Source of the DNA: a virus
Taxonomy: Duplodnaviria > Caudoviricetes
Virus record (IMG/VR): IMGVR_UViG_3300010413_000031
Coordinates: 1 to 61,999 of that record
Reading direction: 5' to 3' (one strand)
Length of the DNA stretch: 61,999 bases
The notes under the pieces were generated by a model that ran no database searches, was not told where the DNA came from, and saw only the letters and a list, made by a program, of their open reading frames with translations. This document shows positions 1 to 61,999 of this stretch, piece by piece (the stretch's first letter is position 1; each line of letters starts with the position of its first letter). The position numbers and the translations under genes were made by a program.

Positions 1-3000
1 GTAGGCAAGGTAACGAAGGTCAACCTGGATGAGGCCAAGGCTACCGTCAAGCCAGCCGATGGCGCAAGGGCGCGTCACGTTTCCTTCGACGATATTGAGG
101 CTGTGGGCAACTCCGCTCGCATGAAGAAGGAACTGGAGACGGCGGCTGCCTCTGTGCGCAAGGGCGGAGAAGAGAAGACATCCGCGCCTGCGGCCAAGAC
201 TCGCAAGGTCAACAAGAAGACCGGAGAGGCAGTTATCGTAGAGGAAGAGGCAGAGACAGCCGTCGCAACCCGCAGTCCGCGCTCCGGAAAGAAGACCAGG
301 ACCAAGAAGGACAAGCTGGGTAAGAGTTCCAGGGTGGCCCGGCGCGAGGAGGGAGTATCTGAGCCAGAGGCTGTGGCCGATATGGCAGAGGTCAAGGCCA
401 AGGCCAGGGCCGCTCTGGCCAGGGACGTAGGGAAGGAGATCGAGCCAGAGGTGGCTGCGGCCATGGAGGCTACGGACATTGGCGACTACCTCCAGATCCC
501 CGGCCCTAAGAAGTCCAAGTGGACGGTAGAGCTGCTTGAGTTCGTCGAGGGGGGCAAAGCCAGGGTCCGCGTGGTTAAGGGCAGGGGTGCTCAGAAGGGC
601 GACGTCCTTGAGGTCCCCGCCATGGATCTGGTCAAGTACCGCCCGGAGGTTAGGGAGGCCGCCAAGAAGGCTCTGGCTGAGGCCGAGAGGCAGAAGGCGG
701 CTGTAGAGGGCGCGGTAGCTGATATCCAGACCGAACTGGCCAGGAGGCGTGCTGAGCTGCTGAGGGGCGGAGAGATGCCTTACATGGAGGCAGGTCACAC
801 ACCCGAGCCCGGTAACAATGTAGTGTTCTTCAGCGTCCCTGAGGATCTGGCTATAGAGTTCGAGAACATCGTGCTGCGCCAGAAGGCTGGTATGCCTGTC
901 AATCCTATCACCGTGCTCAAGGACCAGAACATTGGCATGCACGTCCTGCCGCAGCCTGAGGATGGAACTTCAGTTCTGTATGCTATGGAGGCTCCGGGCA
1001 ATCTGATGCCGCAGAAGACTGGCAGGGCCCGTCACTTCATCAACGCGCTGAACGATAAGGAGAAGGCGAGGCCGCTGCCCAACACCTACGACACGCCTAT
1101 TCCACTGCCCGACCCGGAGGTAGCCAATAAGGCGCAGTTCTATCGCGTGCCTACACAGCTGCGCAAGGGTTTGGCTGACGTTCATCAGCTGAACGCCATG
1201 ACCAACCAGGAGAAGATAGACTATCTGAAGGCGGCTCTTGCCATGGACTTCCACCTGCCTGAGGAGGTGGGAGACGCCGCTGCCGAGGTTACGGTAGCCG
1301 CTGCCAAGGCCAAGAGGTCCGCTTCTACCGGCGATCAGGCAGCCGCTGTCGAGTCTGTGCGCGAAGCCGAGGCGGCCAAGGCTGATCTGGCTGTAACCCT
1401 GGCTGAGGAGGCTGACTCTGAGCTGGCGGAGATTCGCAAGAGGGCTATGGCAGCCCTGGCGGCAGAGGAAGGAGCGGACGACGCCCCTATCCAGCCTGTC
1501 ACACAGGGTCATTGGGGTAAGGTCCTGCGTAATCTGGCGGCTGTGGAGCCGAACGAGCTACCCGACACCCGAATTGTCCTGACCCATCCTGAGGGCCGTG
1601 GCATCATGGTCATCACAAGGCGTGAGGTGGATGCGCCTATCCATGTAAGCGAGCCGGGAGAGATCCTGGGTGCCACAGTCAAGCGCGATCCCGCTACCCG
1701 CGCCCCGATCACGACCAAGGATGAGGTCTTCGACGTGACGGTGGTCAACCAGAACGACGAGCAGATCCACTTCACCTTCGAGGGCGATCCGCTAGTTGAG
1801 GGCAGGGCGCGTGCGGTCAACGCCATGGATAGGGTGGTGGAGCGCATTCAGGAGAGCCCGTTCGCCCAGTCCGAAGTGCGTTACCTGGGCAACGCCCACT
1901 ACGTACAGCAGGGCGACCAGAAGATGATGGCCAAGATCACCCGTAAGGCCAAGGGGCAGGAGGGTGTCCAGATCGGCTTCTACGAGAAGATGGATGACGG
2001 TACCTGGAGGACCCTATCCAAGAAGCAGCTCCCATACGAGCGCGACTCCGCGAACTATGAGCTGGCTCAGGATTACCTGCACAAGAAGGGTTACAGGCTG
2101 CTGGGTGATCCGGGTATCCACTACTTTAGTCGTCTCAGGCGTGTGCGCGCGAGCGTGCCCGATCCTTCTACTGCCTCCGCTCTGGAGCTGGAGGGTGTCC
2201 ACAAAGCCCTCAAGGAAAGCGTCATGGACCTGATGCTGGACCAGAAGGGTGTGCTGTCCAAGGACCTGCGTGAGTACCTATCGGCCTTCGGTCGTCGCTG
2301 GGTTGATCTAGGTGCCGAGGGCGTACCTTTCAATCCGAAGATCCGTGACGCGCTGGGCGCTGTGACACTGGAGGACCTGCGTCCTCGCACCTTCTCCAGC
2401 TGGGGACGCTCCCTGGGTGGGGGCAGCGTGAGGGGCGTAAGGGGTGGATTCCAGCGTCCTTCTGGAGCCAACGTGGAGGTTGGAGAGAACTTCTTCGAGC
2501 ATGCCCTCTACAGTGGTATGGGATATGATGGTGTCGAGGGTGCCAGCGGTATCGAAGCGGCTGGCAGCAGCCCTAACCTCTCCGGCCCGTGGCCCGAGGA
2601 GGTGTGGATTCGCAACGACCGCAACGTCATGGACCCCGACAAGATCAGGGAATGGCGCGACCTGTTGTATAGGCAGATCGAAGAGGAGCGGTTCGCGGAC
2701 GTGGACGGCATGATGGAGCCGGAGCCTACGGCCCACACTTCCAACCAAGGCTATGTGGTACTGGAGGACGGTACGACTGCCAGGGTGAAGAGCAGGATGG
2801 AGGGAACTCCGGACCTGCTGGTTGAGACCTTTGGTGGCGAGAGCTTCACTGTCCCTAAGGCTGGCACTAAGATAGAGACCGGCACCAAGCGCGATCTCTT
2901 CTGGGCCAAGGTGAAGCGAGTGGCCGAGGGTGATGAGGCAGGTATCCCTGGGCCATTGCCTGTCGGTGCTGGCACACTAGAGCGTGAGCTGGGTCTGCTG

Positions 3001-6000
3001 GGCGTACAGGACAAGAGGCTCGTCGGAGCCGCCCTGCGCGAGGAGCTGGCCAAGGAGATTGATAAGATCCAGCCTGCGGGCGGCAAGGGTCCGTTCAAGG
3101 GCAAGGTCGGGATCAAGGGTGCCCGTCGCTTCACTGGCAGTCAGGAAGCCTATGATCGTGTAGCTCAGATCTACCGCCGCGCCCTGGAGATTGGAGAGGA
3201 CGTAACACAGGATCTGCCCGAGAACCTCAGGCGCCCATTCAAGTGGGCTGTATACAAGCACATGCAGGGTGAGTACGGAGATCATCCTATCTATGACCTA
3301 GCTGCTCGTGCCCTGCTGGACGAGCTGGATCCAGTGGAGCGCGCAAGGCTCAATGACTGGGCCGGTGAGTTCGGACTCCACGGACAGCCAGCCTACGACC
3401 AGGTGAACGAGCTGATCAAGCGCGGCCAGGTGGACTATCAGGCTGCCAAGCTGGCCTTCGAGGTCAAGAACGACCTGGGTGTGCTGGGCTGGTGGGGTGA
3501 TACAGAAATTCCTGGGCGTGTGGCCTTGAAGAAGTACAGGCGAGTCCAGGACCTGAGGACCTATTGGGGTGGACTGGACTTCCACATTCCTCATAAGGCA
3601 GCCGCTCGACAGCCTACGGCCGAGGGTATGATCCGTGACGCCTATAAGGCGGCTGAGATGGAGGCCCGCAGAAGGGACCGTGTCAACAACTTGCTGCTGG
3701 AGCTGCAGAGCTTCGGCATCAAGGACAAGGACATGGTGACCCTACGTAACATGATCGAGACCCATCCTAACTGGGAGACTGCGGCCAAGGCCAATGTGAA
3801 TGCGCGTTTCCAGCGTCCCTACCAGTTGCTCAAGGACTGGTTCGAGGAGACCAGGTATGAGACGATCTGGCTCAAGATGCAGCGCGGCTACCAGGCCCGC
3901 CCGCTGAGGCGCGACCAGTTTGGCAAGCTGCACTGGGAGGACGAGTACCTGATGCACAAGGCCGATCTCAAGAAGCACTTCCCAGAGGGCGAGATCCCCG
4001 AGGACTTCCTGATCATTGATGACGTCAGGGGTCAGCAGGGTATTATGACCCACGAGGAGATCGACAGGTTCGTCCACTATCTGCAGGATCCGGACATCCC
4101 GGACTCTGCCACACTCAAGGCCAAGGCGCCTGAGGACCCGGCCCTCCACAAGTTCGTGGACCAGTTCGACTTCTGGAAGAACTGGAAGATCGATAACTAC
4201 TGGCCTTACATTCACGAGGGCAACACCATCATCTATGAGGTGCTGCCCGATGGTACGGAGGTGACAAGGGGCTTTACCTACGGGCTGATGGATGCTGTCG
4301 ACCTCATTCGTGAGGGCATCAAGATGGAGAAGCTGAGCGCCAACGGTCGGTATGGTATCCGTGAGATCGCCCCGATGCTGGATGACATCATGCAGCAGAC
4401 CATTCCGGTCAAGAAGTACATACAGATCACCGAGGCCATTGCCAAGGCTGTCAACATGGACCCGGATGAGGTCAGTGCGTTGATCACCGGCAAGTACGGA
4501 GCCCTGGCTCCTGGAGCCGCAGGTAAGCGTGCTCCGTTCTTCGCTAATGCGGAGAGGAGGCTTGCTGGTCTCAAGCCTCTCAAGGAAGACCCTCTGGCTG
4601 AGATCCAGATCTATGCAGCCAGGATCGCCCGTGCCCATTACAAGCATGACATCCTGAAGTCCATCGCCAAGTGGACTGAGCTGGACGAGGCTGTCAGTCG
4701 TGCGGCCAATACCGAGCCACTCAGGATGAGGTTCCACCAGGCCGAGCAGAATGGTCCATGGTCGAAGCTGGCCGCCATGACACGCGACCAGCTGCGTGGC
4801 GCTCTGGGCCTCTACACACAGGCCGACCACATGGCCGACTTCGTTCTGGGCCTCAGGAACTTCGCCGCGAAGGCGCCTAAGAACGTGTACAAGATGGTGG
4901 CCAGCGGCGACAAGATGCTGACCCTGGATGAGATCTTCACATGGGCCAACTACTACCAGCCTTACAGCGCCAGGAAGTACGCGGGTGATATCATCGCCAT
5001 CCAGAGCATGATGAAGCTGGGTGCGAACCCTATGTCTGCCTTCGTCAACCTAACGCAGACCCTGACCAACGTAGCTCCATACGTTGGCACGACACGCACG
5101 CTGAAGGCCATCAATGATGCGGGCAGGTTCATCAATGCCGGTCTTCCTGGAGGCCTTGATGTCAATAGCGCGCGGTACGCTGAGATAAAGGGCCTGGTAG
5201 ACTGGGCTGGTATCGAGTACATGCCAGCCAAGCAGCAGGCGGGTATTGGCTGGGCCGATCAGATCGGCAAGCGCGCCCCGAGGCTGGGACGCTCCGCGCT
5301 GGGTGTCGGCTTCGACTTCGCCAACTACTGGAGCATGCGCATGTTCAACGGTGCTGAGCGCACCAACCGTATCAGCACCATGATCGCTGGCTACGGGCAT
5401 GCGGTTGAGAAGGGCATGAGCCACGAGGCCGCCCGAGAGTTCGCCAAGGATCTTGTGACCAAGACCCAGTTCCTGTACACCACACAGGCCATGCCGATGT
5501 TCATGAAGGGACCTATCGGCCGCGTCCTGTTCCAGTTCAAGCCGTTCCTGGTGAACCAGGTGTCGCTGGAGAAGGACATGGTCATGAAGGTCGTCCGCTC
5601 CGGGTTCAAGGATTCCCAGGCCTGGAAGGAGCTGGGCGTACACATGGGCGCATACACCGCATTCGGCGGGCTGCGCGGCCTTGTGAACCACCCGCTGTTC
5701 ATGGTCTGGAATGGACTGGCGGCCCTGTTCGGCTGGAAGTACGCCGAAGACGCCATGCTGGGCGCCAACCGGCACGCCAAGGACGCTAAGACACGCGGCC
5801 TGTTCAAGGGCAGCGAGTACTTCAGCGCCAGGGATGCCCTGGTGCACGGCATTCCGGGGCTGCTGAGCATCTCTATCGGAGACAGGATCGGAGTCAGTGG
5901 GCAGGAGCTGACCCCGGATGACTTCATTCTGGGACCCCACACTACCCTGCTCAAGGACACTTACAGTGCTTTGTGGGGATACCTGAAGGCCTCGCAGGAG

Positions 6001-6621
6001 GAGGGACGAGCGGGCATGGCTGGCTTTGGTGCGGGAGCTGGTCTGGGTATGGTGGTCTCCAAGGGCCGCCCATACGCACCGCTGTTCGCTGGTTTGATGG
6101 GTGCTCTATACTCCAGCAAGCTGAGCAACAGCCCACTTGAGGACTACTTTAGCACGCGCGAGGGCCGTAAGGCCTGGCGCAGCATGGCGCCCACAGCCAT
6201 GAAGAATGGCGAGCGTACGTGGGAGATCATGCAGGGGATGCAGCCACGCGACATCAACTTCCGTCCGCTGCAGCAGCCGTGGGCCTGGAACTCCACACAG
6301 GGGGCTATCACCAGCCTGCTGGGAGCCCAGACCGTCGACGACACCGAGGCCAGGGCCGTATCCAGGGTGCTGGTATCGAGCGGCGAGAACGTACGGGCGC
6401 AGCGAGGTATGTACGCTGAGCAGATGGCCCATGCCATTGTCAGGGGTGACGTGGTCAAGTATCATCAGATAGCCTCTCGCGCCGCCCGCGAGGGTATAGT
6501 ATATGACTATAGTGACCTTCAGAGCCGCATCGAGCGCATGCGCGTACCGGCCATGGAGAGCGTGAGAAAGGCGCAGCCTGTCCAGGCACGCCTGCCGTTT
6601 ATGAAGGGGAAGATCAAGTAA
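1..6621 (+). CDS. Giant virion/DNA-ejection (large polyvalent-type) protein, 5'-truncated
   Basis: Frame is open from base 1 (>2200 aa). C-terminal helical region (EAAREFAKDLVTKTQFLY...GPIGRVLFQFKPF) resembles phage large internal virion proteins; it sits just before the lysis genes. Confidence 0.7.
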   Translation, partial: VGKVTKVNLDEAKATVKPADGARARHVSFDDIEAVGNSARMKKELETAAASVRKGGEEKTSAPAAKTRKVNKKTGEAVIVEEEAETAVATRSPRSGKKTRTKKDKLGKSSRVARREEGVSEPEAVADMAEVKAKARAALARDVGKEIEPEVAAAMEATDIGDYLQIPGPKKSKWTVELLEFVEGGKARVRVVKGRGAQKGDVLEVPAMDLVKYRPEVREAAKKALAEAERQKAAVEGAVADIQTELARRRAELLRGGEMPYMEAGHTPEPGNNVVFFSVPEDLAIEFENIVLRQKAGMPVNPITVLKDQNIGMHVLPQPEDGTSVLYAMEAPGNLMPQKTGRARHFINALNDKEKARPLPNTYDTPIPLPDPEVANKAQFYRVPTQLRKGLADVHQLNAMTNQEKIDYLKAALAMDFHLPEEVGDAAAEVTVAAAKAKRSASTGDQAAAVESVREAEAAKADLAVTLAEEADSELAEIRKRAMAALAAEEGADDAPIQPVTQGHWGKVLRNLAAVEPNELPDTRIVLTHPEGRGIMVITRREVDAPIHVSEPGEILGATVKRDPATRAPITTKDEVFDVTVVNQNDEQIHFTFEGDPLVEGRARAVNAMDRVVERIQESPFAQSEVRYLGNAHYVQQGDQKMMAKITRKAKGQEGVQIGFYEKMDDGTWRTLSKKQLPYERDSANYELAQDYLHKKGYRLLGDPGIHYFSRLRRVRASVPDPSTASALELEGVHKALKESVMDLMLDQKGVLSKDLREYLSAFGRRWVDLGAEGVPFNPKIRDALGAVTLEDLRPRTFSSWGRSLGGGSVRGVRGGFQRPSGANVEVGENFFEHALYSGMGYDGVEGASGIEAAGSSPNLSGPWPEEVWIRNDRNVMDPDKIREWRDLLYRQIEEERFADVDGMMEPEPTAHTSNQGYVVLEDGTTARVKSRMEGTPDLLVETFGGESFTVPKAGTKIETGTKRDLFWAKVKRVAEGDEAGIPGPLPVGAGTLERELGLLGVQDKRLVGAALREELAKEIDKIQPAGGKGPFKGKVGIKGARRFTGSQEAYDRVAQIYRRALEIGEDVTQDLPENLRRPFKWAVYKHMQGEYGDHPIYDLAARALLDELDPVERARLNDWAGEFGLHGQPAYDQVNELIKRGQVDYQAAKLAFEVKNDLGVLGWWGDTEIPGRVALKKYRRVQDLRTYWGGLDFHIPHKAAARQPTAEGMIRDAYKAAEMEARRRDRVNNLLLELQSFGIKDKDMVTLRNMIETHPNWETAAKANVNARFQRPYQLLKDWFEETRYETIWLKMQRGYQARPLRRDQFGKLHWEDEYLMHKADLKKHFPEGEIPEDFLIIDDVRGQQGIMTHEEIDRFVHYLQDPDIPDSATLKAKAPEDPALHKFVDQFDFWKNWKIDNYWPYIHEGNTIIYEVLPDGTEVTRGFTYGLMDAVDLIREGIKMEKLSANGRYGIREIAPMLDDIMQQTIPVKKYIQITEAIAKAVNMDPDEVSALITGKYGALAPGAAGKRAPFFANAERRLAGLKPLKEDPLAEIQIYAARIARAHYKHDILKSIAKWTELDEAVSRAANTEPLRMRFHQAEQNGPWSKLAAMTRDQLRGALGLYTQADHMADFVLGLRNFAAKAPKNVYKMVASGDKMLTLDEIFTWANYYQPYSARKYAGDIIAIQSMMKLGANPMSAFVNLTQTLTNVAPYVGTTRTLKAINDAGRFINAGLPGGLDVNSARYAEIKGLVDWAGIEYMPAKQQAGIGWADQIGKRAPRLGRSALGVGFDFANYWSMRMFNGAERTNRISTMIAGYGHAVEKGMSHEAAREFAKDLVTKTQFLYTTQAMPMFMKGPIGRVLFQFKPFLVNQVSLEKDMVMKVVRSGFKDSQAWKELGVHMGAYTAFGGLRGLVNHPLFMVWNGLAALFGWKYAEDAMLGANRHAKDAKTRGLFKGSEYFSARDALVHGIPGLLSISIGDRIGVSGQELTPDDFILGPHTTLLKDTYSALWGYLKASQEEGRAGMAGFGAGAGLGMVVSKGRPYAPLFAGLMGALYSSKLSNSPLEDYFSTREGRKAWRSMAPTAMKNGERTWEIMQGMQPRDINFRPLQQPWAWNSTQGAITSLLGAQTVDDTEARAVSRVLVSSGENVRAQRGMYAEQMAHAIVRGDVVKYHQIASRAAREGIVYDYSDLQSRIERMRVPAMESVRKAQPVQARLPFMKGKIK

Positions 6622-6998
6622 TGCTGCGTGAGATCCTGAGTGTTCTACCGTACCTGGCTACGCTGATAGCGGGAGCGGCCGTAGTGTTCGGGCTGGTCTG
6701 GTCCCTCATCCAGATCAACCGGACTATAGCGTGCCAGTACAAGAACCGTGTCGAGTTCCGGAAGACTGTGTTGGAGGGCATGCGAAGGCTGGAGCAGTGC
6801 TGGGTAGCTCTGCACAACCACATCCCTACCGCGCTCCACCAGCTGGAGCTACGGCAGGAGCGTATGGAGAGTAAGATAGATAGCAACTACCAGCGTATCG
6901 AGCGGGTGGAGCAGGACATCGACTCTACCCTGGATCGTGTCATCACAATACTGGAGAAGGATCATGCAGGAGCTGATCGACAGGACGGCCCAGCGTAA
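6621..6998 (+). CDS. Membrane-anchored coiled-coil protein (lysis cassette)
   Basis: N-terminal TM helix, coiled-coil C-terminus, TAATG coupling to the upstream gene. Confidence 0.55.
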   Translation: MLREILSVLPYLATLIAGAAVVFGLVWSLIQINRTIACQYKNRVEFRKTVLEGMRRLEQCWVALHNHIPTALHQLELRQERMESKIDSNYQRIERVEQDIDSTLDRVITILEKDHAGADRQDGPA

Positions 6999-7194
6999 GA
7001 CACCCCAGCTCTGGGAGAAGATCAGGGACAGCATCGTCGGGGTGCTGATCATCGGTGTGGTTGGCTTCCTCAAGTGGAAGGCCGACCTGGGTGATATCTA
7101 CTTCGGCATCGGCATGCTGTTCGGTGGTACGATGGTCTCCAAGTCGCTGGGGATGGACTTCCTGGCTGCCATCAAGGACAAGATCTCGAAGTAG
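6964..7194 (+). CDS. Putative holin
   Basis: 76 aa, two hydrophobic segments, basic C-terminus, immediately before the endolysin; GGAGAAGG upstream of ATG. Confidence 0.55.
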   Translation: MQELIDRTAQRKTPQLWEKIRDSIVGVLIIGVVGFLKWKADLGDIYFGIGMLFGGTMVSKSLGMDFLAAIKDKISK

Positions 7195-7202
7195 GAGGGG
7201 TT

Positions 7203-7685
7203 ATGCCGAAGTTCGGGGACGAGTCACAGAAGAAGCTGGACACGCTGGATACACGCCTTCAGTGGGTGATGAAGGCCTCCATCATCGGGGGTCCTGACTT
7301 CTCTATCGTGGAGGGCAAGCGCTCCGTCGAGACCCAGCGGGAGTACTACAGGCAGGGCCTGACACGCACCATGAACTCCAAGCACGTCTACCCTCAGCAG
7401 ACCAAGAGTCTGGCTGTGGATGTCGTGCCCTTCGTGGATGGGAAGCAGTTGTGGGTCCAGAAGCCGCAGGGCCTGACCGGGCTCATGTGGTCTGTCGTCC
7501 GTCGCTATACCAAGCGGTGGGCGCAGATGGCCTTCCTGGCTGGCTGGATCATGGCCAAGGCTGATGAGCTGGGCGTGCCACTGCGTTGGGGAGGCGACTG
7601 GGATGGCGACTTCGACTTCTCCGACAACGACTTTGATGACATCTGGCACTTCGAACTGCGGAACACCTCGGGCTCTGAGGGGTAG
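7203..7685 (+). CDS. Endolysin, M15 family L-Ala-D-Glu peptidase
   Basis: Motifs SKH...AVD...WGGDW...DxxHFEL. Confidence 0.9.
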   Translation: MPKFGDESQKKLDTLDTRLQWVMKASIIGGPDFSIVEGKRSVETQREYYRQGLTRTMNSKHVYPQQTKSLAVDVVPFVDGKQLWVQKPQGLTGLMWSVVRRYTKRWAQMAFLAGWIMAKADELGVPLRWGGDWDGDFDFSDNDFDDIWHFELRNTSGSEG

Positions 7686-7693
7686 GAGGTACT

Positions 7694-8335
7694 ATGTTGG
7701 GACTACTGAAGGCAGTGCCCTGGCAAGTGTGGGTGGTGTCAGCCCTCGCTCTGGGCTTCCTCGCCTGGCTCAAGGAGCACGACAGGACAGTGAAGCTGAG
7801 GGCGGAGCTTGAGCTGCACCAGCCTGCCATCGACAGCGTCGGGGCCATCGTAGACAGCCTGGAAACCAAGCTGGAGGAAGACAGTGTACGATGGGACGCA
7901 CAGCTCACAGACGCCGCGCGTCGGTTTGAGGAGCTTCAACAGAGAGATGAGGCAAGCGAGGCGGAGCACATATATGCTGCGACTACGGTCGACAGCCTTG
8001 TGGCGCAGGTCAGAAAGCATAGCCCACCAGAACTCGCGCAGGTCGTGGCCGCACTCGATACTGCCATATTGGCAGAGCGCGAGGCTGCGGCTGAGCGGCT
8101 GGCTATCCGAGCTTCACAGGTATCTGTTCTCCAGGGGCAGGTATCGACACTCCAGGAAATGGTAGGCCGGGAGCGCGAGCTTCGCATAGGGCTGCAGCAG
8201 GAAAACGCACTCTTGACAGCACAGCTAGAGCGGGCCTACGATGCCCTAAAGCCAGGGTTCTTCGAGAAGGTGTCCAATCATCCACTGACGAAGCTGGGCC
8301 TGGTTGGCCTGGGGTATGGATTGGGGAAGCTCTAA
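7694..8335 (+). CDS. Spanin-like (Rz-like) coiled-coil protein
   Basis: N-terminal TM, long coiled coil, follows the endolysin. Confidence 0.55.
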   Translation: MLGLLKAVPWQVWVVSALALGFLAWLKEHDRTVKLRAELELHQPAIDSVGAIVDSLETKLEEDSVRWDAQLTDAARRFEELQQRDEASEAEHIYAATTVDSLVAQVRKHSPPELAQVVAALDTAILAEREAAAERLAIRASQVSVLQGQVSTLQEMVGRERELRIGLQQENALLTAQLERAYDALKPGFFEKVSNHPLTKLGLVGLGYGLGKL

Positions 8336-8541
8336 TGATCACGGACGTGCTGGAACAGGTAACAGAACTAAGGAAGTTTGTCACGCGGCTGCTCCCAGGT
8401 GATGAGCCCACAGTCTGGCTCACAGTAGAGGAGTTCGCCGTACTGCAGGAGATAGAGGAGAAGTTGCAGGACTGCGAGTCTCAGCTGCTGGTCCATGTCG
8501 CATCAACTAAGGAGACGGAAGATGAGCCCGGAGATCTATAA
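8335..8541 (+). CDS. Hypothetical protein
   Basis: TAATG-coupled ORF. Confidence 0.5.
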   Translation: MITDVLEQVTELRKFVTRLLPGDEPTVWLTVEEFAVLQEIEEKLQDCESQLLVHVASTKETEDEPGDL

Positions 8542-8971
8542 CCTGCAGGGTGAGCCCATCAGCCTGAGTGACTTTCGCAGCGTCTTCAAGCGCCTGGTTA
8601 GGGGCGGTGAGCCGCAGAGCGACAGGGAGAAGATCATCTCCGACGCCATTCGCGTGGCCAACAACAACGTGGACAGGATAGGTACACCTACCGAGGCCAT
8701 CATGACGGCATGGTTCGCCTTCATGTCCTCTCGCAAGTGGATATCCGAGCACACTACTCCGGAAGGGGCGGCCCTCCTCAGTAAGACAGACGCCATGCTC
8801 ACCATGGTGGTGGTCAACCTGCTGTGGGAGGCGTGGAGTGCGCTGGACGGGGTCGACAAGATCAATGGACAGGGGGAGCTGAATGTCACCGGGGAGGAGA
8901 ATGAGGACAGCGGGGGAGGCAAAGGAGCTATTCCAACAGTACCTAGCCCTGAACCCGGACCTCCAAACTAG
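8522..8971 (+). CDS. Hypothetical protein
   Basis: AAGGAG RBS, overlaps the upstream ORF. Confidence 0.55.
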   Translation: MSPEIYNLQGEPISLSDFRSVFKRLVRGGEPQSDREKIISDAIRVANNNVDRIGTPTEAIMTAWFAFMSSRKWISEHTTPEGAALLSKTDAMLTMVVVNLLWEAWSALDGVDKINGQGELNVTGEENEDSGGGKGAIPTVPSPEPGPPN

Positions 8972-9686
8972 CACAGCCCACATCATGGCTGCCTTTGCGG
9001 TGGCCCCCTATGTGACGAACGAGACTCTCTACACCCTGCTCGACCGCAAGGCCGGGCAGACCTTTAGGAGGGAGCGGGCGTTCTTCTGGTGGAACGCCTT
9101 TGCTCTATCGGGGTTGGCAAAGGAGTGGAAGTGGTTCGTGAAGCAGAGGAACAGTGGTGTGCCGATGAACAAGCTGCTGTTCAAGCTGCGCCGGAAGCTG
9201 AGCCGTAAGCGCTGGCTCTTGCTGAGTAGGCGACTGGGCAAGGAGGAGCTGAATCCAAGCATCTACAGCAAGCGTAAGGGTGACGGTAACATCTGGACCA
9301 AGGGCGGGACGTGGGCGCGTAGCAGCAACTTCACACGCCTACTGGTTGAGAAGAAGCACCTGCCCAAGCGCCCTAAGTGGGCACCCTGGCACTACAAGCT
9401 GGGGGACGAGGGGGTCGAGCAGATCGAGCGGGAGCTGATGAACGTAGTCGATCCCGACACGATGCTGGCCCCAGAGGCCAGGATATTCGCGTGTGACTAC
9501 GTGCGCGCGCGCGTTCCACAATTAGTAGACGGGTTCAAAGGCGGAAGGACCACGATGCTCAGCCCCTATCACCTGCCCTGGTTCTTTCAGGCCAAGGTCC
9601 CTTACAAAGGGACCATCTACCGGCACAGGCGGAGGCCGAGCAACGAACCTACACCCGGAGGAGATGTGAAGAGATGGGAGTGGTAG
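8901..9686 (+). CDS. Hypothetical basic, Trp-rich protein (possible nucleic-acid binder)
   Basis: GGAGG RBS; Lys/Arg/Trp-rich. Confidence 0.55.
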   Translation: MRTAGEAKELFQQYLALNPDLQTSTAHIMAAFAVAPYVTNETLYTLLDRKAGQTFRRERAFFWWNAFALSGLAKEWKWFVKQRNSGVPMNKLLFKLRRKLSRKRWLLLSRRLGKEELNPSIYSKRKGDGNIWTKGGTWARSSNFTRLLVEKKHLPKRPKWAPWHYKLGDEGVEQIERELMNVVDPDTMLAPEARIFACDYVRARVPQLVDGFKGGRTTMLSPYHLPWFFQAKVPYKGTIYRHRRRPSNEPTPGGDVKRWEW

Positions 9687-10249
9687 AAGAGATACGCGGA
9701 CTGCTGGCAATATATGGTGCCCACGAACCTCTTCCAGAGATCGGCTGCTTCCGACGCAACGTCTGGACGCAGGGCGACCTGAGCTGGAAGTTAAGGCGCA
9801 GCAACATCTTACTGGCTGCGCTCGGCTATCCGTACCTTGTAACCAGCGTAACTGGTTCCAAGCACACGATTTACATCCTGGGCGGGCACTTGCTCCAGTT
9901 CAGGGGCGGGCCGTGGAAAAACCACTGGAGCGAGGACATCGATCTTCTAAGTGCTTTGGTACGAACGCAGTACGAGATCCTTGGTACCATCCTCTTGTGG
10001 GAAAATGAAGGAGAGATTAGTATTAACGAGTTGCCGCTACCAGAGGGATGGGAGCGAGTGGCGGCAGCGGTGCAGGAGGACGACTGGACCTATGCGGACG
10101 ATAACCCCCCACGTATACGGAAAGACTCGCAGCGAGCGAGTGCGTGCTTCTATTGCCCGGTCAAGAGTCGCTGCGATGCTACGGACCGTCTCTTCACTGA
10201 GTGTGGCGATTGGCCGGAAGGCTACAAAGCTGGCCCGCCTCATAAGTAG
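9674..10249 (+). CDS. Hypothetical protein with Cas4-like C-terminal Cys cluster
   Basis: CFYCPVKSRC motif (CxxCPxxxxC). Confidence 0.5.
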   Translation: MGVVEEIRGLLAIYGAHEPLPEIGCFRRNVWTQGDLSWKLRRSNILLAALGYPYLVTSVTGSKHTIYILGGHLLQFRGGPWKNHWSEDIDLLSALVRTQYEILGTILLWENEGEISINELPLPEGWERVAAAVQEDDWTYADDNPPRIRKDSQRASACFYCPVKSRCDATDRLFTECGDWPEGYKAGPPHK

Positions 10250-10577
10250 ACTGCCCGGAGCGCCCGGACGTTTCATCATCCGGCAGTGGCTCATCGTCAG
10301 GGACGAAGAGGTACAGGGGCGAGAGCAGGAGCTGCAGCGGGTAACCAGCAAGTGGCTGGAGGTACGTCTCCAGCTCCACAAGGAGCGGGCGCTGTGGAAC
10401 CACGAGCGGATGGAACTTCACCAGCAGGTTGGGGTACTAGAAGACCGGCTGCGTACCCTCGACCCAGGCAGTCGCCAGCACATACGCGAGCTGAGAGCCC
10501 GACGTAAGACTATCAACCAGATTAATGAGGCGTACAAGCATGCTCACGGAAAAGATCTACCTAAGCCCTCACTATAA
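10203..10577 (+). CDS. Hypothetical coiled-coil protein (start uncertain)
   Basis: 3' part of ORF 9951-10577 fills the gap between neighbours. Confidence 0.4.
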   Translation: MAIGRKATKLARLISRLPGAPGRFIIRQWLIVRDEEVQGREQELQRVTSKWLEVRLQLHKERALWNHERMELHQQVGVLEDRLRTLDPGSRQHIRELRARRKTINQINEAYKHAHGKDLPKPSL

Positions 10578-11625
10578 TAGTGTAGAGGAACTGGAGAAGG
10601 ATCTGGAGTGGTACTGGTCGGGCAGCCGCTTCGACAGCTACATGCACTGCTACAGGCGGGGCATGGTACAGTACGACAAGAAGCTTGAGCCCAAGGTGGA
10701 CGATACTCTCAACCTGGACGTCGGCACGGCCCTGCATGCTGCGCTGGCCGTCTACTACGCCTACGGCGGGAAGAAGGGTGGGTCGGTGGGTCGTGACATG
10801 GCGCTGCAAGCCCTGCTCATGACGCTGGAGGAAAGGGGAGGTTTACCCATCCTTCCTCCCGACGACAAGAACGCGCACATCACACCCGGCCACCTGCAGA
10901 TCATCCTCAAGAACTACTTCAAGTGGGCGGAGGCACACGATAGCATCGAGCCGGTCACAGTGACAGAGGACCAGCTCAATCTGGAGAACGTGCTGGGCGC
11001 CAGGTTCAAGTACACCCCCGAGGGGAAGATCGTGCTAGGAGAGAGTGCGATCATCATGCGGCTCACGGTCCAGCCGCCGTGGGAACCGTTCGGCTCCACT
11101 ATTCAGTATACCTATGCAGGCGTTCCTGACCTGCCCGTGACCATGCACGGTAGCGTCTACGTCATGGACCACAAGAGTACTGGTTGGAACCTCAGCTCTT
11201 ACTGGGCCAGCAAGTGGCGAGTGGACAACACGCTACGCGTTTACTGCGTCATGATCAGGGAGCTGCTCAGCCAATTGAACCTCAACATGCGTGGCATCCT
11301 AATCAATGCCATACATACAGGCAAGCAGGCAGCCAGGCCTGGGAGCAAGGCCAAGAAGTTCGAGCGGTACGGCCCGTGGAACTTCGATCCGGGCGCGCTC
11401 AAGGAGGCGCTGTGGAACCACGCGGCTGCTCTCCTCACACGCGAGTACTATCAGACGGCGCTGGGTGGGTACTTTCCACAGAGCACAGGGCTCTACTGTC
11501 CGGGCTGCCCAGCCAAGCACCTCTGTCATCAGGACCCAAAGATGCGTCCGGGTGTAGAAGTAGTCAACTACAGGCCGAAGAAGCACCGACACCTACTGGA
11601 GGTAAAGAATGATTCAGGTGAGTAG
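10540..11625 (+). CDS. PD-(D/E)XK exonuclease, Cas4/RecB-like
   Basis: SRFDSYMHC, GTALHAAL, GVPDL, VMDHKST, C-terminal CPGCPAKHLC. Confidence 0.85.
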   Translation: MLTEKIYLSPHYNSVEELEKDLEWYWSGSRFDSYMHCYRRGMVQYDKKLEPKVDDTLNLDVGTALHAALAVYYAYGGKKGGSVGRDMALQALLMTLEERGGLPILPPDDKNAHITPGHLQIILKNYFKWAEAHDSIEPVTVTEDQLNLENVLGARFKYTPEGKIVLGESAIIMRLTVQPPWEPFGSTIQYTYAGVPDLPVTMHGSVYVMDHKSTGWNLSSYWASKWRVDNTLRVYCVMIRELLSQLNLNMRGILINAIHTGKQAARPGSKAKKFERYGPWNFDPGALKEALWNHAAALLTREYYQTALGGYFPQSTGLYCPGCPAKHLCHQDPKMRPGVEVVNYRPKKHRHLLEVKNDSGE

Positions 11626-12538
11626 CGCGCAGGACGCTGGCCCGCATACGGGTGACAGTATAGTAGTCTGCGGTCCTCCCGGCACCGGGAAGAGCTGGTT
11701 CGCTGGCTCAATCCCCGAGGTCGAAGGGGCTGCCCCGGCCCTGCTGATAGCCACGCTCCCGCGTGAGATCAAGAGCAGCAAGTACCAGCAGCACAATCTG
11801 GACTATGTGCTGGTCCACGACCCGCAGTGGGAGCCCAGCAAGGGCAGTGTGAAGGGAGCCGACGGCTTCCTCAAGTTCACCGACCTCATGTCAGAGCTGA
11901 CCGAGGACACCAAGTACAAGACCATCATCATCGACAGCGGCACAGAGCTAGCCGAGATGGCCTGGCACTACGCCATGGTACCGCACAACGTGCCGACACC
12001 GGCCCTGATCGAGGGCGATAAGAACAGGTTCCTGCCCTACGAGACTCTGGGCCTCTACATGACGGAGGCCGTGCTCAAGGCCGTCAACCTGACCCTGCCT
12101 GCGGTTGCCAAGACGCCGAAGAATGTTATCTTCACCTGGCATTCTCGCACGCCACAGGAGGAGCAGCCCATCAAGGGTGGGGGTATGAAGCAGAGTGCCG
12201 ACCAGAAGAAGCAGGACGTGGAATATGAGGGCAAGATCCTGCCCGCCATTCGAGGGCAGTTTCGCACGCGCCTGATGCAGTATGTCAGCTCCTTCATCTG
12301 GTCCGATGCCCAGCTACGGTACGAGGGTGTCAAGGTAGCGGGCGTGGACTACGTGCTACAGGTGCAGAAGGATGCTGAGCGACATACCAAAGTACCTGGG
12401 CCGCAGCCCACAGTGAAGTACATACCCAACAACTTCCTTGCCTTCCGGCAGTTCCTCGACCACCAGAAGGAGCTGGAGAAGAAGATGACGTTGGACGAGA
12501 AGGGGGCAGGAAAGGTGATAGGAGGGCTCAAGCTGTGA
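11609..12538 (+). CDS. AAA ATPase (AAA_24/Sak4-like annealing protein)
   Basis: Walker A GPPGTGKS, Walker B IIIDSGTE; lies between the nuclease and SSB. Confidence 0.8.
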   Translation: MIQVSSAQDAGPHTGDSIVVCGPPGTGKSWFAGSIPEVEGAAPALLIATLPREIKSSKYQQHNLDYVLVHDPQWEPSKGSVKGADGFLKFTDLMSELTEDTKYKTIIIDSGTELAEMAWHYAMVPHNVPTPALIEGDKNRFLPYETLGLYMTEAVLKAVNLTLPAVAKTPKNVIFTWHSRTPQEEQPIKGGGMKQSADQKKQDVEYEGKILPAIRGQFRTRLMQYVSSFIWSDAQLRYEGVKVAGVDYVLQVQKDAERHTKVPGPQPTVKYIPNNFLAFRQFLDHQKELEKKMTLDEKGAGKVIGGLKL

Positions 12539-12639
12539 ACCTAGTGATCGCCATCATCTTCGGCCTGATTGGGGGACTGATCGGGGGCCTGATCGGGGAA
12601 CTCATACGCGCGCACGATCATTTTAACATATTCCCGTAG
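12535..12639 (+). CDS. Small membrane peptide with glycine zipper
   Basis: GTGA-coupled 34 aa ORF MNLVIAIIFGLIGGLIGGLIGELIR... Confidence 0.4.
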   Translation: MNLVIAIIFGLIGGLIGGLIGELIRAHDHFNIFP

Positions 12640-12751
12640 GGCGGAACCTTCGGGAGCGTGGGGTGTAGAAAGGGCTGGACACGGCTCCGAAGAGGGCGGG
12701 AGCCCCAGCTAACCACTCGGCCCTCACATTGCAATGTAGGAGGAGTATACC

Positions 12752-13264
12752 ATGTTGAAGGTACCCAAGGCTGTTGCGGATCAGGACTACCAGCTGTTTC
12801 CTGAGGGAGTGTATGCTGGCACGTTCGTCTTCAACACCGACAACAACAACGGCGAGGCCGGGACTGAGAACTGGCGCTTCAGTCTGCGGGTTGGGTTCAC
12901 CAACCTGAAGCCCGTCGACAACGAGACACCGGACCCGGATGGCCGTCCGTTCTCCAGCGACATTGTCGTTGTGTGGGACGGAGTGAGCCTGACCGCGCTG
13001 GACGACGAGCCGGAGAAGGTCACGGAGTTGCCGTTCCCGGCGGCCAAGGGCCTGTCTCTGCTGTGCCAGCTGGGCGAGGTCATGGGTGCGGCCCAGCGTG
13101 ACGAGGATGGCAATGTCATCTTCGAGAGCCTCGGCACGTTCGTGGACGAGGTTCGCGCCCACAAGTACGACGGCCGCCCGATTGCCGTCCAGGTTTCCCA
13201 CTACACGCCCAAGGGGCAGAAGCAGGCGAGGGACCAGATCGGGGGTCTCGCTTCCATCGACTAG
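12752..13264 (+). CDS. Single-stranded DNA-binding protein (DUF669-like OB fold)
   Basis: LFPEGVY start motif, acidic, follows the AAA ATPase; AGGAGG RBS. Confidence 0.65.
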   Translation: MLKVPKAVADQDYQLFPEGVYAGTFVFNTDNNNGEAGTENWRFSLRVGFTNLKPVDNETPDPDGRPFSSDIVVVWDGVSLTALDDEPEKVTELPFPAAKGLSLLCQLGEVMGAAQRDEDGNVIFESLGTFVDEVRAHKYDGRPIAVQVSHYTPKGQKQARDQIGGLASID

Positions 13265-13284
13265 CCTGTAACGGCCAATTGTGC

Positions 13285-13316
13285 AGAGGGGGTTGACACG
13301 GTCGGCCCCCTCTTTT
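13285..13316 (+). terminator. Intrinsic terminator after ssb, overlapping the tRNA promoter
   Basis: AGAGGGGGTTGAC-ACG-GTCGGCCCCCTCT-TTT hairpin. Confidence 0.55.
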
Positions 13317-13321
13317 AGTTT
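13293..13321 (+). promoter_or_regulatory. Sigma70-type promoter of the tRNA array
   Basis: TTGACA-17 bp-TAGTTT, 40 bp before the first tRNA. Confidence 0.75.
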
Positions 13322-13361
13322 GGGGGTCGTGGGGCAGTAAGCAGTATTCTCACACACTTAT

Positions 13362-13434
13362 GGGCCTGTGGCGCAACTGGGAGCGCAACGCCCTTGCAAG
13401 GCGAAGGTTGAGGGTTCGAGTCCCTCCTGGTCCA
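13362..13434 (+). tRNA. trnA: tRNA-Ala(UGC)
   Basis: Cloverleaf, G3:U70, anticodon TGC. Confidence 0.9.
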
Positions 13435-13438
13435 CTAC

Positions 13439-13521
13439 GTAGCGGCTGGCATGGGCGAGCCAAGCGGGCTGTAACCCCGTGGCCTCTGGTCTTAGTGGTT
13501 CGACTCCACTCTGCTACACCA
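13439..13521 (+). tRNA. trnY: tRNA-Tyr(GUA)
   Basis: Anticodon GTA, variable arm, encoded CCA. Confidence 0.85.
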
Positions 13522-13522
13522 T

Positions 13523-13604
13523 GGTCAGGTGGTGGAACTGGCAGACACGCAGGTCTCAGAAACCTGTGCCCTTGGGCGTGAGGGTTCGACCCCCTCCCTG
13601 ACTA
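13523..13604 (+). tRNA. trnL: tRNA-Leu(CAG)
   Basis: Anticodon CAG, long variable arm. Confidence 0.9.
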
Positions 13605-13608
13605 CTAA

Positions 13609-13680
13609 GCCTCCGAAGCACAGTGGATGTGCAACGGTCTCCTAAACCGAAGGACGCTGGTTCGACTCCAGCCGGAGGCT
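13609..13680 (+). tRNA. trnR: tRNA-Arg(CCU)
   Basis: Anticodon CCT. Confidence 0.9.
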
Positions 13681-13684
13681 CTTT

Positions 13685-13757
13685 AGCCCTGTGGCGCAGT
13701 GGTGAGCGCGTCTGTCTTACAAACAGAGGGTCGTCGGTTCGAATCCGACCGGGGCTA
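13685..13757 (+). tRNA. trnV: tRNA-Val(UAC)
   Basis: Anticodon TAC. Confidence 0.9.
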
Positions 13758-13760
13758 TAT

Positions 13761-13836
13761 GGGGCGGTCGTCTAGTGGCCAAGGATCTCGGGCCCTCAAC
13801 CCGAAGACCGGAGTTCGATCCTCCGTCGCCCTACCA
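13761..13836 (+). tRNA. trnE: tRNA-Glu(CUC)
   Basis: Loop CC-CTC-AA (C33), encoded CCA. Confidence 0.85.
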
Positions 13837-13837
13837 T

Positions 13838-13910
13838 GCGGCTGTAGCTCAGCTGGCAGAGCGTCACGTTGCCAACGTGAAGGTCGCGGGTTCAATCCCC
13901 GCTAGCCGCT
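13838..13910 (+). tRNA. trnG: tRNA-Gly(GCC)
   Basis: Anticodon GCC, U73. Confidence 0.9.
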
Positions 13911-13916
13911 CTTGAT

Positions 13917-13988
13917 GCGCTCGTAGCGTAACAGGAAACGTACCAGCCTTCCAAGCTGGGGTTGCCGGTTCGGTTCCGGCCGGGCGCT
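13917..13988 (+). tRNA. trnG: tRNA-Gly(UCC)
   Basis: Anticodon TCC, U73. Confidence 0.85.
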
Positions 13989-13992
13989 CTGA

Positions 13993-14066
13993 CCCTCGGT
14001 GACTGAGTGGATAAGCGCAGGTCTGCAAAGCCTGTAACGTGGGTTCGAATCCCACCCGAGGGTCCA
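13993..14066 (+). tRNA. trnC: tRNA-Cys(GCA)
   Basis: Anticodon GCA, U73, encoded CCA. Confidence 0.85.
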
Positions 14067-14067
14067 T

Positions 14068-14140
14068 GGGGGTATGGCGCAATTGGTAGCGCAGGTGGCT
14101 CTTACCCATCAGGTTGTAGGTTCGATCCCTACTGCCCCCT
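14068..14140 (+). tRNA. trnK: tRNA-Lys(CUU)
   Basis: Anticodon CTT. Confidence 0.85.
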
Positions 14141-14141
14141 C

Positions 14142-14216
14142 TGGCGCTTAGCTCAGTGGTAGAGCACTCGGCTTATATCCGAGCGGGCATGGGTTCGAAT
14201 CCCATAGCGCCCACCA
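14142..14216 (+). tRNA. trnI: tRNA-Ile(UAU)
   Basis: CTCGG-CT-TAT-AT-CCGAG anticodon arm, A73, encoded CCA. Confidence 0.85.
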
Positions 14217-14220
14217 ATAC

Positions 14221-14291
14221 TGGTGCTTGGCATAGTGGCCGTGCAGCCGGTTTTTACCCGGCAGAGAGGGGTTCGATTCCTCTAGCACCAA
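14221..14291 (+). tRNA. trnK: tRNA-Lys(UUU)
   Basis: Anticodon TTT. Confidence 0.85.
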
Positions 14292-14294
14292 TAG

Positions 14295-14366
14295 TGGCGT
14301 GTAGCTCAGCGGTAGAGCGTCCGTCTGATACGCGGGATGCCAGTGGTTCGAATCCACTCACGCCAA
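14295..14366 (+). tRNA. trnI: tRNA-Ile(GAU)
   Basis: Anticodon GAT. Confidence 0.9.
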
Positions 14367-14369
14367 TAC

Positions 14370-14444
14370 GGCACCTTAGCTCAGCGGTAGAGCGACTGGC
14401 TGTTAACCAGTGGGTCCATGGTTCGAATCCATGAGGTGTCGCCA
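14370..14444 (+). tRNA. trnN: tRNA-Asn(GUU)
   Basis: Anticodon GTT, G73, encoded CCA. Confidence 0.9.
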
Positions 14445-14445
14445 T

Positions 14446-14518
14446 GCCTTCGTGGTGTAACTGGCAGCACGCCTGTCTTGTAAACAGGTAGGTCGGGGTT
14501 CGAATCCTCGCGGGGGCT
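14446..14518 (+). tRNA. trnT: tRNA-Thr(UGU)
   Basis: Anticodon TGT. Confidence 0.9.
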
Positions 14519-14519
14519 C

Positions 14520-14595
14520 TGCAGGGTGGAGCAATGGTTAGCTCGCCTGGCTCATAACCAGGAGGTTGCGGGTTCGAGTCCCGTCCCTGCTACCA
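14520..14595 (+). tRNA. trnM: tRNA-Met(CAU), initiator-like
   Basis: Anticodon CAT, 1:72 mismatch, A11:U24; only two of the three GC pairs of the initiator anticodon stem. Confidence 0.85.
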
Positions 14596-14596
14596 C

Positions 14597-14671
14597 GGTC
14601 TCATAGGGGAGCTGGCCGTCCCCGCTGGCCTGTCACGCCGGAGATCGCGGGTTCGAATCCCGCTGGGACCG
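14597..14671 (+). tRNA. trnD: tRNA-Asp(GUC)
   Basis: Anticodon GTC, G73. Confidence 0.9.
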
Positions 14672-14676
14672 CCTAC

Positions 14677-14747
14677 GCAGGGCACGTTGGGGAACGTACC
14701 AGGCTCCAACCCTGGAAGAGTGGGTTCGACTCCTACGCCCTGTGCCA
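14677..14747 (+). tRNA. trnW: tRNA-Trp(CCA) with reduced D-arm
   Basis: Anticodon CCA, G73, encoded CCA; D-arm is only ACGTT-GGGG-AACGT. Confidence 0.75.
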
Positions 14748-14748
14748 T

Positions 14749-14820
14749 AGAGGCGTGGTGTAAGGGCAACACGCTTGGCTCTGAACCAAGAGATTGTAGG
14801 TTCGATCCCTACCGCCTCTT
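14749..14820 (+). tRNA. trnQ: tRNA-Gln(CUG)
   Basis: Anticodon CTG. Confidence 0.9.
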
Positions 14821-14824
14821 CTGT

Positions 14825-14911
14825 GGAAAGCGAGCAGCAAGGTGCGCAATCGGCTTGCTAAGCCGAGAGGGCCGTAAGGCTCGCTGGGTTCGATTCCCAG
14901 GCTTTCCTCCA
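14825..14911 (+). tRNA. trnS: tRNA-Ser(GCU)
   Basis: Anticodon GCT, long variable arm, encoded CCA. Confidence 0.8.
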
Positions 14912-14913
14912 TT

Positions 14914-14986
14914 CGGGAGCTGGCGCAATTGGCAGCGCACCTGGTTTGGGGCCAGGGGGTTCGGGGTTCAAGTCCCCGGTTCCCGA
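14914..14986 (+). tRNA. trnP: tRNA-Pro(UGG)
   Basis: C1:G72, anticodon TGG, A73. Confidence 0.9.
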
Positions 14987-14988
14987 CT

Positions 14989-15062
14989 GTGGCCATGGTG
15001 TAATGGTAGCCCACCGGGTCGTGACCCCGGAGGCGTGGGATCGAAACCCACTGGTCACCCCA
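14989..15062 (+). tRNA. trnH: tRNA-His(GUG)
   Basis: Anticodon GTG, C73, encoded CCA; atypical T-loop ATCGAAA. Confidence 0.8.
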
Positions 15063-15063
15063 A

Positions 15064-15146
15064 GGAAGGTAGGGCACGGTGGCGTGCAACTGGTCTAGAA
15101 AACCAGCCCGGCCTTACGGCTGAGGGTTCGACTCCTTTACCTTCCT
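15064..15146 (+). tRNA. trnS: tRNA-Ser(AGA)
   Basis: CTGGT-CT-AGA-AA-ACCAG anticodon arm, long variable arm. Confidence 0.75.
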
Positions 15147-15150
15147 CTAT

Positions 15151-15223
15151 GCCCCTATAGCTCAGAGGACTAGAGCGCGTGGCTACGGACCACGGTGCGA
15201 GGGTTCGAATCCTTCTAGGGGCT
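15151..15223 (+). tRNA. trnR: tRNA-Arg(ACG)
   Basis: Anticodon ACG. Confidence 0.9.
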
Positions 15224-15227
15224 CTCT

Positions 15228-15300
15228 GCGAAGGTAGCTCAGCTGGTAGAGCACTGGTCTGAAAAGCCAGGTGTCGGTGGTTCGAATCCACCCCTTCGTA
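15228..15300 (+). tRNA. trnF: tRNA-Phe(GAA)
   Basis: Anticodon GAA, A73. Confidence 0.9.
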
Positions 15301-15357
15301 CTAGGGGCAGGACGATGGGATTGGGGAGCGCGTCCCTTGGGCCCCACCAGCCGATGC

Positions 15358-15813
15358 TCAGCTAGTCGGTTCCGTTGACGCCACGGCTGTCCCTATTATC
15401 TTCTGGAGGTACACGGCGCCTTTGTAGGCCCACTCCGGATTTGCGGGGACATAATGACGGAAGCCACGACTGATCATGCAGTTGATACTGGCCACGTTCT
15501 CCAGCCAGGTGTACGTTACAATGCGCTGGAACCCTTCTTTCTTTGCCCATCTGAGGACTGTGTCCAACAGTCGCTTGCCCAGCCCCAGTCCCTGATATGG
15601 GGGCAACACTCCATATCTATGGAGGTAGAGGGCAGTCCCTTCCTGCATGAAGTCCCAAAGCTCAGTTGGGTAGAGAGAGGCAAAACCTACTGGTTCACCG
15701 CTCGCGTCCTTTACAAGCCAGTGATGACCGCCGTCGGGCATCTCGCTGTGGGGGAATATTAGCTGGTTCAGGGCCAGGATGGTTTGCCTGTCGTCTGTCT
15801 TACGAATCCGCAT
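15358..15813 (-). CDS. GNAT-family N-acetyltransferase
   Basis: Motif A VLPPYQGLGLGKRLL and ENVASINC...RGF; GGAGG RBS on the minus strand. Confidence 0.85.
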   Translation of the reverse strand: MRIRKTDDRQTILALNQLIFPHSEMPDGGHHWLVKDASGEPVGFASLYPTELWDFMQEGTALYLHRYGVLPPYQGLGLGKRLLDTVLRWAKKEGFQRIVTYTWLENVASINCMISRGFRHYVPANPEWAYKGAVYLQKIIGTAVASTEPTS

Positions 15814-15872
15814 GGAACCTCCGGGGGCTTGAGGGGTAGCATGGCCAGAGAAACCTAACCGGAGAGGGAGCG

Positions 15873-16097
15873 ATGTGCAACGAGTGCAAGTGGCAGGATG
15901 TTTCCGACCTTATTGACGCGATGGCCAAGGACCCGGAAGGACGTTGGGCATGGGCCGAGGAGACATTGGAGGGGATCGACGGCTGGCTGGTGGACAATGA
16001 GCACGTCACCCCACGCCAGAGATCCGCAGTCCAGAACATCCACCAGGCAGGACTAAGGGAGAAGCCAGACAAGTGGAAGAAGAAGGGGAAGGCGTAA
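15873..16097 (+). CDS. Hypothetical protein
   Basis: GGAG RBS, 74 aa. Confidence 0.55.
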   Translation: MCNECKWQDVSDLIDAMAKDPEGRWAWAEETLEGIDGWLVDNEHVTPRQRSAVQNIHQAGLREKPDKWKKKGKA

Positions 16098-16255
16098 TGC
16101 TGGGCTTTATATGTATCCTGCTGATCCGGCTGGGTGTGCTGGTGCCCGAGACGTTGCTCTATGAGCTGAGCATCCCATTTATTACAGCCAGCTGCCTAAT
16201 CGGCCTTGCATGGCTGGGGTGGGCGCTGTCGTTGCTGGGGGACCTCCATGGCTAG
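16097..16255 (+). CDS. Small membrane protein
   Basis: TAATG coupling, two hydrophobic segments. Confidence 0.45.
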   Translation: MLGFICILLIRLGVLVPETLLYELSIPFITASCLIGLAWLGWALSLLGDLHG

Positions 16256-16661
16256 CGGAGCAGCCAACATCCAGCGTACACTCCGGGAGCTGGAGCGTAG
16301 AGGGTGGGACGCTCAATCCGTCGAGTGTTACATAGCAGCGGCCCGGCGCACCCGAGACCTGTTCGGGTTCGGGGACGTGCTGGCCTTCGAGCGTGGGAAC
16401 ATCTACATCATACAGGTCACATCCTACTCCGGCCTGTCCGCACGTAAGCGGAAGATACTGGAGTCGGAAGTGGCCAGAGCATGGGTGGGGGAGGCGGGCG
16501 GTAGGATACTCCTGCACGGGTGGAGGCGAGGCAAGCCACCTAAGGGCAGGAAGCGAGGTAAGTGGCAGCTTACTGAGAGGGAGATTACGGACGGTGACTT
16601 CTACGAAAGTAGGGCCCGAGCTAAACGCAAGAAGTCCGGGAAGGGTGCTGCTCGTAGGTAG
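16248..16661 (+). CDS. PD-(D/E)XK nuclease / Holliday-junction resolvase-like
   Basis: RDLFGFGDVLAF...IIQVTS pattern. Confidence 0.65.
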   Translation: MASGAANIQRTLRELERRGWDAQSVECYIAAARRTRDLFGFGDVLAFERGNIYIIQVTSYSGLSARKRKILESEVARAWVGEAGGRILLHGWRRGKPPKGRKRGKWQLTEREITDGDFYESRARAKRKKSGKGAARR

Positions 16662-18318
16662 GGACCCAGGAGAAACGGAGGTACGGATAGGCCGTCCCTT
16701 CGTGGGGGAAGCTGGACAAGTGTTGGACAGCGTGCTGCCTGCGTCCGGGCTGCAGCGCACCGACGTGAACATCACCAACGTGGTGCCCTGGAGGCCTAAG
16801 GACAACGAGTTCAAGAACCACGAGCCGTGGCAGATTGAGCGGGGCATGCAGGAGCTGGATGACCTGATCTACGAGCTGCGCCCTCAGATCATAGTGGCGT
16901 TCGGCAACGAGGCGGCATGGGCTACCATACCCAACTGGCCGGGGAATGACATATCCCACGCGCACGGCATCATGGAGAGGCGTGGGTACTTCTTCAAGGG
17001 CAAGCATGGGACATGGGTACTGGCCACCCTGCATCCCGCCAACGTCAAGTACCAGGTCATGCCCAATCTCATGCTGCTGGATCTGGATATGCGACGGTTG
17101 GACCTGTGGCTGCGTGGGAAGCTGCCTAGGGATGAGTGGCCTGAGATCAAGGTTGCGAGGGAGGCTGGGGATCTGGTCAAGCTGATGAAGGATCAGGTAC
17201 TGGCTACGGACATAGAGCTGAAGTGGGGCGGCAGGGAGGTACTGTGTGTCGGGTTCTGCGGGGACGATCTAGAGCCAGTCGTGGTACCGGATAACCTGCT
17301 GCCCCTAGCTTATGAGGTACTGGCCAACGGGAATCCCAAGGTCCTGCATCATGGGCAGTTCGACATCTATATGCTGCAGGAAGAGAAGGGGATACCCATT
17401 CACGGCCAGCTGCACGACACTATGTTCCAGCACTGGGCCCTGTTCCCGGAGCTGGCGTCGAAGGAGGAGACGGGCGGGGAGTACTCGGACCTGAGCAAGG
17501 CCACACGCATGACACGCAAGGGGCTAGCCTTCCTCATGAGCATGTATGGTAACTGGCCGTGGTGGAAGGACTACCCGGACGAGGACCACCCCAAGTTCAG
17601 GGAGCTGATGTTCATTCTCAACGGCAGAGACTGCTATGCCACACGCTGGCTACACTCGCTGCAGATAGCCAAGATCTACGAGGAGGCCGTGGACGAGCAG
17701 TACTACGAGGCCATGCGCATGGTGCCTATCGCCATCAAGATGCAGAGGCGGGGCATGCTGGTGAACGATGAACTGAGGCAGAAGAGGATAGAGATACTGA
17801 CCGAGAGGTTGACAGCCGCAGAAACAGACATAGTATTGGCAGGACTGAGCTATATCTGGGAGCACGAACTAGCCTCCTACAGGAAGATCAGGAGCTGCCC
17901 CTGCTGCCGTGGGTCGCTGCCCGGCAGAAAGCCGAGGCGCAAGACCAGGCAGTGCTGGAGCTGTGCTGGGTACGAAAAGGTGCCAAGCAAGGCTCAGCTG
18001 GTGTGGCAGCTGACTGCGGATGAGGGCGTGCATGTACTAACAGACCTGCCAATGGAGGAGTATCTAGCACGGCGGGAGGCGTGGCATGAGAAAGTGCGCA
18101 AGACCAAGAAGGCCGTGCTTGAGCGCTACATCCTCAAGCCCTGCAACTTCTGTGGCGGTAAGGGGTACATTGGATGGTATGAGTTCAATCCGTTCTCCAA
18201 CCAGCAGCTAGGCACGCTGCTGTACGATGTGATAGGGGTACCCAAGAGCCTGCTGGGGAAGAAGCGGCAGGTGGATGAGAACACCTTGGGCAGGGTCCTG
18301 CATTGGGCCAGGAGCTAA
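16594..18318 (+). CDS. polA: DNA polymerase family A, N-terminal part: uracil-DNA glycosylase + 3'-5' exonuclease + partial thumb
   Basis: VGRDPGETE..GRPFVGEAG and TLHPA (family-4-type UDG); TDIE, HHGQFD, NGRDC (Exo I-III); FNPFSNQQLGTLLY. GTG start inferred (the supplied ORF opens at 16393). Confidence 0.85.
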   Translation: MTSTKVGPELNARSPGRVLLVGRDPGETEVRIGRPFVGEAGQVLDSVLPASGLQRTDVNITNVVPWRPKDNEFKNHEPWQIERGMQELDDLIYELRPQIIVAFGNEAAWATIPNWPGNDISHAHGIMERRGYFFKGKHGTWVLATLHPANVKYQVMPNLMLLDLDMRRLDLWLRGKLPRDEWPEIKVAREAGDLVKLMKDQVLATDIELKWGGREVLCVGFCGDDLEPVVVPDNLLPLAYEVLANGNPKVLHHGQFDIYMLQEEKGIPIHGQLHDTMFQHWALFPELASKEETGGEYSDLSKATRMTRKGLAFLMSMYGNWPWWKDYPDEDHPKFRELMFILNGRDCYATRWLHSLQIAKIYEEAVDEQYYEAMRMVPIAIKMQRRGMLVNDELRQKRIEILTERLTAAETDIVLAGLSYIWEHELASYRKIRSCPCCRGSLPGRKPRRKTRQCWSCAGYEKVPSKAQLVWQLTADEGVHVLTDLPMEEYLARREAWHEKVRKTKKAVLERYILKPCNFCGGKGYIGWYEFNPFSNQQLGTLLYDVIGVPKSLLGKKRQVDENTLGRVLHWARS

Positions 18319-18320
18319 CT

Positions 18321-18998
18321 ATGGCTAACTACAACGGCTATAACACTTCGACAGGCTACATACAGTTTGCTAATACTACTACTGCGGGCACTGGTAGTAA
18401 CACTACTACGTGGGGAAACAGCAGTAGTGGCCTGTGGGTGCCCGAGTATCCACTGAATAGCAAGCCCATGAAGTTCGTGGGTGGTGCGCTGCATGGGCAG
18501 ATCAAGAAAGTCCCTGTTGTACATGACAGGATAGACGTGCCTGTTATGCAGCCATTTCCATACACGCTGGAAGACTCGGGCAAGGCCGCCGAGTATGTGT
18601 ATGAGAGCTATGATCTGATACACCACAAGGGCGAGTCATTCTTCGTACTACGTGAGCTATGGGAGGCCGAGCGTCCTGCTGTAGGGTTCTACAAGAACCC
18701 AAATAGGGACGAGTACCACATCATCGTCGTCACTACCAAGCCGGGCATTCTGGGGTTCAGTATCACAAGAAAGATGTATCACGCCCTAATGGAGGGACAG
18801 TTCCTGGAGCAGTTCCATAACGACCTCAAGGAAGTGAAGATGGGTGACCTGAACGAACTCATCTACATGAAGATGGCCGAGCGCTATGTTCCCAAGCCTG
18901 TGTTTCATGACGCAAAGGAGGACGACGAGCCGGTGCCTGAGAAGTGGGAGCTGGACGAGGAAGAGCTGGGTGACCCTGTGATGATCCCGGCGGCTTAA
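18321..18998 (+). CDS. Hypothetical protein between the two polA parts
   Basis: GGAG RBS; Thr/Asn-rich N-terminus, then FVGGALHG motif. Confidence 0.6.
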   Translation: MANYNGYNTSTGYIQFANTTTAGTGSNTTTWGNSSSGLWVPEYPLNSKPMKFVGGALHGQIKKVPVVHDRIDVPVMQPFPYTLEDSGKAAEYVYESYDLIHHKGESFFVLRELWEAERPAVGFYKNPNRDEYHIIVVTTKPGILGFSITRKMYHALMEGQFLEQFHNDLKEVKMGDLNELIYMKMAERYVPKPVFHDAKEDDEPVPEKWELDEEELGDPVMIPAA

Positions 18999-19017
18999 CA
19001 TGCCACACGAGTTGACT

Positions 19018-20037
19018 ATGGCCTGGCATAAAGCGAGGAAGCTGCAGATCCTTGAGATCCTGGAGCCTTACATGGTGGCTAAGCGGGACAGGACCGTGAT
19101 CGGCCACTATGAAAGGATAGAGCCGGGACCTGATGGTAGGGTGAGGACGGAGCCAAACCCCATAGGCACCAGTACGGGCAGGTTCAGCTCAAGCGAGAGC
19201 CCGCTCGATCCGTATTCCACCAACCTGCAGAACCTGAACAAGAAGGTGGCGCAGATCGATCCCGTCTATGCCATACGTGACTGCATCATTCCCGATCCGG
19301 GCTATGTGCTGTGGGCGGCAGACTACGCCGGGGCTGAGGCCCTGCTAGCCGCTGCCTACCAGCAGGACTGGGAGATGTACCAGATGCTGTTGGATGGAAA
19401 GGATGTGCATACATGGCACGCCTCCATCTTCTTCGACATGCCTGAGGAGCAGGTAGGCAAGGGCACGATCTACAGGCAGATAGCCAAGAACATAGGCTAC
19501 GGAGGGCAGTACAAGGCCAGCATATGGAAGCTGACCGAGACCATCAACAGGGAGGCCGAGCACACGGGCGTCAGGGTCACGCAGGCGCAGGTCGAGACGG
19601 CCTACACTCGCTGGTTGCAGCTGCACCCTGTCGAGGAGTGGTGGGAGAACACACGCCAGGAACTGAACACCCCGCCCAAGAACAGCCTGCGTAACTGTTT
19701 CGGGTTCAGGCGCAGGTTCTTCGCCCCCGATCCTGAGAAGCGGTTGAAGGAGGGGCTGGCCTTCTACCCACAAAGCACGGTGGCCTCCTGTATCAAGCGG
19801 GCCATGGTGAGAGTGGATGAGGAGCTGGACGATGGGCAGGAGATCATGCAGATCATGCAGATCCATGACGAGATCTTCGGGCAGGTGAAGGAGAACAAGG
19901 TGGACAAGTACATGCCTGAGATCGTGAAGATTCTGGAAGAGCCGTTCGAGATCCACGGCAAGGAGGTCTGGATTCCTGCCGACGCCAGCCTAGGTATGAG
20001 CTGGGGGAGCATGCGAGCATGGCAAAAGGCAGCCTAA
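19018..20037 (+). CDS. polA: DNA polymerase family A, polymerase part
   Basis: GTSTGRFSSS, NLQN, motif A ADYAGAE, motif B RQIAKNIGYG, motif C QIHDE; alternative start at 19000. Confidence 0.92.
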   Translation: MAWHKARKLQILEILEPYMVAKRDRTVIGHYERIEPGPDGRVRTEPNPIGTSTGRFSSSESPLDPYSTNLQNLNKKVAQIDPVYAIRDCIIPDPGYVLWAADYAGAEALLAAAYQQDWEMYQMLLDGKDVHTWHASIFFDMPEEQVGKGTIYRQIAKNIGYGGQYKASIWKLTETINREAEHTGVRVTQAQVETAYTRWLQLHPVEEWWENTRQELNTPPKNSLRNCFGFRRRFFAPDPEKRLKEGLAFYPQSTVASCIKRAMVRVDEELDDGQEIMQIMQIHDEIFGQVKENKVDKYMPEIVKILEEPFEIHGKEVWIPADASLGMSWGSMRAWQKAA

Positions 20038-20387
20038 TTAACTGGGTACGCGACCAGATATACGCGGTCGAGGATCTCCTGAATGTGAGGCCTGACCTCT
20101 TGCGGATGGGGGAGGCTCTCTGGCGTGAGATCCTGGCGGAGAGCTATACCAGCAGAACATGGCTTGCTCCCCAATTCGGAAGCTATGCATCAGGCGACTG
20201 GTTCAACATGACGTTCGACGGGATACAGGTGGAGCGAATGTATGATGCGCCGGGCAGTATTCCACCATGGGAGCTGCATATTCATGCGGACAGGCGTGTA
20301 TTCAGGTGCGACCCTCATGGCCCTCCACGTATATGTACGGGCGGAGAGAAGCTACGGACAATCTACGACGTGCTGTGCTATGCGTAA
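20019..20387 (+). CDS. Hypothetical protein
   Basis: Overlapping ORF with RBS. Confidence 0.5.
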   Translation: MAKGSLINWVRDQIYAVEDLLNVRPDLLRMGEALWREILAESYTSRTWLAPQFGSYASGDWFNMTFDGIQVERMYDAPGSIPPWELHIHADRRVFRCDPHGPPRICTGGEKLRTIYDVLCYA

Positions 20388-20601
20388 GCAGCAGAGCTAC
20401 CCTAGCCAGTACGAGATCTGGAACGTGTTCACTACCATCGTCTGTAAGGTTCTCAATGCAGATAACAAGGATAGGGTAGGGATAGCCGAGCGGGAGGCAC
20501 GGGCCAGGTTGGGTGAGGTGTACTCCGATCTACCTGAGAGGGTGGCCAACACAGCCCTGAGGCTGGTGGCGTGGATGGAGACGTGGAACAAGCATGGCTA
20601 A
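20380..20601 (+). CDS. Hypothetical protein
   Basis: Coupled ORF MRKQQSYP... Confidence 0.45.
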   Translation: MRKQQSYPSQYEIWNVFTTIVCKVLNADNKDRVGIAEREARARLGEVYSDLPERVANTALRLVAWMETWNKHG

Positions 20602-21601
20602 GTACGATCTGCTCAAGGCACCCATCGCCCATGTGGTCTCCGTCAACTACTACAAGGAGGCGTTGAACGCCTACCTGGGGACGGACGAGATCGAGAAGCT
20701 GGAGTTGAACCATGATTATGTACTTGGTGGCCTTCTGCCGGTGGGCGGATACCTACATCTGTACGGCCGGGAGAAGAGTGGGAAGACGAGGCTGGCGTGG
20801 CAGCTGGCGCGCTCTGTCGGTATCACTGGTCGGCCTTGGATGGGTTTTATCACTAATCGCACTGGCCCTGTGCTATGGCTTGAGCTGGACATGGGAACGG
20901 CTGAGTTCAAGTACGTCCTGGGTTCGGCGCAGGCTGCTGGCATGGGTGGGCATCCGGCCATACTTGGGCCAGGGAAGCATCATTACCTTAACGCACTATC
21001 ACCGCAAGGTCAGGACTTCCTCTACACTCTGGGGGTCATCCACAAGCCCATCCTCACAGTCGTTGACACTTTCACCGACTGCTATGAGGGAGAGCTGGAG
21101 AACGAGGTTATACGACGAGTTGTTGCAAGCTTCCGTTTCGCTCTTGCAGGCTCAAGCTTCGTATTCATTAACCATGAGCGAAGAACTAGCCAAGCTCTCA
21201 TCGCTAAAGACAAGCAGGACACCGATGCTGAGCTGGGAGGGGGCGAACTATCACGCAAGGCAAGCGGAGTACTACGACTTGTGCGTCACTCGGATGCAGC
21301 AGGCATTCTCAGCCTCAAGCGCATCAGGACTCAAAGGCATTGGACTGACCTCGGCCTCCGCATCACAGAGCATGGGTTCTGGCAGATTGACCATGCCCAT
21401 CTCACCGCCCGGATGCTAATCGCCCTGTGGCCTGACATTCCAGGGCTGAGCATGGAGGAGGCGAAGCAGTGCAAGAGCGCAGAGCAGGTGTTGGGCACGC
21501 TGCACAAGTACATGCCCCATCTAGATATGCACAAGCTGAAGGATGCCTACAGTCAAATGCACGGGGAGCTACCGTGGCAGCGCTGGCTGGGGCTACTATA
21601 G
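20594..21601 (+). CDS. RecA-family (AAA_25/RepA-like) replicative helicase
   Basis: Walker A GREKSGKT, VLWLELDMG, Walker B VVDTF, FINHER. Confidence 0.8.
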   Translation: MAKYDLLKAPIAHVVSVNYYKEALNAYLGTDEIEKLELNHDYVLGGLLPVGGYLHLYGREKSGKTRLAWQLARSVGITGRPWMGFITNRTGPVLWLELDMGTAEFKYVLGSAQAAGMGGHPAILGPGKHHYLNALSPQGQDFLYTLGVIHKPILTVVDTFTDCYEGELENEVIRRVVASFRFALAGSSFVFINHERRTSQALIAKDKQDTDAELGGGELSRKASGVLRLVRHSDAAGILSLKRIRTQRHWTDLGLRITEHGFWQIDHAHLTARMLIALWPDIPGLSMEEAKQCKSAEQVLGTLHKYMPHLDMHKLKDAYSQMHGELPWQRWLGLL

Positions 21602-21693
21602 TACTTATAGTACTAACTAATATATTAGCAAGTATTAGGCCAGAGTGCTGGCCTATCTAGTTGGCCTAGTAAAGCACCAATTCCACCAGGAGG

Positions 21694-21918
21694 ATGAACA
21701 GGATGGGCACCAGGACATACGCAGATGACGTGGCGTGGTTGGTTGAGACCTTCCATGACAGGCTGGAGTTGCTGGCTTCCGACGTGAGTCTGGATGATGG
21801 GAGGCTGTGGCTCACCCGGCGATGGTCAGAGCTTGGGCAGGGGGGTGGCACTATACGCGGCCGGGATATCATAGCGATCTTCGACTCATGGGAGAGCATA
21901 CGTAGGAAGAGCCCCTAG
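21694..21918 (+). CDS. Hypothetical protein
   Basis: AGGAGG RBS region. Confidence 0.5.
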   Translation: MNRMGTRTYADDVAWLVETFHDRLELLASDVSLDDGRLWLTRRWSELGQGGGTIRGRDIIAIFDSWESIRRKSP

Positions 21919-21942
21919 GGGGGTTGACCCGGAAGTTAACTT
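21917..21942 (+). promoter_or_regulatory. Short-spacer promoter element 1
   Basis: AGGGGGG TTGACC cggaagt TAACTT. Confidence 0.75.
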
Positions 21943-21969
21943 AGAGTGGACCCCAAAGGGAGGTGGCTT

Positions 21970-22167
21970 ATGCCCTTAGAGGCAAAACTTCTGTTGACTG
22001 GCGTGCTGGCTGTGGTGGTTGGCGTGCTGGCTGTAATACCAGTAGTCATGCTGGATGATTGTGGGCTGCACCGTACGGCAGAGGCCTTCGGTGCGATAGC
22101 GTGCGTCCTACTGTGTGTGGGCGCTGCACTCGTCGTAGTGGATGCGCTCATACTGATCTGGCGATAG
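21970..22167 (+). CDS. Small two-TM membrane protein
   Basis: GGAGGT RBS, hydrophobic. Confidence 0.55.
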   Translation: MPLEAKLLLTGVLAVVVGVLAVIPVVMLDDCGLHRTAEAFGAIACVLLCVGAALVVVDALILIWR

Positions 22168-22182
22168 GAGAGGGAGACGACT

Positions 22183-22362
22183 ATGACAGACGATGAGAAG
22201 CAGGAGCTGGTCGATCTGCTCCAGATAGTCAGGTCGGCCCTATCATCCAACGTGAAGGCATTGTGGTCGAAGCCCCAATTCCGTGACATGCAGAAGAAGA
22301 CGGCCCTGTATGCCATAGAGAAGATAGATGCCTACCTAAATGCATTGCGGGAGGGGGGTTGA
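22183..22362 (+). CDS. Hypothetical protein (59 aa)
   Basis: GGAG RBS, MTDDEKQELV... Confidence 0.5.
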   Translation: MTDDEKQELVDLLQIVRSALSSNVKALWSKPQFRDMQKKTALYAIEKIDAYLNALREGG

Positions 22363-22377
22363 CCGCCGGGTTAAATT
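22352..22377 (+). promoter_or_regulatory. Short-spacer promoter element 2
   Basis: AGGGGGG TTGACC gccgggt TAAATT. Confidence 0.75.
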
Positions 22378-22382
22378 AGAAT

Positions 22383-22693
22383 AGGCCGAGGGCGACCGAA
22401 GCTGCGGCTTGAGGGATTAGTAGCACTCGCTGCCCCACGCACGCCTTAGGTCTTGGTGGACGGTATCGACCACGGGACCTGAGGCCATGCAGTCCTCACC
22501 GTTATGAAGAGCCTGAGCGCCCACTCGCCATAGGCACCGCAGAGCCTAGAGTGACGGGGAGCAAACTGTTCCTCGACCAGGTTTGCGCCTGGTCTCAGAA
22601 CATTAAGGCGTGCATCACGCATTAGCACGCTGCGTGGGTGGAGAGAAGGAAGCTAGTAGTGGGAAACTGGCCGGTCGCCCGGCCTTTTCTTTT
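22383..22693 (+). ncRNA. Unclassified ~310-nt structured RNA / attenuator
   Basis: Gap without a credible ORF, complementary ends, many long helices, terminal hairpin + U-tract. Confidence 0.65.
22669..22693 (+). terminator. Intrinsic terminator
   Basis: GGCCGG-TCGC-CCGGCC-TTTTCTTTT. Confidence 0.7.
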
Positions 22694-22711
22694 GCAAGGG
22701 AGGAGGGCATT

Positions 22712-22942
22712 ATGATGGACGCAGGTGGCAGGGAGGTAGTGGTGGGCTCGATAGTGGAGGTACTGGTCGCGCGTAAGGCTTTGGTGCGGGACATTACGTA
22801 TGCCGATCAGGGCGAGCCCATCGCTACACTACAGTGGCAGGACAACCCACACGACACAGCGAGGGTACTATGGAACCACCAAAGGGCAAGGCTACTGTAT
22901 CAGTCAGGCAAGGACAGCGGCTGTGGGCAGCGCTCAAGATAG
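22712..22942 (+). CDS. Small SH3-like beta-barrel protein
   Basis: GGAGG RBS; DAGGREVVVGSIV pattern. Confidence 0.5.
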   Translation: MMDAGGREVVVGSIVEVLVARKALVRDITYADQGEPIATLQWQDNPHDTARVLWNHQRARLLYQSGKDSGCGQRSR

Positions 22943-23415
22943 CCCTTGAACGTGGCAGGAAGATCAAGCCCCAATTCCGCTGGGATACGCTTGGGGTGTA
23001 TGAGTCGCGTATCTTTCCCAAGGACAGCGAAACCATGGCCATACTGGTCTACTCTCCCACTAATGGCCACATCTTCATGAACGGGAGAGCTGCGGACGAG
23101 ATGCTTGCACAGGGTATGCTGATCCCGTGGGCTGTAGACATCCTGCTGCATGAGTTTGCTCATGCCATGGTAGCGGATGAGCACGGACCGAAAGTTCAGC
23201 CGCACGGAGTGGAGTGGCGGAGGCTGGCCCGAGAGCTGGGGTGTGTGCCCCAAGCCAGGGCCACGGATCATGAGCGGCTGCGCAGTTACAGCTGCATGAT
23301 AGTAGAGGAAGGAGGAAAGAAGAATGGCGTACGATTCACACTTAACGGCGATACGTCGGGGAAGAGCAAGCCGTCCGGGAAGAGCGTTGGTCGAGAAGAG
23401 ACTGGTTCCAGCTAA
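22834..23415 (+). CDS. SprT-like zinc metallopeptidase (start uncertain)
   Basis: LLHEFAH...HGVEWRRLARELG. Confidence 0.8.
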   Translation: MAGQPTRHSEGTMEPPKGKATVSVRQGQRLWAALKIALERGRKIKPQFRWDTLGVYESRIFPKDSETMAILVYSPTNGHIFMNGRAADEMLAQGMLIPWAVDILLHEFAHAMVADEHGPKVQPHGVEWRRLARELGCVPQARATDHERLRSYSCMIVEEGGKKNGVRFTLNGDTSGKSKPSGKSVGREETGSS

Positions 23416-23926
23416 GGACGGCTGGGCTCGCTTCGTGCTGGACTACGGAGCGGGGTTCGGAGACGACGCACAGGCCCACGGCTGGCATGCCTATGACCCT
23501 AACTTCAGCAACATCAGCGAGTTACCGACGTGGCCAGCCAAGTTCGATTACATTGTATGCATCTACGTTCTCTGTGTGTGTACGCGTGATGAGATCGTGG
23601 ATATCATGGGCGACATACTCAGGCGCCTTCGTCCGGGGGGCGTAGCTTACTTCGCAGTACGCAGGGATGGGGGTCGCCAGCTTGGCGTGATCGAACGAGC
23701 AGGTGGGAAGCGCACCTACCAGAGTGATGTATACCTGGATCTGCCGCGTGTGCTCTCCACCTACGGCTTTGACATCTACGAGTGGAGGAAGGATGCGGGA
23801 CGCACGAACGATATTCATGAAGAGTGTGCGCGAGCCGAAGCTAGTGCCCTCATCAAATTTGTGGGTACTGAAGGCTGTGGCATACAACCAGAAGATGTCG
23901 GGAAGGAAGAGGAAGACGATCAGTAA
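23324..23926 (+). CDS. Class I SAM-dependent methyltransferase
   Basis: VLDYGAGFG motif I, YDPNF, FDYIVCIYVL, LRPGG. Confidence 0.85.
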   Translation: MAYDSHLTAIRRGRASRPGRALVEKRLVPAKDGWARFVLDYGAGFGDDAQAHGWHAYDPNFSNISELPTWPAKFDYIVCIYVLCVCTRDEIVDIMGDILRRLRPGGVAYFAVRRDGGRQLGVIERAGGKRTYQSDVYLDLPRVLSTYGFDIYEWRKDAGRTNDIHEECARAEASALIKFVGTEGCGIQPEDVGKEEEDDQ

Positions 23927-24476
23927 GGGCAGATGGAAGGGCATGCCCATGTACAACCTCACTCTGGAAGAGCGAGCCACATGCCCGACTGACTGTCCAC
24001 AGTGGGAGGACTGTTATGGTAACAACATGCCATACGCAGGACGTTATCAAGCTGGGCCAGATCTTGAAGGGGCTATTGCCAGAGATGTCGAGCATCTCAG
24101 TGGGAAGCACCCGGACGGTTTCGTTGTCAGACTCCACGTTCTGGGAGATTTTTACAGCGTGGGCTATGTCAGACTGTGGCTCGGCCTTGTGGAACGATAC
24201 CCTGCTCTTCGTGTATACGGATTCACACACCGGCAGCATGACACAGGTATCGGTGCGGAAGTATCCAGGGGGCAGGGTCCTCATTTTCGTATACTCAGAT
24301 CAGATCCAACAGTACCCGATGATCCACTCCCTGCTGCATGGACTCTTAAAGACGGGGAAGTGGGGGCGAGGCCTGATTCGGTGCTTTGCCCATGGTATAG
24401 CGGCAAGACTGAGAGTTGCCTCACCTGCGGGCTCTGTTGGAACGGAAGCATCAACGTCAGCTTCCCCAGACACTAG
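23793..24476 (+). CDS. GP88-like Cys-rich (radical-SAM-like) protein
   Basis: TCPTDCP...CY, RLHVLGDFYS, C-terminal CP...CLTCGLC. Confidence 0.7.
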   Translation: MRDARTIFMKSVREPKLVPSSNLWVLKAVAYNQKMSGRKRKTISKGRWKGMPMYNLTLEERATCPTDCPQWEDCYGNNMPYAGRYQAGPDLEGAIARDVEHLSGKHPDGFVVRLHVLGDFYSVGYVRLWLGLVERYPALRVYGFTHRQHDTGIGAEVSRGQGPHFRILRSDPTVPDDPLPAAWTLKDGEVGARPDSVLCPWYSGKTESCLTCGLCWNGSINVSFPRH

Positions 24477-24484
24477 GAGGTAGC

Positions 24485-24724
24485 ATGAGCGTAGAAATCA
24501 CGGAGGCCCCCAAGCAGTATGGAAGATGGATAATCTGGGGCTGGGCCCTTTTCTCAGGGCCTCAGGCTTATGTCTTCGACACGCAGGCAGAGTTGGATGC
24601 CTTCCTGTTTGGGTGCGAAGAGGCAAATGGATGGATGGAGTATGCAGTCTTCGAGACGAAGGAGGAAGCGATCAACCACATGAAGGAGAGGGGAGCATAT
24701 GAACAAGAAGGAGCAGAGACATAG
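24485..24724 (+). CDS. Hypothetical protein
   Basis: AGGAGGT RBS. Confidence 0.55.
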   Translation: MSVEITEAPKQYGRWIIWGWALFSGPQAYVFDTQAELDAFLFGCEEANGWMEYAVFETKEEAINHMKERGAYEQEGAET

Positions 24725-24977
24725 GCTGGAGCAGATGGTGCTCACAGCCAACACGCTCAAGTGGCGGCTCAAGCAGTCTGCTCTGTGGGCAGAGGAACTG
24801 GAGACATTCCTGCGTGAGCTGTATGAACAAGAAGAGGAAGCACAGGAGTTGGCCGAGAGGATAGAGGGCAACTATGTCGAAGCAAAACCGAGGCCTGCTG
24901 GGGCTGGAGAAGAAGATGCGTCTAGGTCTGACCGTGCCAGACCTGCCTGCATTGGCAGCCAAAAGAGCGAAGGGTAA
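24699..24977 (+). CDS. Hypothetical coiled-coil protein
   Basis: RBS, overlaps neighbours. Confidence 0.5.
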   Translation: MNKKEQRHRLEQMVLTANTLKWRLKQSALWAEELETFLRELYEQEEEAQELAERIEGNYVEAKPRPAGAGEEDASRSDRARPACIGSQKSEG

Positions 24978-25218
24978 GAAGGCCTGGCGCTTCTACTGGC
25001 CGGACAACTACACACCCGTCAAGCGTGAGGGCTGGCAGTGGGTATCCCAGCCGTTGACCAGCGGCAGGGAACTCAAGCTTCCACGCTACATGCAGGTGGG
25101 CTCGCACGGATACACACGCGTGGTGCCCAACAGACTGGAGAAGGTCATGGGCTGGCTCACCAAGCATGGTTTCACGGTCACATGGGAGGACAAGAATCAT
25201 GGCAAAGAGCAGGACTGA
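24874..25218 (+). CDS. Hypothetical protein
   Basis: Overlapping ORF with RBS. Confidence 0.5.
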   Translation: MSKQNRGLLGLEKKMRLGLTVPDLPALAAKRAKGKKAWRFYWPDNYTPVKREGWQWVSQPLTSGRELKLPRYMQVGSHGYTRVVPNRLEKVMGWLTKHGFTVTWEDKNHGKEQD

Positions 25219-25381
25219 GGCTCAGATGGAGCTGTGGGAGGCGATGATCGAGTTCTATCGCTGGGGTGGAGGACAGGGTGAGATCCACCCATGGGTTGAG
25301 GGGGCGTACATCGACTACCGTAACCGGCGTGCAGCCGAGTCGAAGGAGAAGAGGGCCGATGAAAGCACCAGTTCCGAATGA
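25199..25381 (+). CDS. Hypothetical protein
   Basis: GGAGG RBS. Confidence 0.45.
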   Translation: MAKSRTEAQMELWEAMIEFYRWGGGQGEIHPWVEGAYIDYRNRRAAESKEKRADESTSSE

Positions 25382-25613
25382 AAGCCCCAATTCCGTGAGG
25401 CAAGGGAACCACGGCCCCAACCGGGCCAAGTCATTCGTGAGGGGCCGGAACAAGAATAAGCGGGCCGGGCGCAAGTATCCTAAGTTATTCAATTACAAGA
25501 GGATACGGCCCCGGTCCAGACATCTGCGACCAGGTATGAGGGTGCAGTCGCCCGACGGCAAGAAGTATGTCGTGGGTGTGCATGGTCAGCTCGTCAGGGT
25601 ATCGAGCTGGTGA
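25359..25613 (+). CDS. Small basic hypothetical protein
   Basis: RBS; Arg/Lys-rich. Confidence 0.5.
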   Translation: MKAPVPNESPNSVRQGNHGPNRAKSFVRGRNKNKRAGRKYPKLFNYKRIRPRSRHLRPGMRVQSPDGKKYVVGVHGQLVRVSSW

Positions 25614-25638
25614 GGGGGGTTGCGGAGCGGGTTAAATT
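25613..25638 (+). promoter_or_regulatory. Short-spacer promoter element 3
   Basis: AGGGGGG TTGCGG agcgggt TAAATT. Confidence 0.7.
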
Positions 25639-25684
25639 CAAACTGGTCGCGCCGCTCGAACCCCAATACAAACAGGAGGACATC

Positions 25685-26080
25685 ATGAGTGAGGAGAGGA
25701 CGCATACAGGACGGGTGAACCGAACGTGGAAGGAGGTCGTGCGTAGTGAAGCGAAGCTCGCCCGTATCCTACAGTGGAACAACCAAGACCTCAACAGGCA
25801 CCAGACGCAGATCACCAATCTGCAACGGAGAGTGGCCATGCTTGAGGCACGCCTTGATTACATACAGAGCAAGGCGGAGACGGTGACGCTGACAGAGAAG
25901 GCTAAGACAGCCCTATCGCAGCCGGTCGTGTTCATCACTGAGCATACCACCAGGAACCGTGGCGAGTGGGCCAAGCAAGTGAAGGGCGTGCTCGCAAGTC
26001 TGCTGCATGCATGGGACGAAGGTGATATCTACGCGTTCCTGGATGAGAACAACGGTGCGCTCAAGGATCTCCTGACGTAG
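25685..26080 (+). CDS. Hypothetical coiled-coil protein
   Basis: AGGAGG RBS after element 3. Confidence 0.6.
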   Translation: MSEERTHTGRVNRTWKEVVRSEAKLARILQWNNQDLNRHQTQITNLQRRVAMLEARLDYIQSKAETVTLTEKAKTALSQPVVFITEHTTRNRGEWAKQVKGVLASLLHAWDEGDIYAFLDENNGALKDLLT

Positions 26081-26090
26081 GTGTGAGCTG

Positions 26091-26116
26091 AGGGGGGTTG
26101 ACGAGCGGCGCAAATT
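26091..26116 (+). promoter_or_regulatory. Short-spacer promoter element 4
   Basis: AGGGGGG TTGACG agcggcg CAAATT. Confidence 0.75.
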
Positions 26117-26173
26117 GGAGTTGCGCCGGAAGCGGCACGCCACTCACCCATACCGAAGGGAGAGTAACATGTA

Positions 26174-26395
26174 ATGTCAGAGCTAGCTATACGGATCGCC
26201 ATACTCGCGTTCTTGCTGGCGATCTCGGGATTGTTGTTGTTGTTCACACACGTATTTGGCCCGCACCATCGGTCAGCCTCTGATGCATACTCCGAGCGCG
26301 GCTCGGCCAAGGCCTCTCATGCGTCTAACACCGAGCAGCCGGGCCACCAATCTTCTCCGCATGGGGCGGAGAGGGATGCATCCCAAAACCCATAA
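26174..26395 (+). CDS. Possible small membrane protein overlapping a structured RNA
   Basis: Hydrophobic N-terminus; preceded by ATG-TAA. Confidence 0.3.
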   Translation: MSELAIRIAILAFLLAISGLLLLFTHVFGPHHRSASDAYSERGSAKASHASNTEQPGHQSSPHGAERDASQNP

Positions 26396-26410
26396 GAGGG
26401 AGAGCACATC

Positions 26411-26944
26411 ATGAACGGACTCGACGCTTTCAAACAGAACGGCGGCAGCGCGCTGGCAGCCACTGACTTGATCAAGGTGTCGATCACCGGATCGCGCGGC
26501 GGCAAGGGCGCCGAGAAGATCAGCACCTACTTCGGTCCTGATGGGATCGAGCTAGATGCCGACTTCAATCCCAAGCCGCATGCCATGCCTCTCGATCTGA
26601 GTGGCGTGGCTGGTGCTGGCGGAGAAGCCAAGCAGCCCCCGGCCTTCCCTGAGGCGGAGTACAAGGCCGCCCTCAAGGAGAGCTTGGACAAGGCGCAGGC
26701 GATCCTCAGCGCCCACCAGCAGTCCTTGACGCAGTTCAAGGGTGGTGGCAACACCACTATCGAAGACGGCATCATCGATGCCTGTCTGCGGTACTGCTAC
26801 GACTACCTCAACTTCTCTGAGATCGACGACGCCACGAAGTTCGTCATCACTCGTAAGGACGTGGTCCTTGCGAAGGACTGGCGGAAGGTCAACGGCATCA
26901 ACCGGACCGTGTATGAGGTCAGGCTGGCCAGCCGGTTCGGTTAG
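26411..26944 (+). CDS. Candidate ubiquitin-like (beta-grasp) protein
   Basis: Ends ...VYEVRLASRFG-stop; residue pattern parallels ubiquitin; upstream of the ThiF gene. Confidence 0.4.
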   Translation: MNGLDAFKQNGGSALAATDLIKVSITGSRGGKGAEKISTYFGPDGIELDADFNPKPHAMPLDLSGVAGAGGEAKQPPAFPEAEYKAALKESLDKAQAILSAHQQSLTQFKGGGNTTIEDGIIDACLRYCYDYLNFSEIDDATKFVITRKDVVLAKDWRKVNGINRTVYEVRLASRFG

Positions 26945-27040
26945 TCGTAGCACAGGAGAAGGGTCAGCCTATGGCTTAGCGGTCAGAACAGGCCGATAGA
27001 TCGGATGTGAATCCGCTATGCTACGCATGTAACACCCGCT

Positions 27041-27074
27041 GGGGGCAGGCCCATGTCTGCCCCCTCTCTTTTTC
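27041..27074 (+). terminator. Intrinsic terminator
   Basis: GGGGGCAGGC-CCAT-GTCTGCCCCC-TCTCTTTTT. Confidence 0.8.
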
Positions 27075-27093
27075 ATACGCGCAGGAGGCAACA

Positions 27094-28737
27094 ATGAAGG
27101 TAGCTCAAGAGCCTAAGACGAAGGACGAACAGCAGGCGAAGAACCTGAGACTGAGCAGCTATATCTGCCCCATCTGCCAGAGCTACATGGCTAGGCAGCA
27201 CTACACGAAGCAGGGCACTCGCTATGAGATCGAGTACAATATGTGTGGCTGCCCGCCTGTCTATGGTCTGGTCTGGCGCAACGACAGTCAGCGACAGGGC
27301 AGGTACTACCACAACCGATGGCTGTGGATGCCTAACGGCAAGTCGCAGCTATACCATGGCCAGAGGTCGCCGGGTCGATGGATCAACGTGCATACCGATG
27401 AGCCCGTAGCCAAGCCAGACTGGATGCGATGGCTCAAGGTGCCCATCATCATTGACCGCTCGTCGGGGCGGGAGTTCAAGGCATTGGTGGAGATCGAAGG
27501 TGAACAGCGGCTTGTCGATTGCATCGGCACGAACAGGCCGGGGCTGTACCATGCCTTGTGTGTGAATCCGCCTGTAGACTACTGGGAAGGGCTGCCAGGT
27601 TTAAGTGCGAAGAGACTGGCCATGTATAAGGAAAAGCTGAGGGTTGTGAATAAGCATCTGGTGATCGTGCCCAAGGCACATCGCAAGAGGTATGCTCGCA
27701 CCCCTCATGCCAAGGGGGTCACCCTAACCACGATCCATACCAAGGATCAGGGTCGGGGCAAGTATGAGGAGTTCATCCCCCGCTGGTCAGTCAGGGAGTT
27801 CGGCATAGAGAAGTGGCAGTTCGTCTCCAAGGATGTGATAGAGGACGACGGCAAGAAGCGAGAGACGATCCTCAGATACAAGAAGCCGCACGAGAGCGAT
27901 GCCCTGATTGGTCAGCAGTCAGGCGCAAATGCATGGTGTCATACTCCAATACACCCCTGTGAGTGGGAGACTGACCCACGCCAAGGGTACAAGGCCGTCC
28001 GAGCACACCTTGATGACTACGGCTTCGAGCACTTGCACATAGATTGGATACAGCGCAGGTTCCTGTTCTACACGTCTGACGGGAACCGCAAGACTCAGGT
28101 AGGACAGATCAAGCACCCCGACCCTATGTGGGGCAGCGCCAAGAGAATCCTGTTGTGGGCCGACGAGTGCTGGGCCATGCAGCTCAGTGCTCAGGCAGAT
28201 AATGGGGTGTGGCGCATGGTCACGCCAGGTATGCTGTTCGTGGCTGATGACATGACATTCATCGCCACCTACCAGTGCCTGCGAATAGGTCAGAGCCTGA
28301 CTGAGTATCGAGCGGGCATCAATCTCTATGCCCCTCACGCGGCACCCATGTCATTGGCTGATTTCATCACTGGTCCGCTATCTGATTACTGGGACAGCAA
28401 GGGCAACATCAAGTTGATCCGGCCCCAGATTCAGATGGTCAGGGCCAAGGAAGTGGCTACGACTGGCGACCTACAGAAGGCGCTGCTGGATAAGATACAG
28501 AAGAAGTATGAGGGCTTCCTGCTCATACAGGGCTGGGTCATATCCTATGTCACCTGCCCTCTCTGCGGTTACCATTTGCACCACTTGGTCTATGACAAGG
28601 AGAAGCAGGCCATCAAGGAGTGCAGCAACTGTGGCAAGGCAGGTATCGAGCTGAGTATGGAGGCAACCACCCACTTCATTACATCAGAGGGGCCACTCAA
28701 CAAGGTGCTGTCCAAGAAAGGAGCCAAGATAGCATGA
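27094..28737 (+). CDS. Hypothetical 547 aa protein with terminal Zn ribbons
   Basis: CPIC...CGC at the N-terminus, CPLC...CSNC at the C-terminus; AGGAGG RBS. Confidence 0.65.
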   Translation: MKVAQEPKTKDEQQAKNLRLSSYICPICQSYMARQHYTKQGTRYEIEYNMCGCPPVYGLVWRNDSQRQGRYYHNRWLWMPNGKSQLYHGQRSPGRWINVHTDEPVAKPDWMRWLKVPIIIDRSSGREFKALVEIEGEQRLVDCIGTNRPGLYHALCVNPPVDYWEGLPGLSAKRLAMYKEKLRVVNKHLVIVPKAHRKRYARTPHAKGVTLTTIHTKDQGRGKYEEFIPRWSVREFGIEKWQFVSKDVIEDDGKKRETILRYKKPHESDALIGQQSGANAWCHTPIHPCEWETDPRQGYKAVRAHLDDYGFEHLHIDWIQRRFLFYTSDGNRKTQVGQIKHPDPMWGSAKRILLWADECWAMQLSAQADNGVWRMVTPGMLFVADDMTFIATYQCLRIGQSLTEYRAGINLYAPHAAPMSLADFITGPLSDYWDSKGNIKLIRPQIQMVRAKEVATTGDLQKALLDKIQKKYEGFLLIQGWVISYVTCPLCGYHLHHLVYDKEKQAIKECSNCGKAGIELSMEATTHFITSEGPLNKVLSKKGAKIA

Positions 28738-29495
28738 AGATCGCACTCATAGGCTGCGGGTTCCTTGGCTCGATCTGGCTCGAAGAGGTAGCCAAACGCC
28801 TGTTTGCTCTGGAGCGGGAGAATGTACACCTGCTGCTGATAGACAAGGATACCTTCGAGCGTAGGAACGCAGCCAATCAGAATTTCCGGCCACTCGTCCT
28901 GCATGTCTCAGGGAAGATGGAACAGCATACCCCGGCCAAGGCAGAGTACCTGAGCCGCATGGCATGGGACTATGGTATCTCTGCTGAGTGGCAGAAAGCA
29001 GACATCATAGACGATCCAGGCCTACTGTTAGGGGCGCAGCTGATCGTCGATGCTCTCGACAACTTGCCAGCCAGACATGCTGTGTGGAAGCAGGGCATGG
29101 CTCAAGGAACACCGATCCTGCACATGGGTATCAATGAGCATGGGACAGGAGAGGTCGAGTGGACTTGGGCCACGGTACAAGGCTGGCACCTGTCTCCCAT
29201 CAAGCTGGGAGCGCAGTCCATAGATAAACTGGAAGAGCAGCCCAAGCATCCACCCTGCCACTTGGTTCAGATGCGTGGGCTGGGGCTGAACCTTGGGCTG
29301 GCAGCCGCCAAGGCAACCACCCTATTCATTGGGGAGGACATAGAGGAGACGTTCGATGAGGGTCCCCAGCTACCTGGATACGGCCTGCTTACCTATTGGC
29401 TTGCTGATAGGCAGAGTCATTCACTCGACACGGAGAGGATTCATGTCAAAAAAGAAGGGCAAGAACTCCCAGAAGCAGAAGGAGCCGCAGCGTAA
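28734..29495 (+). CDS. ThiF/E1-like adenylyltransferase
   Basis: IALIGCGFLGS, DKDTFERRNAANQ, AKAEYL, IVDALDN; candidate catalytic Cys in HPPCH. Confidence 0.9.
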   Translation: MKIALIGCGFLGSIWLEEVAKRLFALERENVHLLLIDKDTFERRNAANQNFRPLVLHVSGKMEQHTPAKAEYLSRMAWDYGISAEWQKADIIDDPGLLLGAQLIVDALDNLPARHAVWKQGMAQGTPILHMGINEHGTGEVEWTWATVQGWHLSPIKLGAQSIDKLEEQPKHPPCHLVQMRGLGLNLGLAAAKATTLFIGEDIEETFDEGPQLPGYGLLTYWLADRQSHSLDTERIHVKKEGQELPEAEGAAA

Positions 29496-30795
29496 GGGAG
29501 AGTACAGCCCCGGCACCATACTCGTGCCGTATGGTAAGGAAGTGTTCGGCACTACGCCAGCACATCAGGTCGAGCCGGGTGACTATGAACGCGATGTACA
29601 CGGCGAGATCACCCGCATCTTTGACTGCCGCAGCAGGAGCGGCGTCATCGAGTGGCATGATGTGGTGTTCGACGACGAGAGCGGCGAGTACCTACTGCTG
29701 GATGAAGTGATCGCCAGGTATGAGGAAGAGGAGGATGAAGAGGCGATCAGCAAAGCAGAGGCAGAGCAGCTCGGTCTGCCATGGGCGCCGCCCAAGAAGA
29801 AAGGGGGTACAGTTACCAGACACACGGAGTACCAGCCTAAGGGGGTCCAGTACACAAACAGCAAGGGCAAGAGCAAGTACACGTATCAGCCGACGGACTC
29901 CAAGGGTATCAGGCTGGTGGTCAAGGAGACCAATGAGGTCTACGAGACTAAGCAGTACTGGGTCTGCAAGGACTTCAGGGATAGCGGGATGCCATACACT
30001 ACGGATGACAGTGGTGTGGCTGTGTTCGTGGTGGGCATCAATCAGCTGCGGTTCAAGAAGCTAACACCTACCGTTCAGATGTGTGGGTACGACGCGACTG
30101 CCAAGTATGTCGAGCACATCTGCGGCAAGAAGCTGGACTTCAACGATCAGGACTTCTACCGCAGCCACCCGTGGACTGACCAGCATGGTATTGGACTGGC
30201 TGCCATGCCCACCGTGATCCATCAGTTGGTCGAGCCATACAAGCTGGGTGTCTCACGCATCAGGTTCCCCAAGGGAATCTACCTCAAGTTTGAGGACAGA
30301 GATGCGTGGGTGGCGTCCTTGGGTGAGAACCCCATGCAGGGGGACAACTACGAATTCGCTGAGGCTATGGAGCAGGACCTCAACGAAGTACAGGAACTGT
30401 TCCGCATAGATTATGGAGAGCTTCCCTTTGCCCCATCTGTCTGTGCGTATGACACTAGCATCATGTCAGGGGGTGGTCACGTAAGTTATATCGGGCCAAG
30501 AGGTTCCAGCTACAAGAGCTGGCAAATCTCTGTGTGCATAGCCCCCCTCAATTCCTTCAAGTACAAGGTGCCGTTGGTGTTGACGCCTATCGACAAGGCA
30601 AAGGACGATATGTTGGCACTCGACTGGGATGAGGTGAGAGATGAGCAAGGGAAGCGGGTCAGCAAGGTCTGGAAAGGGTCCACCGGATACACCGGAGCGC
30701 CGTATGGCAGTGGCCGTGGCACTGGTGGTGCTGGTGCTAGGCAGTCTGGCTATAGTCGTCCCGACCCATACGAACACGCTTGGTTGGGTGACTAG
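29443..30795 (+). CDS. Hypothetical 450 aa protein with Gly-rich tail
   Basis: GGAGAGG RBS, overlaps ThiF. Confidence 0.65.
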   Translation: MSKKKGKNSQKQKEPQRKGEYSPGTILVPYGKEVFGTTPAHQVEPGDYERDVHGEITRIFDCRSRSGVIEWHDVVFDDESGEYLLLDEVIARYEEEEDEEAISKAEAEQLGLPWAPPKKKGGTVTRHTEYQPKGVQYTNSKGKSKYTYQPTDSKGIRLVVKETNEVYETKQYWVCKDFRDSGMPYTTDDSGVAVFVVGINQLRFKKLTPTVQMCGYDATAKYVEHICGKKLDFNDQDFYRSHPWTDQHGIGLAAMPTVIHQLVEPYKLGVSRIRFPKGIYLKFEDRDAWVASLGENPMQGDNYEFAEAMEQDLNEVQELFRIDYGELPFAPSVCAYDTSIMSGGGHVSYIGPRGSSYKSWQISVCIAPLNSFKYKVPLVLTPIDKAKDDMLALDWDEVRDEQGKRVSKVWKGSTGYTGAPYGSGRGTGGAGARQSGYSRPDPYEHAWLGD

Positions 30796-31009
30796 GCAAG
30801 CAGCGGGCCTTGCCATCCTATCGTTCTTGCTTGCATTATCATTCGTGGCGGCCATGTCAAGGGGTCGTAGACGCTAGGGGAGCTGCACTAGGAGAGGCAT
30901 AGAACCATGGGTGGGAGGTCATAGCCCCTCTTCTGTGCGGCAAGGCTCGGCTTTCAGGCTGTGGCTGAGCCCACCCTTGCATAACCAATTCAGCTAAGGA
31001 GAGAGCACC

Positions 31010-31372
31010 ATGTCTTCACAGTGGAACAAGTACACCGCCATCCAGGGTAAGAGCCCGTCCCAGATTCTGGAGCAGGTTCAGGGTCTGGCGGAGCAGGCGG
31101 AGTCACTCCTGCATGCACTGGCTGACGAGCCGGTCATGCGGATCGGACGCCCTGAGTGGCGTGCCGTCCTTGCCATCCGCGATCTGGGTGAGGCGATCAT
31201 CACGGCCTACATGAAAGGCATCTGGCCTGCCATGGGTCTGGATGAGGACGATCTCGAAGCCATCTCTATCCTCAACAGGGCGTTCGGAGAGATGGGCGTG
31301 CCTTGCAAGGCTCCGAGCTACAGTGAGGCGTGCAAGTGGGTGGATGGCCTGCTCGATGAGCTGTGTAACTAG
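31010..31372 (+). CDS. Hypothetical protein
   Basis: AAGGAG RBS. Confidence 0.6.
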   Translation: MSSQWNKYTAIQGKSPSQILEQVQGLAEQAESLLHALADEPVMRIGRPEWRAVLAIRDLGEAIITAYMKGIWPAMGLDEDDLEAISILNRAFGEMGVPCKAPSYSEACKWVDGLLDELCN

Positions 31373-31377
31373 CGGCT

Positions 31378-31403
31378 AGGGGGGTTGACACCCGGCTCAA
31401 ATT
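31378..31403 (+). promoter_or_regulatory. Short-spacer promoter element 5
   Basis: AGGGGGG TTGACA cccggct CAAATT. Confidence 0.75.
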
Positions 31404-31457
31404 GGGGACGGAGCAGTTGGCCGTCCCCTTTCACATCCTAACCGGAAGGAGCACCGT

Positions 31458-31772
31458 ATGTATTACCTATTGGTGGGGATAGCTGGTGCCTTCATTGGTG
31501 CGCTGGTTGTCTCATGGAACACGGGGAGCATGGTGAAGGACATCCTGCAAATGAGTATCAACGTCACCAAGCAGTACGAGACGTTGGTGACTGAGATGCT
31601 TAAGGCATGGAGACACACTCTCACCATGCTTGAAGGGCTTGGCCAAGAGATGGAAGAGCAGGCCGAGCAGATCGAGATGGCTGTGGCTGATCTATGGGAG
31701 GCGATACCCCAAGAGATTGAGGACGACGGACCCATCGGCATGGACGACACTCCGGTAGTGCGGGGAGCGTAA
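31458..31772 (+). CDS. Membrane-anchored hypothetical protein
   Basis: AAGGAG RBS, N-terminal TM. Confidence 0.55.
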   Translation: MYYLLVGIAGAFIGALVVSWNTGSMVKDILQMSINVTKQYETLVTEMLKAWRHTLTMLEGLGQEMEEQAEQIEMAVADLWEAIPQEIEDDGPIGMDDTPVVRGA

Positions 31773-31775
31773 GCT

Positions 31776-32006
31776 ATGAAGTGGCATAGACTTACGAGAG
31801 AGACAGGTCTGATAGAGTGGGTCTGTGAGCACGGAATCGGGCACCCGGACGCAGACAGCTGCGTTCATGTAGCCCGAGTCATGGCAGAACGCTATCCTGA
31901 CGGGGGACATACAGCAGACGTTTGGTCGGTGCATGGATGCGACGGATGCTGCTGTCGAGATGACTTCCCCGGCTACTTCAAAGGGAATGGCGTCGAGCCT
32001 GAATAG
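31776..32006 (+). CDS. Small Cys/His metal-binding protein
   Basis: CEHGIGHPD...HGCDGCC. Confidence 0.6.
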   Translation: MKWHRLTRETGLIEWVCEHGIGHPDADSCVHVARVMAERYPDGGHTADVWSVHGCDGCCCRDDFPGYFKGNGVEPE

Positions 32007-32016
32007 GAGGTGGACG

Positions 32017-32562
32017 TTGCGAGTAATATTCATAGCCGACCTGCACCTTGGACACAGGACGGTGATGCGCCACACAAGGAAAGTCAAGGGAGCCTATAGA
32101 GGGCAGGTTACAGACTTCATGGTTGACCCCGAAGATCCCAATGAAGTGAAGAGGCACGATGCATGGGTGATAGAGCAGTTGCATAGCATCAAGCCAGACA
32201 AGAGGACGCTGTGGTGGATGTTGGGGGACGTAGCCTTCACTCTTGAGGGATTGCACATGATCCGTAGCCTGCCCGGCAGAAAGAAGCTGGTGCTGGGCAA
32301 CCATGACAAGTTCCATTGGTCGGCGTATACCAAGGTGTTCGAGTCCTTGCACGGCACCGTCAAGCAATACGGTCTGTGGATCAGTCATGTGCCGGTGCAT
32401 GAGACAGAGCTGTACCGGGCACCCAACATTCACGGACATGCCCATCACAATCAACTGCGGGACGACCCACGATACCTGAACGTGTGCATTGAGTGGGTTA
32501 AGCGTCCCCTCTCACTGGAAGAGGTTAGGGAATACTTCAAGCAGGAGGCAGGACATGGGTAA
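32017..32562 (+). CDS. Calcineurin-like metallophosphoesterase
   Basis: ADLHLGH, LGDV, LGNHD, SHVP, NIHGHAH. Confidence 0.9.
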   Translation: MRVIFIADLHLGHRTVMRHTRKVKGAYRGQVTDFMVDPEDPNEVKRHDAWVIEQLHSIKPDKRTLWWMLGDVAFTLEGLHMIRSLPGRKKLVLGNHDKFHWSAYTKVFESLHGTVKQYGLWISHVPVHETELYRAPNIHGHAHHNQLRDDPRYLNVCIEWVKRPLSLEEVREYFKQEAGHG

Positions 32563-33004
32563 TCTAGGCATGGGGTACATGATAGAGATGTTGGGTGGCT
32601 ACAGGGATGCGCTCAAGGCATGGGAGAATGTGCATGGCAAGGAGATCACACGCCTGAGCATGAACCCTGACGCTAATGATGGAGACGGCGCCCTGTACAT
32701 AGAGGTTGAGGGTGGCGTAGCCATTGAAGTGATGGACAAGGCGCGGAGCTGCTGTGAGTCCAGGTATTTGGAGTGTGATGATGATCTGGGCGACTTCATC
32801 GGTGGCGACCTGCTCGACATAGAAGTGAGTGAGCGCCCCTCAACAGAGGATGAGGACGGACATGGCGTGGTCGAGTGTGCGTTCATGGTCGTACGCACAT
32901 CCATCGGTGCGTTCACTGTGTCCTCATACAACAGGCACAATGGGTACTACGGGGGGATATTCATAACCGTTCGGTCTGTCGAACCATACAAGGAGGACAA
33001 TTAG
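32555..33004 (+). CDS. Phage acidic hypothetical protein
   Basis: SCCESRYL...HNGYYGG pattern. Confidence 0.6.
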   Translation: MGNLGMGYMIEMLGGYRDALKAWENVHGKEITRLSMNPDANDGDGALYIEVEGGVAIEVMDKARSCCESRYLECDDDLGDFIGGDLLDIEVSERPSTEDEDGHGVVECAFMVVRTSIGAFTVSSYNRHNGYYGGIFITVRSVEPYKEDN

Positions 33005-33005
33005 C

Positions 33006-33365
33006 ATGGACATCTTGGAGGATGGAAAGACCGTGCAACAGTGTCGTGTCCATCAGCTCACCTTCGCTTGGTGGTGGTTGATAACCCTCAGGTGGAGCAA
33101 GAGTGGCTGGCGTGACTGGTGGTGCTTCAACCTCAGTCCACAGCTTGGGCTCAGCCTGACATTGGACAGGACAGGGATGAACGGAGATCGGCTTCAGGAC
33201 GGGGTGCAGAACATCGAGATCACTCTCAGTCTTGTGTTCGTGACCCTGTCCCTTGACTACTGCTATTATCCGCCCGCTCTCAGGGACAAGCAGATGCGGA
33301 TGTGGCAGGAGATGGGCTACACCGTCGTTGACAAGAAAGGGAGGCCGGTTGATGAGCAGGCGTAG
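33006..33365 (+). CDS. Hypothetical protein
   Basis: AGGAGG RBS. Confidence 0.5.
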   Translation: MDILEDGKTVQQCRVHQLTFAWWWLITLRWSKSGWRDWWCFNLSPQLGLSLTLDRTGMNGDRLQDGVQNIEITLSLVFVTLSLDYCYYPPALRDKQMRMWQEMGYTVVDKKGRPVDEQA

Positions 33366-33675
33366 CGTCATATGGCGCAAGAAGTTAGGGCATCGAGAGG
33401 AAGAGCCGGGCAGGAGTGTGAAGCACCATCGCAAGGGGAGTCAGTGTGGTGGTGATCTCGGCAAGCTGGAACAATGCATGCCCAGCAGGGTAGTCAAGTC
33501 AGACGGCAAGACTAGCTTCAAGCACTACACCTATGATCCTCAGACGGGGGAGATCACAGGTGTGACGCTGCACCGTGGACGTGAGAGCAGGGGCGTGGTT
33601 GGCACACGCCCCATGTCTGAGGGCAAGCGTCAGCGTGTGCTGTCCAAGCTGGGCAAGAAAGGTTGGCAAGCATGA
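33352..33675 (+). CDS. Basic hypothetical protein
   Basis: GGAGG RBS. Confidence 0.5.
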   Translation: MSRRSVIWRKKLGHREEEPGRSVKHHRKGSQCGGDLGKLEQCMPSRVVKSDGKTSFKHYTYDPQTGEITGVTLHRGRESRGVVGTRPMSEGKRQRVLSKLGKKGWQA

Positions 33676-33902
33676 ACGACGAGAAGCGGTATTATCACAG
33701 CATGATCGTGACGCAGATTGACAAGCCGCCGTCCAATTACACGAAGGTCAGGAACGTGAAGATCATAGATGGGCGCCTCTTCTTCGTGGTGGACGAGAAC
33801 AAGCGGTGCCCAACCTGCGGTCAGCTCCGTGAGCGGGAGCAGGAGCTGTCCTTCGCCCGCGACTGGATAAGTATCTTGCTAACCAACGCAGGGGGAGAAT
33901 AG
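33672..33902 (+). CDS. Hypothetical protein with CPTC motif
   Basis: ATGA coupling. Confidence 0.5.
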   Translation: MNDEKRYYHSMIVTQIDKPPSNYTKVRNVKIIDGRLFFVVDENKRCPTCGQLREREQELSFARDWISILLTNAGGE

Positions 33903-33903
33903 T

Positions 33904-34071
33904 ATGACTGAGTATGAGCATGTGTGCAGCAACTGCCTGCATACCGTCTATAACATGGACCCCCGCAAGCCCGGCACATGCTCTAAGTGCGGTAGCATGG
34001 ATGTTCGTCACTTTCCGGCAGGTAAGTGCCCCGTGCCGCCGGAAACCAGTACCTCAGGGGAGAGTGTATGA
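33904..34071 (+). CDS. Small Zn-ribbon protein (55 aa)
   Basis: CSNC...CSKC; GGAG RBS. Confidence 0.5.
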   Translation: MTEYEHVCSNCLHTVYNMDPRKPGTCSKCGSMDVRHFPAGKCPVPPETSTSGESV

Positions 34072-34121
34072 TTTCTGATGGACCCACGATTCGTCAAGCC
34101 TCACAACCCGGAGAGAATCAC

Positions 34122-34625
34122 ATGTGTAGACTAGTTGGTGTACTCGTTGCGGTAGTACTACTCGCCGCATGCTCGGAGACCCCCACTCAACAGCAGGAAG
34201 GGTTGTCTCTGATCGCTCCTTCCTTTGATTACATCACCTGTGATGGATCAGTTTTCACACAAGCAGAGTGCGACAAGATCGCCGACGCGATTTCCGACCT
34301 CTACGGCTCAGGAGAAGGCGACTGCATCTGGGCTGGAGCTACTGGGTACAACAGGTCGTGGTCGGAGACGAGCTACTTCTCGGAAGGAGGAGATGAAGGA
34401 GCTACGGGCAACTTCTCCTGCTGGGAGTCCGAAGAAGGTTGCATGTACGACCCAGAGGAATATCTAGGTCCTGGAGTCAGCTACATCAGTAGGGACTGGC
34501 ACTTGTGTGGGACTCCTCAATGTCAGAAAGATTTGCGGGGAGCAATCGCGCACAATGAGTGGGGACTCGCAGGAATGGACCTCGAATTTCAGCAGGAAGT
34601 GTTCGAGCTCTGCCGCGAAATCTGA
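34122..34625 (+). CDS. Cys-rich lipoprotein
   Basis: Signal peptide and lipobox LLAA-C (CSETPT). Confidence 0.7.
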   Translation: MCRLVGVLVAVVLLAACSETPTQQQEGLSLIAPSFDYITCDGSVFTQAECDKIADAISDLYGSGEGDCIWAGATGYNRSWSETSYFSEGGDEGATGNFSCWESEEGCMYDPEEYLGPGVSYISRDWHLCGTPQCQKDLRGAIAHNEWGLAGMDLEFQQEVFELCREI

Positions 34626-34879
34626 AGTGGCAGAAGGACAACTGTAGTTACAACGTAACAGTCGTAGGGTCCATCAGAAACATGCGAGAAGGCGAAGCCA
34701 CGCACTAGACATGAACCCTTCACTTATAGGAGGCACGTTGAAGGACAGTTGACCACATCTTGATTCAGCACCAATTCCGCGTGGCTCCCAGGCCCTGCGT
34801 GTGTATGTCATCCAATGGTGGCGGGCCATTGATGTATACGCGCAGGGCCGCCTTTATTTATACGCGCGTGTCTGGGGGT

Positions 34880-34905
34880 AGGGGGGTTGCGCTGTCGCTT
34901 AGATT
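34880..34905 (+). promoter_or_regulatory. Short-spacer promoter element 6
   Basis: AGGGGGG TTGCGC tgtcgct TAGATT. Confidence 0.7.
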
Positions 34906-34963
34906 AGATAAGCGCCGGGCCGACGGTCGGCCCCCACCACATACCACACACGGGAGAGAGCCA

Positions 34964-35275
34964 ATGGGACAGAAGGTTATCACACATGAGGCTGCCGCCA
35001 GAATCGCGCTGCTCGTAGGGCATATCCTCTGCGACTTGGCTGGCAATCGCTACCGGGGTTTCGGCATCCACTACACCACATGGCTGGAACAGTGCGGGGT
35101 CGTGCCCGATGAAGAGGGCGAGCTGCCCGAGATCGAGACGATACTCAGTCAGCTTGTCAAGCATTACCGCAACAAGAAGGGGTGCAGTAGTGACCCATGC
35201 GCTGTGTCATGGGTAGTTCGTGAGGCGTTCAAACAGTTGGGCCTAGACCTAGAAGGGGGTGAGCTACTGTGTTGA
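34964..35275 (+). CDS. Hypothetical protein
   Basis: GGGAGAG RBS after element 6. Confidence 0.55.
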   Translation: MGQKVITHEAAARIALLVGHILCDLAGNRYRGFGIHYTTWLEQCGVVPDEEGELPEIETILSQLVKHYRNKKGCSSDPCAVSWVVREAFKQLGLDLEGGELLC

Positions 35276-35484
35276 CATCGAGCCTAGTCACCAAGATGCG
35301 GGCGTTGGTGAGCCTGCATGAGGACGGCGGGCCAATGGCTGGGACGGAGCGTGCAGAGGCGGAGCTGGACCTCATGCATGAGATACACACCGAGCTGGAA
35401 GCGGTGCTTATTCCGTCCGGGCTGACGGCCCACCTGGTATTCACACGCGGCATCAAGAAGGGGGGTGAGAGCAAATGTCATTGA
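35269..35484 (+). CDS. Hypothetical protein
   Basis: Coupled ORF. Confidence 0.45.
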   Translation: MLTSSLVTKMRALVSLHEDGGPMAGTERAEAELDLMHEIHTELEAVLIPSGLTAHLVFTRGIKKGGESKCH

Positions 35485-35696
35485 TGTGGCATGACGGACC
35501 CACAGAGCGTGACATCGAGCGATTGAAGCTCATGCAGGACGCGCACAAGCTCCGCAAGGCATGGGTCGGGCACACACATCAGGAGCCGGGCTTGTTCGAG
35601 ACATGGGGTGAGGCTGCCCGCGTAGCTATCCCATGGGTTGCGCTAGGCATTGTGGTGACGGCCACGGTGCTAGGCATCTATGCATTGGTGAAGTAG
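35475..35696 (+). CDS. Small protein with C-terminal TM
   Basis: Hydrophobic C-terminus. Confidence 0.5.
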   Translation: MSLMWHDGPTERDIERLKLMQDAHKLRKAWVGHTHQEPGLFETWGEAARVAIPWVALGIVVTATVLGIYALVK

Positions 35697-35720
35697 GGGG
35701 GTTGACTGGCCGCCTAGATT
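35695..35720 (+). promoter_or_regulatory. Short-spacer promoter element 7
   Basis: AGGGGGG TTGACT ggccgcc TAGATT. Confidence 0.75.
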
Positions 35721-35765
35721 GGGACAGCGAGTCGAGCCAACCACCAACCCCTAGCAGGAGAGTGC

Positions 35766-35981
35766 ATGATGCGTACCATTGATCAGAATGCCCTACAGGA
35801 TGCGGACCACCGCAGGGCATACCGTGAGCTGGCCAAGGACATGGACGATCAACGCTTGTGTGATGTTGTCGGCAAGGTCGCCGCAAACCTTGGCCACCAA
35901 GGCAATACCGGATCGTCTGAGGCTGTGTATGAGTTGCTGCGGCGGTACGGCAAGCTCTATCACATGGAGGGCACCAAATGA
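35766..35981 (+). CDS. Hypothetical protein
   Basis: AGGAG RBS after element 7. Confidence 0.55.
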   Translation: MMRTIDQNALQDADHRRAYRELAKDMDDQRLCDVVGKVAANLGHQGNTGSSEAVYELLRRYGKLYHMEGTK

Positions 35982-36184
35982 TCCACCGCATACCTGAGCC
36001 TGAGCAAGGCAGCCCCGATCCCCGTGAATGGGTCGACCCCATGGAATTGGTGGACCGGATTGATGAGTGCCCGCAAGTGGCCATCTTGCAGGGGGTTAGC
36101 GACTCCTGCCAAAATGGCATGCCAAGAGAAGTGGGCACAAGGGAAGAGGACCAACCACATCACTTTAACCGGGGCCAGCTATGA
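35978..36184 (+). CDS. Hypothetical protein
   Basis: ATGA coupling, GGAGG RBS. Confidence 0.4.
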   Translation: MIHRIPEPEQGSPDPREWVDPMELVDRIDECPQVAILQGVSDSCQNGMPREVGTREEDQPHHFNRGQL

Positions 36185-36293
36185 TGTTGGCCCTCACATT
36201 CTTAGCGTTGCTCGTAATCGCTTCGGGCACCCATTCCGACTGGCGCTGACCCCATACATAGGCGCGCACGCGCACGCACGCGCGTATAGCGGC

Positions 36294-36319
36294 AGGGGGG
36301 TTGACAGCGCCACTACCTT
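36294..36319 (+). promoter_or_regulatory. Short-spacer promoter element 8
   Basis: AGGGGGG TTGACA gcgccac TACCTT. Confidence 0.75.
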
Positions 36320-36370
36320 GGAAAAGCGGCGACAGTGCCGCGACACTATCACCCATACACGGAGGCGATC

Positions 36371-36625
36371 ATGTTACAGTGGAAAGCGGCAGGCAAATCC
36401 AGTGGCGGGAACCCGAAGTGGGAAGCCGACAACATCACTGACGGCCACGGCACCAAGCTCATCCATTACGGGGACGAGCCGCCCACATCGCTGGAGATTG
36501 GCGCTCCGGCCAAGGCCAAGGCCAAGAAAGGCAAGGCGGACAGCGATGGGGCCGAAACCTTGGCCAAGAACCTGGGAATCTCGGTCGAGAAGGCGCGCCA
36601 GCTCATGACGCGCGATCTGTCATAG
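36371..36625 (+). CDS. Small protein with C-terminal HTH
   Basis: ETLAKNLGISVEKARQLM; GGAGG RBS. Confidence 0.6.
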   Translation: MLQWKAAGKSSGGNPKWEADNITDGHGTKLIHYGDEPPTSLEIGAPAKAKAKKGKADSDGAETLAKNLGISVEKARQLMTRDLS

Positions 36626-36650
36626 GGCCAAGGGTCCCATACCTTCCCTC

Positions 36651-36672
36651 AGGGGGGCCTTTGGCCCCCCTT
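36651..36672 (+). terminator. GC-rich hairpin ending the accessory region
   Basis: AGGGGGGCC-TTT-GGCCCCCCT; short U-tract. Confidence 0.4.
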
Positions 36673-36865
36673 CGGGGGAGCGCGGGAGGGTCCATGCGTA
36701 GTCTGGCCCGAAAAACACGCTCAAAACACCAATTCCCGGAGTCTCGGTCCTGGGTAGGGCACTAAATGGGCTATTTACTGTCTGTATTCTACCTCTCTTG
36801 CGGGGGAACAATCTAGGAGGTAGGGTGTACTATCCCCCAACACTCACCCTTAGGAGCGATTTCGC

Positions 36866-37195
36866 ATGACGAAGGACGAAAATTGGCCCTCCCGTACCCG
36901 AAAATGGAACTGTCCGGAGGGTCAAGTCTACTGGCGCGTCTCAGAGAAGGACGGCAAGCCCTATTTTGTAGAGGGGCACGTAGGAAAGGCGGGAGGAGGA
37001 GCGGTCTACGCGGCTATAAACGCGATTGGGGCCCTCGCAGGAAGGGCTCTAAGGACCGGAACGAGTCCCAGGAAGCTCATAATCTTCCTCAAGGGCATAG
37101 CTGTGTGCTCTCTGGACGACATCGCCCGAGGGGAATTTGACGCACAAAGCGTGCCAGACGCCCTGGCAAGGACGTTGGAAGAGTTCTATCCCTAA
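36866..37195 (+). CDS. Stand-alone TSCPD domain (class II RNR C-terminal-like)
   Basis: GKAGG...AIGALAGRALRTG...LKGI...SVPDALARTL. Confidence 0.7.
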   Translation: MTKDENWPSRTRKWNCPEGQVYWRVSEKDGKPYFVEGHVGKAGGGAVYAAINAIGALAGRALRTGTSPRKLIIFLKGIAVCSLDDIARGEFDAQSVPDALARTLEEFYP

Positions 37196-37218
37196 CTAAG
37201 CAAATAACTTAGTAAGGT

Positions 37219-37554
37219 TTAGAGCTGTCGGCCACAAGACTGGCAGGTCTCTCCCGGAATTCCTGTTCCTATGATAGGAGTCCATGCTCCACCCACCGGG
37301 ACGTGGCAGTCTTCGCATGGAGCCTCCTTAAAGGGGGTCTCCGGCACGTCTGTACCCAGCACTATACCCCCTATCCTGTTCATCTCTGCCAGGAAGGCGG
37401 GCAACTGGTTGTCGAACACGACCAACCGCTCCCTTCTCTCTCCGGCAGTCCCATTGATTGACAGGTAACCAGCCCCGTTTTTGGCGTGGCCGCGATTGAA
37501 GTAGAACGACTTCCCGTTGAGGCTCAGCGTCCCCAAAGTCTGCAGCTTGGTCAT
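37219..37554 (-). CDS. PUR/DUF3276-like single-stranded nucleic-acid-binding protein with Zn ribbon
   Basis: GKSFYFN...YLSIN...RERLVVFDNQLPAFLAEM; CEDC...CQSC. Confidence 0.6.
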   Translation of the reverse strand: MTKLQTLGTLSLNGKSFYFNRGHAKNGAGYLSINGTAGERRERLVVFDNQLPAFLAEMNRIGGIVLGTDVPETPFKEAPCEDCHVPVGGAWTPIIGTGIPGETCQSCGRQL

Positions 37555-37621
37555 GCTCATCTCCCCCAACTAGACCTACAGAGTGCCTATTATAATAAGG
37601 CACGGTCCGCACCGTGCCATT

Positions 37622-37649
37622 ATAATACTCAGATTCGGGGGCTTGTCAA
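37622..37649 (-). promoter_or_regulatory. Sigma70-type promoter for the minus-strand PUR-like gene
   Basis: Minus strand TTGACA-16 bp-TATTAT (TATAAT at 19 bp). Confidence 0.6.
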
Positions 37650-37848
37650 GGGTTGGGGGTGGATGGCCCCCAAGGGACCTTGCATGCCAATGTGGCAGGT
37701 CTTTATACTGGGAGCGTAGGCCGTCCCCGCATTCTCGGCTTACAGCAGGACCTCCTCTAGTTGGTCCGGTGCTCCTCCTTGTGTGCAGGGCTCTGGCGCT
37801 CCCTCCCAGAGTCCTGTACCTTATATGGGTAATAACCACGGGGGAAGC

Positions 37849-38175
37849 ATGAATTTGAACAATATATGGTACTGGGTTCACAACGAGAGCCCACCACTCG
37901 CCAACCTCATCCTCACGGCCGGAACTCATTGCGTCATCACCTTTGCCTGCGGCCTGCTTGGCTGGGCCGACCGTGCCGCGTTCGCCTATATATTCAAGGA
38001 GGGAGGTCCTCTGGTCACAGCCGTCTTCCAGAAGGATCGCCTCGCGTACCTCAAGCGTAAGTACACCCCTTCACCCCAGCAGGTCCAGCGGGGTTGGACT
38101 ACTGCCTGGGTCGTAGCGGACTCTGTCGCGGATGTTTTGGGTCCGTGCCTGGTCTGGTTCTTCATGGGAGGATAG
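37849..38175 (+). CDS. Hypothetical membrane protein
   Basis: Hydrophobic segments; coupled to the next gene. Confidence 0.5.
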   Translation: MNLNNIWYWVHNESPPLANLILTAGTHCVITFACGLLGWADRAAFAYIFKEGGPLVTAVFQKDRLAYLKRKYTPSPQQVQRGWTTAWVVADSVADVLGPCLVWFFMGG

Positions 38176-38176
38176 G

Positions 38177-38488
38177 ATGCCGGTTACACCAGAGGATCTA
38201 AAGGCACTCAGTTCTGACAGGCTCTCCTACCTGGCTGATCAGCTCGTGCTGGTCGGCTACGTCCTGGGGCGCCTTGCTCTTATCGAAGTATGCATCGACG
38301 AGGGAGCCACCCCTACGGCTAAAGCTCAGGCAGGCCGTGCCTTGACACAGATTGGTGAGAGTCCCCAAACTATTGTGGACAGGCTCAAGGGAAGCAAGTT
38401 CGCTGACAAGTCCCCGGAGCAGCTGCGCGACTACATCCAGAAGCTGAGGGATGAGGACATGCTGCTCGACACACTCTCGCAGGAGTAA
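38177..38488 (+). CDS. Possible terminase small subunit / helical protein
   Basis: Helical, at the head of the late region; weak positional inference. Confidence 0.35.
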   Translation: MPVTPEDLKALSSDRLSYLADQLVLVGYVLGRLALIEVCIDEGATPTAKAQAGRALTQIGESPQTIVDRLKGSKFADKSPEQLRDYIQKLRDEDMLLDTLSQE

Positions 38489-38494
38489 AGGATA

Positions 38495-40663
38495 ATGGCT
38501 ACGACTCAGGGTCAGATCACCCTCGATGAGGCCGCGACCATTGATAAGCGGCTACACACAGTAACGAGGACATCTGAGACTGTCACCAAGCACAACGAGG
38601 TCATGTGCATCATCGATCCGGATGATGGTGACGACACATCCATAGTTCGTGTCTTGGCGGCAGACCCCAGCGCTAGTGACGAAGGAATGGTCGTAAGGCC
38701 CCTCCAGGCCACGCACGACCTGCTGAATGCGAACGCCAACCTTCAGGTTGGTAACACTGATGTGGGGTCCACTAACCCGGTAGACGTTCAGATAGGTGAT
38801 GGCACCAATCAGGCTACCGTCACGGCAGGAGGTGACCTTCAGGTCACGCTGGACAGCGAAACCATTACTGTCACGGCCACGGATCTCGACATCCGTAACC
38901 TGAGTTCCGGCCAGGACAGTGTGGACACGGAGCTTCCAGCCGCTGCCGCTCTGTCTGACGCCTTCGCCAACCCGACTGCCCCCGCCGTCGGCGCCTTCCT
39001 GATGGGCTATGACGGTGCGACGGATTGGGAGCGGGTCCAGGTTACAGGCGGGGCGGTGCATGTGCATGACGGTGGCGGTACGATCTCGGTGGACGGCACC
39101 GTTACGGCCGATGCGGGCAGTGGCCCGTGGCCGGTCACAGACAACGCTGGCTCTTTGACGGTCGACGCCCCTACGAGCACACCCGTCAATGTGCAGGTGG
39201 GTGACGGTACCAACCAGGCCTCTGTTACAGCGGGTGGAGATCTCCAGATCACACTCGCCGGAGAGTCCGTTACGGTAACCGGCACAGTCACAGCCGATCA
39301 GGGCACCCCCCAGACAGCCGCCAACGGCTGGCCTATCCGGGCCTCTGACGGCTCCAACCTGATCAACGTGGGTGACAACGCCAACTCTGCGGTCAGGGTC
39401 AACATCGTTGCCGGTGCGGCAGGAGGCGTAACCCACACGGACGATGCGGTCTTCACTGGCGCGTCGGACGACATCGTGCCTATGGGAGCCCTCTACGACA
39501 CGACTCCCCCAACCATCACGGACGGTAACGCCGGTATCCCGAGGATGAACTCCTCCCGACAGCTCTATGTTGATATAGCAGCTGCGTCGGCGGGAGCCTT
39601 GGCAGTCAGCGCAACCGACCTCGACATCCGCAACTTGACCCCCGCTACCGACACGGTGCAGATCGGTGATGGTACCGAGACTGCCCTCGTCACAGCTGCG
39701 GGAAGCCTGGCGATAGATATTGCCGAGGCCTCTGCCACAGTAACGGTCTCCGCCACAGACCTGGACATTCGCAACCTCTCCAGCGGTCAGGACAGCGTTG
39801 ATACCGAGTTGCCTGCCGCCGCAGCCTTGACCGATGCGTTCGCTAACCCCACAGCTCCAGCGGTGGGCGCGTTCCTCATGGGCTGGGATGGCTCCACAGA
39901 CTGGGAGCGCCTGCAGAACACATCCGGAGCCCTCCACATCCACGACGGCGGCAACACTATTACAGTAGACGGAACTGTCACAGCCAATGCCGGTTCCGGC
40001 CCATGGCCAGTGACGGATAACGCTGGAAGCCTCACGGTGGACGCGCCTGTGGGTACTCCAGTAAACGTACAGCTCAGCGATGGAACCGATACGGCCATCA
40101 TCAACGGTTCCGGTCACCTGGCCATCGACATCGCCACAGCCACAGCCACGGTTCCTGTCTCTGCCGCCTCTCCTCTTGAGGTGGTGGGAGATGTGGCGGA
40201 TGACGTTGCTGCGGCCGGTAACCCTGTACTGCAGGGTGGTGTGGCCCGTACAACTGACCGTACCGCCGTTGCTGCGGGAGATGCGGTTTACACCAGCCAC
40301 GACATCCTGGGTAAGGTGGTTACCAGCCCGTACACAGCCCCCGACCAGATTGTCTGGGGCAACCTGACGAAGTCTACTACTGGCTATGCCACCCTGGTCT
40401 CCGCTCCGGGCGCTGGCGTCCGTAACTATATCACCAGCGTGAGCATCTCCAACAGCAGTGGTACAGCCACTCTATGCACCCTGCGCGATAGCGTGACGAC
40501 CGCCAACAGCATGTCGTTCTACTGCGCGGCCAGTGGTGGTGGTGCCTCGCACGTAATGCCCGTGCCGTGGAGGCTCACAGCCAACGCGGCTCTGGAGGTC
40601 GATATTGGTGCGGCCCTGTCGTCCCTGTACTTCACAGCTCAGGGCTTCAAGGCTGCCGCCTAA
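38495..40663 (+). CDS. Repeat-rich beta-structured virion accessory (fibre-like) protein
   Basis: Thr/Ala/Gly/Val-rich; ~120 aa internal duplication. Confidence 0.65.
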   Translation: MATTQGQITLDEAATIDKRLHTVTRTSETVTKHNEVMCIIDPDDGDDTSIVRVLAADPSASDEGMVVRPLQATHDLLNANANLQVGNTDVGSTNPVDVQIGDGTNQATVTAGGDLQVTLDSETITVTATDLDIRNLSSGQDSVDTELPAAAALSDAFANPTAPAVGAFLMGYDGATDWERVQVTGGAVHVHDGGGTISVDGTVTADAGSGPWPVTDNAGSLTVDAPTSTPVNVQVGDGTNQASVTAGGDLQITLAGESVTVTGTVTADQGTPQTAANGWPIRASDGSNLINVGDNANSAVRVNIVAGAAGGVTHTDDAVFTGASDDIVPMGALYDTTPPTITDGNAGIPRMNSSRQLYVDIAAASAGALAVSATDLDIRNLTPATDTVQIGDGTETALVTAAGSLAIDIAEASATVTVSATDLDIRNLSSGQDSVDTELPAAAALTDAFANPTAPAVGAFLMGWDGSTDWERLQNTSGALHIHDGGNTITVDGTVTANAGSGPWPVTDNAGSLTVDAPVGTPVNVQLSDGTDTAIINGSGHLAIDIATATATVPVSAASPLEVVGDVADDVAAAGNPVLQGGVARTTDRTAVAAGDAVYTSHDILGKVVTSPYTAPDQIVWGNLTKSTTGYATLVSAPGAGVRNYITSVSISNSSGTATLCTLRDSVTTANSMSFYCAASGGGASHVMPVPWRLTANAALEVDIGAALSSLYFTAQGFKAAA
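38865..40095 (+). repeat. Intragenic duplication, two ~360-bp copies 876 bp apart
   Basis: ATDLDIRNLSSGQDSVDTELPAAAAL...GPWPVTDNAGSLTVDAP occurs twice with synonymous divergence. Confidence 0.85.
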
Positions 40664-40673
40664 GGAGGAACAT

Positions 40674-40970
40674 ATGCCTTTGATCGCACGCTTGATGGGC
40701 CTGGACGAAGAGGTAAATGGACCCAGGCTCCCGGTCCATCAGTACGTGGCCAGTGTTGCGGAGGTGGCTAGGGGGAACGCTTCGGCCGCCCCGCTGATAG
40801 CCTTCTACAGCCTGGATGCGGAGGAGCAGGCACAGACCCAGACGCTTATCGATGCCGTCGAGGGCGGCCAGCTCACACGCATCGAAGTGCATGATGTACT
40901 CCTAATGGCTGAGTCTGGGGCCCCTCCCTATACCACTGTGATAGCGGTAGAGACCAGGCTAGGACTGTAA
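40674..40970 (+). CDS. Hypothetical protein (possible chaperone)
   Basis: AAGGAGG RBS. Confidence 0.6.
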   Translation: MPLIARLMGLDEEVNGPRLPVHQYVASVAEVARGNASAAPLIAFYSLDAEEQAQTQTLIDAVEGGQLTRIEVHDVLLMAESGAPPYTTVIAVETRLGL

Positions 40971-42761
40971 ATGGCTCTATCCACAAAGGTTACCTCGTTT
41001 GAGTGGACACAGGGGTCGTCTGCGAATATTGATGTCACTTGCGGCTTTCAGCCCAAGTTTGTGATCCTCTGGACGAGCGGTAACGACGGTGCTACTGATG
41101 AAGTCGAGCGTGCGGATCTAGAGGGCTGCATCGGCGTTTTCGCGGATGATGGTACGCGGTGGGTGTATGCCAGCCGGAGCCGGGATTCGGTGGGCACGTC
41201 TTCCGCTGCCTCTGTCTTGAGTGACGCGGCTTGCGTGGCAGAACTGGACAGTGACACACCCGCTATTACAGGCGCATTGGATATTGACGCGAAGGTGAAC
41301 TGGCCCGGTACAGGCTTCCGCCTCAATGTAGACGATACGTCCGACCGGACTAAGCGAGTGTTCGTACTGGCTGTCGGTGGCAGTGACATCAGCAATGCTA
41401 AGGCGGGTGTTACTCTTGCTCCTACAGCAGTGGGCACCCAGAATGTTACCGATCCTGGCTTTGACACTGATGCTGTATTGCTTGCGGTCACACCTCTTTC
41501 TTCCGCTCCTCCGCAGGTATACAATCCCGCTGGTTTCACTCTCGGTATGGGAGCCGTTCAGGGTGGATCGCATCCAGAATTTGTGATGATGGGTGCGTCC
41601 GAGGACAACTCAAGTAGCGGCTCTGCTGTGGGATATTCGTACGGCGGGGAGTGCGGTGCAACTCACACGCTGACACCCAATGATGTATGGCAGCGATGCC
41701 GTCTTGAGGGCACCATCACAAGCGGATTCCAGCTCTACTGGTACGAGGCCGGAACTACCCAGCGATATTTTGCTTGGCTGGCTCTTGCCGGAACCGCCCA
41801 GTTCTGGGTTGACAGCTTCACCCAGGATACGTTGACGGTTGACGACCAGATAGCGCGCACCGGGTATGGCGAGACTCCTGGTGCGGTCCTGGTTGCTACA
41901 CGGTGCCAGCAGCAGGCTACGCAGAATACGATTCAGGCCTGGAACAGGATTAGTGTGGGAGCGGCGACATCCACGACAGAGCGCGCAGCTGCGGCATGGG
42001 TTCAGCAGACCGGCCTCAGTACCACTCGTATAGTAAGGGCCGCTGAATATGATGCTGTGGGTGTGCTCCCAAGCTGGGTTTCACCAGCCACGCAGGGCCC
42101 CGTCACTATTGATTATACGAGCGTCAAGAGCGCCGGTTCGTGGACTAACCTGGCCAATGTCGCGTCCAATGACAGCAACTTTGCTACTGCCAATCCCCCT
42201 GAGGTAGTTACGGGCACCATCGAAGTAGATGACGCGCCTGGAGATTACGGCGGAAGTACGATAGGTGACGTATACTTCGAGATCAATTGGCGGGTACAGG
42301 GCTCCGGCACCCAGAAGCGCGGCAAGTACTGCACGCTCAACTGGCGTAAGGCTGATACCACGCTCATTCATACATACACTACTCCTATAGTGGAAGGTAC
42401 TACCGAGCGCACTGACACCCAAACAGCAGGACCGGCGTCTGGCACATCCAGTCTGACAACGGCCGAGTGGAACAATTCGTACATCGAGCTTATTGCGCAG
42501 GAGGAGGGCGGAGGTCCAGATGACTACTACGTGCAGGTAGACTACCTCAAGATAGAGGTTGAATACCTGGATGACTCGGGCGGAGCTACCACTGACGGAA
42601 AGCTTGACGTCTACAGCTTCGACTCCGACGGAGTCACCTTTGTGAACGATGAGGCGCTCTCCCAAAGTTGGTTTGTGGGCGTCTTCGCCGTCCTGCCGCC
42701 CGGCGAGGCCCCTCTCACGGCCATCAAGATGGAGCCGATGAGGATCAGTAGGGATTGGTAA
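40971..42761 (+). CDS. Beta-rich virion accessory / receptor-binding-like protein
   Basis: CGFQPKFVILW; repeated beta-sandwich-like units. Confidence 0.55.
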   Translation: MALSTKVTSFEWTQGSSANIDVTCGFQPKFVILWTSGNDGATDEVERADLEGCIGVFADDGTRWVYASRSRDSVGTSSAASVLSDAACVAELDSDTPAITGALDIDAKVNWPGTGFRLNVDDTSDRTKRVFVLAVGGSDISNAKAGVTLAPTAVGTQNVTDPGFDTDAVLLAVTPLSSAPPQVYNPAGFTLGMGAVQGGSHPEFVMMGASEDNSSSGSAVGYSYGGECGATHTLTPNDVWQRCRLEGTITSGFQLYWYEAGTTQRYFAWLALAGTAQFWVDSFTQDTLTVDDQIARTGYGETPGAVLVATRCQQQATQNTIQAWNRISVGAATSTTERAAAAWVQQTGLSTTRIVRAAEYDAVGVLPSWVSPATQGPVTIDYTSVKSAGSWTNLANVASNDSNFATANPPEVVTGTIEVDDAPGDYGGSTIGDVYFEINWRVQGSGTQKRGKYCTLNWRKADTTLIHTYTTPIVEGTTERTDTQTAGPASGTSSLTTAEWNNSYIELIAQEEGGGPDDYYVQVDYLKIEVEYLDDSGGATTDGKLDVYSFDSDGVTFVNDEALSQSWFVGVFAVLPPGEAPLTAIKMEPMRISRDW

Positions 42762-42780
42762 CTACAACGAGGAGGACACA

Positions 42781-43149
42781 ATGGAAGCGGGGAGGAAGTT
42801 GACTATCACGGTGGATGGTCTGTATACTCGTATTGGCAAGCTGGAGGTCGAGAAGAAGCTCCTGACCGATGCCAACGGCGCCCTGGAAAGGGCTGTCAGC
42901 GAGTATAGAGACCTTCTGAGCAAGACGTCCCGAGTAGCGGGAGAGGCCCTAAAGGCCTTGCAAATCCTAGGCTTTGAGGAGATAGCAGATGCGATTCGTA
43001 AGGGTGATCCTTGGAAAGATCCGCGCATGGATGCTGAGGAGGCTGAAGGCGGATCACTACAAGCTGGATCAGTGGCTGGCGCTGGACTCGGTGAAGATGG
43101 TGGAGGAGATCTACCGGAGGCACACACCGGACCTGGTGCGGAGGCATAG
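42781..43149 (+). CDS. Hypothetical coiled-coil protein
   Basis: GAGGAGG RBS. Confidence 0.55.
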   Translation: MEAGRKLTITVDGLYTRIGKLEVEKKLLTDANGALERAVSEYRDLLSKTSRVAGEALKALQILGFEEIADAIRKGDPWKDPRMDAEEAEGGSLQAGSVAGAGLGEDGGGDLPEAHTGPGAEA

Positions 43150-43279
43150 GGACATAGACGAGCGGAAGGCTCTGGAAAATCTGTACCAGGCGTGCCAGAA
43201 GTCTGCCGGTCTGTCTGGATACGAACTGCGGTTCACGCTCTACTACTTCCTGGGGCGCGACCGCCAGCTGTGGAATTAA
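42989..43279 (+). CDS. Hypothetical protein
   Basis: GAGGAG RBS, overlaps upstream ORF. Confidence 0.45.
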   Translation: MRFVRVILGKIRAWMLRRLKADHYKLDQWLALDSVKMVEEIYRRHTPDLVRRHRDIDERKALENLYQACQKSAGLSGYELRFTLYYFLGRDRQLWN

Positions 43280-43282
43280 GCC

Positions 43283-43432
43283 ATGCCGAGTGCGTGGGCG
43301 CATGAGTACTTCTGGAAGGACCAGGGCGAGGCTCCAGTCGCTGGTCCTTCACTCACAGCCATGGCCCGTATTCTAGGGCCCCCACTGGTAGCCAGCCTGC
43401 TGCTGCTGCTGCTACCGGGAGTGTTGTTCTAA
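43283..43432 (+). CDS. Microprotein (49 aa) with C-terminal hydrophobic anchor
   Basis: MPSAWAHEYFWKDQ...LLLLLLPGVLF; TAATG coupling. Confidence 0.5.
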   Translation: MPSAWAHEYFWKDQGEAPVAGPSLTAMARILGPPLVASLLLLLLPGVLF

Positions 43433-43629
43433 TGCCAACGGCTGCACTGCACAGTTACTTCTGGCTGGATCAGGAAGAGCCGCCTCCTCCGCCTCCGGCC
43501 TTCAACATTTACAAGCGTGTTCCCAAGAAGCGGGGCTGGCCCGCTCTGCGGTTCCTGTCGGATGCGTATCCGCCACTACCGCCGTTCACTGACGAGTACG
43601 AAGGAGTAAGGTTCGATGACGAAGCGTAA
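43432..43629 (+). CDS. Microprotein (65 aa), Pro-rich
   Basis: MPTAALHSYFWLDQ, similar to the preceding ORF. Confidence 0.5.
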   Translation: MPTAALHSYFWLDQEEPPPPPPAFNIYKRVPKKRGWPALRFLSDAYPPLPPFTDEYEGVRFDDEA

Positions 43630-43957
43630 CAGGCCTCTGTCCAACCGCATGGATGAGGGCATGCTGGCGGCCATCGCAACTGCCGGTCTGCGGATCGTTC
43701 TGCAGGCCAACATCAGCGCGACGGGCTCCGCCAACGTCTCCTACACAGTCCAGGACGCGGCCACTCGACGTGTGATGGTTGTTCACAACGCTGGTGCGGC
43801 GTTTGACATCCGTGTGGAGAGGAATGCTGCGGCCACGGCCACAGACTTCCCGATCATCCCGCAGTTCTACTTCGCCATAGACTGCGAGAAGGATGACACG
43901 ATCCAGTTTTATAACGTGGGTACTACCACTACGGTATACATCCTGGAGCTGGAGTAG
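43616..43957 (+). CDS. Small beta-sandwich virion protein
   Basis: Beta-rich; coupled to terL. Confidence 0.5.
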   Translation: MTKRNRPLSNRMDEGMLAAIATAGLRIVLQANISATGSANVSYTVQDAATRRVMVVHNAGAAFDIRVERNAAATATDFPIIPQFYFAIDCEKDDTIQFYNVGTTTTVYILELE

Positions 43958-45516
43958 TGTTTCAGGATCGGGAGCGGCTGCTGCGGCTGGCTGAGGAGGA
44001 ACTAGCCAGGCGCGAGCGTGATGATCCGCTTGCCTATGGCTATACCCCGCACGCGTTCCAGGTACTGGCGCATCAGGATAATCATGACATCTTGATCGTG
44101 CTGGGCGGGAACCGTTCGGGGAAGTCTCATTTTGCCATGGCCGAGGCTCTGGATGTCGTGCTGGAGCGACAGCGCTGGAAGAGGCACCGCTCCGTCAAGC
44201 ACGGCCTGGGCCCCGTGGTGTGGTACATCATGCCCTCGATCCCCACGTTCAAGCGAGCCATCGAGCCCAAGTTCTGGGCCATGGTTCCTCGCAAGTACCT
44301 GCTGGACTGGAACAAGCAGGACAAGGTGGCCACTTTCAGGACGGAGCTGGGACACGTAGGCAAGCTGCACTTCCTGTCCGCTGAGATGCGACAGATCAGG
44401 CTGCAGGGTGCCTCCGTAGACCTGGTGGTCATGGACGAGACTCCCGATGAGGACGTATTCAAGGAGGCCAACATCCGTCTGGTCGACCGTAAGGGCCGCA
44501 TGATCATGGTGTTCAGCCCTATCGACATCCGCTCTTACTGGGTGCGTGACAAGCTGATCATCCCCGCACAGATCGGGGAAAGGAAGGACATAGACATCAA
44601 GGGAATCCCTGTGGCGGATGAGGAAGGGAAGGTCATCGTTCCCCACCTGGACCAGGAGGACGTGGACCGTATGTTCCGTCAGTATCCTGATCCGGCCGAC
44701 AGGGAGGCTCGTATCTACGGTCGCTTCACTTCCAGGCAGGGTCTGGTATTCAAGCAGTTCCGCCCGGAGGTCCACCTGCTGCCGCGCTTCAAGGTTCCTG
44801 AGATGTGGTCCAGGTTCTGGGTGGTGGACCCGCAGTACCATCGCTTTGCCGCCCTGCAGTTCGCCGTGGACGACAAGGGCACCTACTATGTTACGGACGA
44901 GTACTTTTCCCAGGACGAGACCCTGAGCGTTAGGGCCACCCGTATCTGGGCCATTACTGTAGAGATGAACAAGCCAGACAGGTCCCTGCCTGTCTATGTG
45001 GACTCGGCTAACCCGCAGGACATAGCCGAGTTGAACTATCACTTCCGGAAGGTCGGGGCCAAGCTGGGAGCTATCCCTCTGCCCATGCAGAAGCAGATCC
45101 ACAAGATGCTGCTCCGCACGCAGAGTCTCATGGAGCCCGACGACGAGCGGGAGTATCCGCCAGAGGCTGGCCCAGCAACCAAGGGCATCTTCGGCGCTCC
45201 GCGCCTATTCATCTTCGAGGATCTGTTCTCAAGCTGGATGCTAGCGGATCGCCGGATGGCCTCCTCAAGGCTGCTGTGGGAGATGACCCACTTGGCCTGG
45301 GGAGCGCATGACAAGCCGGAGAAGAAGAGCGCGGACGGTGCGGACTGCGCAGACTGCTTCATCTATGGCACCAGCATCCTGTCCAAGGGCTTCATGGAGA
45401 AAGACCCGCTGGCGTGGACCAAGGGCTTGTCCGAGGCCGACCTGATCATTAGGATGGCAGAGAAGAGGATGGAGACACTGGAGAGGTTGAACTGGCCTGG
45501 CTTTGACAGGCTATAG
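43957..45516 (+). CDS. terL: Terminase large subunit
   Basis: GGNRSGKS Walker A, VVMDE Walker B, nuclease VVDP/YVDSA, C-terminal DCADC. Confidence 0.92.
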   Translation: MFQDRERLLRLAEEELARRERDDPLAYGYTPHAFQVLAHQDNHDILIVLGGNRSGKSHFAMAEALDVVLERQRWKRHRSVKHGLGPVVWYIMPSIPTFKRAIEPKFWAMVPRKYLLDWNKQDKVATFRTELGHVGKLHFLSAEMRQIRLQGASVDLVVMDETPDEDVFKEANIRLVDRKGRMIMVFSPIDIRSYWVRDKLIIPAQIGERKDIDIKGIPVADEEGKVIVPHLDQEDVDRMFRQYPDPADREARIYGRFTSRQGLVFKQFRPEVHLLPRFKVPEMWSRFWVVDPQYHRFAALQFAVDDKGTYYVTDEYFSQDETLSVRATRIWAITVEMNKPDRSLPVYVDSANPQDIAELNYHFRKVGAKLGAIPLPMQKQIHKMLLRTQSLMEPDDEREYPPEAGPATKGIFGAPRLFIFEDLFSSWMLADRRMASSRLLWEMTHLAWGAHDKPEKKSADGADCADCFIYGTSILSKGFMEKDPLAWTKGLSEADLIIRMAEKRMETLERLNWPGFDRL

Positions 45517-45524
45517 GGGGAACG

Positions 45525-45725
45525 ATGCCTACAGAGGTCATAGTAGCGATCATGCTGTTGTCCCTGGTGGCAGGAGCAGGTGCTGGCTGGATAGCCTGCA
45601 CAGTAGCTCAGGTGCTGCCTATGCAGGAGAAGATCATGCAGATGCGGATCATGGGCTTTGATCCTGTGCGAAGGCCGCCCCCTCCTCCTGAGGAGGACAG
45701 CTTCCCAGAGGTCAACGAAACGTAG
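45525..45725 (+). CDS. Small membrane-anchored protein
   Basis: TM plus Pro-rich tail, between terL and portal. Confidence 0.55.
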   Translation: MPTEVIVAIMLLSLVAGAGAGWIACTVAQVLPMQEKIMQMRIMGFDPVRRPPPPPEEDSFPEVNET

Positions 45726-45735
45726 GAGTCGATAG

Positions 45736-47805
45736 ATGACACGCCTAACTCCAAAGGCCACGCAGGACGATATCACGCGGTTCACAGAGGATGCGTGGCG
45801 TTCCCTGGACCCGCTCTACAACTTCTGGTCCCGCCGTTGGCGCAGGACCATCGAGTTCCTGCGGGACGAGCACTGGAATGTCCTGAAGGATATTAACATA
45901 GACGAGGTGCCGAAGTGGCGCAGGTTCCCGGTTATCAACTACACCCAGCGTATCTTCATGGATATTCTGGGCAAGATGTTGCAGTCCCAGGTACGCTATA
46001 GCGCCGTGCCCGCGTCAGGAGACTTCGCGGACATCTCCTCTGCCAATATGGCAGAGAGCCTTCTCCAGCACGCGTGGGAGATCATGGAGATGGACGAGAA
46101 GAAGTTCGAGCTGTTGGCCTGGCTCATCTCCACAGGCAATGCCTCCCTGCGTAGCTATTGGAACACAGACACCGGGATTATGATCCCTCTGGCCCTGCCC
46201 GATCCGCAGACTGGAAGGCTGCTCCCGATCAATCCGGAGACCATGCAGGTCGATCTCTCCATGCCGGAGCCCATCATGCTGGACAGGGGAGAACTGGGTG
46301 TCGACGTGCTGAATCCCCAGCTAGTACGCTACCCCCGCAACAAGAGCAACGGAGTTCTCGTGGGTATGCTCATGACCCAGGACGAGGTCTCCCAGCGCTA
46401 CGGCGAGGAGTCTGTGGATAAGCTGAGCTTCAGCAAGATCAACCAGCAGTATCTGGTAGACCTGTCGTTCGCCAGCGAGCCCGGCATCGTGATCGGTGGG
46501 GACGAGGTCAAGCGCGCCCTCATCATCGAGCACTACCTGCCGCGCTCCAAGTGGTATCCCAAGGGGCTGTGGTGGACGCTGGCTGCCAACTCCAGTCACT
46601 TCCTGACCGAGCCTTCGGATCTGCCGGGTGGCGTCGTGCCTATCACGCAGTTCCGCTGGGTGCCTATACCTGGAACACGCCTGGGGGCCACACCCCTGTA
46701 CGGCATTACGTTCTCCAACAAGATGTACGACGAGGTCTCCGGAAAGATCCAGGAATGGATGATCAAGGTCGTACCTAAGGTCATCCTCAAGGAGGGTGGC
46801 GGTCTGGAGATGGGCAGCTTTGACGATGAGCCATTCCAGGAGGTCGTGGCTAACGTGGGTGGCGAGCCTGACTTTGCCGTCCCACCTGAGGTTCCGGCCC
46901 ATCTGTTCAAGATGCTGGAGAAGAACGTCAGTGATATGCGCTTCCAGGGCGGCTACGAGTTGAAGGACCAGCCTCAGCAGGCGCGTGGGCAGGTGCAGGG
47001 AACCAACCGCATGCCTGTGCAGGAGAGGCAGCGTGACGAGACCACTTTGCTGGAGATTGCCTCCAAACCGAGCTGGCAGCATTTTGGCCGCGTCACGCTC
47101 GCCTTCATCAAGGAGTACTATACTGAGGGCCGCGTGATTAGCGTGGTCGGACCCGACAAGCTGCACCAGTGGTTCTACTTCAGTCAGGAGGACCTGGCCA
47201 GGCTACCAGAGAGTATCCATGTAGATGAGATACCTCTGTACGCCCACAACCGCCAGAACCTCAGGGACACGGTGATCGGCATGATGAACAGCCCTGCGGC
47301 CCAGGTTATCTTCTCCGAGATCACGGAGGACGGCCAGTTCGTCATTGACAAGGACCGTATCGAGACCGCTATGCAGGCCACGGGCATCGATGTTGGCATC
47401 AGCGATCTGGACCCGGACGTTGCAGAGGCTAGGAATGAGCTGGCCATGCTCATGATCGGTCAGCCCTCTCCCGTCGAGCAGTATCAGAACCACGCTGTTC
47501 ACATAGCGGAACACAAGAGGGCTCTCAAGAGTATGAAGGTTAAGTCTGCGCCTCCCGAGCTGAAGCAGACCCTGATTCAGCACATGGGTGAGCATGAGCA
47601 GATCCTGGCTGACGCCGCACAGGCTCAGGAGCAGGCTGTCATTGCCCGCGAGAAGCAGATGCGCGACATTCGCGAGACTGCGGAGATGCAGGCTAACGTC
47701 AAGGAGATGATCGCTGAGGCGATTGTGGAGGCCGTTGGCGAGGGTATGAAGCAGGCCATGGCCGATATCATGTCCATCAAGGAGGAGCGGGGATCCAATG
47801 AGTAA
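45736..47805 (+). CDS. Portal protein
   Basis: 689 aa after terL; VINYTQR; C-terminal QNHAVHIAEH helix. Confidence 0.85.
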   Translation: MTRLTPKATQDDITRFTEDAWRSLDPLYNFWSRRWRRTIEFLRDEHWNVLKDINIDEVPKWRRFPVINYTQRIFMDILGKMLQSQVRYSAVPASGDFADISSANMAESLLQHAWEIMEMDEKKFELLAWLISTGNASLRSYWNTDTGIMIPLALPDPQTGRLLPINPETMQVDLSMPEPIMLDRGELGVDVLNPQLVRYPRNKSNGVLVGMLMTQDEVSQRYGEESVDKLSFSKINQQYLVDLSFASEPGIVIGGDEVKRALIIEHYLPRSKWYPKGLWWTLAANSSHFLTEPSDLPGGVVPITQFRWVPIPGTRLGATPLYGITFSNKMYDEVSGKIQEWMIKVVPKVILKEGGGLEMGSFDDEPFQEVVANVGGEPDFAVPPEVPAHLFKMLEKNVSDMRFQGGYELKDQPQQARGQVQGTNRMPVQERQRDETTLLEIASKPSWQHFGRVTLAFIKEYYTEGRVISVVGPDKLHQWFYFSQEDLARLPESIHVDEIPLYAHNRQNLRDTVIGMMNSPAAQVIFSEITEDGQFVIDKDRIETAMQATGIDVGISDLDPDVAEARNELAMLMIGQPSPVEQYQNHAVHIAEHKRALKSMKVKSAPPELKQTLIQHMGEHEQILADAAQAQEQAVIAREKQMRDIRETAEMQANVKEMIAEAIVEAVGEGMKQAMADIMSIKEERGSNE

Positions 47806-48868
47806 GTTCACTTACGAAGAGGACATGGAGCTACTGGAGAGGTACGGGCATGGAGAGTCGCAGGCAGACATAGCCAAGAAGATGAAGAGGCCCCGCACGT
47901 CCGTCAGGGACCGGGGCTATTTCTATGGGCTGGACTGGAGCGAAGAGAGCCAGCAGAAGCGCTGGCAAGTAGCCGTCCAGCTCAGGGCTGACATCACCCA
48001 GGCGCAGCAGACTACGCCCACTCTCCAGCCCATCAACATCACTGTAGAACCACGCAAGACCAGGGCGCTGATCGATAACCTGCCCTGGGTCGATCTGATC
48101 TATGGCGATCTCCACATCCCATTTCATGACCCGGCAGCCCTGGATGTGCTTTACAAGCTACTAGAGCTTATTAAAGTAGACAGGGTTGTCGACATCGGGG
48201 ACGTGGTGGACAACTGGCAGATCAGCAATTTCCTACCGCCCGACGAGCAGAAGCTTACGGCGGTCCAGAAGGACTTTTCTCAGCAGTTTCAGCTAGCGGC
48301 CGAGCACTTGGGCCAGGTTCGCTCCCTCGCTCCGGAGGCCGAACTTCTCCTGTTGGAGGGCAACCACGAGGAGCGCTGGGACAGGATGCTGCGTCAGGCT
48401 CAGACGGACCATCGCTGGCGTCATATCCTCAATCTGCCCAAGATCCAGGAGGCTATGAAGATGCACTCACTGCTGGGTATCGAGGGCTCTGGGTGGAAGT
48501 ATTACGACTACAAGAACAACGAAGTCATGCTCAATCGGCATGTGCTAGCCACGCACGGGGATCGCTGCACCAAGTGGGTCACCCGCCAAATGCTGGAGCG
48601 GTATGGCAAGAGCGTGATCTTCGGCCACACCCACAGGGTTCAGAACTGGGTCAAGCGCGACCTCAAGGCCACAGAGGCGGCCTGGAGCATCGGCTGCCTG
48701 TGCGATGTGAACCCTCACTATGGCGACTCGCTGGCTGTGGACTGGGCTCAGGGACTGGTGCTGCTCGTTGCGGATGGCCCTCCTGAGGAAGTGAACCACT
48801 TCAACGTGATCCAGCTCCGCATCCATTGGGGCAACTGCACGACACCCTGGGGAACTATCAAGGCGTAG
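47798..48868 (+). CDS. HTH + calcineurin-like metallophosphoesterase
   Basis: SQADIAKKMKRPRTSV; GDLHIPF, GDVVD, GNHEER, THG, GHTHR. Confidence 0.85.
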   Translation: MSKFTYEEDMELLERYGHGESQADIAKKMKRPRTSVRDRGYFYGLDWSEESQQKRWQVAVQLRADITQAQQTTPTLQPINITVEPRKTRALIDNLPWVDLIYGDLHIPFHDPAALDVLYKLLELIKVDRVVDIGDVVDNWQISNFLPPDEQKLTAVQKDFSQQFQLAAEHLGQVRSLAPEAELLLLEGNHEERWDRMLRQAQTDHRWRHILNLPKIQEAMKMHSLLGIEGSGWKYYDYKNNEVMLNRHVLATHGDRCTKWVTRQMLERYGKSVIFGHTHRVQNWVKRDLKATEAAWSIGCLCDVNPHYGDSLAVDWAQGLVLLVADGPPEEVNHFNVIQLRIHWGNCTTPWGTIKA

Positions 48869-48876
48869 GGGGAGTT

Positions 48877-49095
48877 ATGAGGATGACCAATCCTTACTGC
48901 GAGGGCAGCCCGGAATGGAGGGCATTCGAGGCCGGGCGCCGTGAGGGCAGACAGGAAGCCCTCATGAAGCTGGCAGACGTACACGCAGGCACGTTCTATC
49001 GCTACAAAGAGCTGTGCGCTGCGGCTGGCGTGGATCAATATGGCTACTTCAAGGGGGAGAAAGAGTTGCTTGACATAGGCTCTCCTGAGAGCTAG
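48877..49095 (+). CDS. Hypothetical protein
   Basis: GGGAG RBS. Confidence 0.45.
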   Translation: MRMTNPYCEGSPEWRAFEAGRREGRQEALMKLADVHAGTFYRYKELCAAAGVDQYGYFKGEKELLDIGSPES

Positions 49096-49098
49096 GCT
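49070..49098 (+). promoter_or_regulatory. Sigma70-type promoter
   Basis: TTGACA-17 bp-TAGGCT before the scaffold operon. Confidence 0.65.
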
Positions 49099-49135
49099 AT
49101 CAGCGTGTACACGAACCATTTCATAGGAGTTAGTC

Positions 49136-49411
49136 ATGGCTAAGATCAAGCGTTACAGCGGTGGGGTGAAGAACAACCTGGGCAGCTCCCAGACCAAGGT
49201 TGCCAAGGTCGCCCCCAACCAGCCGGGCGGAGGGCAGAACCCTACCGTAGCGGCAGGAAGTCTGCAGGGGATCATCTCCGGCAGGTCTAACCGGCCACCC
49301 AGCACGAGCGGGCCGTCCCGTTCCAAGCCTGGAGCGGCCAAGGAGGTCAATAGTGCGGGTCCCAGCGTGAACCCGCCAACAAGCCCTAACATGCCGCCCA
49401 AGGCCAAGTAG
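49136..49411 (+). CDS. Basic low-complexity protein
   Basis: AGGAG RBS; Gly/Pro/Ser/Lys-rich. Confidence 0.55.
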   Translation: MAKIKRYSGGVKNNLGSSQTKVAKVAPNQPGGGQNPTVAAGSLQGIISGRSNRPPSTSGPSRSKPGAAKEVNSAGPSVNPPTSPNMPPKAK

Positions 49412-49434
49412 GGTAACAAGGAGGAGCAACCATT

Positions 49435-50451
49435 ATGAACGATCCAACGGTAGCTTCCCGTATGGAGGCGCTGCCTGAGGTCAAGGGCACGCATGATACG
49501 GGAGAGGCTGCGCGTAGCGCGGCCCAGAGCCTGGTTAAGGGCATGCGGGGCGTCGAGCCCGCTGCCGAGCCAGAGCCTACACAGGGGCTTCCTTACGAGC
49601 GTACAGTACCCGAGCCCGAGCCTGTAGAGGCTGGGGGAGAGCCTGCTGTCGAGCCTGCCGTAGAGCCTGCGGTAGAGGATGATGGCTGGTCTGAGTTCCA
49701 GGCAGACAATACACTGCTGGACACTCTGGCCGAGATGGGTGTGGAGCTGGGCGTAGATCCGGAGACCATTCCTGCGGAACTGATGCCTCAGTTCAACGCT
49801 CTTGCCAGGGCCGCTGTGATGATGGCCGACCAGGTTATTGAGAAGGATGTGGAGGCCGAGTCCCTCCGACTTCAGCAGCAGGAACTCTCGAAGCAGATCT
49901 CGGAGGATCCCACTAAGTTCTTGCTGGCCATGATGTTGACGTACCCAGATCAGTTCAAGAGCGTCATCGAGGTGGCCCAGCAGGCAGAAGTAGATGATGC
50001 TGTGAAGGAGCGCGTCTATAAGGAGCTGGAGGCCGAGGCCAAGCTCCGAGAGGCAAACCGCAAGGAACAGCTCTATACACACCGGGAGAAGCTACAGCGA
50101 GCGCGCCAGCTCACATACCTGACTCGTCAGGCAGCCAAGCGTTACGGTGTAGATGCGAGTCTGGCTGAGCAGACTGTGGCCACTCATATCAAGGCGCAGG
50201 GCGGAAACCTGTCTCTAGAGGCCGTGGACCAGATCGTTCGCGGCATTCGCGGCGGGCAGGGCAGCCGTCGTGCCGCCTTCCAGCCCCATGTAAAGCCGGG
50301 CCAGGCCAAGTCTCAGCAGACGGCTCCCGGCCCTACACCCGGTCAGGATGCCCCACCAGGAACGGCGCCAGCCACCCCAAGGCGGGGGCTGCAGTCGCCC
50401 ATCCGCAAGATCATTGGCGATTCCTTCCGGAAGGCCGTGACCGGAGGCTAG
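49435..50451 (+). CDS. Capsid scaffolding protein
   Basis: Acidic EPAV repeats, coiled coil, just upstream of the capsid gene. Confidence 0.7.
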   Translation: MNDPTVASRMEALPEVKGTHDTGEAARSAAQSLVKGMRGVEPAAEPEPTQGLPYERTVPEPEPVEAGGEPAVEPAVEPAVEDDGWSEFQADNTLLDTLAEMGVELGVDPETIPAELMPQFNALARAAVMMADQVIEKDVEAESLRLQQQELSKQISEDPTKFLLAMMLTYPDQFKSVIEVAQQAEVDDAVKERVYKELEAEAKLREANRKEQLYTHREKLQRARQLTYLTRQAAKRYGVDASLAEQTVATHIKAQGGNLSLEAVDQIVRGIRGGQGSRRAAFQPHVKPGQAKSQQTAPGPTPGQDAPPGTAPATPRRGLQSPIRKIIGDSFRKAVTGG

Positions 50452-50480
50452 TACTCCCACTGCTCTTTCGAGGGTAGTGC

Positions 50481-50510
50481 GCAGGGGGCCTACGGGCCCC
50501 CTTGCTACTT
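50481..50510 (+). terminator. Hairpin after the scaffold gene
   Basis: GCAGGGGGCC-TACG-GGCCCCCTTGC-TACTT. Confidence 0.55.
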
Positions 50511-50538
50511 GACAAGGCCCATTGCCGTACTGCACATT
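50509..50538 (+). promoter_or_regulatory. Sigma70-type promoter for the capsid gene
   Basis: TTGACA-18 bp-CACATT. Confidence 0.5.
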
Positions 50539-50650
50539 GGCTATGCACGCCAATGTGGCAGACGCGCAACTGCTAGCATGGCATTGGAAACAGCAGTACC
50601 GGAACCACCAGACAACCAACTTCGACTCATAAGCTGAAGGAGAAATACCA

Positions 50651-51940
50651 ATGGCTGTTGTACAGGCTGACCTCACCCGCCTGGATGCCGTCCTGAAGGA
50701 CAGGCCTCTGGTTGATGCGGTGCAGGAGGCACTGAACAAGGCCACGCCTTTCGCTGAGCAGATCACGCAGGAGCTAACACTCTCCGGCCGTAAGGGCATT
50801 TTCCCTGCCCAGTTCGGCGTGAACGAGGGTGTGTACATGCGTGGTGATGGTGGTAGCTTCGGTGATGCCAAGGCTAACCAGCCACAGCTGGCGGAGGTAA
50901 CGGCCAAGTTCATGTATGCCCTGTTCGAGATCACGGGCCCAATCATGTCCGCGTCTCGTGACAACCCTGGTGCCTTCGAGGACGGACTCGCTCTGTCCAT
51001 CGAGAACACCATCGACGGACTCAAGCTGGACGCTGCCCGTCAGTACATCGGCTTCGGTAAGGGCCTCATCGGCGTTGTTGACTCGCGTACGAACGCAACC
51101 ACTCTGGTGCTGCGTGACCTACACGGTGTTGGCTACACGCTGGCTGCTGCCGCTCAGACCGATACCGATTACATGGGCGATGTCCCTGTTAAGAACATTC
51201 TGCGTGTGGACATGGCGTTCGACTGCATCGACGAGAACGACGGTAGCACCGTCAACATCTCGAACGGTACAGTGACGTCCATTACTCACACCGACACCCT
51301 GACAACCATCGTCCACGACGGTACCGAGTCCGCTACACCAGCGGCTGGCGACTGGATCGTGCGAGCAGGCAACCTGGACAAGGAGATCCAGGGCTTCCTG
51401 GAGGGCGTGGAGGAGACGGGTACCTACCTGGGTATCTCGCGTACTGGCCGCCCCGGCTGGCAGGGTGTAATCGTTGACGCTACGGACGGCGGCAGTGTGG
51501 CCGTTCCGCTCGACCCCAACGACCTGCGTGACACCATCGACTTGATCGTTGAGACTAGTGGCCAGGAGCCACAGTTCATCGTCGGTAACTTCAAGCAGCG
51601 TCGTAACGTGTACAACCTGAGTGCCCCTCAGATCCGTTACGCGCCGAAGACTGCCGATCAGGGACTCGTGTCTAGTGGTCCTATGGACATGACGGTCACG
51701 TTCGACGGCATGCGCTTCATCACTGAGCGCTTCTTCCCGCCACAGCATCTGGGCTTCGTCAACACGAAGTTCTGGTACCACGCTATCGACAAGGACGTGG
51801 AGTGGATCCAGGGTAACAACGGAACCGTTCTGCACTTCCTGCTGACTAGCGATACGTACCGCGCTGTGATGAGGACGTACCGCAACCTCGCATGCCTGTA
51901 TCCAGCGGCCAACGGCCTGCTGTACGGGCTAGAGGAGTAA
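50651..51940 (+). CDS. Major capsid protein (HK97 fold)
   Basis: 429 aa after the scaffold; strong RBS and codon bias; C-terminal YRNLACLYPAANGLL. Confidence 0.85.
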   Translation: MAVVQADLTRLDAVLKDRPLVDAVQEALNKATPFAEQITQELTLSGRKGIFPAQFGVNEGVYMRGDGGSFGDAKANQPQLAEVTAKFMYALFEITGPIMSASRDNPGAFEDGLALSIENTIDGLKLDAARQYIGFGKGLIGVVDSRTNATTLVLRDLHGVGYTLAAAAQTDTDYMGDVPVKNILRVDMAFDCIDENDGSTVNISNGTVTSITHTDTLTTIVHDGTESATPAAGDWIVRAGNLDKEIQGFLEGVEETGTYLGISRTGRPGWQGVIVDATDGGSVAVPLDPNDLRDTIDLIVETSGQEPQFIVGNFKQRRNVYNLSAPQIRYAPKTADQGLVSSGPMDMTVTFDGMRFITERFFPPQHLGFVNTKFWYHAIDKDVEWIQGNNGTVLHFLLTSDTYRAVMRTYRNLACLYPAANGLLYGLEE

Positions 51941-51964
51941 CCTGGGGCCTAAGGAGGTAAAACC

Positions 51965-52381
51965 ATGGCTGCAACAAAGCGCAAGGGGCATGCCTCCCTA
52001 GTGAGCCCTGACGTAGTGTCTTGGCGTGACTTGGTGGTGACTACTACGGTCCTGACTACAACGGGCCGTAGTGTCCCCGTTCTGTACTGCCCGTACGATC
52101 TCCGCGTGAAGAGGGTAACCTTCGTGCAGGAGGCCGACGCGGCGGGTACGGCCATGACCGTCAAGGTACGCAACGAGACCCAGTCTACCGACATCACTAG
52201 CACCCTGGACATTGCTGCCCTGGGTGCGCTGGCGGGCGGAGTTGTGCCTGTTACGGCAGCCGGTGCGGCCCTGCGCTGCGCGGCTGGCGACGTGCTGTCT
52301 CTGGTGCATGCTGTAACGTCTGGTACGACAGCACCTGATGAGTGCCAGGTAGTCCTGGATATCGAGCGTCTCGACACATAG
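51965..52381 (+). CDS. Capsid decoration-like protein, paralogue 1
   Basis: LVSPDVVSWR...LDIERLDT. Confidence 0.55.
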   Translation: MAATKRKGHASLVSPDVVSWRDLVVTTTVLTTTGRSVPVLYCPYDLRVKRVTFVQEADAAGTAMTVKVRNETQSTDITSTLDIAALGALAGGVVPVTAAGAALRCAAGDVLSLVHAVTSGTTAPDECQVVLDIERLDT

Positions 52382-52391
52382 GGGGTAAGGC

Positions 52392-52808
52392 GTGAGTGCG
52401 ATTAAACCTAAAGCGCACACCGTCCTTGTCCACCCACGAGTGGTCTCTTGGCGCGAGTACGCTCAAGCCATAGTAGACCTGGATGGAAGCACTACGCGGA
52501 CGGTGGCCATATTCGCGGCCCCGTTCGCGGGTGCTATTTGCGATGCTGCCTACACCCAGGAGAAGGATGCGGACGGAGACAAGACCGTCAAACTGCGCAA
52601 CCTGACGAAGGGAGTAGACATAACACAGGAACTGGATGTCGATGCGCTGGGCGCAAACGGCTCCTCAACCTTCACCATTATCAGGGCTGCGGCCGAGTTC
52701 GAGGAACTGGATGTAGTCGGCCTGGTCTATACGGTGAATACGGCCGGTACGGTAAATCCGGAGCAAATTAGCATCTCCATGGATCTTGAGAGGCTAGACA
52801 GTGAGTAG
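52392..52808 (+). CDS. Capsid decoration-like protein, paralogue 2
   Basis: LVHPRVVSWR...MDLERLDS. Confidence 0.55.
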   Translation: MSAIKPKAHTVLVHPRVVSWREYAQAIVDLDGSTTRTVAIFAAPFAGAICDAAYTQEKDADGDKTVKLRNLTKGVDITQELDVDALGANGSSTFTIIRAAAEFEELDVVGLVYTVNTAGTVNPEQISISMDLERLDSE

Positions 52809-53223
52809 GAGGAAGCCCAAGGTCTTCGGCTCCCTTGTCAGCCTGGGAGATGTAGAGTGGCGTCAGCTACTACTACTGAGTTTTGAAAAGGATGCCAGCC
52901 TGGGCCAGGATGTCGCTATCTACCGTACAGTGGCTCCGATGCGGATCAAGCGCATGATCCTGACACGCGAGACAGCAGCAGGCGACTTCTTTTTCAGGGT
53001 GAAGGTGTGGCTGCCCTCCAGCGTGCAGTACTTCAGTAACTATATTGGTGCTGCCAGTGCGCCCGCTGCGAATGAGGCTCTTGATATGCCGCTCTCTGCT
53101 GCCAATAAGGCTCGCACGATCCCTGTTGGTAGCTGGATCGAGGCTGAGTGGGCTTTCGCCGCTGGCGGAGAGTGGAACCACTGCAGCCTCACACTGGAAG
53201 TAGAACGACTAGATACGGAGTAA
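52801..53223 (+). CDS. Capsid decoration-like protein, paralogue 3
   Basis: LVSLGDVEWR...LEVERLDT. Confidence 0.55.
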   Translation: MSRRKPKVFGSLVSLGDVEWRQLLLLSFEKDASLGQDVAIYRTVAPMRIKRMILTRETAAGDFFFRVKVWLPSSVQYFSNYIGAASAPAANEALDMPLSAANKARTIPVGSWIEAEWAFAAGGEWNHCSLTLEVERLDTE

Positions 53224-53227
53224 GAAG

Positions 53228-53521
53228 ATGCCGATCAACACTCCCATCGATAAGGGTATGGGATCCAACACCATTGCCAACGCTCTTGGAGCCAGGATGA
53301 TGCAGGGCGCCAACCCCCAGGGGCTACCGGCCAATGATGGTTCCACGCCCGAGGGGCTATTGAAGATGCTGGCTAGCGGCCAGATCGGAGCTGAGCAGCT
53401 GATTCAGCTGCTGACCATGCTCAGCGGTCTTGGCCCTCAGGGCCTGCAGGCAGGGCCCCCAGCTCCGGGCCCGACAGAAGAGGAGATCGCTGGTCCCATT
53501 GGCCAGGCCATGATGGGCTAG
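53228..53521 (+). CDS. Hypothetical protein
   Basis: Met/Gly/Gln-rich; GGAG RBS. Confidence 0.55.
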   Translation: MPINTPIDKGMGSNTIANALGARMMQGANPQGLPANDGSTPEGLLKMLASGQIGAEQLIQLLTMLSGLGPQGLQAGPPAPGPTEEEIAGPIGQAMMG

Positions 53522-53531
53522 GGAGGTTCCC

Positions 53532-54131
53532 ATGCCTGATTGGCCACCAAAGGTCTACCCAGACCACTTCTATTGGAGCTGGGACACGGCGAAGCGCAGG
53601 ATCAACGAGGAGATCGTTGGGCCTGCCCGTCGACTGCTGTCCCGAGGTTCTACCAGCCCGTCTATTCAGGAGGCACTGGCTAATCCCAGCCCGGCAGTCT
53701 CTACGGCAGTGGGCAATCAGCCCGGCTCCAACTACGAACTGTACCGCAGGCAGGCTCCAAGTGATATAGAGGCTATCGGAGGTATGGTCGGTCGGGAGGT
53801 TGTCCGACCTGCCAGTGATATCCTGGGCAAGCTGTGGCGCGGAGACCCCGTTCTCCCGAGGAGGGAGCCGGGAACCCAGCCCACTAGCGGGCAGATTATG
53901 TGGCATGCTCTCAAGACACGTCCGGTGCAGATGGGATCCAAATTGATGGTGGCTGGCACACCCTTTAGGAACACGGTCATTCCTATCCCTCTAGGCGGAG
54001 GGGTGGTTAGTCGCAAGACGCCTATCCAGCGTGTCATGACTGAAATGGACATTGCTGAAGAGAACATGACGGCTAGGGAGAAGGAAGCGGAGTTGCTCAG
54101 GCAGTTCCGCGCGCGGCAGGAGAGGATGTAA
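53532..54131 (+). CDS. Hypothetical protein
   Basis: GGAGGT RBS. Confidence 0.55.
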   Translation: MPDWPPKVYPDHFYWSWDTAKRRINEEIVGPARRLLSRGSTSPSIQEALANPSPAVSTAVGNQPGSNYELYRRQAPSDIEAIGGMVGREVVRPASDILGKLWRGDPVLPRREPGTQPTSGQIMWHALKTRPVQMGSKLMVAGTPFRNTVIPIPLGGGVVSRKTPIQRVMTEMDIAEENMTAREKEAELLRQFRARQERM

Positions 54132-54688
54132 TGTCCAACGGCAAGCCACAGGATCCGATCAGGGCTGCCATGGAGGTCCCTATCGCAACCCTCCGTGAGA
54201 TGAAGCATAAGCCCAAGCCCGAACTGGCGGATTCGCTGCGCGTCCCCTTCGTGCGCGATACACTGGAGATGCTGGTAGGGAAGCCCCAGGCCTACGTGAT
54301 GCTACCTGATGACGTGGGCACAGTTGATCCTGAGACCGGCAATGCCTATCAGATCTACGGTCGTTACTACTATCCTCAGAACCCGGAGGGGCTGCAGGAC
54401 ATTATTGCGATTTCTTCCAGCACGATCCCCCCTGAGGGCCGGTTCTCGTTCCGTAACACTATCGCCCACGAGTTCGGCCACAAGTTTCTGGGCGACAGTG
54501 AGGACATGGCAGAAGAGTTCAGTCACATCATGAACGCGCTGAGTGCTACGCAGGACTTCACGCCGAAGCAGGCGCAGGGTATCTACAGGGCGCTACGGAA
54601 GCGTGGTAGCACCAGCCGCCATATTCTGGACGCAGTGCTGGCCAATGACTTCTACGCAGAACACCCGATGAGGAAGGGGAACAAGTAA
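54131..54688 (+). CDS. Zincin metallopeptidase-like protein
   Basis: TIAHEFGH...SEDMAE. Confidence 0.65.
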   Translation: MSNGKPQDPIRAAMEVPIATLREMKHKPKPELADSLRVPFVRDTLEMLVGKPQAYVMLPDDVGTVDPETGNAYQIYGRYYYPQNPEGLQDIIAISSSTIPPEGRFSFRNTIAHEFGHKFLGDSEDMAEEFSHIMNALSATQDFTPKQAQGIYRALRKRGSTSRHILDAVLANDFYAEHPMRKGNK

Positions 54689-55122
54689 TGAACGAACTGC
54701 TGATTGTAGCTATAGCTGCGATGATCTTTGTTGGGCTGCTGTACTGGTACGTACGTACGCACCCTCTCTATACTGAAGACGATTGCCCCGACATCTCTTT
54801 CCCTGACGATGTCTGGGAGGACGTGCCGGAGGAGCCGGAAGAGGTAGAGCCTGAGAAGGAGCGCGGGAAGTCGGAGCCCAAGGGTAAGGCCCTGGGCCAC
54901 GAGAAGATGCCTCCAGGCCAGGAGAAGAAGGAGGATGAGGATATGCCCATCAGGAAGGTAAAGGGTGGCTACAAGTGGGGTGGCCATGGCAAGGTCTATA
55001 AGTCCCGGAAGGGCGCGGAGAAGCAGGCGGCAGCTGCTCATGCCTCCGGCTATAAGAGCGATGGAAGCAAGAGTCACAGTCGGAAGGGCAAGGCCAAGGC
55101 ACCCAAGAAGAAGGGCAAGTAG
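54688..55122 (+). CDS. Membrane-anchored protein in frame with a small basic phage domain (internal start 54943)
   Basis: N-terminal TM, acidic linker, then MPIRKVKGGYKWG with its own GAGG RBS. Confidence 0.55.
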   Translation: MNELLIVAIAAMIFVGLLYWYVRTHPLYTEDDCPDISFPDDVWEDVPEEPEEVEPEKERGKSEPKGKALGHEKMPPGQEKKEDEDMPIRKVKGGYKWGGHGKVYKSRKGAEKQAAAAHASGYKSDGSKSHSRKGKAKAPKKKGK

Positions 55123-55124
55123 CG

Positions 55125-55220
55125 ATGAAGACTATCTTGATGGCGGTAGTCACGGTCCTCCTCCTGCTAGGCTGGGTAGCTTTCAGGGTGATCCAGTGGA
55201 TCAAGAGGACTAAGGACTAG
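55125..55220 (+). CDS. Small membrane peptide
   Basis: 31 aa hydrophobic ORF filling the gap. Confidence 0.4.
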   Translation: MKTILMAVVTVLLLLGWVAFRVIQWIKRTKD

Positions 55221-55224
55221 GGCG

Positions 55225-56376
55225 ATGCCCAACGGCAAGAAGAAGGAAGAGGATCCTATCAAGGAGGCGCTGAGGAATGCGGCTCCAGCTGATGTAGCGG
55301 TAGCTTACCTGCCGGTGCAGCGGGAGAGGACTATCCTTCAGCCGTTCACTCCAGAGCGCCGGGCTTCCATTCGTTCTCTGTCTGAGGCAGAGGCTGCTAA
55401 GCTCGGACTCGGCCAGAGGAATCTGGCGGAGGTGGTCTATGGGCTGAAGCCGGGGCAGGCACCGCCCCACCCAATTGTTGAGGCCCTTGCTAGCATAGAC
55501 CCAATCGAGTTTGTAGATGCTCCTGTAGCAGCCGGGGTTGCCGCGTTCCGCCGAGGAAGGAAGGTCAAGAGCCTGGTCAAGGAGTATGCTGACGATGTTT
55601 CTAATCAGATCGCATCAGCTCGTCATGTTAGAAACGCCGGTTACTCTCCTACGCCCCAGCAGGTTGAGAATCCTATCCGTCTGGCCATCCTTCAGCAGGC
55701 GCGTAGGGAGGCTGAGCCACTGATTCGGCGTCAGTACAGGCGCGAGAACAGGGGTGAGTACCTAAGGCGTCTGTTCCTTAGGAAAGATAGGCCTGCTGAC
55801 TACAGCGGTTGGAGGGATCCTGTAGTTCCGTGGGATTACATGGATCGGAAGCAGGAAGAGATAGCCAGGGCGCTTACAGAAGCAATGGATGCAGGTGACC
55901 CTCGCGTCTTGGGCAGGTACCTTGAAGGATCACAGCATATAGAGGACTTTCCTGCTTACTACGATAGATGGGCTAAGGATCTAGATCTTGATGCGTGGCG
56001 GTCTGCGGAGAGGCAGAAGATTATTAAGCAGGCCCTTGGCGCACAGACGCCACACGGCACGCCGAATAGAGCAGACCTCAGGTGGGCTACGGAGACAGCG
56101 GATGAGTTGCTGGTTCCTCTAGAGCGCCTGAGCATAATACGGGGGAAGAGCTACCGTAAGGTTGGGGGAGCTGCGTTTGCCAACATGGTACCCGACCTTA
56201 TGACTGAGGACGAGGTGTATAAGATAAAAAGGGCCTTGACAGCTCGTGTGCAGGGTCAGGGCAGGAACGGGCCTGTAAATCCGGAGATGCCCTGGGATCA
56301 GTTCATTAAGAAGGTAGGCAGCAGTCAGCTAGATAAGCTGGCACGAGCAGCAGCTATGGTACGACTAGGAGGATAG
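55225..56376 (+). CDS. Hypothetical protein (possible internal virion protein)
   Basis: 383 aa; N-terminus MPNGKKKEEDPIKEAL resembles that of ORF 54131 (MSNGKPQDPIRAAM). Confidence 0.55.
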   Translation: MPNGKKKEEDPIKEALRNAAPADVAVAYLPVQRERTILQPFTPERRASIRSLSEAEAAKLGLGQRNLAEVVYGLKPGQAPPHPIVEALASIDPIEFVDAPVAAGVAAFRRGRKVKSLVKEYADDVSNQIASARHVRNAGYSPTPQQVENPIRLAILQQARREAEPLIRRQYRRENRGEYLRRLFLRKDRPADYSGWRDPVVPWDYMDRKQEEIARALTEAMDAGDPRVLGRYLEGSQHIEDFPAYYDRWAKDLDLDAWRSAERQKIIKQALGAQTPHGTPNRADLRWATETADELLVPLERLSIIRGKSYRKVGGAAFANMVPDLMTEDEVYKIKRALTARVQGQGRNGPVNPEMPWDQFIKKVGSSQLDKLARAAAMVRLGG

Positions 56377-56377
56377 A

Positions 56378-56956
56378 ATGCGGATCACATTCGGACACGA
56401 CGGGTGCAGGAGGGAGATCCCACCCGCGTTCAAGCACAGGTTGGAAGAGTTTAACAGGCACAGGCGCCACCCCGTCTACCTGATCTGGAATCCCAGGGCC
56501 AAAACTATAGTCCCCCACGCGTGGGTCAAGGCTACAGGCCAGTTCCAGAGGGGCGAGTACGAGGGCCGCTGGGAGGTATGGGTAGGGCATGACGAATCCC
56601 GGCATCCTGGCCGCACTCGCATACGCGATAAGGACAGGCGTCTGCTCCCTGGGGGTATAGAGGCCATCAAACTGATGGACTACGAGTGGTCTGATGGCTC
56701 CTATGCCGACCCCTTTAATGAGAACTTCCTGCGCGTCATGCACCTGGCCGACAGCTGGACATCCGAGTCCAGGCACTCCGGCCCGCAGGCACAGCTCAAC
56801 GACCTCATGCTGTATGAGGCCATGCAAGATGATGCCTTGAAGAAGGATATGCTGGCCATTGCTTCAGGCACCATGGAGTATTATCGTCGGTATGACAACC
56901 CGGTAGTCGGACCAGGATCTAAGGGAGATTGGCGCTGGCGGCTACCCCACAGGTAA
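56378..56956 (+). CDS. Hypothetical structural-region protein
   Basis: AGGAGG RBS. Confidence 0.6.
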   Translation: MRITFGHDGCRREIPPAFKHRLEEFNRHRRHPVYLIWNPRAKTIVPHAWVKATGQFQRGEYEGRWEVWVGHDESRHPGRTRIRDKDRRLLPGGIEAIKLMDYEWSDGSYADPFNENFLRVMHLADSWTSESRHSGPQAQLNDLMLYEAMQDDALKKDMLAIASGTMEYYRRYDNPVVGPGSKGDWRWRLPHR

Positions 56957-56968
56957 GGAGAGAGCATC

Positions 56969-57262
56969 ATGGTTAAGTACGCCATCAAGCGGGACAAGGA
57001 CGGCAGGCGTATAGGGATAGGCGCGGCAGACAAACCGATGGGCAAGCCTGTAGAGGTGAAGAAGCCCAACGGTCCCACGCTTCCCGGCGCCCAGCAGGTA
57101 GTGTTTCAGTGTGTTGCGTGCGAGGTCGATGGTAAGAACACGGCACCCCGGTTCAAGCTGAAGGCTATCCTCGCCAACCACTTCAAGAAGGTCCACCAGA
57201 GTCTCTATCTGGATAGGGACACCTGGAAGAACTACGTACGGGAGATCGTACTAGAGGACTAA
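56969..57262 (+). CDS. C2H2 zinc-finger-like protein
   Basis: FQCVAC...LANHFKKVH. Confidence 0.55.
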   Translation: MVKYAIKRDKDGRRIGIGAADKPMGKPVEVKKPNGPTLPGAQQVVFQCVACEVDGKNTAPRFKLKAILANHFKKVHQSLYLDRDTWKNYVREIVLED

Positions 57263-57265
57263 GTC

Positions 57266-57973
57266 ATGGCAATCACAGCTTCGGACGTTCTAGACACCGC
57301 TAAGCTCCTGGCTCATCCCTATGCCCAGGGGCCCTACCCGGTCGCCACTATGCAGCTGGTGAGTCAGCTCTCCAGCCTGGACCGGGAGATCGCAATGGAC
57401 ATAGCGAAGGTAGCCCCTGAGTTGCTGGCACAGAACGCCAGCGCCGACATCACGATAGTCAAGAGCAGCAATGCGGCTGGCTATTCCCTAGAGAGTGGGG
57501 CCATGCGCTACTTCGACTTCACTTACGTGGCGGATGACAGCGAGTACCATAGGAACATTAGAATGGTTCCGTTGGGCCAGTTTGATCAGGCCCCCGGTCA
57601 CCCGGCCGCCACGGTGCAAGGCGACAAGTTCTATCCGTGCGATCCATTGAATAGGCGATGGAGCGGGCAGGACGACCGAACCTTCTTCAACGGGGACGGG
57701 GAGGTCGTGCGCTATCGCTTTGTCGCTGTTCCGGCGGCACTTACTGGCCCCACATCCAGTCTGACGAGCCCCGACTTCGCCCGTCCTTACTTCGAGCAGG
57801 CGCTGGTGGTGACGCTGTTGATGCTGAACAGCGCTCCGGCACCGATGCTCCAGACGGCTATGCTGCGTGAGCAGATTCTGCGCAGGCAGCTGGGCCTGAA
57901 CATCTACAACTACGCCCAGAAGAACTCCTCTTGGGGACAGTCTGGTGAGATGGATTACTGGAGGTATTACTAA
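57266..57973 (+). CDS. Head-tail adaptor-like protein
   Basis: N-terminal TASDVLDTAK helix; position. Confidence 0.55.
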   Translation: MAITASDVLDTAKLLAHPYAQGPYPVATMQLVSQLSSLDREIAMDIAKVAPELLAQNASADITIVKSSNAAGYSLESGAMRYFDFTYVADDSEYHRNIRMVPLGQFDQAPGHPAATVQGDKFYPCDPLNRRWSGQDDRTFFNGDGEVVRYRFVAVPAALTGPTSSLTSPDFARPYFEQALVVTLLMLNSAPAPMLQTAMLREQILRRQLGLNIYNYAQKNSSWGQSGEMDYWRYY

Positions 57974-58671
57974 TGGCTACCACGCAGGATATCATTGACC
58001 GCGCTATGGCTCGTAGTGAGCAGAATGAGAGCGGTCTGATCTCCACTGCCGACATGGTGGACATCGTTAGTGATGCCCAGAAGACAGTGTACATGCTGGC
58101 GGCTCAGGAGGCTCCCAACTTCTTCGGCCAGGACGGCAGCACTTCCGTGCGCAGCACCTACACGGCCGACTGGGATATCAGTAACCTGAGGGCGGGCGTG
58201 ATCACGCGTGTGGAGATCAAGACCATTACGGGGGCTGTTACCGGCCTAGCCGCAGGTGACAAGATCAACCTGATTGACTTGCGGTTCCCCGAGCTGGAGG
58301 TTGCTCCTCGCGCGCATATCCGCAACCAGAAGATCAAGGGGTACGGTACGGACCTGGGAGCCGCAGACGCGAACATGGTCACACAGTTGACTATCTACTA
58401 TAGCTACGTTCCGGGCAGCCTGACAGATGAGAACTCCATCATTTCCCTGCCCGAGCGGTGGATCGAGATGCTCGTTCTGCCTCTGGCCAGGAAGCTTGCT
58501 GTAGCTGACGGCGGCCGACAGCCTGAGGTCCAGGCTTACGAGGCTGAAATGGCCACGGAGACAGCCAGGTTCATCGCAGCCATCAGCACTTACGATTACA
58601 CGGCCGTACGCCCGGCTACAGCGCGCAGCCCGCTCCAGATACTGGGCATTCCGAAGCCGGAGGGTGAGTAA
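57973..58671 (+). CDS. Head-tail adaptor-like protein
   Basis: TTQDIIDRAMARS...LTIYYSYVPGSL...LPERW pattern. Confidence 0.6.
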   Translation: MATTQDIIDRAMARSEQNESGLISTADMVDIVSDAQKTVYMLAAQEAPNFFGQDGSTSVRSTYTADWDISNLRAGVITRVEIKTITGAVTGLAAGDKINLIDLRFPELEVAPRAHIRNQKIKGYGTDLGAADANMVTQLTIYYSYVPGSLTDENSIISLPERWIEMLVLPLARKLAVADGGRQPEVQAYEAEMATETARFIAAISTYDYTAVRPATARSPLQILGIPKPEGE

Positions 58672-60848
58672 TGGTAAACCCTGTCTGGCAGAGCTTCCCG
58701 GTGGCTATCGCGCCTGGAGGCCTATCGCAGTCGAGGGCTATCCCCGAGCCTGGGGATATGATCGACCTGCACAACTTCGTCAACTTTAGGGGCCGCTGGG
58801 GTCTGAGGCCCGGAGCTGAGGACGAGGGCATCACGCTCACAACTAACGGTTCCACGGCAGTGGACCAGGTTCTGGACATCATAGACTTCAACGGAGAGTT
58901 CTGGATCGCTACCTTCGAAACCAGCGCTGGGACTCAGCTCCAGCGGTACACCAAGGCGGGCGTGCTCAGGGAGCGCGTGACGGTCTGGTCCGATAGTGCG
59001 GCTCCTCTCATCCAGATGGAGGTGATGGCGGCCAGTGATGGTACAGAGGTGGATACCAGCGAGCAGAGGCTCTATGTCACGGACTACCTGCAGAGTCAGA
59101 ACCATTGGAGCCGGTATGTGGTACCCGATCAGACAGACCCGTACGCCAGCACGATCACAGACCTACTCCTGGATCTGGATCTGGACAACGCAAGTCAGGC
59201 CCAGGAGCGGTGCTTCTTCCGTACGTTCAAGCAGTATCAGTACCACATGTGGGGGACTGGCTTCCACTATAGGAAGGCTACGGCGGGGGACATCATCCTC
59301 AGGGGTGAGATGCTTAGGTTCTCCCAGCCCGGTCTCCTGCCTGGTGTGGACGAGGACGAAGGCGATTACAGCCTCACACAGGACTGGTGGAAGACTGATT
59401 GGCGAGGTGTAGGCGCCAGGTACGACGACGTGATAGCTCTCAGCCAGAGCGCTGGAGGCATGGTCGTCGGCAAGAAGCGCGAGCTGTATGTCATATCTGG
59501 CTTCGACAGGGACAGCTGGGCTCTGGAGCAGCTCTCTCGCAAGGTGGGCATCATCGGTCCTAACGCGGCCGACTACACGGACGAGGGACTGTGCTTCTTC
59601 TGGTCCGAGAAGGGACCTTTGATGACGGATGCTCAGAGGGTCGTGGACCTGGGAGAGGACATCCGGGAGTACGTCAACCTGACCAGCACTGATGAAGCCT
59701 ACAGTGTGCAATACAGTCCGGATGATGGCCTGGTGTACTTCATAACGAGCGTGGCTGGCTCTACCGGCCCGGATCGCTTCTTCACTTTCGATGTGCAGCG
59801 TCAGAAGTGGGCCAGGGGCGAGTGGTGGCTGGGTTCCAGCACGCGTGTATTGGTGAACGTAATCAGAAGTGTGGGTGTGGATACGCTGCCCGGTCCCGCT
59901 AGCGCGCCAAGCAGCTTGGCTGTGCAGTCCAAGACCTACAACAGCGTGTTCCTGGAGTGGACGAACGGTGACACGGCCATCGGCACGACCACAGAGATCT
60001 GGGGCAAGCTGAACAGCGCTACCAGCGGTAACTGTGGTACGGTGCCTACAGGCTGGGCTATGATCGATAGCGTGGTCGCGGGTGTGGACGAGTACAATGC
60101 TACGGGTCTCAACAGCCGTAACTATCACTGCTTTGCCGTGCGCCACCTGCGTAACGGTCAGTACAGCAGCTGGTCCAACCAGCTCAGTGACACGCAGACG
60201 GATCTGGCTCCGCCTAACTCTCTGGCCTGCGAGGCCAAGAGTGATGGCATCACGCTCAACTGGGTCAATGTAGAGAGTACGGGCAACGTGCAGATCCAGA
60301 GGCGGGCTCTACCTAGTGGCAGCTTTGGTGACCTGGACAACCCCGCTAATGGTGGTGCGGGAGCCCAGCAGTACAATGATACGACCTGCACATGCAGCAC
60401 CGAGTATGAGTATAGGGTCAGGGCTGAGGAGGCCAGCTGGGATGACAGCGACTGGTCCAATACGGACAGCAAGGAGTGCTGCCTAAGCCCGATCAGCATC
60501 AGTCTGTGCGAGCACGATCTGACTGCTCTCACAGCCTACTGCCCAGATCCGAATAACGTGCAGATCGACTTTACGATCAGCGGTGCGCAGCCAGGCGATA
60601 CATACAAGGTGTGGCGCTCGCTAGAGGCAAGTTCTGGGAGTCCGAGCTACGATGACCAGCGTGACTATGGTTCCGCCTCGAACGGCAGCAACACTGTCTA
60701 TGATACGTTCGGTGCTATCACAGGCAGCGACACCCGCTACCTCCAGTACAAGATCGAGGTCTATGATGGAGGGGTCACGCTGGTAGACAGCTGCGAGACT
60801 ACGGAAGAGACCATAAGTATCGACAGTACGGCCAACTGCCCGGAGTAA
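58671..60848 (+). CDS. Tail nozzle/stabilisation (P22 gp10-like propeller) protein with C-terminal FN3 domains
   Basis: GGLSQS, LRFSQPG, KVGIIGPNA, FFWSEKG; PSSLAV...LEWTN...YSSWSN FN3 signatures. Confidence 0.7.
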   Translation: MVNPVWQSFPVAIAPGGLSQSRAIPEPGDMIDLHNFVNFRGRWGLRPGAEDEGITLTTNGSTAVDQVLDIIDFNGEFWIATFETSAGTQLQRYTKAGVLRERVTVWSDSAAPLIQMEVMAASDGTEVDTSEQRLYVTDYLQSQNHWSRYVVPDQTDPYASTITDLLLDLDLDNASQAQERCFFRTFKQYQYHMWGTGFHYRKATAGDIILRGEMLRFSQPGLLPGVDEDEGDYSLTQDWWKTDWRGVGARYDDVIALSQSAGGMVVGKKRELYVISGFDRDSWALEQLSRKVGIIGPNAADYTDEGLCFFWSEKGPLMTDAQRVVDLGEDIREYVNLTSTDEAYSVQYSPDDGLVYFITSVAGSTGPDRFFTFDVQRQKWARGEWWLGSSTRVLVNVIRSVGVDTLPGPASAPSSLAVQSKTYNSVFLEWTNGDTAIGTTTEIWGKLNSATSGNCGTVPTGWAMIDSVVAGVDEYNATGLNSRNYHCFAVRHLRNGQYSSWSNQLSDTQTDLAPPNSLACEAKSDGITLNWVNVESTGNVQIQRRALPSGSFGDLDNPANGGAGAQQYNDTTCTCSTEYEYRVRAEEASWDDSDWSNTDSKECCLSPISISLCEHDLTALTAYCPDPNNVQIDFTISGAQPGDTYKVWRSLEASSGSPSYDDQRDYGSASNGSNTVYDTFGAITGSDTRYLQYKIEVYDGGVTLVDSCETTEETISIDSTANCPE

Positions 60849-60851
60849 GCT

Positions 60852-61319
60852 ATGCCGAACCCACTGTACATCTGCCCATCGAACACGAACAAGATCTTCC
60901 GTGTGGGAAGGATCGGGTTCGATACGGCTACCCAGGACCCCAACTCCACCGACTTCACCGGAGAGCTGACGACGGAGAGGCAGAGCCCCGCTGGTGAGAC
61001 GGGAGAGGTCCTGTACAGGGGAGCCGTACTGCGTGTTCTGCTAAGTGGAAGCTATACCTTCGTGGTACGCTTCTACGTGGACGGGGTGCAGACCGTGGAC
61101 GGCGAGGGGGACGACCAGAGCATTTCCTTCACAGGCTCGGGGAAGCCCCTGGGCGAGTACCTCTTCGAGTGCGCTTTTCGGGCTAAGGGAACCTACGTCC
61201 AGCTGGAGATAGAGTTGACGGCCAGCGACGTGGATGGGGTATTCCTCCCCGAGAGTGCTCAGGTCTTCTACATGCCGCTGAGTACCGCTAAGAGGACACC
61301 CACAGTTGAGGTGGCCTAA
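60852..61319 (+). CDS. Tail protein (possibly the C-terminal domain of the nozzle as a separate gene)
   Basis: Beta-rich; RFYVDG, KGTYVQLEI. Confidence 0.5.
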   Translation: MPNPLYICPSNTNKIFRVGRIGFDTATQDPNSTDFTGELTTERQSPAGETGEVLYRGAVLRVLLSGSYTFVVRFYVDGVQTVDGEGDDQSISFTGSGKPLGEYLFECAFRAKGTYVQLEIELTASDVDGVFLPESAQVFYMPLSTAKRTPTVEVA

Positions 61320-61999
61320 TGGGTACCTCCAGGTTTCCTGTATGGCCTAGGGGCATAGCCCACCCGCAGCTCCAGCGCTTCTTCGAGACCCTGCGCAAGA
61401 GGGTCTTCGAGCTGGAAGAGACTGTGCTGGCTGGCGGGGTCCCCTGGACTAGCCTCACGAACAACTATCTTCCCAAGTATGATAGTGGTGGGGACGAGCT
61501 GGTTGATTCCGTAGCCTATGAGGATACTGGTTGGATCACTACCCAGCAGATGCGGGTTGGCGGGGCAGTCCCTCGACTGGAGATATACGACTCTGACTAC
61601 AGCTTTTCTGATGCCAGGCGCTGGCGCTTCTACCAGACCGGAGCGCAGCTGCGCTGGGCGGCTGTCACCGAGGACCAGGCTACAGTCAGGGACTTCATGT
61701 CCATTGTCAGGCTGAGCGGCGATTACAGCTACCCCACACAGATCAAGTGGTACCCGACCAACTTCGCGTCCAGGACTGTACAGTTTACTATCGGTTCCAC
61801 CGGCCACCAGACTAGTGCCTTGCTGGAGGTTAACACTAACGGCAATAATGCTGGATTCGCCGTCTATAACAGCCATATCTACCTGCACAATGCTGGGTCC
61901 CCAACTGCTGCTAACATAATCCAGTGGGGTACGAGCACGGTCTTCGGCAAGATCGTTGGCAACTACCTGTCTGGTAACGGCCGTATGGAGTACTTCTCC
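61319..61999 (+). CDS. Tail fibre-like protein, 3'-truncated
   Basis: TAATG-coupled frame MGTSRFPVWPRG...TNNYLPKYD..., open to the window end. Confidence 0.6.
   Translation, partial: MGTSRFPVWPRGIAHPQLQRFFETLRKRVFELEETVLAGGVPWTSLTNNYLPKYDSGGDELVDSVAYEDTGWITTQQMRVGGAVPRLEIYDSDYSFSDARRWRFYQTGAQLRWAAVTEDQATVRDFMSIVRLSGDYSYPTQIKWYPTNFASRTVQFTIGSTGHQTSALLEVNTNGNNAGFAVYNSHIYLHNAGSPTAANIIQWGTSTVFGKIVGNYLSGNGRMEYFS

Follow-up and report, generated by a model that had tools for sequence, protein, structure and literature searches.

Eight copies of a bipartite element lie in front of leaders and genes in the phage genome studied here (a virus record of 61,999 bp, analysed over its full length and called the window below). 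We tentatively read them, at close to an even chance, as a promoter class peculiar to this phage family, in which host RNA polymerase with its primary sigma factor would read the -10 half and a putative phage protein would read an upstream box instead of the usual -35 recognition. The pattern A-G6-TTG-(AC|CG)-N8-YANNTT occurs exactly eight times in the window, on the gene strand every time, which bears out a sequence-only reading that had placed eight copies at gene boundaries:

21917..21949, + strand: element 1; box A-G6-TTGACC 21917-21928, TAACTT 21937-21942, predicted +1 G 21949; box overlaps the TAG stop of ORF 21703-21918; 21-nt leader to ATG 21970 of a 65-aa membrane-like ORF
22352..22384, + strand: element 2; box 22352-22363, TAAATT 22372-22377, predicted +1 G 22384; followed by a non-coding structured stretch
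25613..25645, + strand: element 3; box with TTGCGG 25613-25624, TAAATT 25633-25638, predicted +1 G 25645; overlaps the TGA stop of ORF 25278-25613; 40-nt leader to ATG 25685
26091..26123, + strand: element 4; box 26091-26102, CAAATT 26111-26116, predicted +1 G 26123; 51-nt leader to ATG 26174
31378..31410, + strand: element 5; box 31378-31389, CAAATT 31398-31403, predicted +1 G 31410; 48-nt leader to ATG 31458
34880..34912, + strand: element 6; box with TTGCGC 34880-34891, TAGATT 34900-34905, predicted +1 G 34912; 52-nt leader to ATG 34964
35695..35727, + strand: element 7; box 35695-35706, TAGATT 35715-35720, predicted +1 G 35727; overlaps the TAG stop of ORF 35475-35696; 39-nt leader to ATG 35766
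36294..36326, + strand: element 8; box 36294-36305, TACCTT 36314-36319, predicted +1 G 36326; 45-nt leader to ATG 36371

The word GGGGGGTTG starts at 21918, 22353, 25614, 26092, 31379, 34881, 35696 and 36295 on the + strand (n = 8) and nowhere on the - strand, and a backwards control returned none; a first-order Markov model predicts 0.55 occurrences of the 9-mer on each strand, and 0.14 once the leading A is included (10-mer). When the eight 27-mers were turned into a weight matrix, they scored 28.3-39.5 bits, while the runner-up on either strand of the genome reached 6.1. With one mismatch allowed the pattern was no commoner than in shuffled sequence (21 matches vs. a shuffle mean of 22.6), so that only the exact copies stand out. 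These exact, one-stranded copies, far from background sites, argue for a promoter class, as do the fixed spacing in 8/8 and the succession of leader (21-52 nt), Shine-Dalgarno site and ATG after seven of them. Element 2 is followed instead by ~310 nt that hold no ORF and are predicted to be structured; the earlier description of a leader with ribosome-binding site or a structured RNA after each copy thus holds.

In canonical sigma-70-type promoters a spacer of 16-18 (up to 19) nt separates the upstream -35 hexamer from the -10, and transcription starts at a purine ~7 nt past the -10. Here the distance from TTGMSN to the downstream hexamer is 7 nt in all eight elements, and both this spacing and the hexamers reported before (TAACTT, TAAATT twice, CAAATT twice, TAGATT twice and TACCTT) were recovered without exception. 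The words that stand 17 nt past TTGMSN (TGGACC, TAGGCC, CTGGTC, TTGCGC, ACGGAG, AAGCGC, CAGCGA and AAGCGG) include none that is -10-like (0/8), again as the sequence-only reading had it. The downstream hexamer, on the other hand, does have the -10 signature: A at position 2 and T at position 6 in 8/8, with T (five) or C (three) at position 1. Two further features had escaped the earlier reading, namely a G at the second base 3' of the hexamer (7/8) and a G at the seventh (8/8). Such A/T hexamer positions, followed by G two and seven bases on, are in the register of a sigma-70-family -10, discriminator and +1. The elements therefore resemble promoters whose -10 is genuine, rather than ordinary -35/-10 pairs, as had been supposed, and the predicted start lies 7 nt past the hexamer. 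YANNTT and the two G residues would serve as an ordinary -10, discriminator and start site, and this downstream half would be read by host core polymerase carrying the primary sigma factor.

The same genome offers a comparison for the -10 half, since normal promoters had been reported at 13293, 37649 (- strand), 49070 and 50509. All four are present as matches, each with a perfect TTGACA as -35 and each intergenic:

13285..13321, + strand: ordinary promoter before the 25-tRNA array; TTGACA, 17-nt spacer, TAGTTT-GG
37622..37649, - strand: top sigma-70-type match of the genome (11/12), before gene 37219-37554 (P0120); TTGACA, 16 nt, TATTAT
49070..49098, + strand: ordinary promoter; TTGACA, 17 nt, TAGGCT
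50509..50538, + strand: ordinary promoter before the major capsid gene; TTGACA, 18 nt, CACATT-GG

What did not stand is their enrichment: genome-wide, sigma-70-like matches were not above shuffles (9 vs. 9.2, 8 vs. 5.6 and 5 vs. 7.0). The -10 style of the capsid-gene promoter is identical to that of the eight elements, and the sharing of this style by TAGTTT-GG and CACATT-GG at 17-18 nt spacing argues for a -10 read by host sigma, where "host-type" is judged by the phage's own few canonical sites, themselves not statistically enriched.

The upstream half is a box of 12 bp (A-G6-TTG-AC/CG, -32 to -21) that would stand in for the -35 hexamer. Its core is TTGAC in six copies and TTGCG in two, and the sixth position of TTGMSN is free (C, C, G, G, A, C, T, A). 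The motif search in related genomes suggested by the sequence-only reading found the layout also in two distant relatives whose capsid is ~57% identical, G006 and G007; there 6 or 8 nt separate TTGCGG from a following TAnnTT-nG, and the sites lie on the gene strand in the same variable gene region. The layout occurs five times in G006 and three times in G007, never on the other strand (shuffle means 0.27 and 0.03), counts that were not blind, as the family-wide pattern first had an 8-nt gap and was relaxed to 7-9 nt once the relatives had been seen. Seven of these eight sites fall inside the syntenic variable region, with leaders of 23-72 nt, and all eight have the TTGCG core; the flank 5' of TTG varies from phage to phage, as expected for a co-evolving phage factor. 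Because the short-spacer layout extends to distant relatives, a phage factor probably replaces normal -35 recognition at the eight elements. An unusual host sigma, which had also been proposed, found no support: in a weak test, no contig of a species-representative genome collection or of IMG/VR carried the exact motif twice.

The spacer is constant within each phage and differs among the three (6, 7 or 8 nt); "exactly one helical turn short" is therefore true of this genome and not of its relatives. The related idea that TTGAC is a displaced -35 hexamer is weakened by the same variable spacer, by TTGCG in 2/8 copies and in all relatives, and by the free sixth position. This bears directly on an improbable alternative in which host sigma region 4 itself, off the flap-tip helix, would sit on TTGAC/TTGCG one turn closer, kept in place by a phage protein on the adjacent upstream flank. 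Such an arrangement would be an initiation-time version of lambda Q loading, with the G run as the flank, and is the same as the "remodelled holoenzyme" of the earlier reading. TTGAC in 6/8 copies speaks for it, and so does the tRNA-array promoter, which has the same G-run-TTGAC module at a normal 17-nt spacer: its near-box GAGGGGGTTGAC (10/12 positions) includes the TTGACA, the same bases forming a terminator-like hairpin. There is also a precedent: in the Q-lambda loading complex, as described in bioRxiv 10.1101/2022.03.25.485794, sigma region 4 has come off the flap-tip helix and occupies a -35-like site immediately 5' of region 2, itself on a -10-like element, and Q keeps it there. With its QBE, -35-like site and sigma-dependent pause element, that complex resembles our elements in having a phage-protein site directly 5' of a -35-like word abnormally near a -10-like word; however, it assembles on an early-elongation complex that has paused, at one late promoter, and not for initiation at eight sites, no Q-type protein appeared in family scans here, and the core here is often TTGCG. 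A TTGCG core in two copies here and 8/8 sites in the relatives, the freedom of the sixth position vs. the perfect TTGACA of the four ordinary promoters, and a spacer that changes by phage all tell against region 4 as the reader. Moreover, PMC11156646 describes sigma domains as anchored at fixed polymerase sites, and the short spacers it covers, those of sigma-B type promoters, are only ~3 bp shorter and explained there by double-stranded -10 reading. Like ours, those promoters have their two boxes closer than for the primary sigma; in our elements, by contrast, the distance is ~10 bp shorter and the -10 looks like the primary-sigma type.

The preferred reading thus assigns the box to a putative phage-encoded DNA-binding protein, which would either recruit polymerase or substitute for the sigma region 4 contact, much as MotA and AsiA of T4 act at middle promoters. 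Activator sites right next to the -10, where a -35 would otherwise be, are familiar from the P1 late promoters with Lpa and from the pho boxes of PhoB. These share with our elements a conserved site closely 5' of a normal -10 without a -35, although sequences and proteins are unrelated. T4 middle promoters are similar in several respects: a phage box for the -35, a stringent host-type -10, many copies before early/middle genes, and retention of host polymerase. According to PMC2988021, the MotA box replaces the -35 beside a sigma-70 -10 and is centred on -30, with 12 +/- 1 bp between it and the -10. In our elements the box stops 8 bp short of the -10, has its centre near -26.5 and is unrelated in sequence, and models for MotA and AsiA (PF09114 and PF09010) gave no match at E <= 10 in six frames. 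The elements combine a host-type -10 with a phage box for the -35 as T4 does, without its box geometry or its MotA/AsiA pair. The nearer box counts against our explanation, as do the empty MotA, AsiA and helix-turn-helix searches, the last of which yielded no regulator above any family threshold.

No recognisable RNA polymerase, sigma factor or known activator emerged when 73, 34 and 50 proteins were scanned together with six-frame translations; the absence of polymerase and sigma agrees with the earlier statement that neither a polymerase nor a complete sigma gene is visible, and counts for the preferred reading. A phage RNA polymerase that reads the whole element, possibly from within a 2172-aa virion-type protein, so that the -10/-35 likeness would be coincidental, is most improbable. 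Phages that carry virion polymerases have giant ORFs, and the giant ORF at 103-6621 that encodes this protein is retained in all relatives; the strong conservation of the box would also suit such an enzyme. Yet Pfam and PHROG scans of the 73 proteins found no polymerase family, and catalytic-type motifs, written as regular expressions, were absent from the giant ORF and four other large orphans. PF00940 (T7-type polymerase) had no match either, but it was equally silent on control genomes, so this negative carries no weight. Promoters of single-subunit (T7-like) polymerases show ~20 bp of continuous conservation through +1. The elements are instead bipartite, with eight free positions between the halves.

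Two proteins came forward as possible readers of the box:

8901..9686, + strand: P0122, candidate reader; basic, Trp-rich, 261-aa orphan, retained in G006 and G007
47798..48868, + strand: P0279, weak candidate reader; N-terminal helix-turn-helix fused to a calcineurin-like phosphoesterase, between portal and scaffold genes

P0279 owes its place to the sole match of the sigma region 4 models (r4 and r4_2), which is sub-threshold (15.6 and 14.8 bits) and lies at its N-terminus. P0122, an unproven candidate, has 92 relatives in a 1.84-billion-protein library and belongs to no known family. It could also be the highly diverged phage sigma-like protein of an unlikely alternative, in which a single factor, with a geometry of its own, recognises both halves; the part that reads the -10 would be similar to sigma region 2, and a second domain would bind -32 to -21. 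Several observations are consistent with this: i) the fifth hexamer position is T in 8/8 elements and 8/8 sites of the relatives, stricter than in the phage's ordinary promoters (2/5); ii) the spacer is constant within a phage and differs between phages; iii) P0122 is found in all three phages; and iv) phiEco32, a podovirus with SU10-type capsid and in that respect alike, has a sigma that PMC12276001 describes as only distantly homologous to sigma factors. At the phiEco32 middle and late promoters this diverged sigma (gp36) acts with a helper (gp79) that displaces host sigma region 4, and the same source gives gp36 promoters a -10 word of their own, with its centre at -11.5, and places their -35 contacts between about -37 and -34. 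But no relative of gp36 was found in the phage here: gp36 compared with all ORFs of the three phages gave nothing at E <= 10, and the P0122 profile matched it with a probability of 0.13%. Neither did model searches reveal a phage-encoded sigma-70-family protein with regions 2 and 4, as Sigma70_r2 had no match in six frames and 57 members of the P0122 family no sigma-model match at E <= 0.1. The -10 style, finally, is the same as in the ordinary promoters.

The -10 half is complete by itself, which opens a further alternative of low probability: host holoenzyme alone would use the strong -10 and discriminator with no -35, and the box would be a repressor or shut-off operator or a stoperator-like block. 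The box covers the place where a repressor would exclude polymerase, and the site is asymmetric, in one orientation and at gene boundaries. Stoperators of cluster A mycobacteriophages, which are temperate, are likewise asymmetric repressor sites in one orientation to transcription within short intergenic gaps. They differ in having no fixed-distance -10 and start site, and no integrase or repressor family was found here, either in the 73 proteins or in relaxed scans. The constant distance from box to -10 (8/8) and its retention in relatives fit joint reading of the two halves better, and the perfect -35 kept by the ordinary promoters suggests that the host does use a -35.

It is very unlikely that the elements are not promoters and act instead as sigma-dependent pause/antiterminator-loading, RNA processing, packaging or recombination signals. 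A factor site followed by a -35-like and a -10-like word does resemble a Q loading site. Such sites are found once per late operon, 10-25 nt past the start point of a promoter. The eight elements stand at coding-region ends, every one of them followed by a leader and gene of its own, and no promoter-like match was listed immediately 5' of them, where Q loading requires one. RNAalifold found 0 common pairs among them and single folds were unlike one another, so that the lack of a common hairpin supports the promoter class, and the invariant G falls at start-site distance.

Element 2 is predicted to drive a non-coding RNA of its own, and terminator-like hairpins close this stretch and probably the unit behind element 4:

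22384..22692, + strand: predicted non-coding RNA of ~310 nt, driven by element 2 and ending at a hairpin plus T run
22669-22684, + strand: terminator-like hairpin plus T run, predicted 3' end of that RNA
27041..27064, + strand: terminator-like hairpin of 10 pairs (8 G-C) with T-rich tail

The fold of 22384-22692 has an MFE of -139 kcal/mol (z -3.55), a stability that 0/100 shuffles attained; Rfam gave no family at gathering score for this stretch, with a best E of 0.03. The hairpin at 27041-27064 is likely the end of the element 4 unit (genes 26174-26395 and 26411-26944). Contigs from four RNA libraries of two studies fall inside 26133-27039 and have their ends at 27017-27039. They do not define RNA ends, and the earliest start, at 26133, is equally compatible with transcription from 26123 or from up to 10 nt later; their position between element 4 and the hairpin is a weak hint of a transcribed unit.

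The word GGGGGGTTG was found exactly eight times in the window, all on the plus strand and nowhere else in it, against an expectation of ~0.55 per strand. Aligned without gaps, the eight copies read A-G6-TTG-(AC/CG)-N8-YANNTT (AC in six copies; CG in two, which carry TTGCG instead of TTGAC), and both this shared layout and the hexamers (TAACTT, two TAAATT, two CAAATT, two TAGATT and TACCTT) are those of the sequence-only reading. Two further bases were conserved: a G at the second base after the hexamer (in seven of the eight) and a G at the seventh (in all). With the latter taken as +1, the leading A falls at -32, followed by the G run (-31 to -26), TTGMS (-25 to -21) and the hexamer (-12 to -7); the sixth position of the TTGMSN word is free.

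Elements, listed by box start, strand, base at the sixth TTGMSN position and predicted +1
21917, plus strand: element 1, sixth base C, +1 at 21949
22352, plus strand: element 2, sixth base C, +1 at 22384
25613, plus strand: element 3, sixth base G, +1 at 25645
26091, plus strand: element 4, sixth base G, +1 at 26123
31378, plus strand: element 5, sixth base A, +1 at 31410
34880, plus strand: element 6, sixth base C, +1 at 34912
35695, plus strand: element 7, sixth base T, +1 at 35727
36294, plus strand: element 8, sixth base A, +1 at 36326

On a weight matrix the eight copies reached 28-39 bits and the next-best genomic site 6. When one mismatch was permitted, the 9-mer gave 21 matches against 22.6 in shuffled sequence, i.e., no enrichment; thus the set consists of eight strict copies and is not a diffuse family.

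The elements sit at gene boundaries: in three of the eight the box runs into the stop codon of the ORF before it, and the remaining boxes lie 5-254 nt past such a codon. At 21916-21918, 25611-25613 and 35694-35696 the first box bases themselves make up the TAG or TGA stop, so that coding and signal overlap. As previously described, each element precedes either a leader with a ribosome-binding site or a structured RNA: a Shine-Dalgarno site and an ATG follow 21-52 nt after the predicted start in seven cases, opening ORFs of 65-131 codons (several membrane-like), and an ORF-free stretch of ~310 nt (22384-22692) follows element 2. This stretch folded more stably than did any of 100 shuffles (z = -3.55) and ends in a terminator-like G+C hairpin and T run; no Rfam family fits it, and blastn found no counterpart in two distant relatives, the IMG/VR records G006 and G007. 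Across the eight regions no common secondary structure emerged (zero pairs by RNAalifold, with disagreeing single folds), which argues against hairpin-type promoters such as those of N4 and against RNA-level signals. We consider it very probable that the eight elements are promoters.

The segment 21800-31700 is contained in DNA runs of several studies and partly in four metatranscriptome runs from two studies. Between 20500 and 38500, 13 contigs from the four RNA libraries were found (among them 25726-26073, 26133-27039 in all four runs, 27856-28159 and 30902-31328), leaving the majority of the region uncovered and spanning none of the eight elements. The best-covered block corresponds to the unit predicted from element 4 (+1 at 26123) to a hairpin at 27041-27064; this is a weak hint in favor of that unit, as such contigs reveal neither strand, starts, ends nor absence and RNA libraries may contain DNA.

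The presence of ordinary promoters with spacers of 16-18 nt in the same genome was borne out at four intergenic sites, each with a perfect TTGACA followed by a TAnnnT-type hexamer:

13285-13321, plus strand: before the tRNA array, TAGTTT-GG
Before the gene at 37219-37554, minus strand: TATTAT
49070, plus strand: TAGGCT
Before the capsid gene, plus strand: CACATT-GG

Sigma-70-like matches overall were no commoner than in shuffles, and it is by quality and position that these four stand out. Two of them have the YANNTT-GG style seen in the eight elements. The -10 half would be of the ordinary host type: A at position 2, T at position 6, then G after two bases and a predicted purine start after seven make up the register expected for a primary sigma (regions 2 and 1.2). 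Its style recalls the Flavobacterium consensus TTG-N17-23-TANNTTTG, as quoted in a Chlorobaculum preprint (10.1101/172254). On the other hand, Bacteroidetes are described as devoid of Shine-Dalgarno sites (PMC6847099), whereas this phage has strong ones.

The promoter of the tRNA array also contains GAGGGGGTTGAC, which agrees with the box at 10 of 12 positions, yet keeps a normal 17-nt spacer, and a box-reading factor might act there too; its bases double as a terminator-like hairpin. Of all sigma-70-type promoter matches in the genome, the best (37590-37650), with its -10 inside a long inverted repeat of operator-like appearance, stands before the minus-strand gene 37219-37554. The 111-aa product of this gene, P0120, has a C-terminal CxxC...CxxC motif and may resemble Pur-alpha-type nucleic-acid binders. 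A homologue of P0120 was present in G006 and not found in G007, and the ESM Atlas yielded no entry for P0120 itself.

An alignment of 36 capsid sequences (A1) led to 17 IMG/VR loci, three of them in long records: G006 (60,132 bp, 50% G+C), G007 (67,410 bp, 61% G+C, with a 123-bp end overlap) and G008, whose matches were identical to those of G007 in every search. The capsids are 57% identical to that of the window, and synteny extends over the structural, lysis, recombination and polymerase modules. The region from the polymerase to the homologue of 38177-38488, where the eight elements lie in the window, has no protein in common. In this variable region G006 carries gtACAGnGT-TTGCGG-N6-TAnnTT-(T/G)G at 28224, 31552, 32839 and 33300 (with two extra layout matches at 15024, within the polymerase gene, and at 53463), and G007 carries TTGCGG-N8-TACCTT or TAACTT at 53534, 62283 and 62675 (reverse-complement coordinates), with eight consecutive G ahead of the first. 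Leaders of 23-72 nt and ORFs follow the four variable-region sites of G006 and all three of G007. The pattern TTG(AC|CG)-N7-9-TAnnTTnG occurred on the gene strand five times in the window, five times in G006 and three times in G007 (shuffle means 0.13, 0.27 and 0.03) and never on the opposite strand, a count that is supportive and not blind, the gap having been widened from 8 to 7-9 once the relatives were known. Since the relatives carry such TTGCGG-spacer-TAnnTT sites on the gene strand, the layout is a family trait, with a core TTG(C/A)(G/C), a phage-specific flank and a spacer that is fixed within each phage (6, 7 or 8 nt) and differs between phages. Thus the layout proposed for the window does extend to related genomes, but with the core TTGCGG, spacers of 6 and 8 nt and other flanks.

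Capsid protein matches indicated phages with capsids 70-91% identical. Closer genomes were not reached: no relative came out of IMG/VR when its records were scanned with single proteins (capsid, portal and polymerase); a metagenome scan with a three-sequence polymerase alignment was dominated by unrelated family-A polymerases (best family match 40% identical, on a 2.3-kb contig); and megablast with 21000-37000 gave no match among phage records. Cultured phages are all distant (best capsid match 23% identity; terminase matches ~25%). The exact motif was found in 13 stretches of IMG/VR, one match each (five of those records held only 1-2 G6TTG words), and in 102 stretches of species-representative genomes, again with one match each among the 80 listed. 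Its occurrence outside the window is therefore at chance level, and it retrieved no close relative. No host regulon was seen in these species-representative genomes, which, as a weak test, lends no support to the unusual host sigma offered earlier as a possible reader.

The upstream box had been taken for a -35 element lying one helical turn too close to the -10. The 7-nt spacer stands in the window, but TTGCG cores in two of the eight copies, the free sixth position as against the TTGACA of the ordinary promoters, and spacers of 6-8 nt across the phages indicate that the box is not simply a displaced -35, the relatives being decisive here. The same features weaken the bolder proposal that sigma region 4 itself docks one turn closer to the -10, for which a structural precedent is described in the Q-lambda loading complex; furthermore, sigma domains are otherwise described as sitting at fixed anchor points, with known short spacers only ~3 bp shorter (PMC11156646). 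A new initiation geometry is improbable in our view; in it, a -35-reading module would dock one turn nearer the -10, at a point between those where regions 3 and 4 normally sit. Host sigma region 4, released from the flap-tip helix, could be that module, or else a substitute of phage origin (such as one of two candidates described below, P0279 with its sigma-4-like helix-turn-helix or the orphan P0122), and spacing (6, 7 or 8 nt) and flank would be tuned in each phage to its own factor. Sigma-54 and other alternative-sigma layouts were set aside, as no second conserved word was visible by eye at the needed distance, and archaeal TATA/BRE signals were rejected in view of the CwlK-like peptidoglycan peptidase endolysin, the strong Shine-Dalgarno sites and the near-perfect bacterial promoters.

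The best-supported reading, to which we would give slightly less than an even chance, is a scheme like that of T4 middle promoters: host core with primary sigma would read the -10, discriminator and start, and a phage protein would bind the box at -32 to -21 and replace -35 recognition. T4 shows the same principle with a different box geometry, its middle promoter box being centered at -30, 12 +/- 1 bp from the -10 (PMC2988021). A cryptic phage sigma, a phage polymerase, host-only promoters with an operator box, and non-promoter roles carry lower weight.

As to the reader, the earlier statement that no RNA polymerase or full sigma gene is recognizable was upheld by family scans and six-frame model searches. 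Neither was found by Pfam and PHROGs on 73 proteins, nor with relaxed settings (Pfam on 34 proteins, PHROGs on 40, NCBIfam on 50); six-frame searches with Sigma70_r2, MotA, AsiA and NusG models found nothing, and a T7-type polymerase model had no match, its control being silent as well. Catalytic patterns were missing from the giant ORF and four other large orphans, and PDB sequence searches of five large orphans were negative. Both sigma region 4 models matched one place, below their cut-offs (15.6 and 14.8 bits): residues ~12-38 of P0279 (47798-48868), in which a helix-turn-helix is joined to a calcineurin-like phosphoesterase. The G006 homologue is 43% identical with the same N-terminus. 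Since the region 4 models matched nothing in G006 or G007 and BLAST found no homologue in G007, P0279 would be a weak candidate. With the portal gene on one side of its gene and the scaffold gene on the other, one may ask whether P0279 is packaged.

The other candidate, P0122 (8901-9686), is a basic, tryptophan-rich orphan in all three phages, and the only non-structural three-phage orphan not assigned by its neighbors to recombination or packaging. A library of 1.84 billion proteins yielded 92 members of its family (E <= 0.001); the family has no Pfam match in 57 of 57 members, no PDB relative by profile search, none in cultured phages and no likeness to phiEco32 gp36; an alignment scan added no record to the three already in the set. 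Winged-helix neighbors of the Atlas model of a homologue were dismissed as meaningless (pLDDT 0.42, TM <= 0.30). Two more proteins were rejected: i) P0119 (9674-10249) as a WhiB (E 0.16), its gene being within the recombination module and its cysteine pattern presumably closer to a Cas4-like nuclease; ii) P0128 (12752-13264), kept in the family with its gene beside those of Sak4 and an exonuclease, a position that suggests a single-strand-binding protein.

Phages without a polymerase of their own must redirect the host enzyme, and T4 MotA/AsiA, phiEco32 gp36/gp79, the Thermus phage factors and lambda Q each informed the placement of sigma domains on polymerase. The kind of signal is already known, namely a phage-specific promoter that keeps the host -10 and has its own box for the -35. 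The layout itself was undescribed in the papers that literature searches returned; new relative to these are the geometry, the sequence, the family-wide tunable spacing and the lack of a recognizable factor. In this family of uncultured sediment and soil phages, accessory genes that evolve fast would bear as their mark a box lying nearer the -10 than known region 4 placements allow. The identity of the reader would reveal either a sigma-like fold or an appropriation mechanism that is new, as well as a compact orthogonal promoter and factor pair, and the motif is already usable to annotate transcription units in the family.

The window, an entire IMG/VR virus record of 61,999 bp, is rated 98% complete, with nearly all genes on the plus strand. 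Family scans identified a P22-like portal, SU10-type adaptor and capsid, large terminase, CwlK-like endolysin, PD-(D/E)XK exonuclease, Sak4, two-ORF family-A DNA polymerase and AAA helicase-like protein. Because proteins of this phage also occur on contigs up to 67,342 bp, ~5 kb may be absent. For a podovirus-like phage of 62 kb the tRNA array is large (25 genes in 1.9 kb, 13362-15301, among them tRNA-Ile with anticodon TAT). The polymerase (16594-20037, with an N-terminal UDG-like domain) is split in two by a 225-aa orphan ORF (18321-18998), and its two parts adjoin each other in G006. The giant ORF (103-6621, 2172 aa), which belongs to no known family, is ~25% identical in all relatives (2572 aa in G006, 2831 aa in G007), and only its C-terminal part matched PHROGs, in families of giant phage proteins to which no function is assigned.

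Another word that recurs, CAATTCC, for the most part as (A)AGC(C/A)C-CAATTCC-G and in some copies within ORFs, lies in the same 15-kb region on the plus strand (21678, 22276, 22972, 25388, 30549, 34772 and 36730; none elsewhere on that strand) and at 36049 on the minus strand. An alternating purine-pyrimidine (CG/CA)n tract (36262-36290) directly precedes element 8, and a similar tract stands at the corresponding end of the variable region of G006 (~33230-33262). G006 has its own repeat, YKTTACAC, unrelated to the promoter layout, with 12 gene-strand copies in its variable region within 18217-33983, two tandem pairs among them and several after hairpins. Beyond the possible source runs, 94-96% of the words sampled from 21800-31700 are also contained in DNA runs from four studies (soil, marine sediment and metagenome by label, and unlabelled).

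Follow-up and report, generated by a model that had tools for sequence, protein, structure and literature searches.

A candidate structured RNA between a promoter-like motif and an intrinsic terminator in the genome of an uncultured phage

The window (i.e., the whole stretch of DNA analyzed here, 61,999 bp) is a whole IMG/VR record of an uncultured phage, with an estimated completeness of 98%, a G+C content of 58%, and ORFs that lie nearly all on the plus strand. Pfam matches are scarce among the proteins of this phage. A 2,172-aa ORF at the genome start (103 to 6621) has as its only PHROG matches weak C-terminal ones to giant phage proteins, a DarB-like antirestriction family (E value, 1e-4) among them. 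The candidate RNA described here (22383 to 22693) fills the gap from 22363 to 22711, which is the largest non-tRNA gap between plus-strand ORFs, and is located between replication genes and a block of genes that carry no promoter motif of their own (Table 1). The upstream DNA polymerase is encoded in three ORFs (16393 to 18318, carrying a UDG-superfamily domain; 18303 to 18998; and 19000 to 20037), and the related loci L004 to L012 likewise have separate N-terminal and C-terminal parts. The promoterless block begins with a 76-aa ORF (g76), continues with the SprT-like, methyltransferase, and GP88 genes, and also includes another three or four small ORFs; it spans approximately 2.9 kb (22712 to about 25600) and ends before 25613. 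A coding region was rejected for the stretch from 22383 to 22693, since it holds no plus-strand ORF of at least 40 aa and its open frames had no PHROG match; these results support its being non-coding. The frame of g76 is open upstream as far as a GTG at 22610, a start from which the last 84 nt of the RNA would be coding. Use of this start is unlikely, because a strong Shine-Dalgarno (SD) sequence is present at 22697 to 22708 and because the terminator would fall inside the gene.

Table 1. Features at and around the candidate RNA locus (positions in the window)
Feature	Position	Strand	Basis or remark
tRNA array, 25 genes	13362-15301		ARAGORN
Upstream genes: family-A DNA polymerase in three ORFs, then AAA_25 helicase-like gene (20594-21601), then three small ORFs			Pfam
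59-aa ORF	22183-22362	+	Stop codon overlapped by the promoter-like motif copy at 22352
Promoter-like motif copy (AGGGGGGTTGAC-N9-A-NN-TT...)	22352-22382	+	One of 8 copies; last base directly before the P1 5' arm
P1 5' arm: AGGCC (22383-22387), 2-nt bulge, GGGCGACCG (22390-22398)	22383-22398	+	Pair probabilities, 0.76-1.0
Small hairpin AAGC-UGCG-GCUU, stacked on P1	22399-22410	+	Fold
Hairpin, 3+5 bp	22413-22436	+	Fold; in most prefix folds
CCCACGCA, 5' strand of an 8-bp helix with TGCGTGGG (22631-22638)	22434-22441	+	Pair probability, 0.2-0.53
Long, nearly perfect hairpin; core 22443-22485 (18 bp with bulges)	22439-22490	+	In every prefix fold of at least 110 nt
Hairpin, 4+5 bp	22525-22554	+	Fold
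Two directly adjacent 8-bp hairpins (22556-22574 and 22575-22594)	22556-22594	+	Fold; prefix folds
Hairpin 22607-22631 and GCGTG/CACGC-rich segment with alternative long-range partners	22607-22638	+	
Last internal hairpin, 6 bp, 8-nt loop	22652-22671	+	Fold
Intrinsic terminator GGCCGG-UCGC-CCGGCC + UUUUCUUUU	22669-22693	+	Terminator scan; 6/6 G-C pairs
P1 3' arm: CGGTCGCCC (22672-22680) and GGCCT (22681-22685)	22672-22685	+	Doubles as part of the terminator
SD AAGGGAGGAGGG and g76	22697-22942	+	First gene of the promoterless block
Downstream genes: 76-aa ORF (g76; ATG at 22712), SprT-like, methyltransferase, GP88-family		+	Pfam
Seven other copies of AGGGGGGTTG(AC)-N9-A-NN-TT	21917, 25613, 26091, 31378, 34880, 35695, 36294	+	All in the middle region (21.9-36.3 kb)

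The motif that opens the gap includes AGGGGGGTTG, which occurs in exact form at eight places from 21917 to 36294, always on the plus strand (expected number, 0.22; none of 100 shuffles reached eight). The alignment of the copies delimits a conserved block of approximately 28 nt, whose spacing, in our reading of the alignment, is unlike that of sigma-70 promoters. On the basis of this spacing, and of the position, polarity, and repetition of the copies, we take the motif to be a putative phage-specific (middle) promoter. After each of the seven other copies, an ORF of at least 65 aa opens 53 to 84 nt from the motif start, with an SD sequence before its start codon; the copy at 22352 has no such start for 360 nt. 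When IMG/VR was searched for the motif pattern, 34 single matches on 34 different contigs were obtained (i.e., a background level), with no cluster elsewhere. A near-copy (GAGGGGGTTGAC) was observed in the 5' arm of a 13-bp terminator-like hairpin (13285 to 13313) directly before the tRNA array.

The minimum free energy (MFE) calculated with RNAfold for the plus strand of 22383 to 22693 is -143.2 kcal/mol, compared with -117.6 ± 5.2 kcal/mol for 100 dinucleotide shuffles (z = -4.9; none of the 100 as good), in agreement with a preliminary description of this DNA that had proposed a structured RNA of about 310 nt. The minus strand of the same stretch yielded a z score of -4.0, as is expected of any helix-rich segment. 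In a GC-corrected scan of the genome, 2 of 1,234 windows of 311 nt were as extreme as the exactly framed RNA, a comparison in which the frame of the RNA was chosen to fit and those of the other windows were not; two windows of similar GC-corrected stability are coding windows. After GC correction, no 311-nt window is more stable than 37551 to 37861 (residual z = -4.1), which overlaps a sigma-70-like site (37649 to 37622; 11 of 12 matches) and a terminator-like hairpin (37618 to 37599), both on the minus strand in a genome that otherwise uses the plus strand almost throughout.

The two ends of the stretch are predicted to close in a helix, P1, whose AGGCC and GGCCT termini pair precisely where the preliminary description had placed them. 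The P1 duplex (-27.7 kcal/mol) was matched by none of 20,000 random 16-mer pairs from the genome, and its 5' arm has partners of equal strength only at 22670/22671 among 61,983 plus-strand positions. In the equilibrium ensemble, the probability of P1 is approximately 1, while those of the local terminator hairpin and of a 10-bp alternative are approximately 0; forcing these two structures costs 7.2 and 6.4 kcal/mol, respectively. The 10-bp alternative had been reported as a perfect pairing, and GCACGCCTTA (22439 to 22448) is indeed perfectly complementary to TAAGGCGTGC (22604 to 22613). By our own arithmetic, however, such a complement is expected about 0.05 times in 311 nt, so that this pairing alone is borderline with respect to chance. 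The complementarity of CCCACGCA and TGCGTGGG, claimed likewise, was also recovered, and the long-range 8-bp helix CCCACGCA/UGCGUGGG has an ensemble probability of about 0.5. The pairings that had been interpreted as mutually exclusive folds are thus possible, but the proposed mutual exclusion was not supported, as one fold dominates the ensemble. For the nascent 5' end, an alternative is a local hairpin over 22383 to 22410 (-11.3 kcal/mol).

Inside P1, the RNA is predicted to branch at 8 points into a structure of at least nine hairpins, of which those at 22420 to 22433, 22443 to 22485, 22531 to 22548, 22556 to 22574, 22575 to 22594, 22607 to 22631, and 22652 to 22671 are robust across prefix folds. 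The second of these (13+3+2 bp) is exactly as claimed earlier, and the 5' side of the long hairpin to which it belongs (22439 to 22448) is the segment able to pair with 22604 to 22613 instead. A further hairpin that had been proposed at 22567 to 22602 is really the adjacent pair listed in Table 1. The strand CCCACGCA is in competition with a second CCCAC copy at 22520 to 22524. CACGC/GCGTG words occur six times in the RNA (22607 to 22638, plus 22436/22440), which makes it the densest cluster of the genome (mean, 1.1 per 311 nt; next maximum, 5). A CsrA-type sponge was considered and rejected, since GGA motifs number 7 versus the approximately 7 expected by our own count.

Hairpins also occur near the beginning of other presumptive transcripts of this promoter class. 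GC hairpins are present at a distance similar to that of the P1 arm after four other motif copies (26091, 31378, 34880, and 36294), and that of the copy at 34880 (GGGCCGAC/GTCGGCCC) matches the P1 5' arm in its spacing from the motif and resembles the P1 arms. If 22399 to 22671 are removed, the distance from the motif to the ATG becomes 87 nt (i.e., just above the 53 to 84 nt of the other copies). Given the hairpins at a similar place in four copies, the likeness of the 34880 hairpin, and the 87-nt distance, P1 looks like a regular 5' stem-loop of such transcripts, with a loop that holds approximately 273 nt of additional structured RNA. Between the other motif copies and their start codons, a GC hairpin and an AC-rich spacer similar to CACCCATAC are often found.

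The 3' end of the RNA carries the features of an intrinsic terminator (i.e., a GC-rich hairpin and a U-tract on the transcribed strand): GGCCGG (22669 to 22674) and CCGGCC (22679 to 22684) enclose a 4-nt loop and are followed by TTTTCTTTT (22685 to 22693). The hairpin has an energy of -11.1 kcal/mol alone and -15.4 kcal/mol when extended. This terminator, which had been proposed from the letters and was also reported by the terminator scan, has only two convincing counterparts on the plus strand of this genome (13285 and 27041). The switch between terminator and antiterminator that had been built upon it was not borne out. P1 uses 22672 to 22685 (i.e., the terminator's 3' strand and three bases of its 5' strand), and it too sets a helix flush with the U-tract. 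The antiterminator logic fails, because both conformations put a helix where the terminator needs one; an attenuator of the classical kind would have an alternative helix that hides the 5' strand and leaves no helix at the U-tract, and the arrangement found here is different.

No sigma-70-like site was found after the terminator, and no copy of the motif lies between 22352 and 25613, which suggests that the genes from 22712 to about 25600 depend on read-through. Since these genes have no promoter motif of their own, the unit necessarily gates them to some degree; the earlier proposal that it gates the SprT-like, methyltransferase, and GP88 genes therefore stands as far as the position directly upstream of promoterless genes is concerned, while the specific switch mechanism does not. 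In a read-through RNA, the SD of g76 can pair with the terminator's CCUUUUCUUU tract. Sequestration of the SD by the U-tract was rejected as a significant structure, as it was no better than in shuffles (z = +0.6). The terminator at 27041 belongs to a unit of the same layout (i.e., approximately 95 nt of structured non-coding RNA, a terminator, an SD, and an ATG at 27095), so that terminators before promoterless genes look like a habit of this phage. The unit from 26945 to 27095 exhibits a closing stem (GTAGCA...TGCTAC), a T-arm-like hairpin, and a 10-bp terminator (27041 to 27064), with a fold z score of -2.7; it had no Rfam match at an E value of ≤1 and was not called by ARAGORN.

We compared the candidate RNA with described families. 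At the gathering thresholds of Rfam 15, the whole window yielded tRNAs only, with no match to riboswitches, ribozymes, or GOLLD/ROOL. At an E value of ≤10, the best match in 22250 to 22800 was ctRNA_p42d (20.1 bits against a cut-off of 50), which covers the terminator only. ARAGORN detected no tmRNA. The view that the RNA is not a tmRNA, RNase P RNA, signal recognition particle (SRP) RNA, 6S RNA, or intron was upheld by this Rfam search, in which no family matched, and T-box and retron msr were dismissed in the same way, with no Rfam or ARAGORN support for any of tmRNA, RNase P, SRP, 6S, T-box, or retron msr. For 6S RNA in particular, the fold is multi-branched rather than a rod with a large central bubble, and there was no match to RF00013. 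A MITE or other small mobile element was also rejected: inverted termini are present (i.e., P1), but no second copy was found in the genome, in 161 loci, or in three whole records, and no flanking duplication was seen.

Searches for homologues returned the RNA itself only. No match was obtained in 50,697 phage records with blastn, in IMG/VR with an exact 19-mer, or in 185,579 genomes with two exact strings. Blastn and nhmmer gave no match in 80 GP88-anchored loci or in 48 polymerase-anchored loci, a set that excludes the two closest polymerase homologues (61% and 54%; on JGI contigs). A single-sequence covariance model (R1) run against 47 loci and the window retrieved only its own source, with fragments outside the window at E values of ≥0.08; it detected no such RNA in three whole related virus records and nothing at an E value of ≤1 in the 80 GP88 loci. 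Among approximately 160 related or unrelated loci, no homologue of the RNA was thus found, and the helices have no covariation support for that reason.

The neighboring genes are nearly as isolated. A tblastn search of the phage records with AAA_25 gave no match, and searches of IMG/VR and JGI metagenomes with the SprT-like and AAA_25 proteins, as single queries or as an alignment, gave no relatives. A whole-library search yielded one relative of the SprT-like protein (41%), and the only two relatives of AAA_25 (60% and 44%) are on contigs of approximately 1.3 kb. A search with the polymerase alignment yielded loci of no more than 47% identity, 45 from metagenomes, 3 from IMG/VR, and 1 from a genome. 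Four of the related loci (L005, L047, L048, and L007) represent the same kind of phage, with a common order of PD-(D/E)XK nuclease, AAA_24, 30 tRNAs, and polymerase; they are without homologues of AAA_25, SprT, the methyltransferase, and GP88, and also without the RNA (blastn, nhmmer, and model R1). The GP88 family is large (3,961 matches at an E value of ≤1e-10), and the best 80 IMG/VR loci contained neither SprT nor the RNA. An analogous RNA in L005 was considered and rejected, as a 496-nt ORF-free gap (19300 to 19796) folds like its shuffles (z = -0.06) and has no Rfam match. That gap of L005, a 67-kb phage, contains a tRNA-like anticodon/T-arm segment, and at 18659 to 18768 of L005 a tRNA model match spans 110 nt, with a long insertion that is possibly an intron. 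The RNA from 22383 to 22693 belongs to no described family, while its kind (i.e., a promoter-proximal structured phage RNA with a terminator) is already known.

The phage lineage itself is found, with hardly any change, in samples of marine sediment, mangrove, and soil. In 17 DNA-type runs from 7 studies of these habitats, at least 87% of the sampled words of 21600 to 23600 were recovered, while three metatranscriptome runs contained 6 to 11% of them. DNA contigs of two runs from different studies (X15 and X17; a soil run versus a marine sediment run) span the RNA with no differences inside it, which leaves no compensatory changes to count; the only differences are at 20956 and 22750 (i.e., 2 differences in the approximately 5 to 6 kb covered within 20000 to 26000). 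Contigs from RNA libraries, at depths of 3 to 4, cover 20508 to 20702 and 22696 to 22915 (X18) and 21381 to 21747 (X20). The stretch from 22383 to 22693 is not covered by the contigs of these two libraries, which at a depth of about 3 cannot show absence, strand, or ends. One X18 contig (depth, 3.2) starts at 22696 (i.e., 3 nt past the U-tract) and covers the 76-aa ORF, which may reflect a processed or restarted 5' end or chance.

Our preferred reading, which we advance tentatively (probability, roughly 0.45), is that 22352 to 22693 is a self-contained transcription unit in the middle gene region for a short, sealed, terminated RNA, which doubles as a throttle on read-through. The phage-specific promoter motif would fire at approximately 22380 to 22390, and the non-coding transcript would fold into a multi-hairpin body whose first 16 nt and last 14 nt close as P1. 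Transcription would stop at the GC hairpin and U-tract, releasing an RNA of approximately 300 nt that is probably stable, given its sealed ends. Once the 3' arm is transcribed, it could form the local 6-bp hairpin or P1, which is much stronger, and in both cases a product of about 300 nt with paired ends would be the default. The mRNA for g76, the SprT-like, methyltransferase, and GP88 genes, and the small ORFs would then come solely from polymerases that pass the terminator, and the unit would act as an attenuator, setting the level and possibly the timing of downstream expression. P1 would be the ordinary 5' stem-loop of this promoter class, its loop replaced by approximately 273 nt of structured RNA. 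The motif family and its position, the missing coding capacity, the fold statistics, the terminator, and the lack of a motif copy downstream are observations, from which we infer the promoter role of the motif, the transcript ends, the stability, and the attenuation. An abundant stable RNA might have been expected among the contigs of the RNA libraries, where none was obtained, although contigs at a depth of about 3 cannot show absence.

A bolder version, which seems improbable to us, is that a large RNA folding co-transcriptionally behind the phage promoter is the first of a new class, either a put-like processive antiterminator of four times the size of put or a sealed 300-nt RNA acting in trans on a host machine in the middle phase. 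We regard the RNA, which is known from one sequence, as a well-supported candidate rather than a discovery. If real, it would combine a promoter, a body, and a terminator within 340 bp, would join a short list of big structured phage RNAs, and would be experimentally tractable; it would also show the dosing of a SprT-like protease, methyltransferase, and GP88 block by read-through in a lineage with almost no annotated genes.

The succession of promoter, structured leader, terminator, and promoterless genes would equally suit a purely cis-acting sensor, in which the leader binds a ligand, a tRNA, a protein of the phage or the host, or the polymerase (as in HK022 put or EAR-like elements) and decides on the passage of the terminator, with the terminated RNA as a by-product. 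Several alternative pairings around the repeated CACGC/GCGUG and CCCAC words would provide for such a decision, as would the nascent 5' hairpin, which could later swap into P1, and a purine stretch (22640 to 22649), the U/C tract, and the SD might form an anti-anti-SD/anti-SD/SD triple. We consider a pure sensor doubtful, since no aptamer or leader family of Rfam, which may hold no put or EAR models, matched even at an E value of ≤10, the alternatives lie 6 to 7 kcal/mol above the MFE, P1, which would replace the terminator hairpin, itself borders the U-tract and so lacks the geometry of an antiterminator, a length of 300 nt is several times that of put, and a single sequence offers no covariation that would define a binding core. 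The position of P1, where other motif copies have a simple hairpin, together with the resemblance of the 34880 hairpin to the P1 arms, the 87-nt motif-to-ATG distance without the insert, and the absence of the RNA from phages of the same family, could instead mean that a 5' stabilizer hairpin was overgrown or invaded by approximately 273 nt of foreign or duplicated sequence, which would persist for being harmless and would have no specific function. This is unlikely in our judgment, given that the insert is far more structured than its shuffles and contains many well-formed hairpins, that neither a second copy in the genome nor a target-site duplication was seen, and that the sequence is invariant between the two DNA runs from different studies.

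The dyads might also be protein sites in the DNA (i.e., a replication origin, an operator cluster, or a packaging signal), the RNA fold being incidental. The locus lies just after replication genes (DNA polymerase and the AAA_25 helicase-like gene), holds the densest CACGC/GCGTG cluster (6 words per 311 nt, the mean being 1.1), and folds nearly as well on the minus strand. We regard such an element as very unlikely, because the motif, the U-tract, and their polarity fit a plus-strand RNA, the G+C content (0.60) is not AT-rich, there is no GC-skew inflection, no iterons or direct repeats are present, and the CACGC cluster is barely above others (6 versus 5). A replication origin was also rejected by skew, with no inflection at the RNA locus. 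That the stretch has no function at all, as a decayed gene remnant or a spacer whose stability is a chance extreme, is compatible with its being a single sequence and with the two coding windows of similar GC-corrected stability. It is nevertheless quite unlikely, as a unique and very strong pairing links two independently defined landmarks (i.e., the promoter end and the terminator), the z score is -4.9, and 350 nt of junk is seldom retained in a phage genome, this gap being the largest of its kind here.

The unit of our preferred reading shares traits with several known systems. Stabilizing stem-loops occur at the 5' ends of bacterial and phage mRNAs, and P1 is similar in placing a helix within a few nucleotides of the transcript start, as is the case after four other motif copies; unlike these stem-loops, P1 surrounds another 273 nt of structured RNA and has a 3' strand that is shared with the terminator. 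The RNA also resembles stand-alone structured phage RNAs that have a promoter and a terminator to themselves (e.g., GOLLD, ROOL, and manA of Rfam, and the candidates in the catalogue of Fremin et al. 2023; PMC10690425) in being phage-borne, non-coding, highly folded, and of a function that is not known. Short strings of the RNA did not occur in the searched part of the supplements of PMC10690425. Classes of the GOLLD, ROOL, and manA type are defined by many covarying homologues, whereas the RNA described here is a singleton with no Rfam match and cannot yet be called a new class. HK022 put consists of two stem-loops in approximately 70 nt. What the RNA shares with put and EAR is a structured stretch that directly follows a phage promoter and precedes a terminator; the RNA here is different in its length (about 300 nt) and its hairpins (at least nine), and an action on the polymerase would be conjectural. 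In lambda, a short transcript from pR' to tR' (the "lambda 6S RNA") precedes the late genes, which are read through to after modification by Q. Among the 62 + 14 ORFs of our phage, no Pfam or PHROG match to a Q-like gene was found, which is weak evidence since most ORFs are without any match. Compared with the lambda 6S RNA, the RNA here is far more structured, has a helix closing its 5' and 3' ends, fronts a small block in the middle region, and is unrelated in sequence. The layout is nonetheless that of lambda pR'-tR': a promoter (here a putative one, recognized by its repeated motif), a non-coding transcript of a few hundred nucleotides, an intrinsic terminator, and promoterless genes, with a terminated RNA as the probable default.
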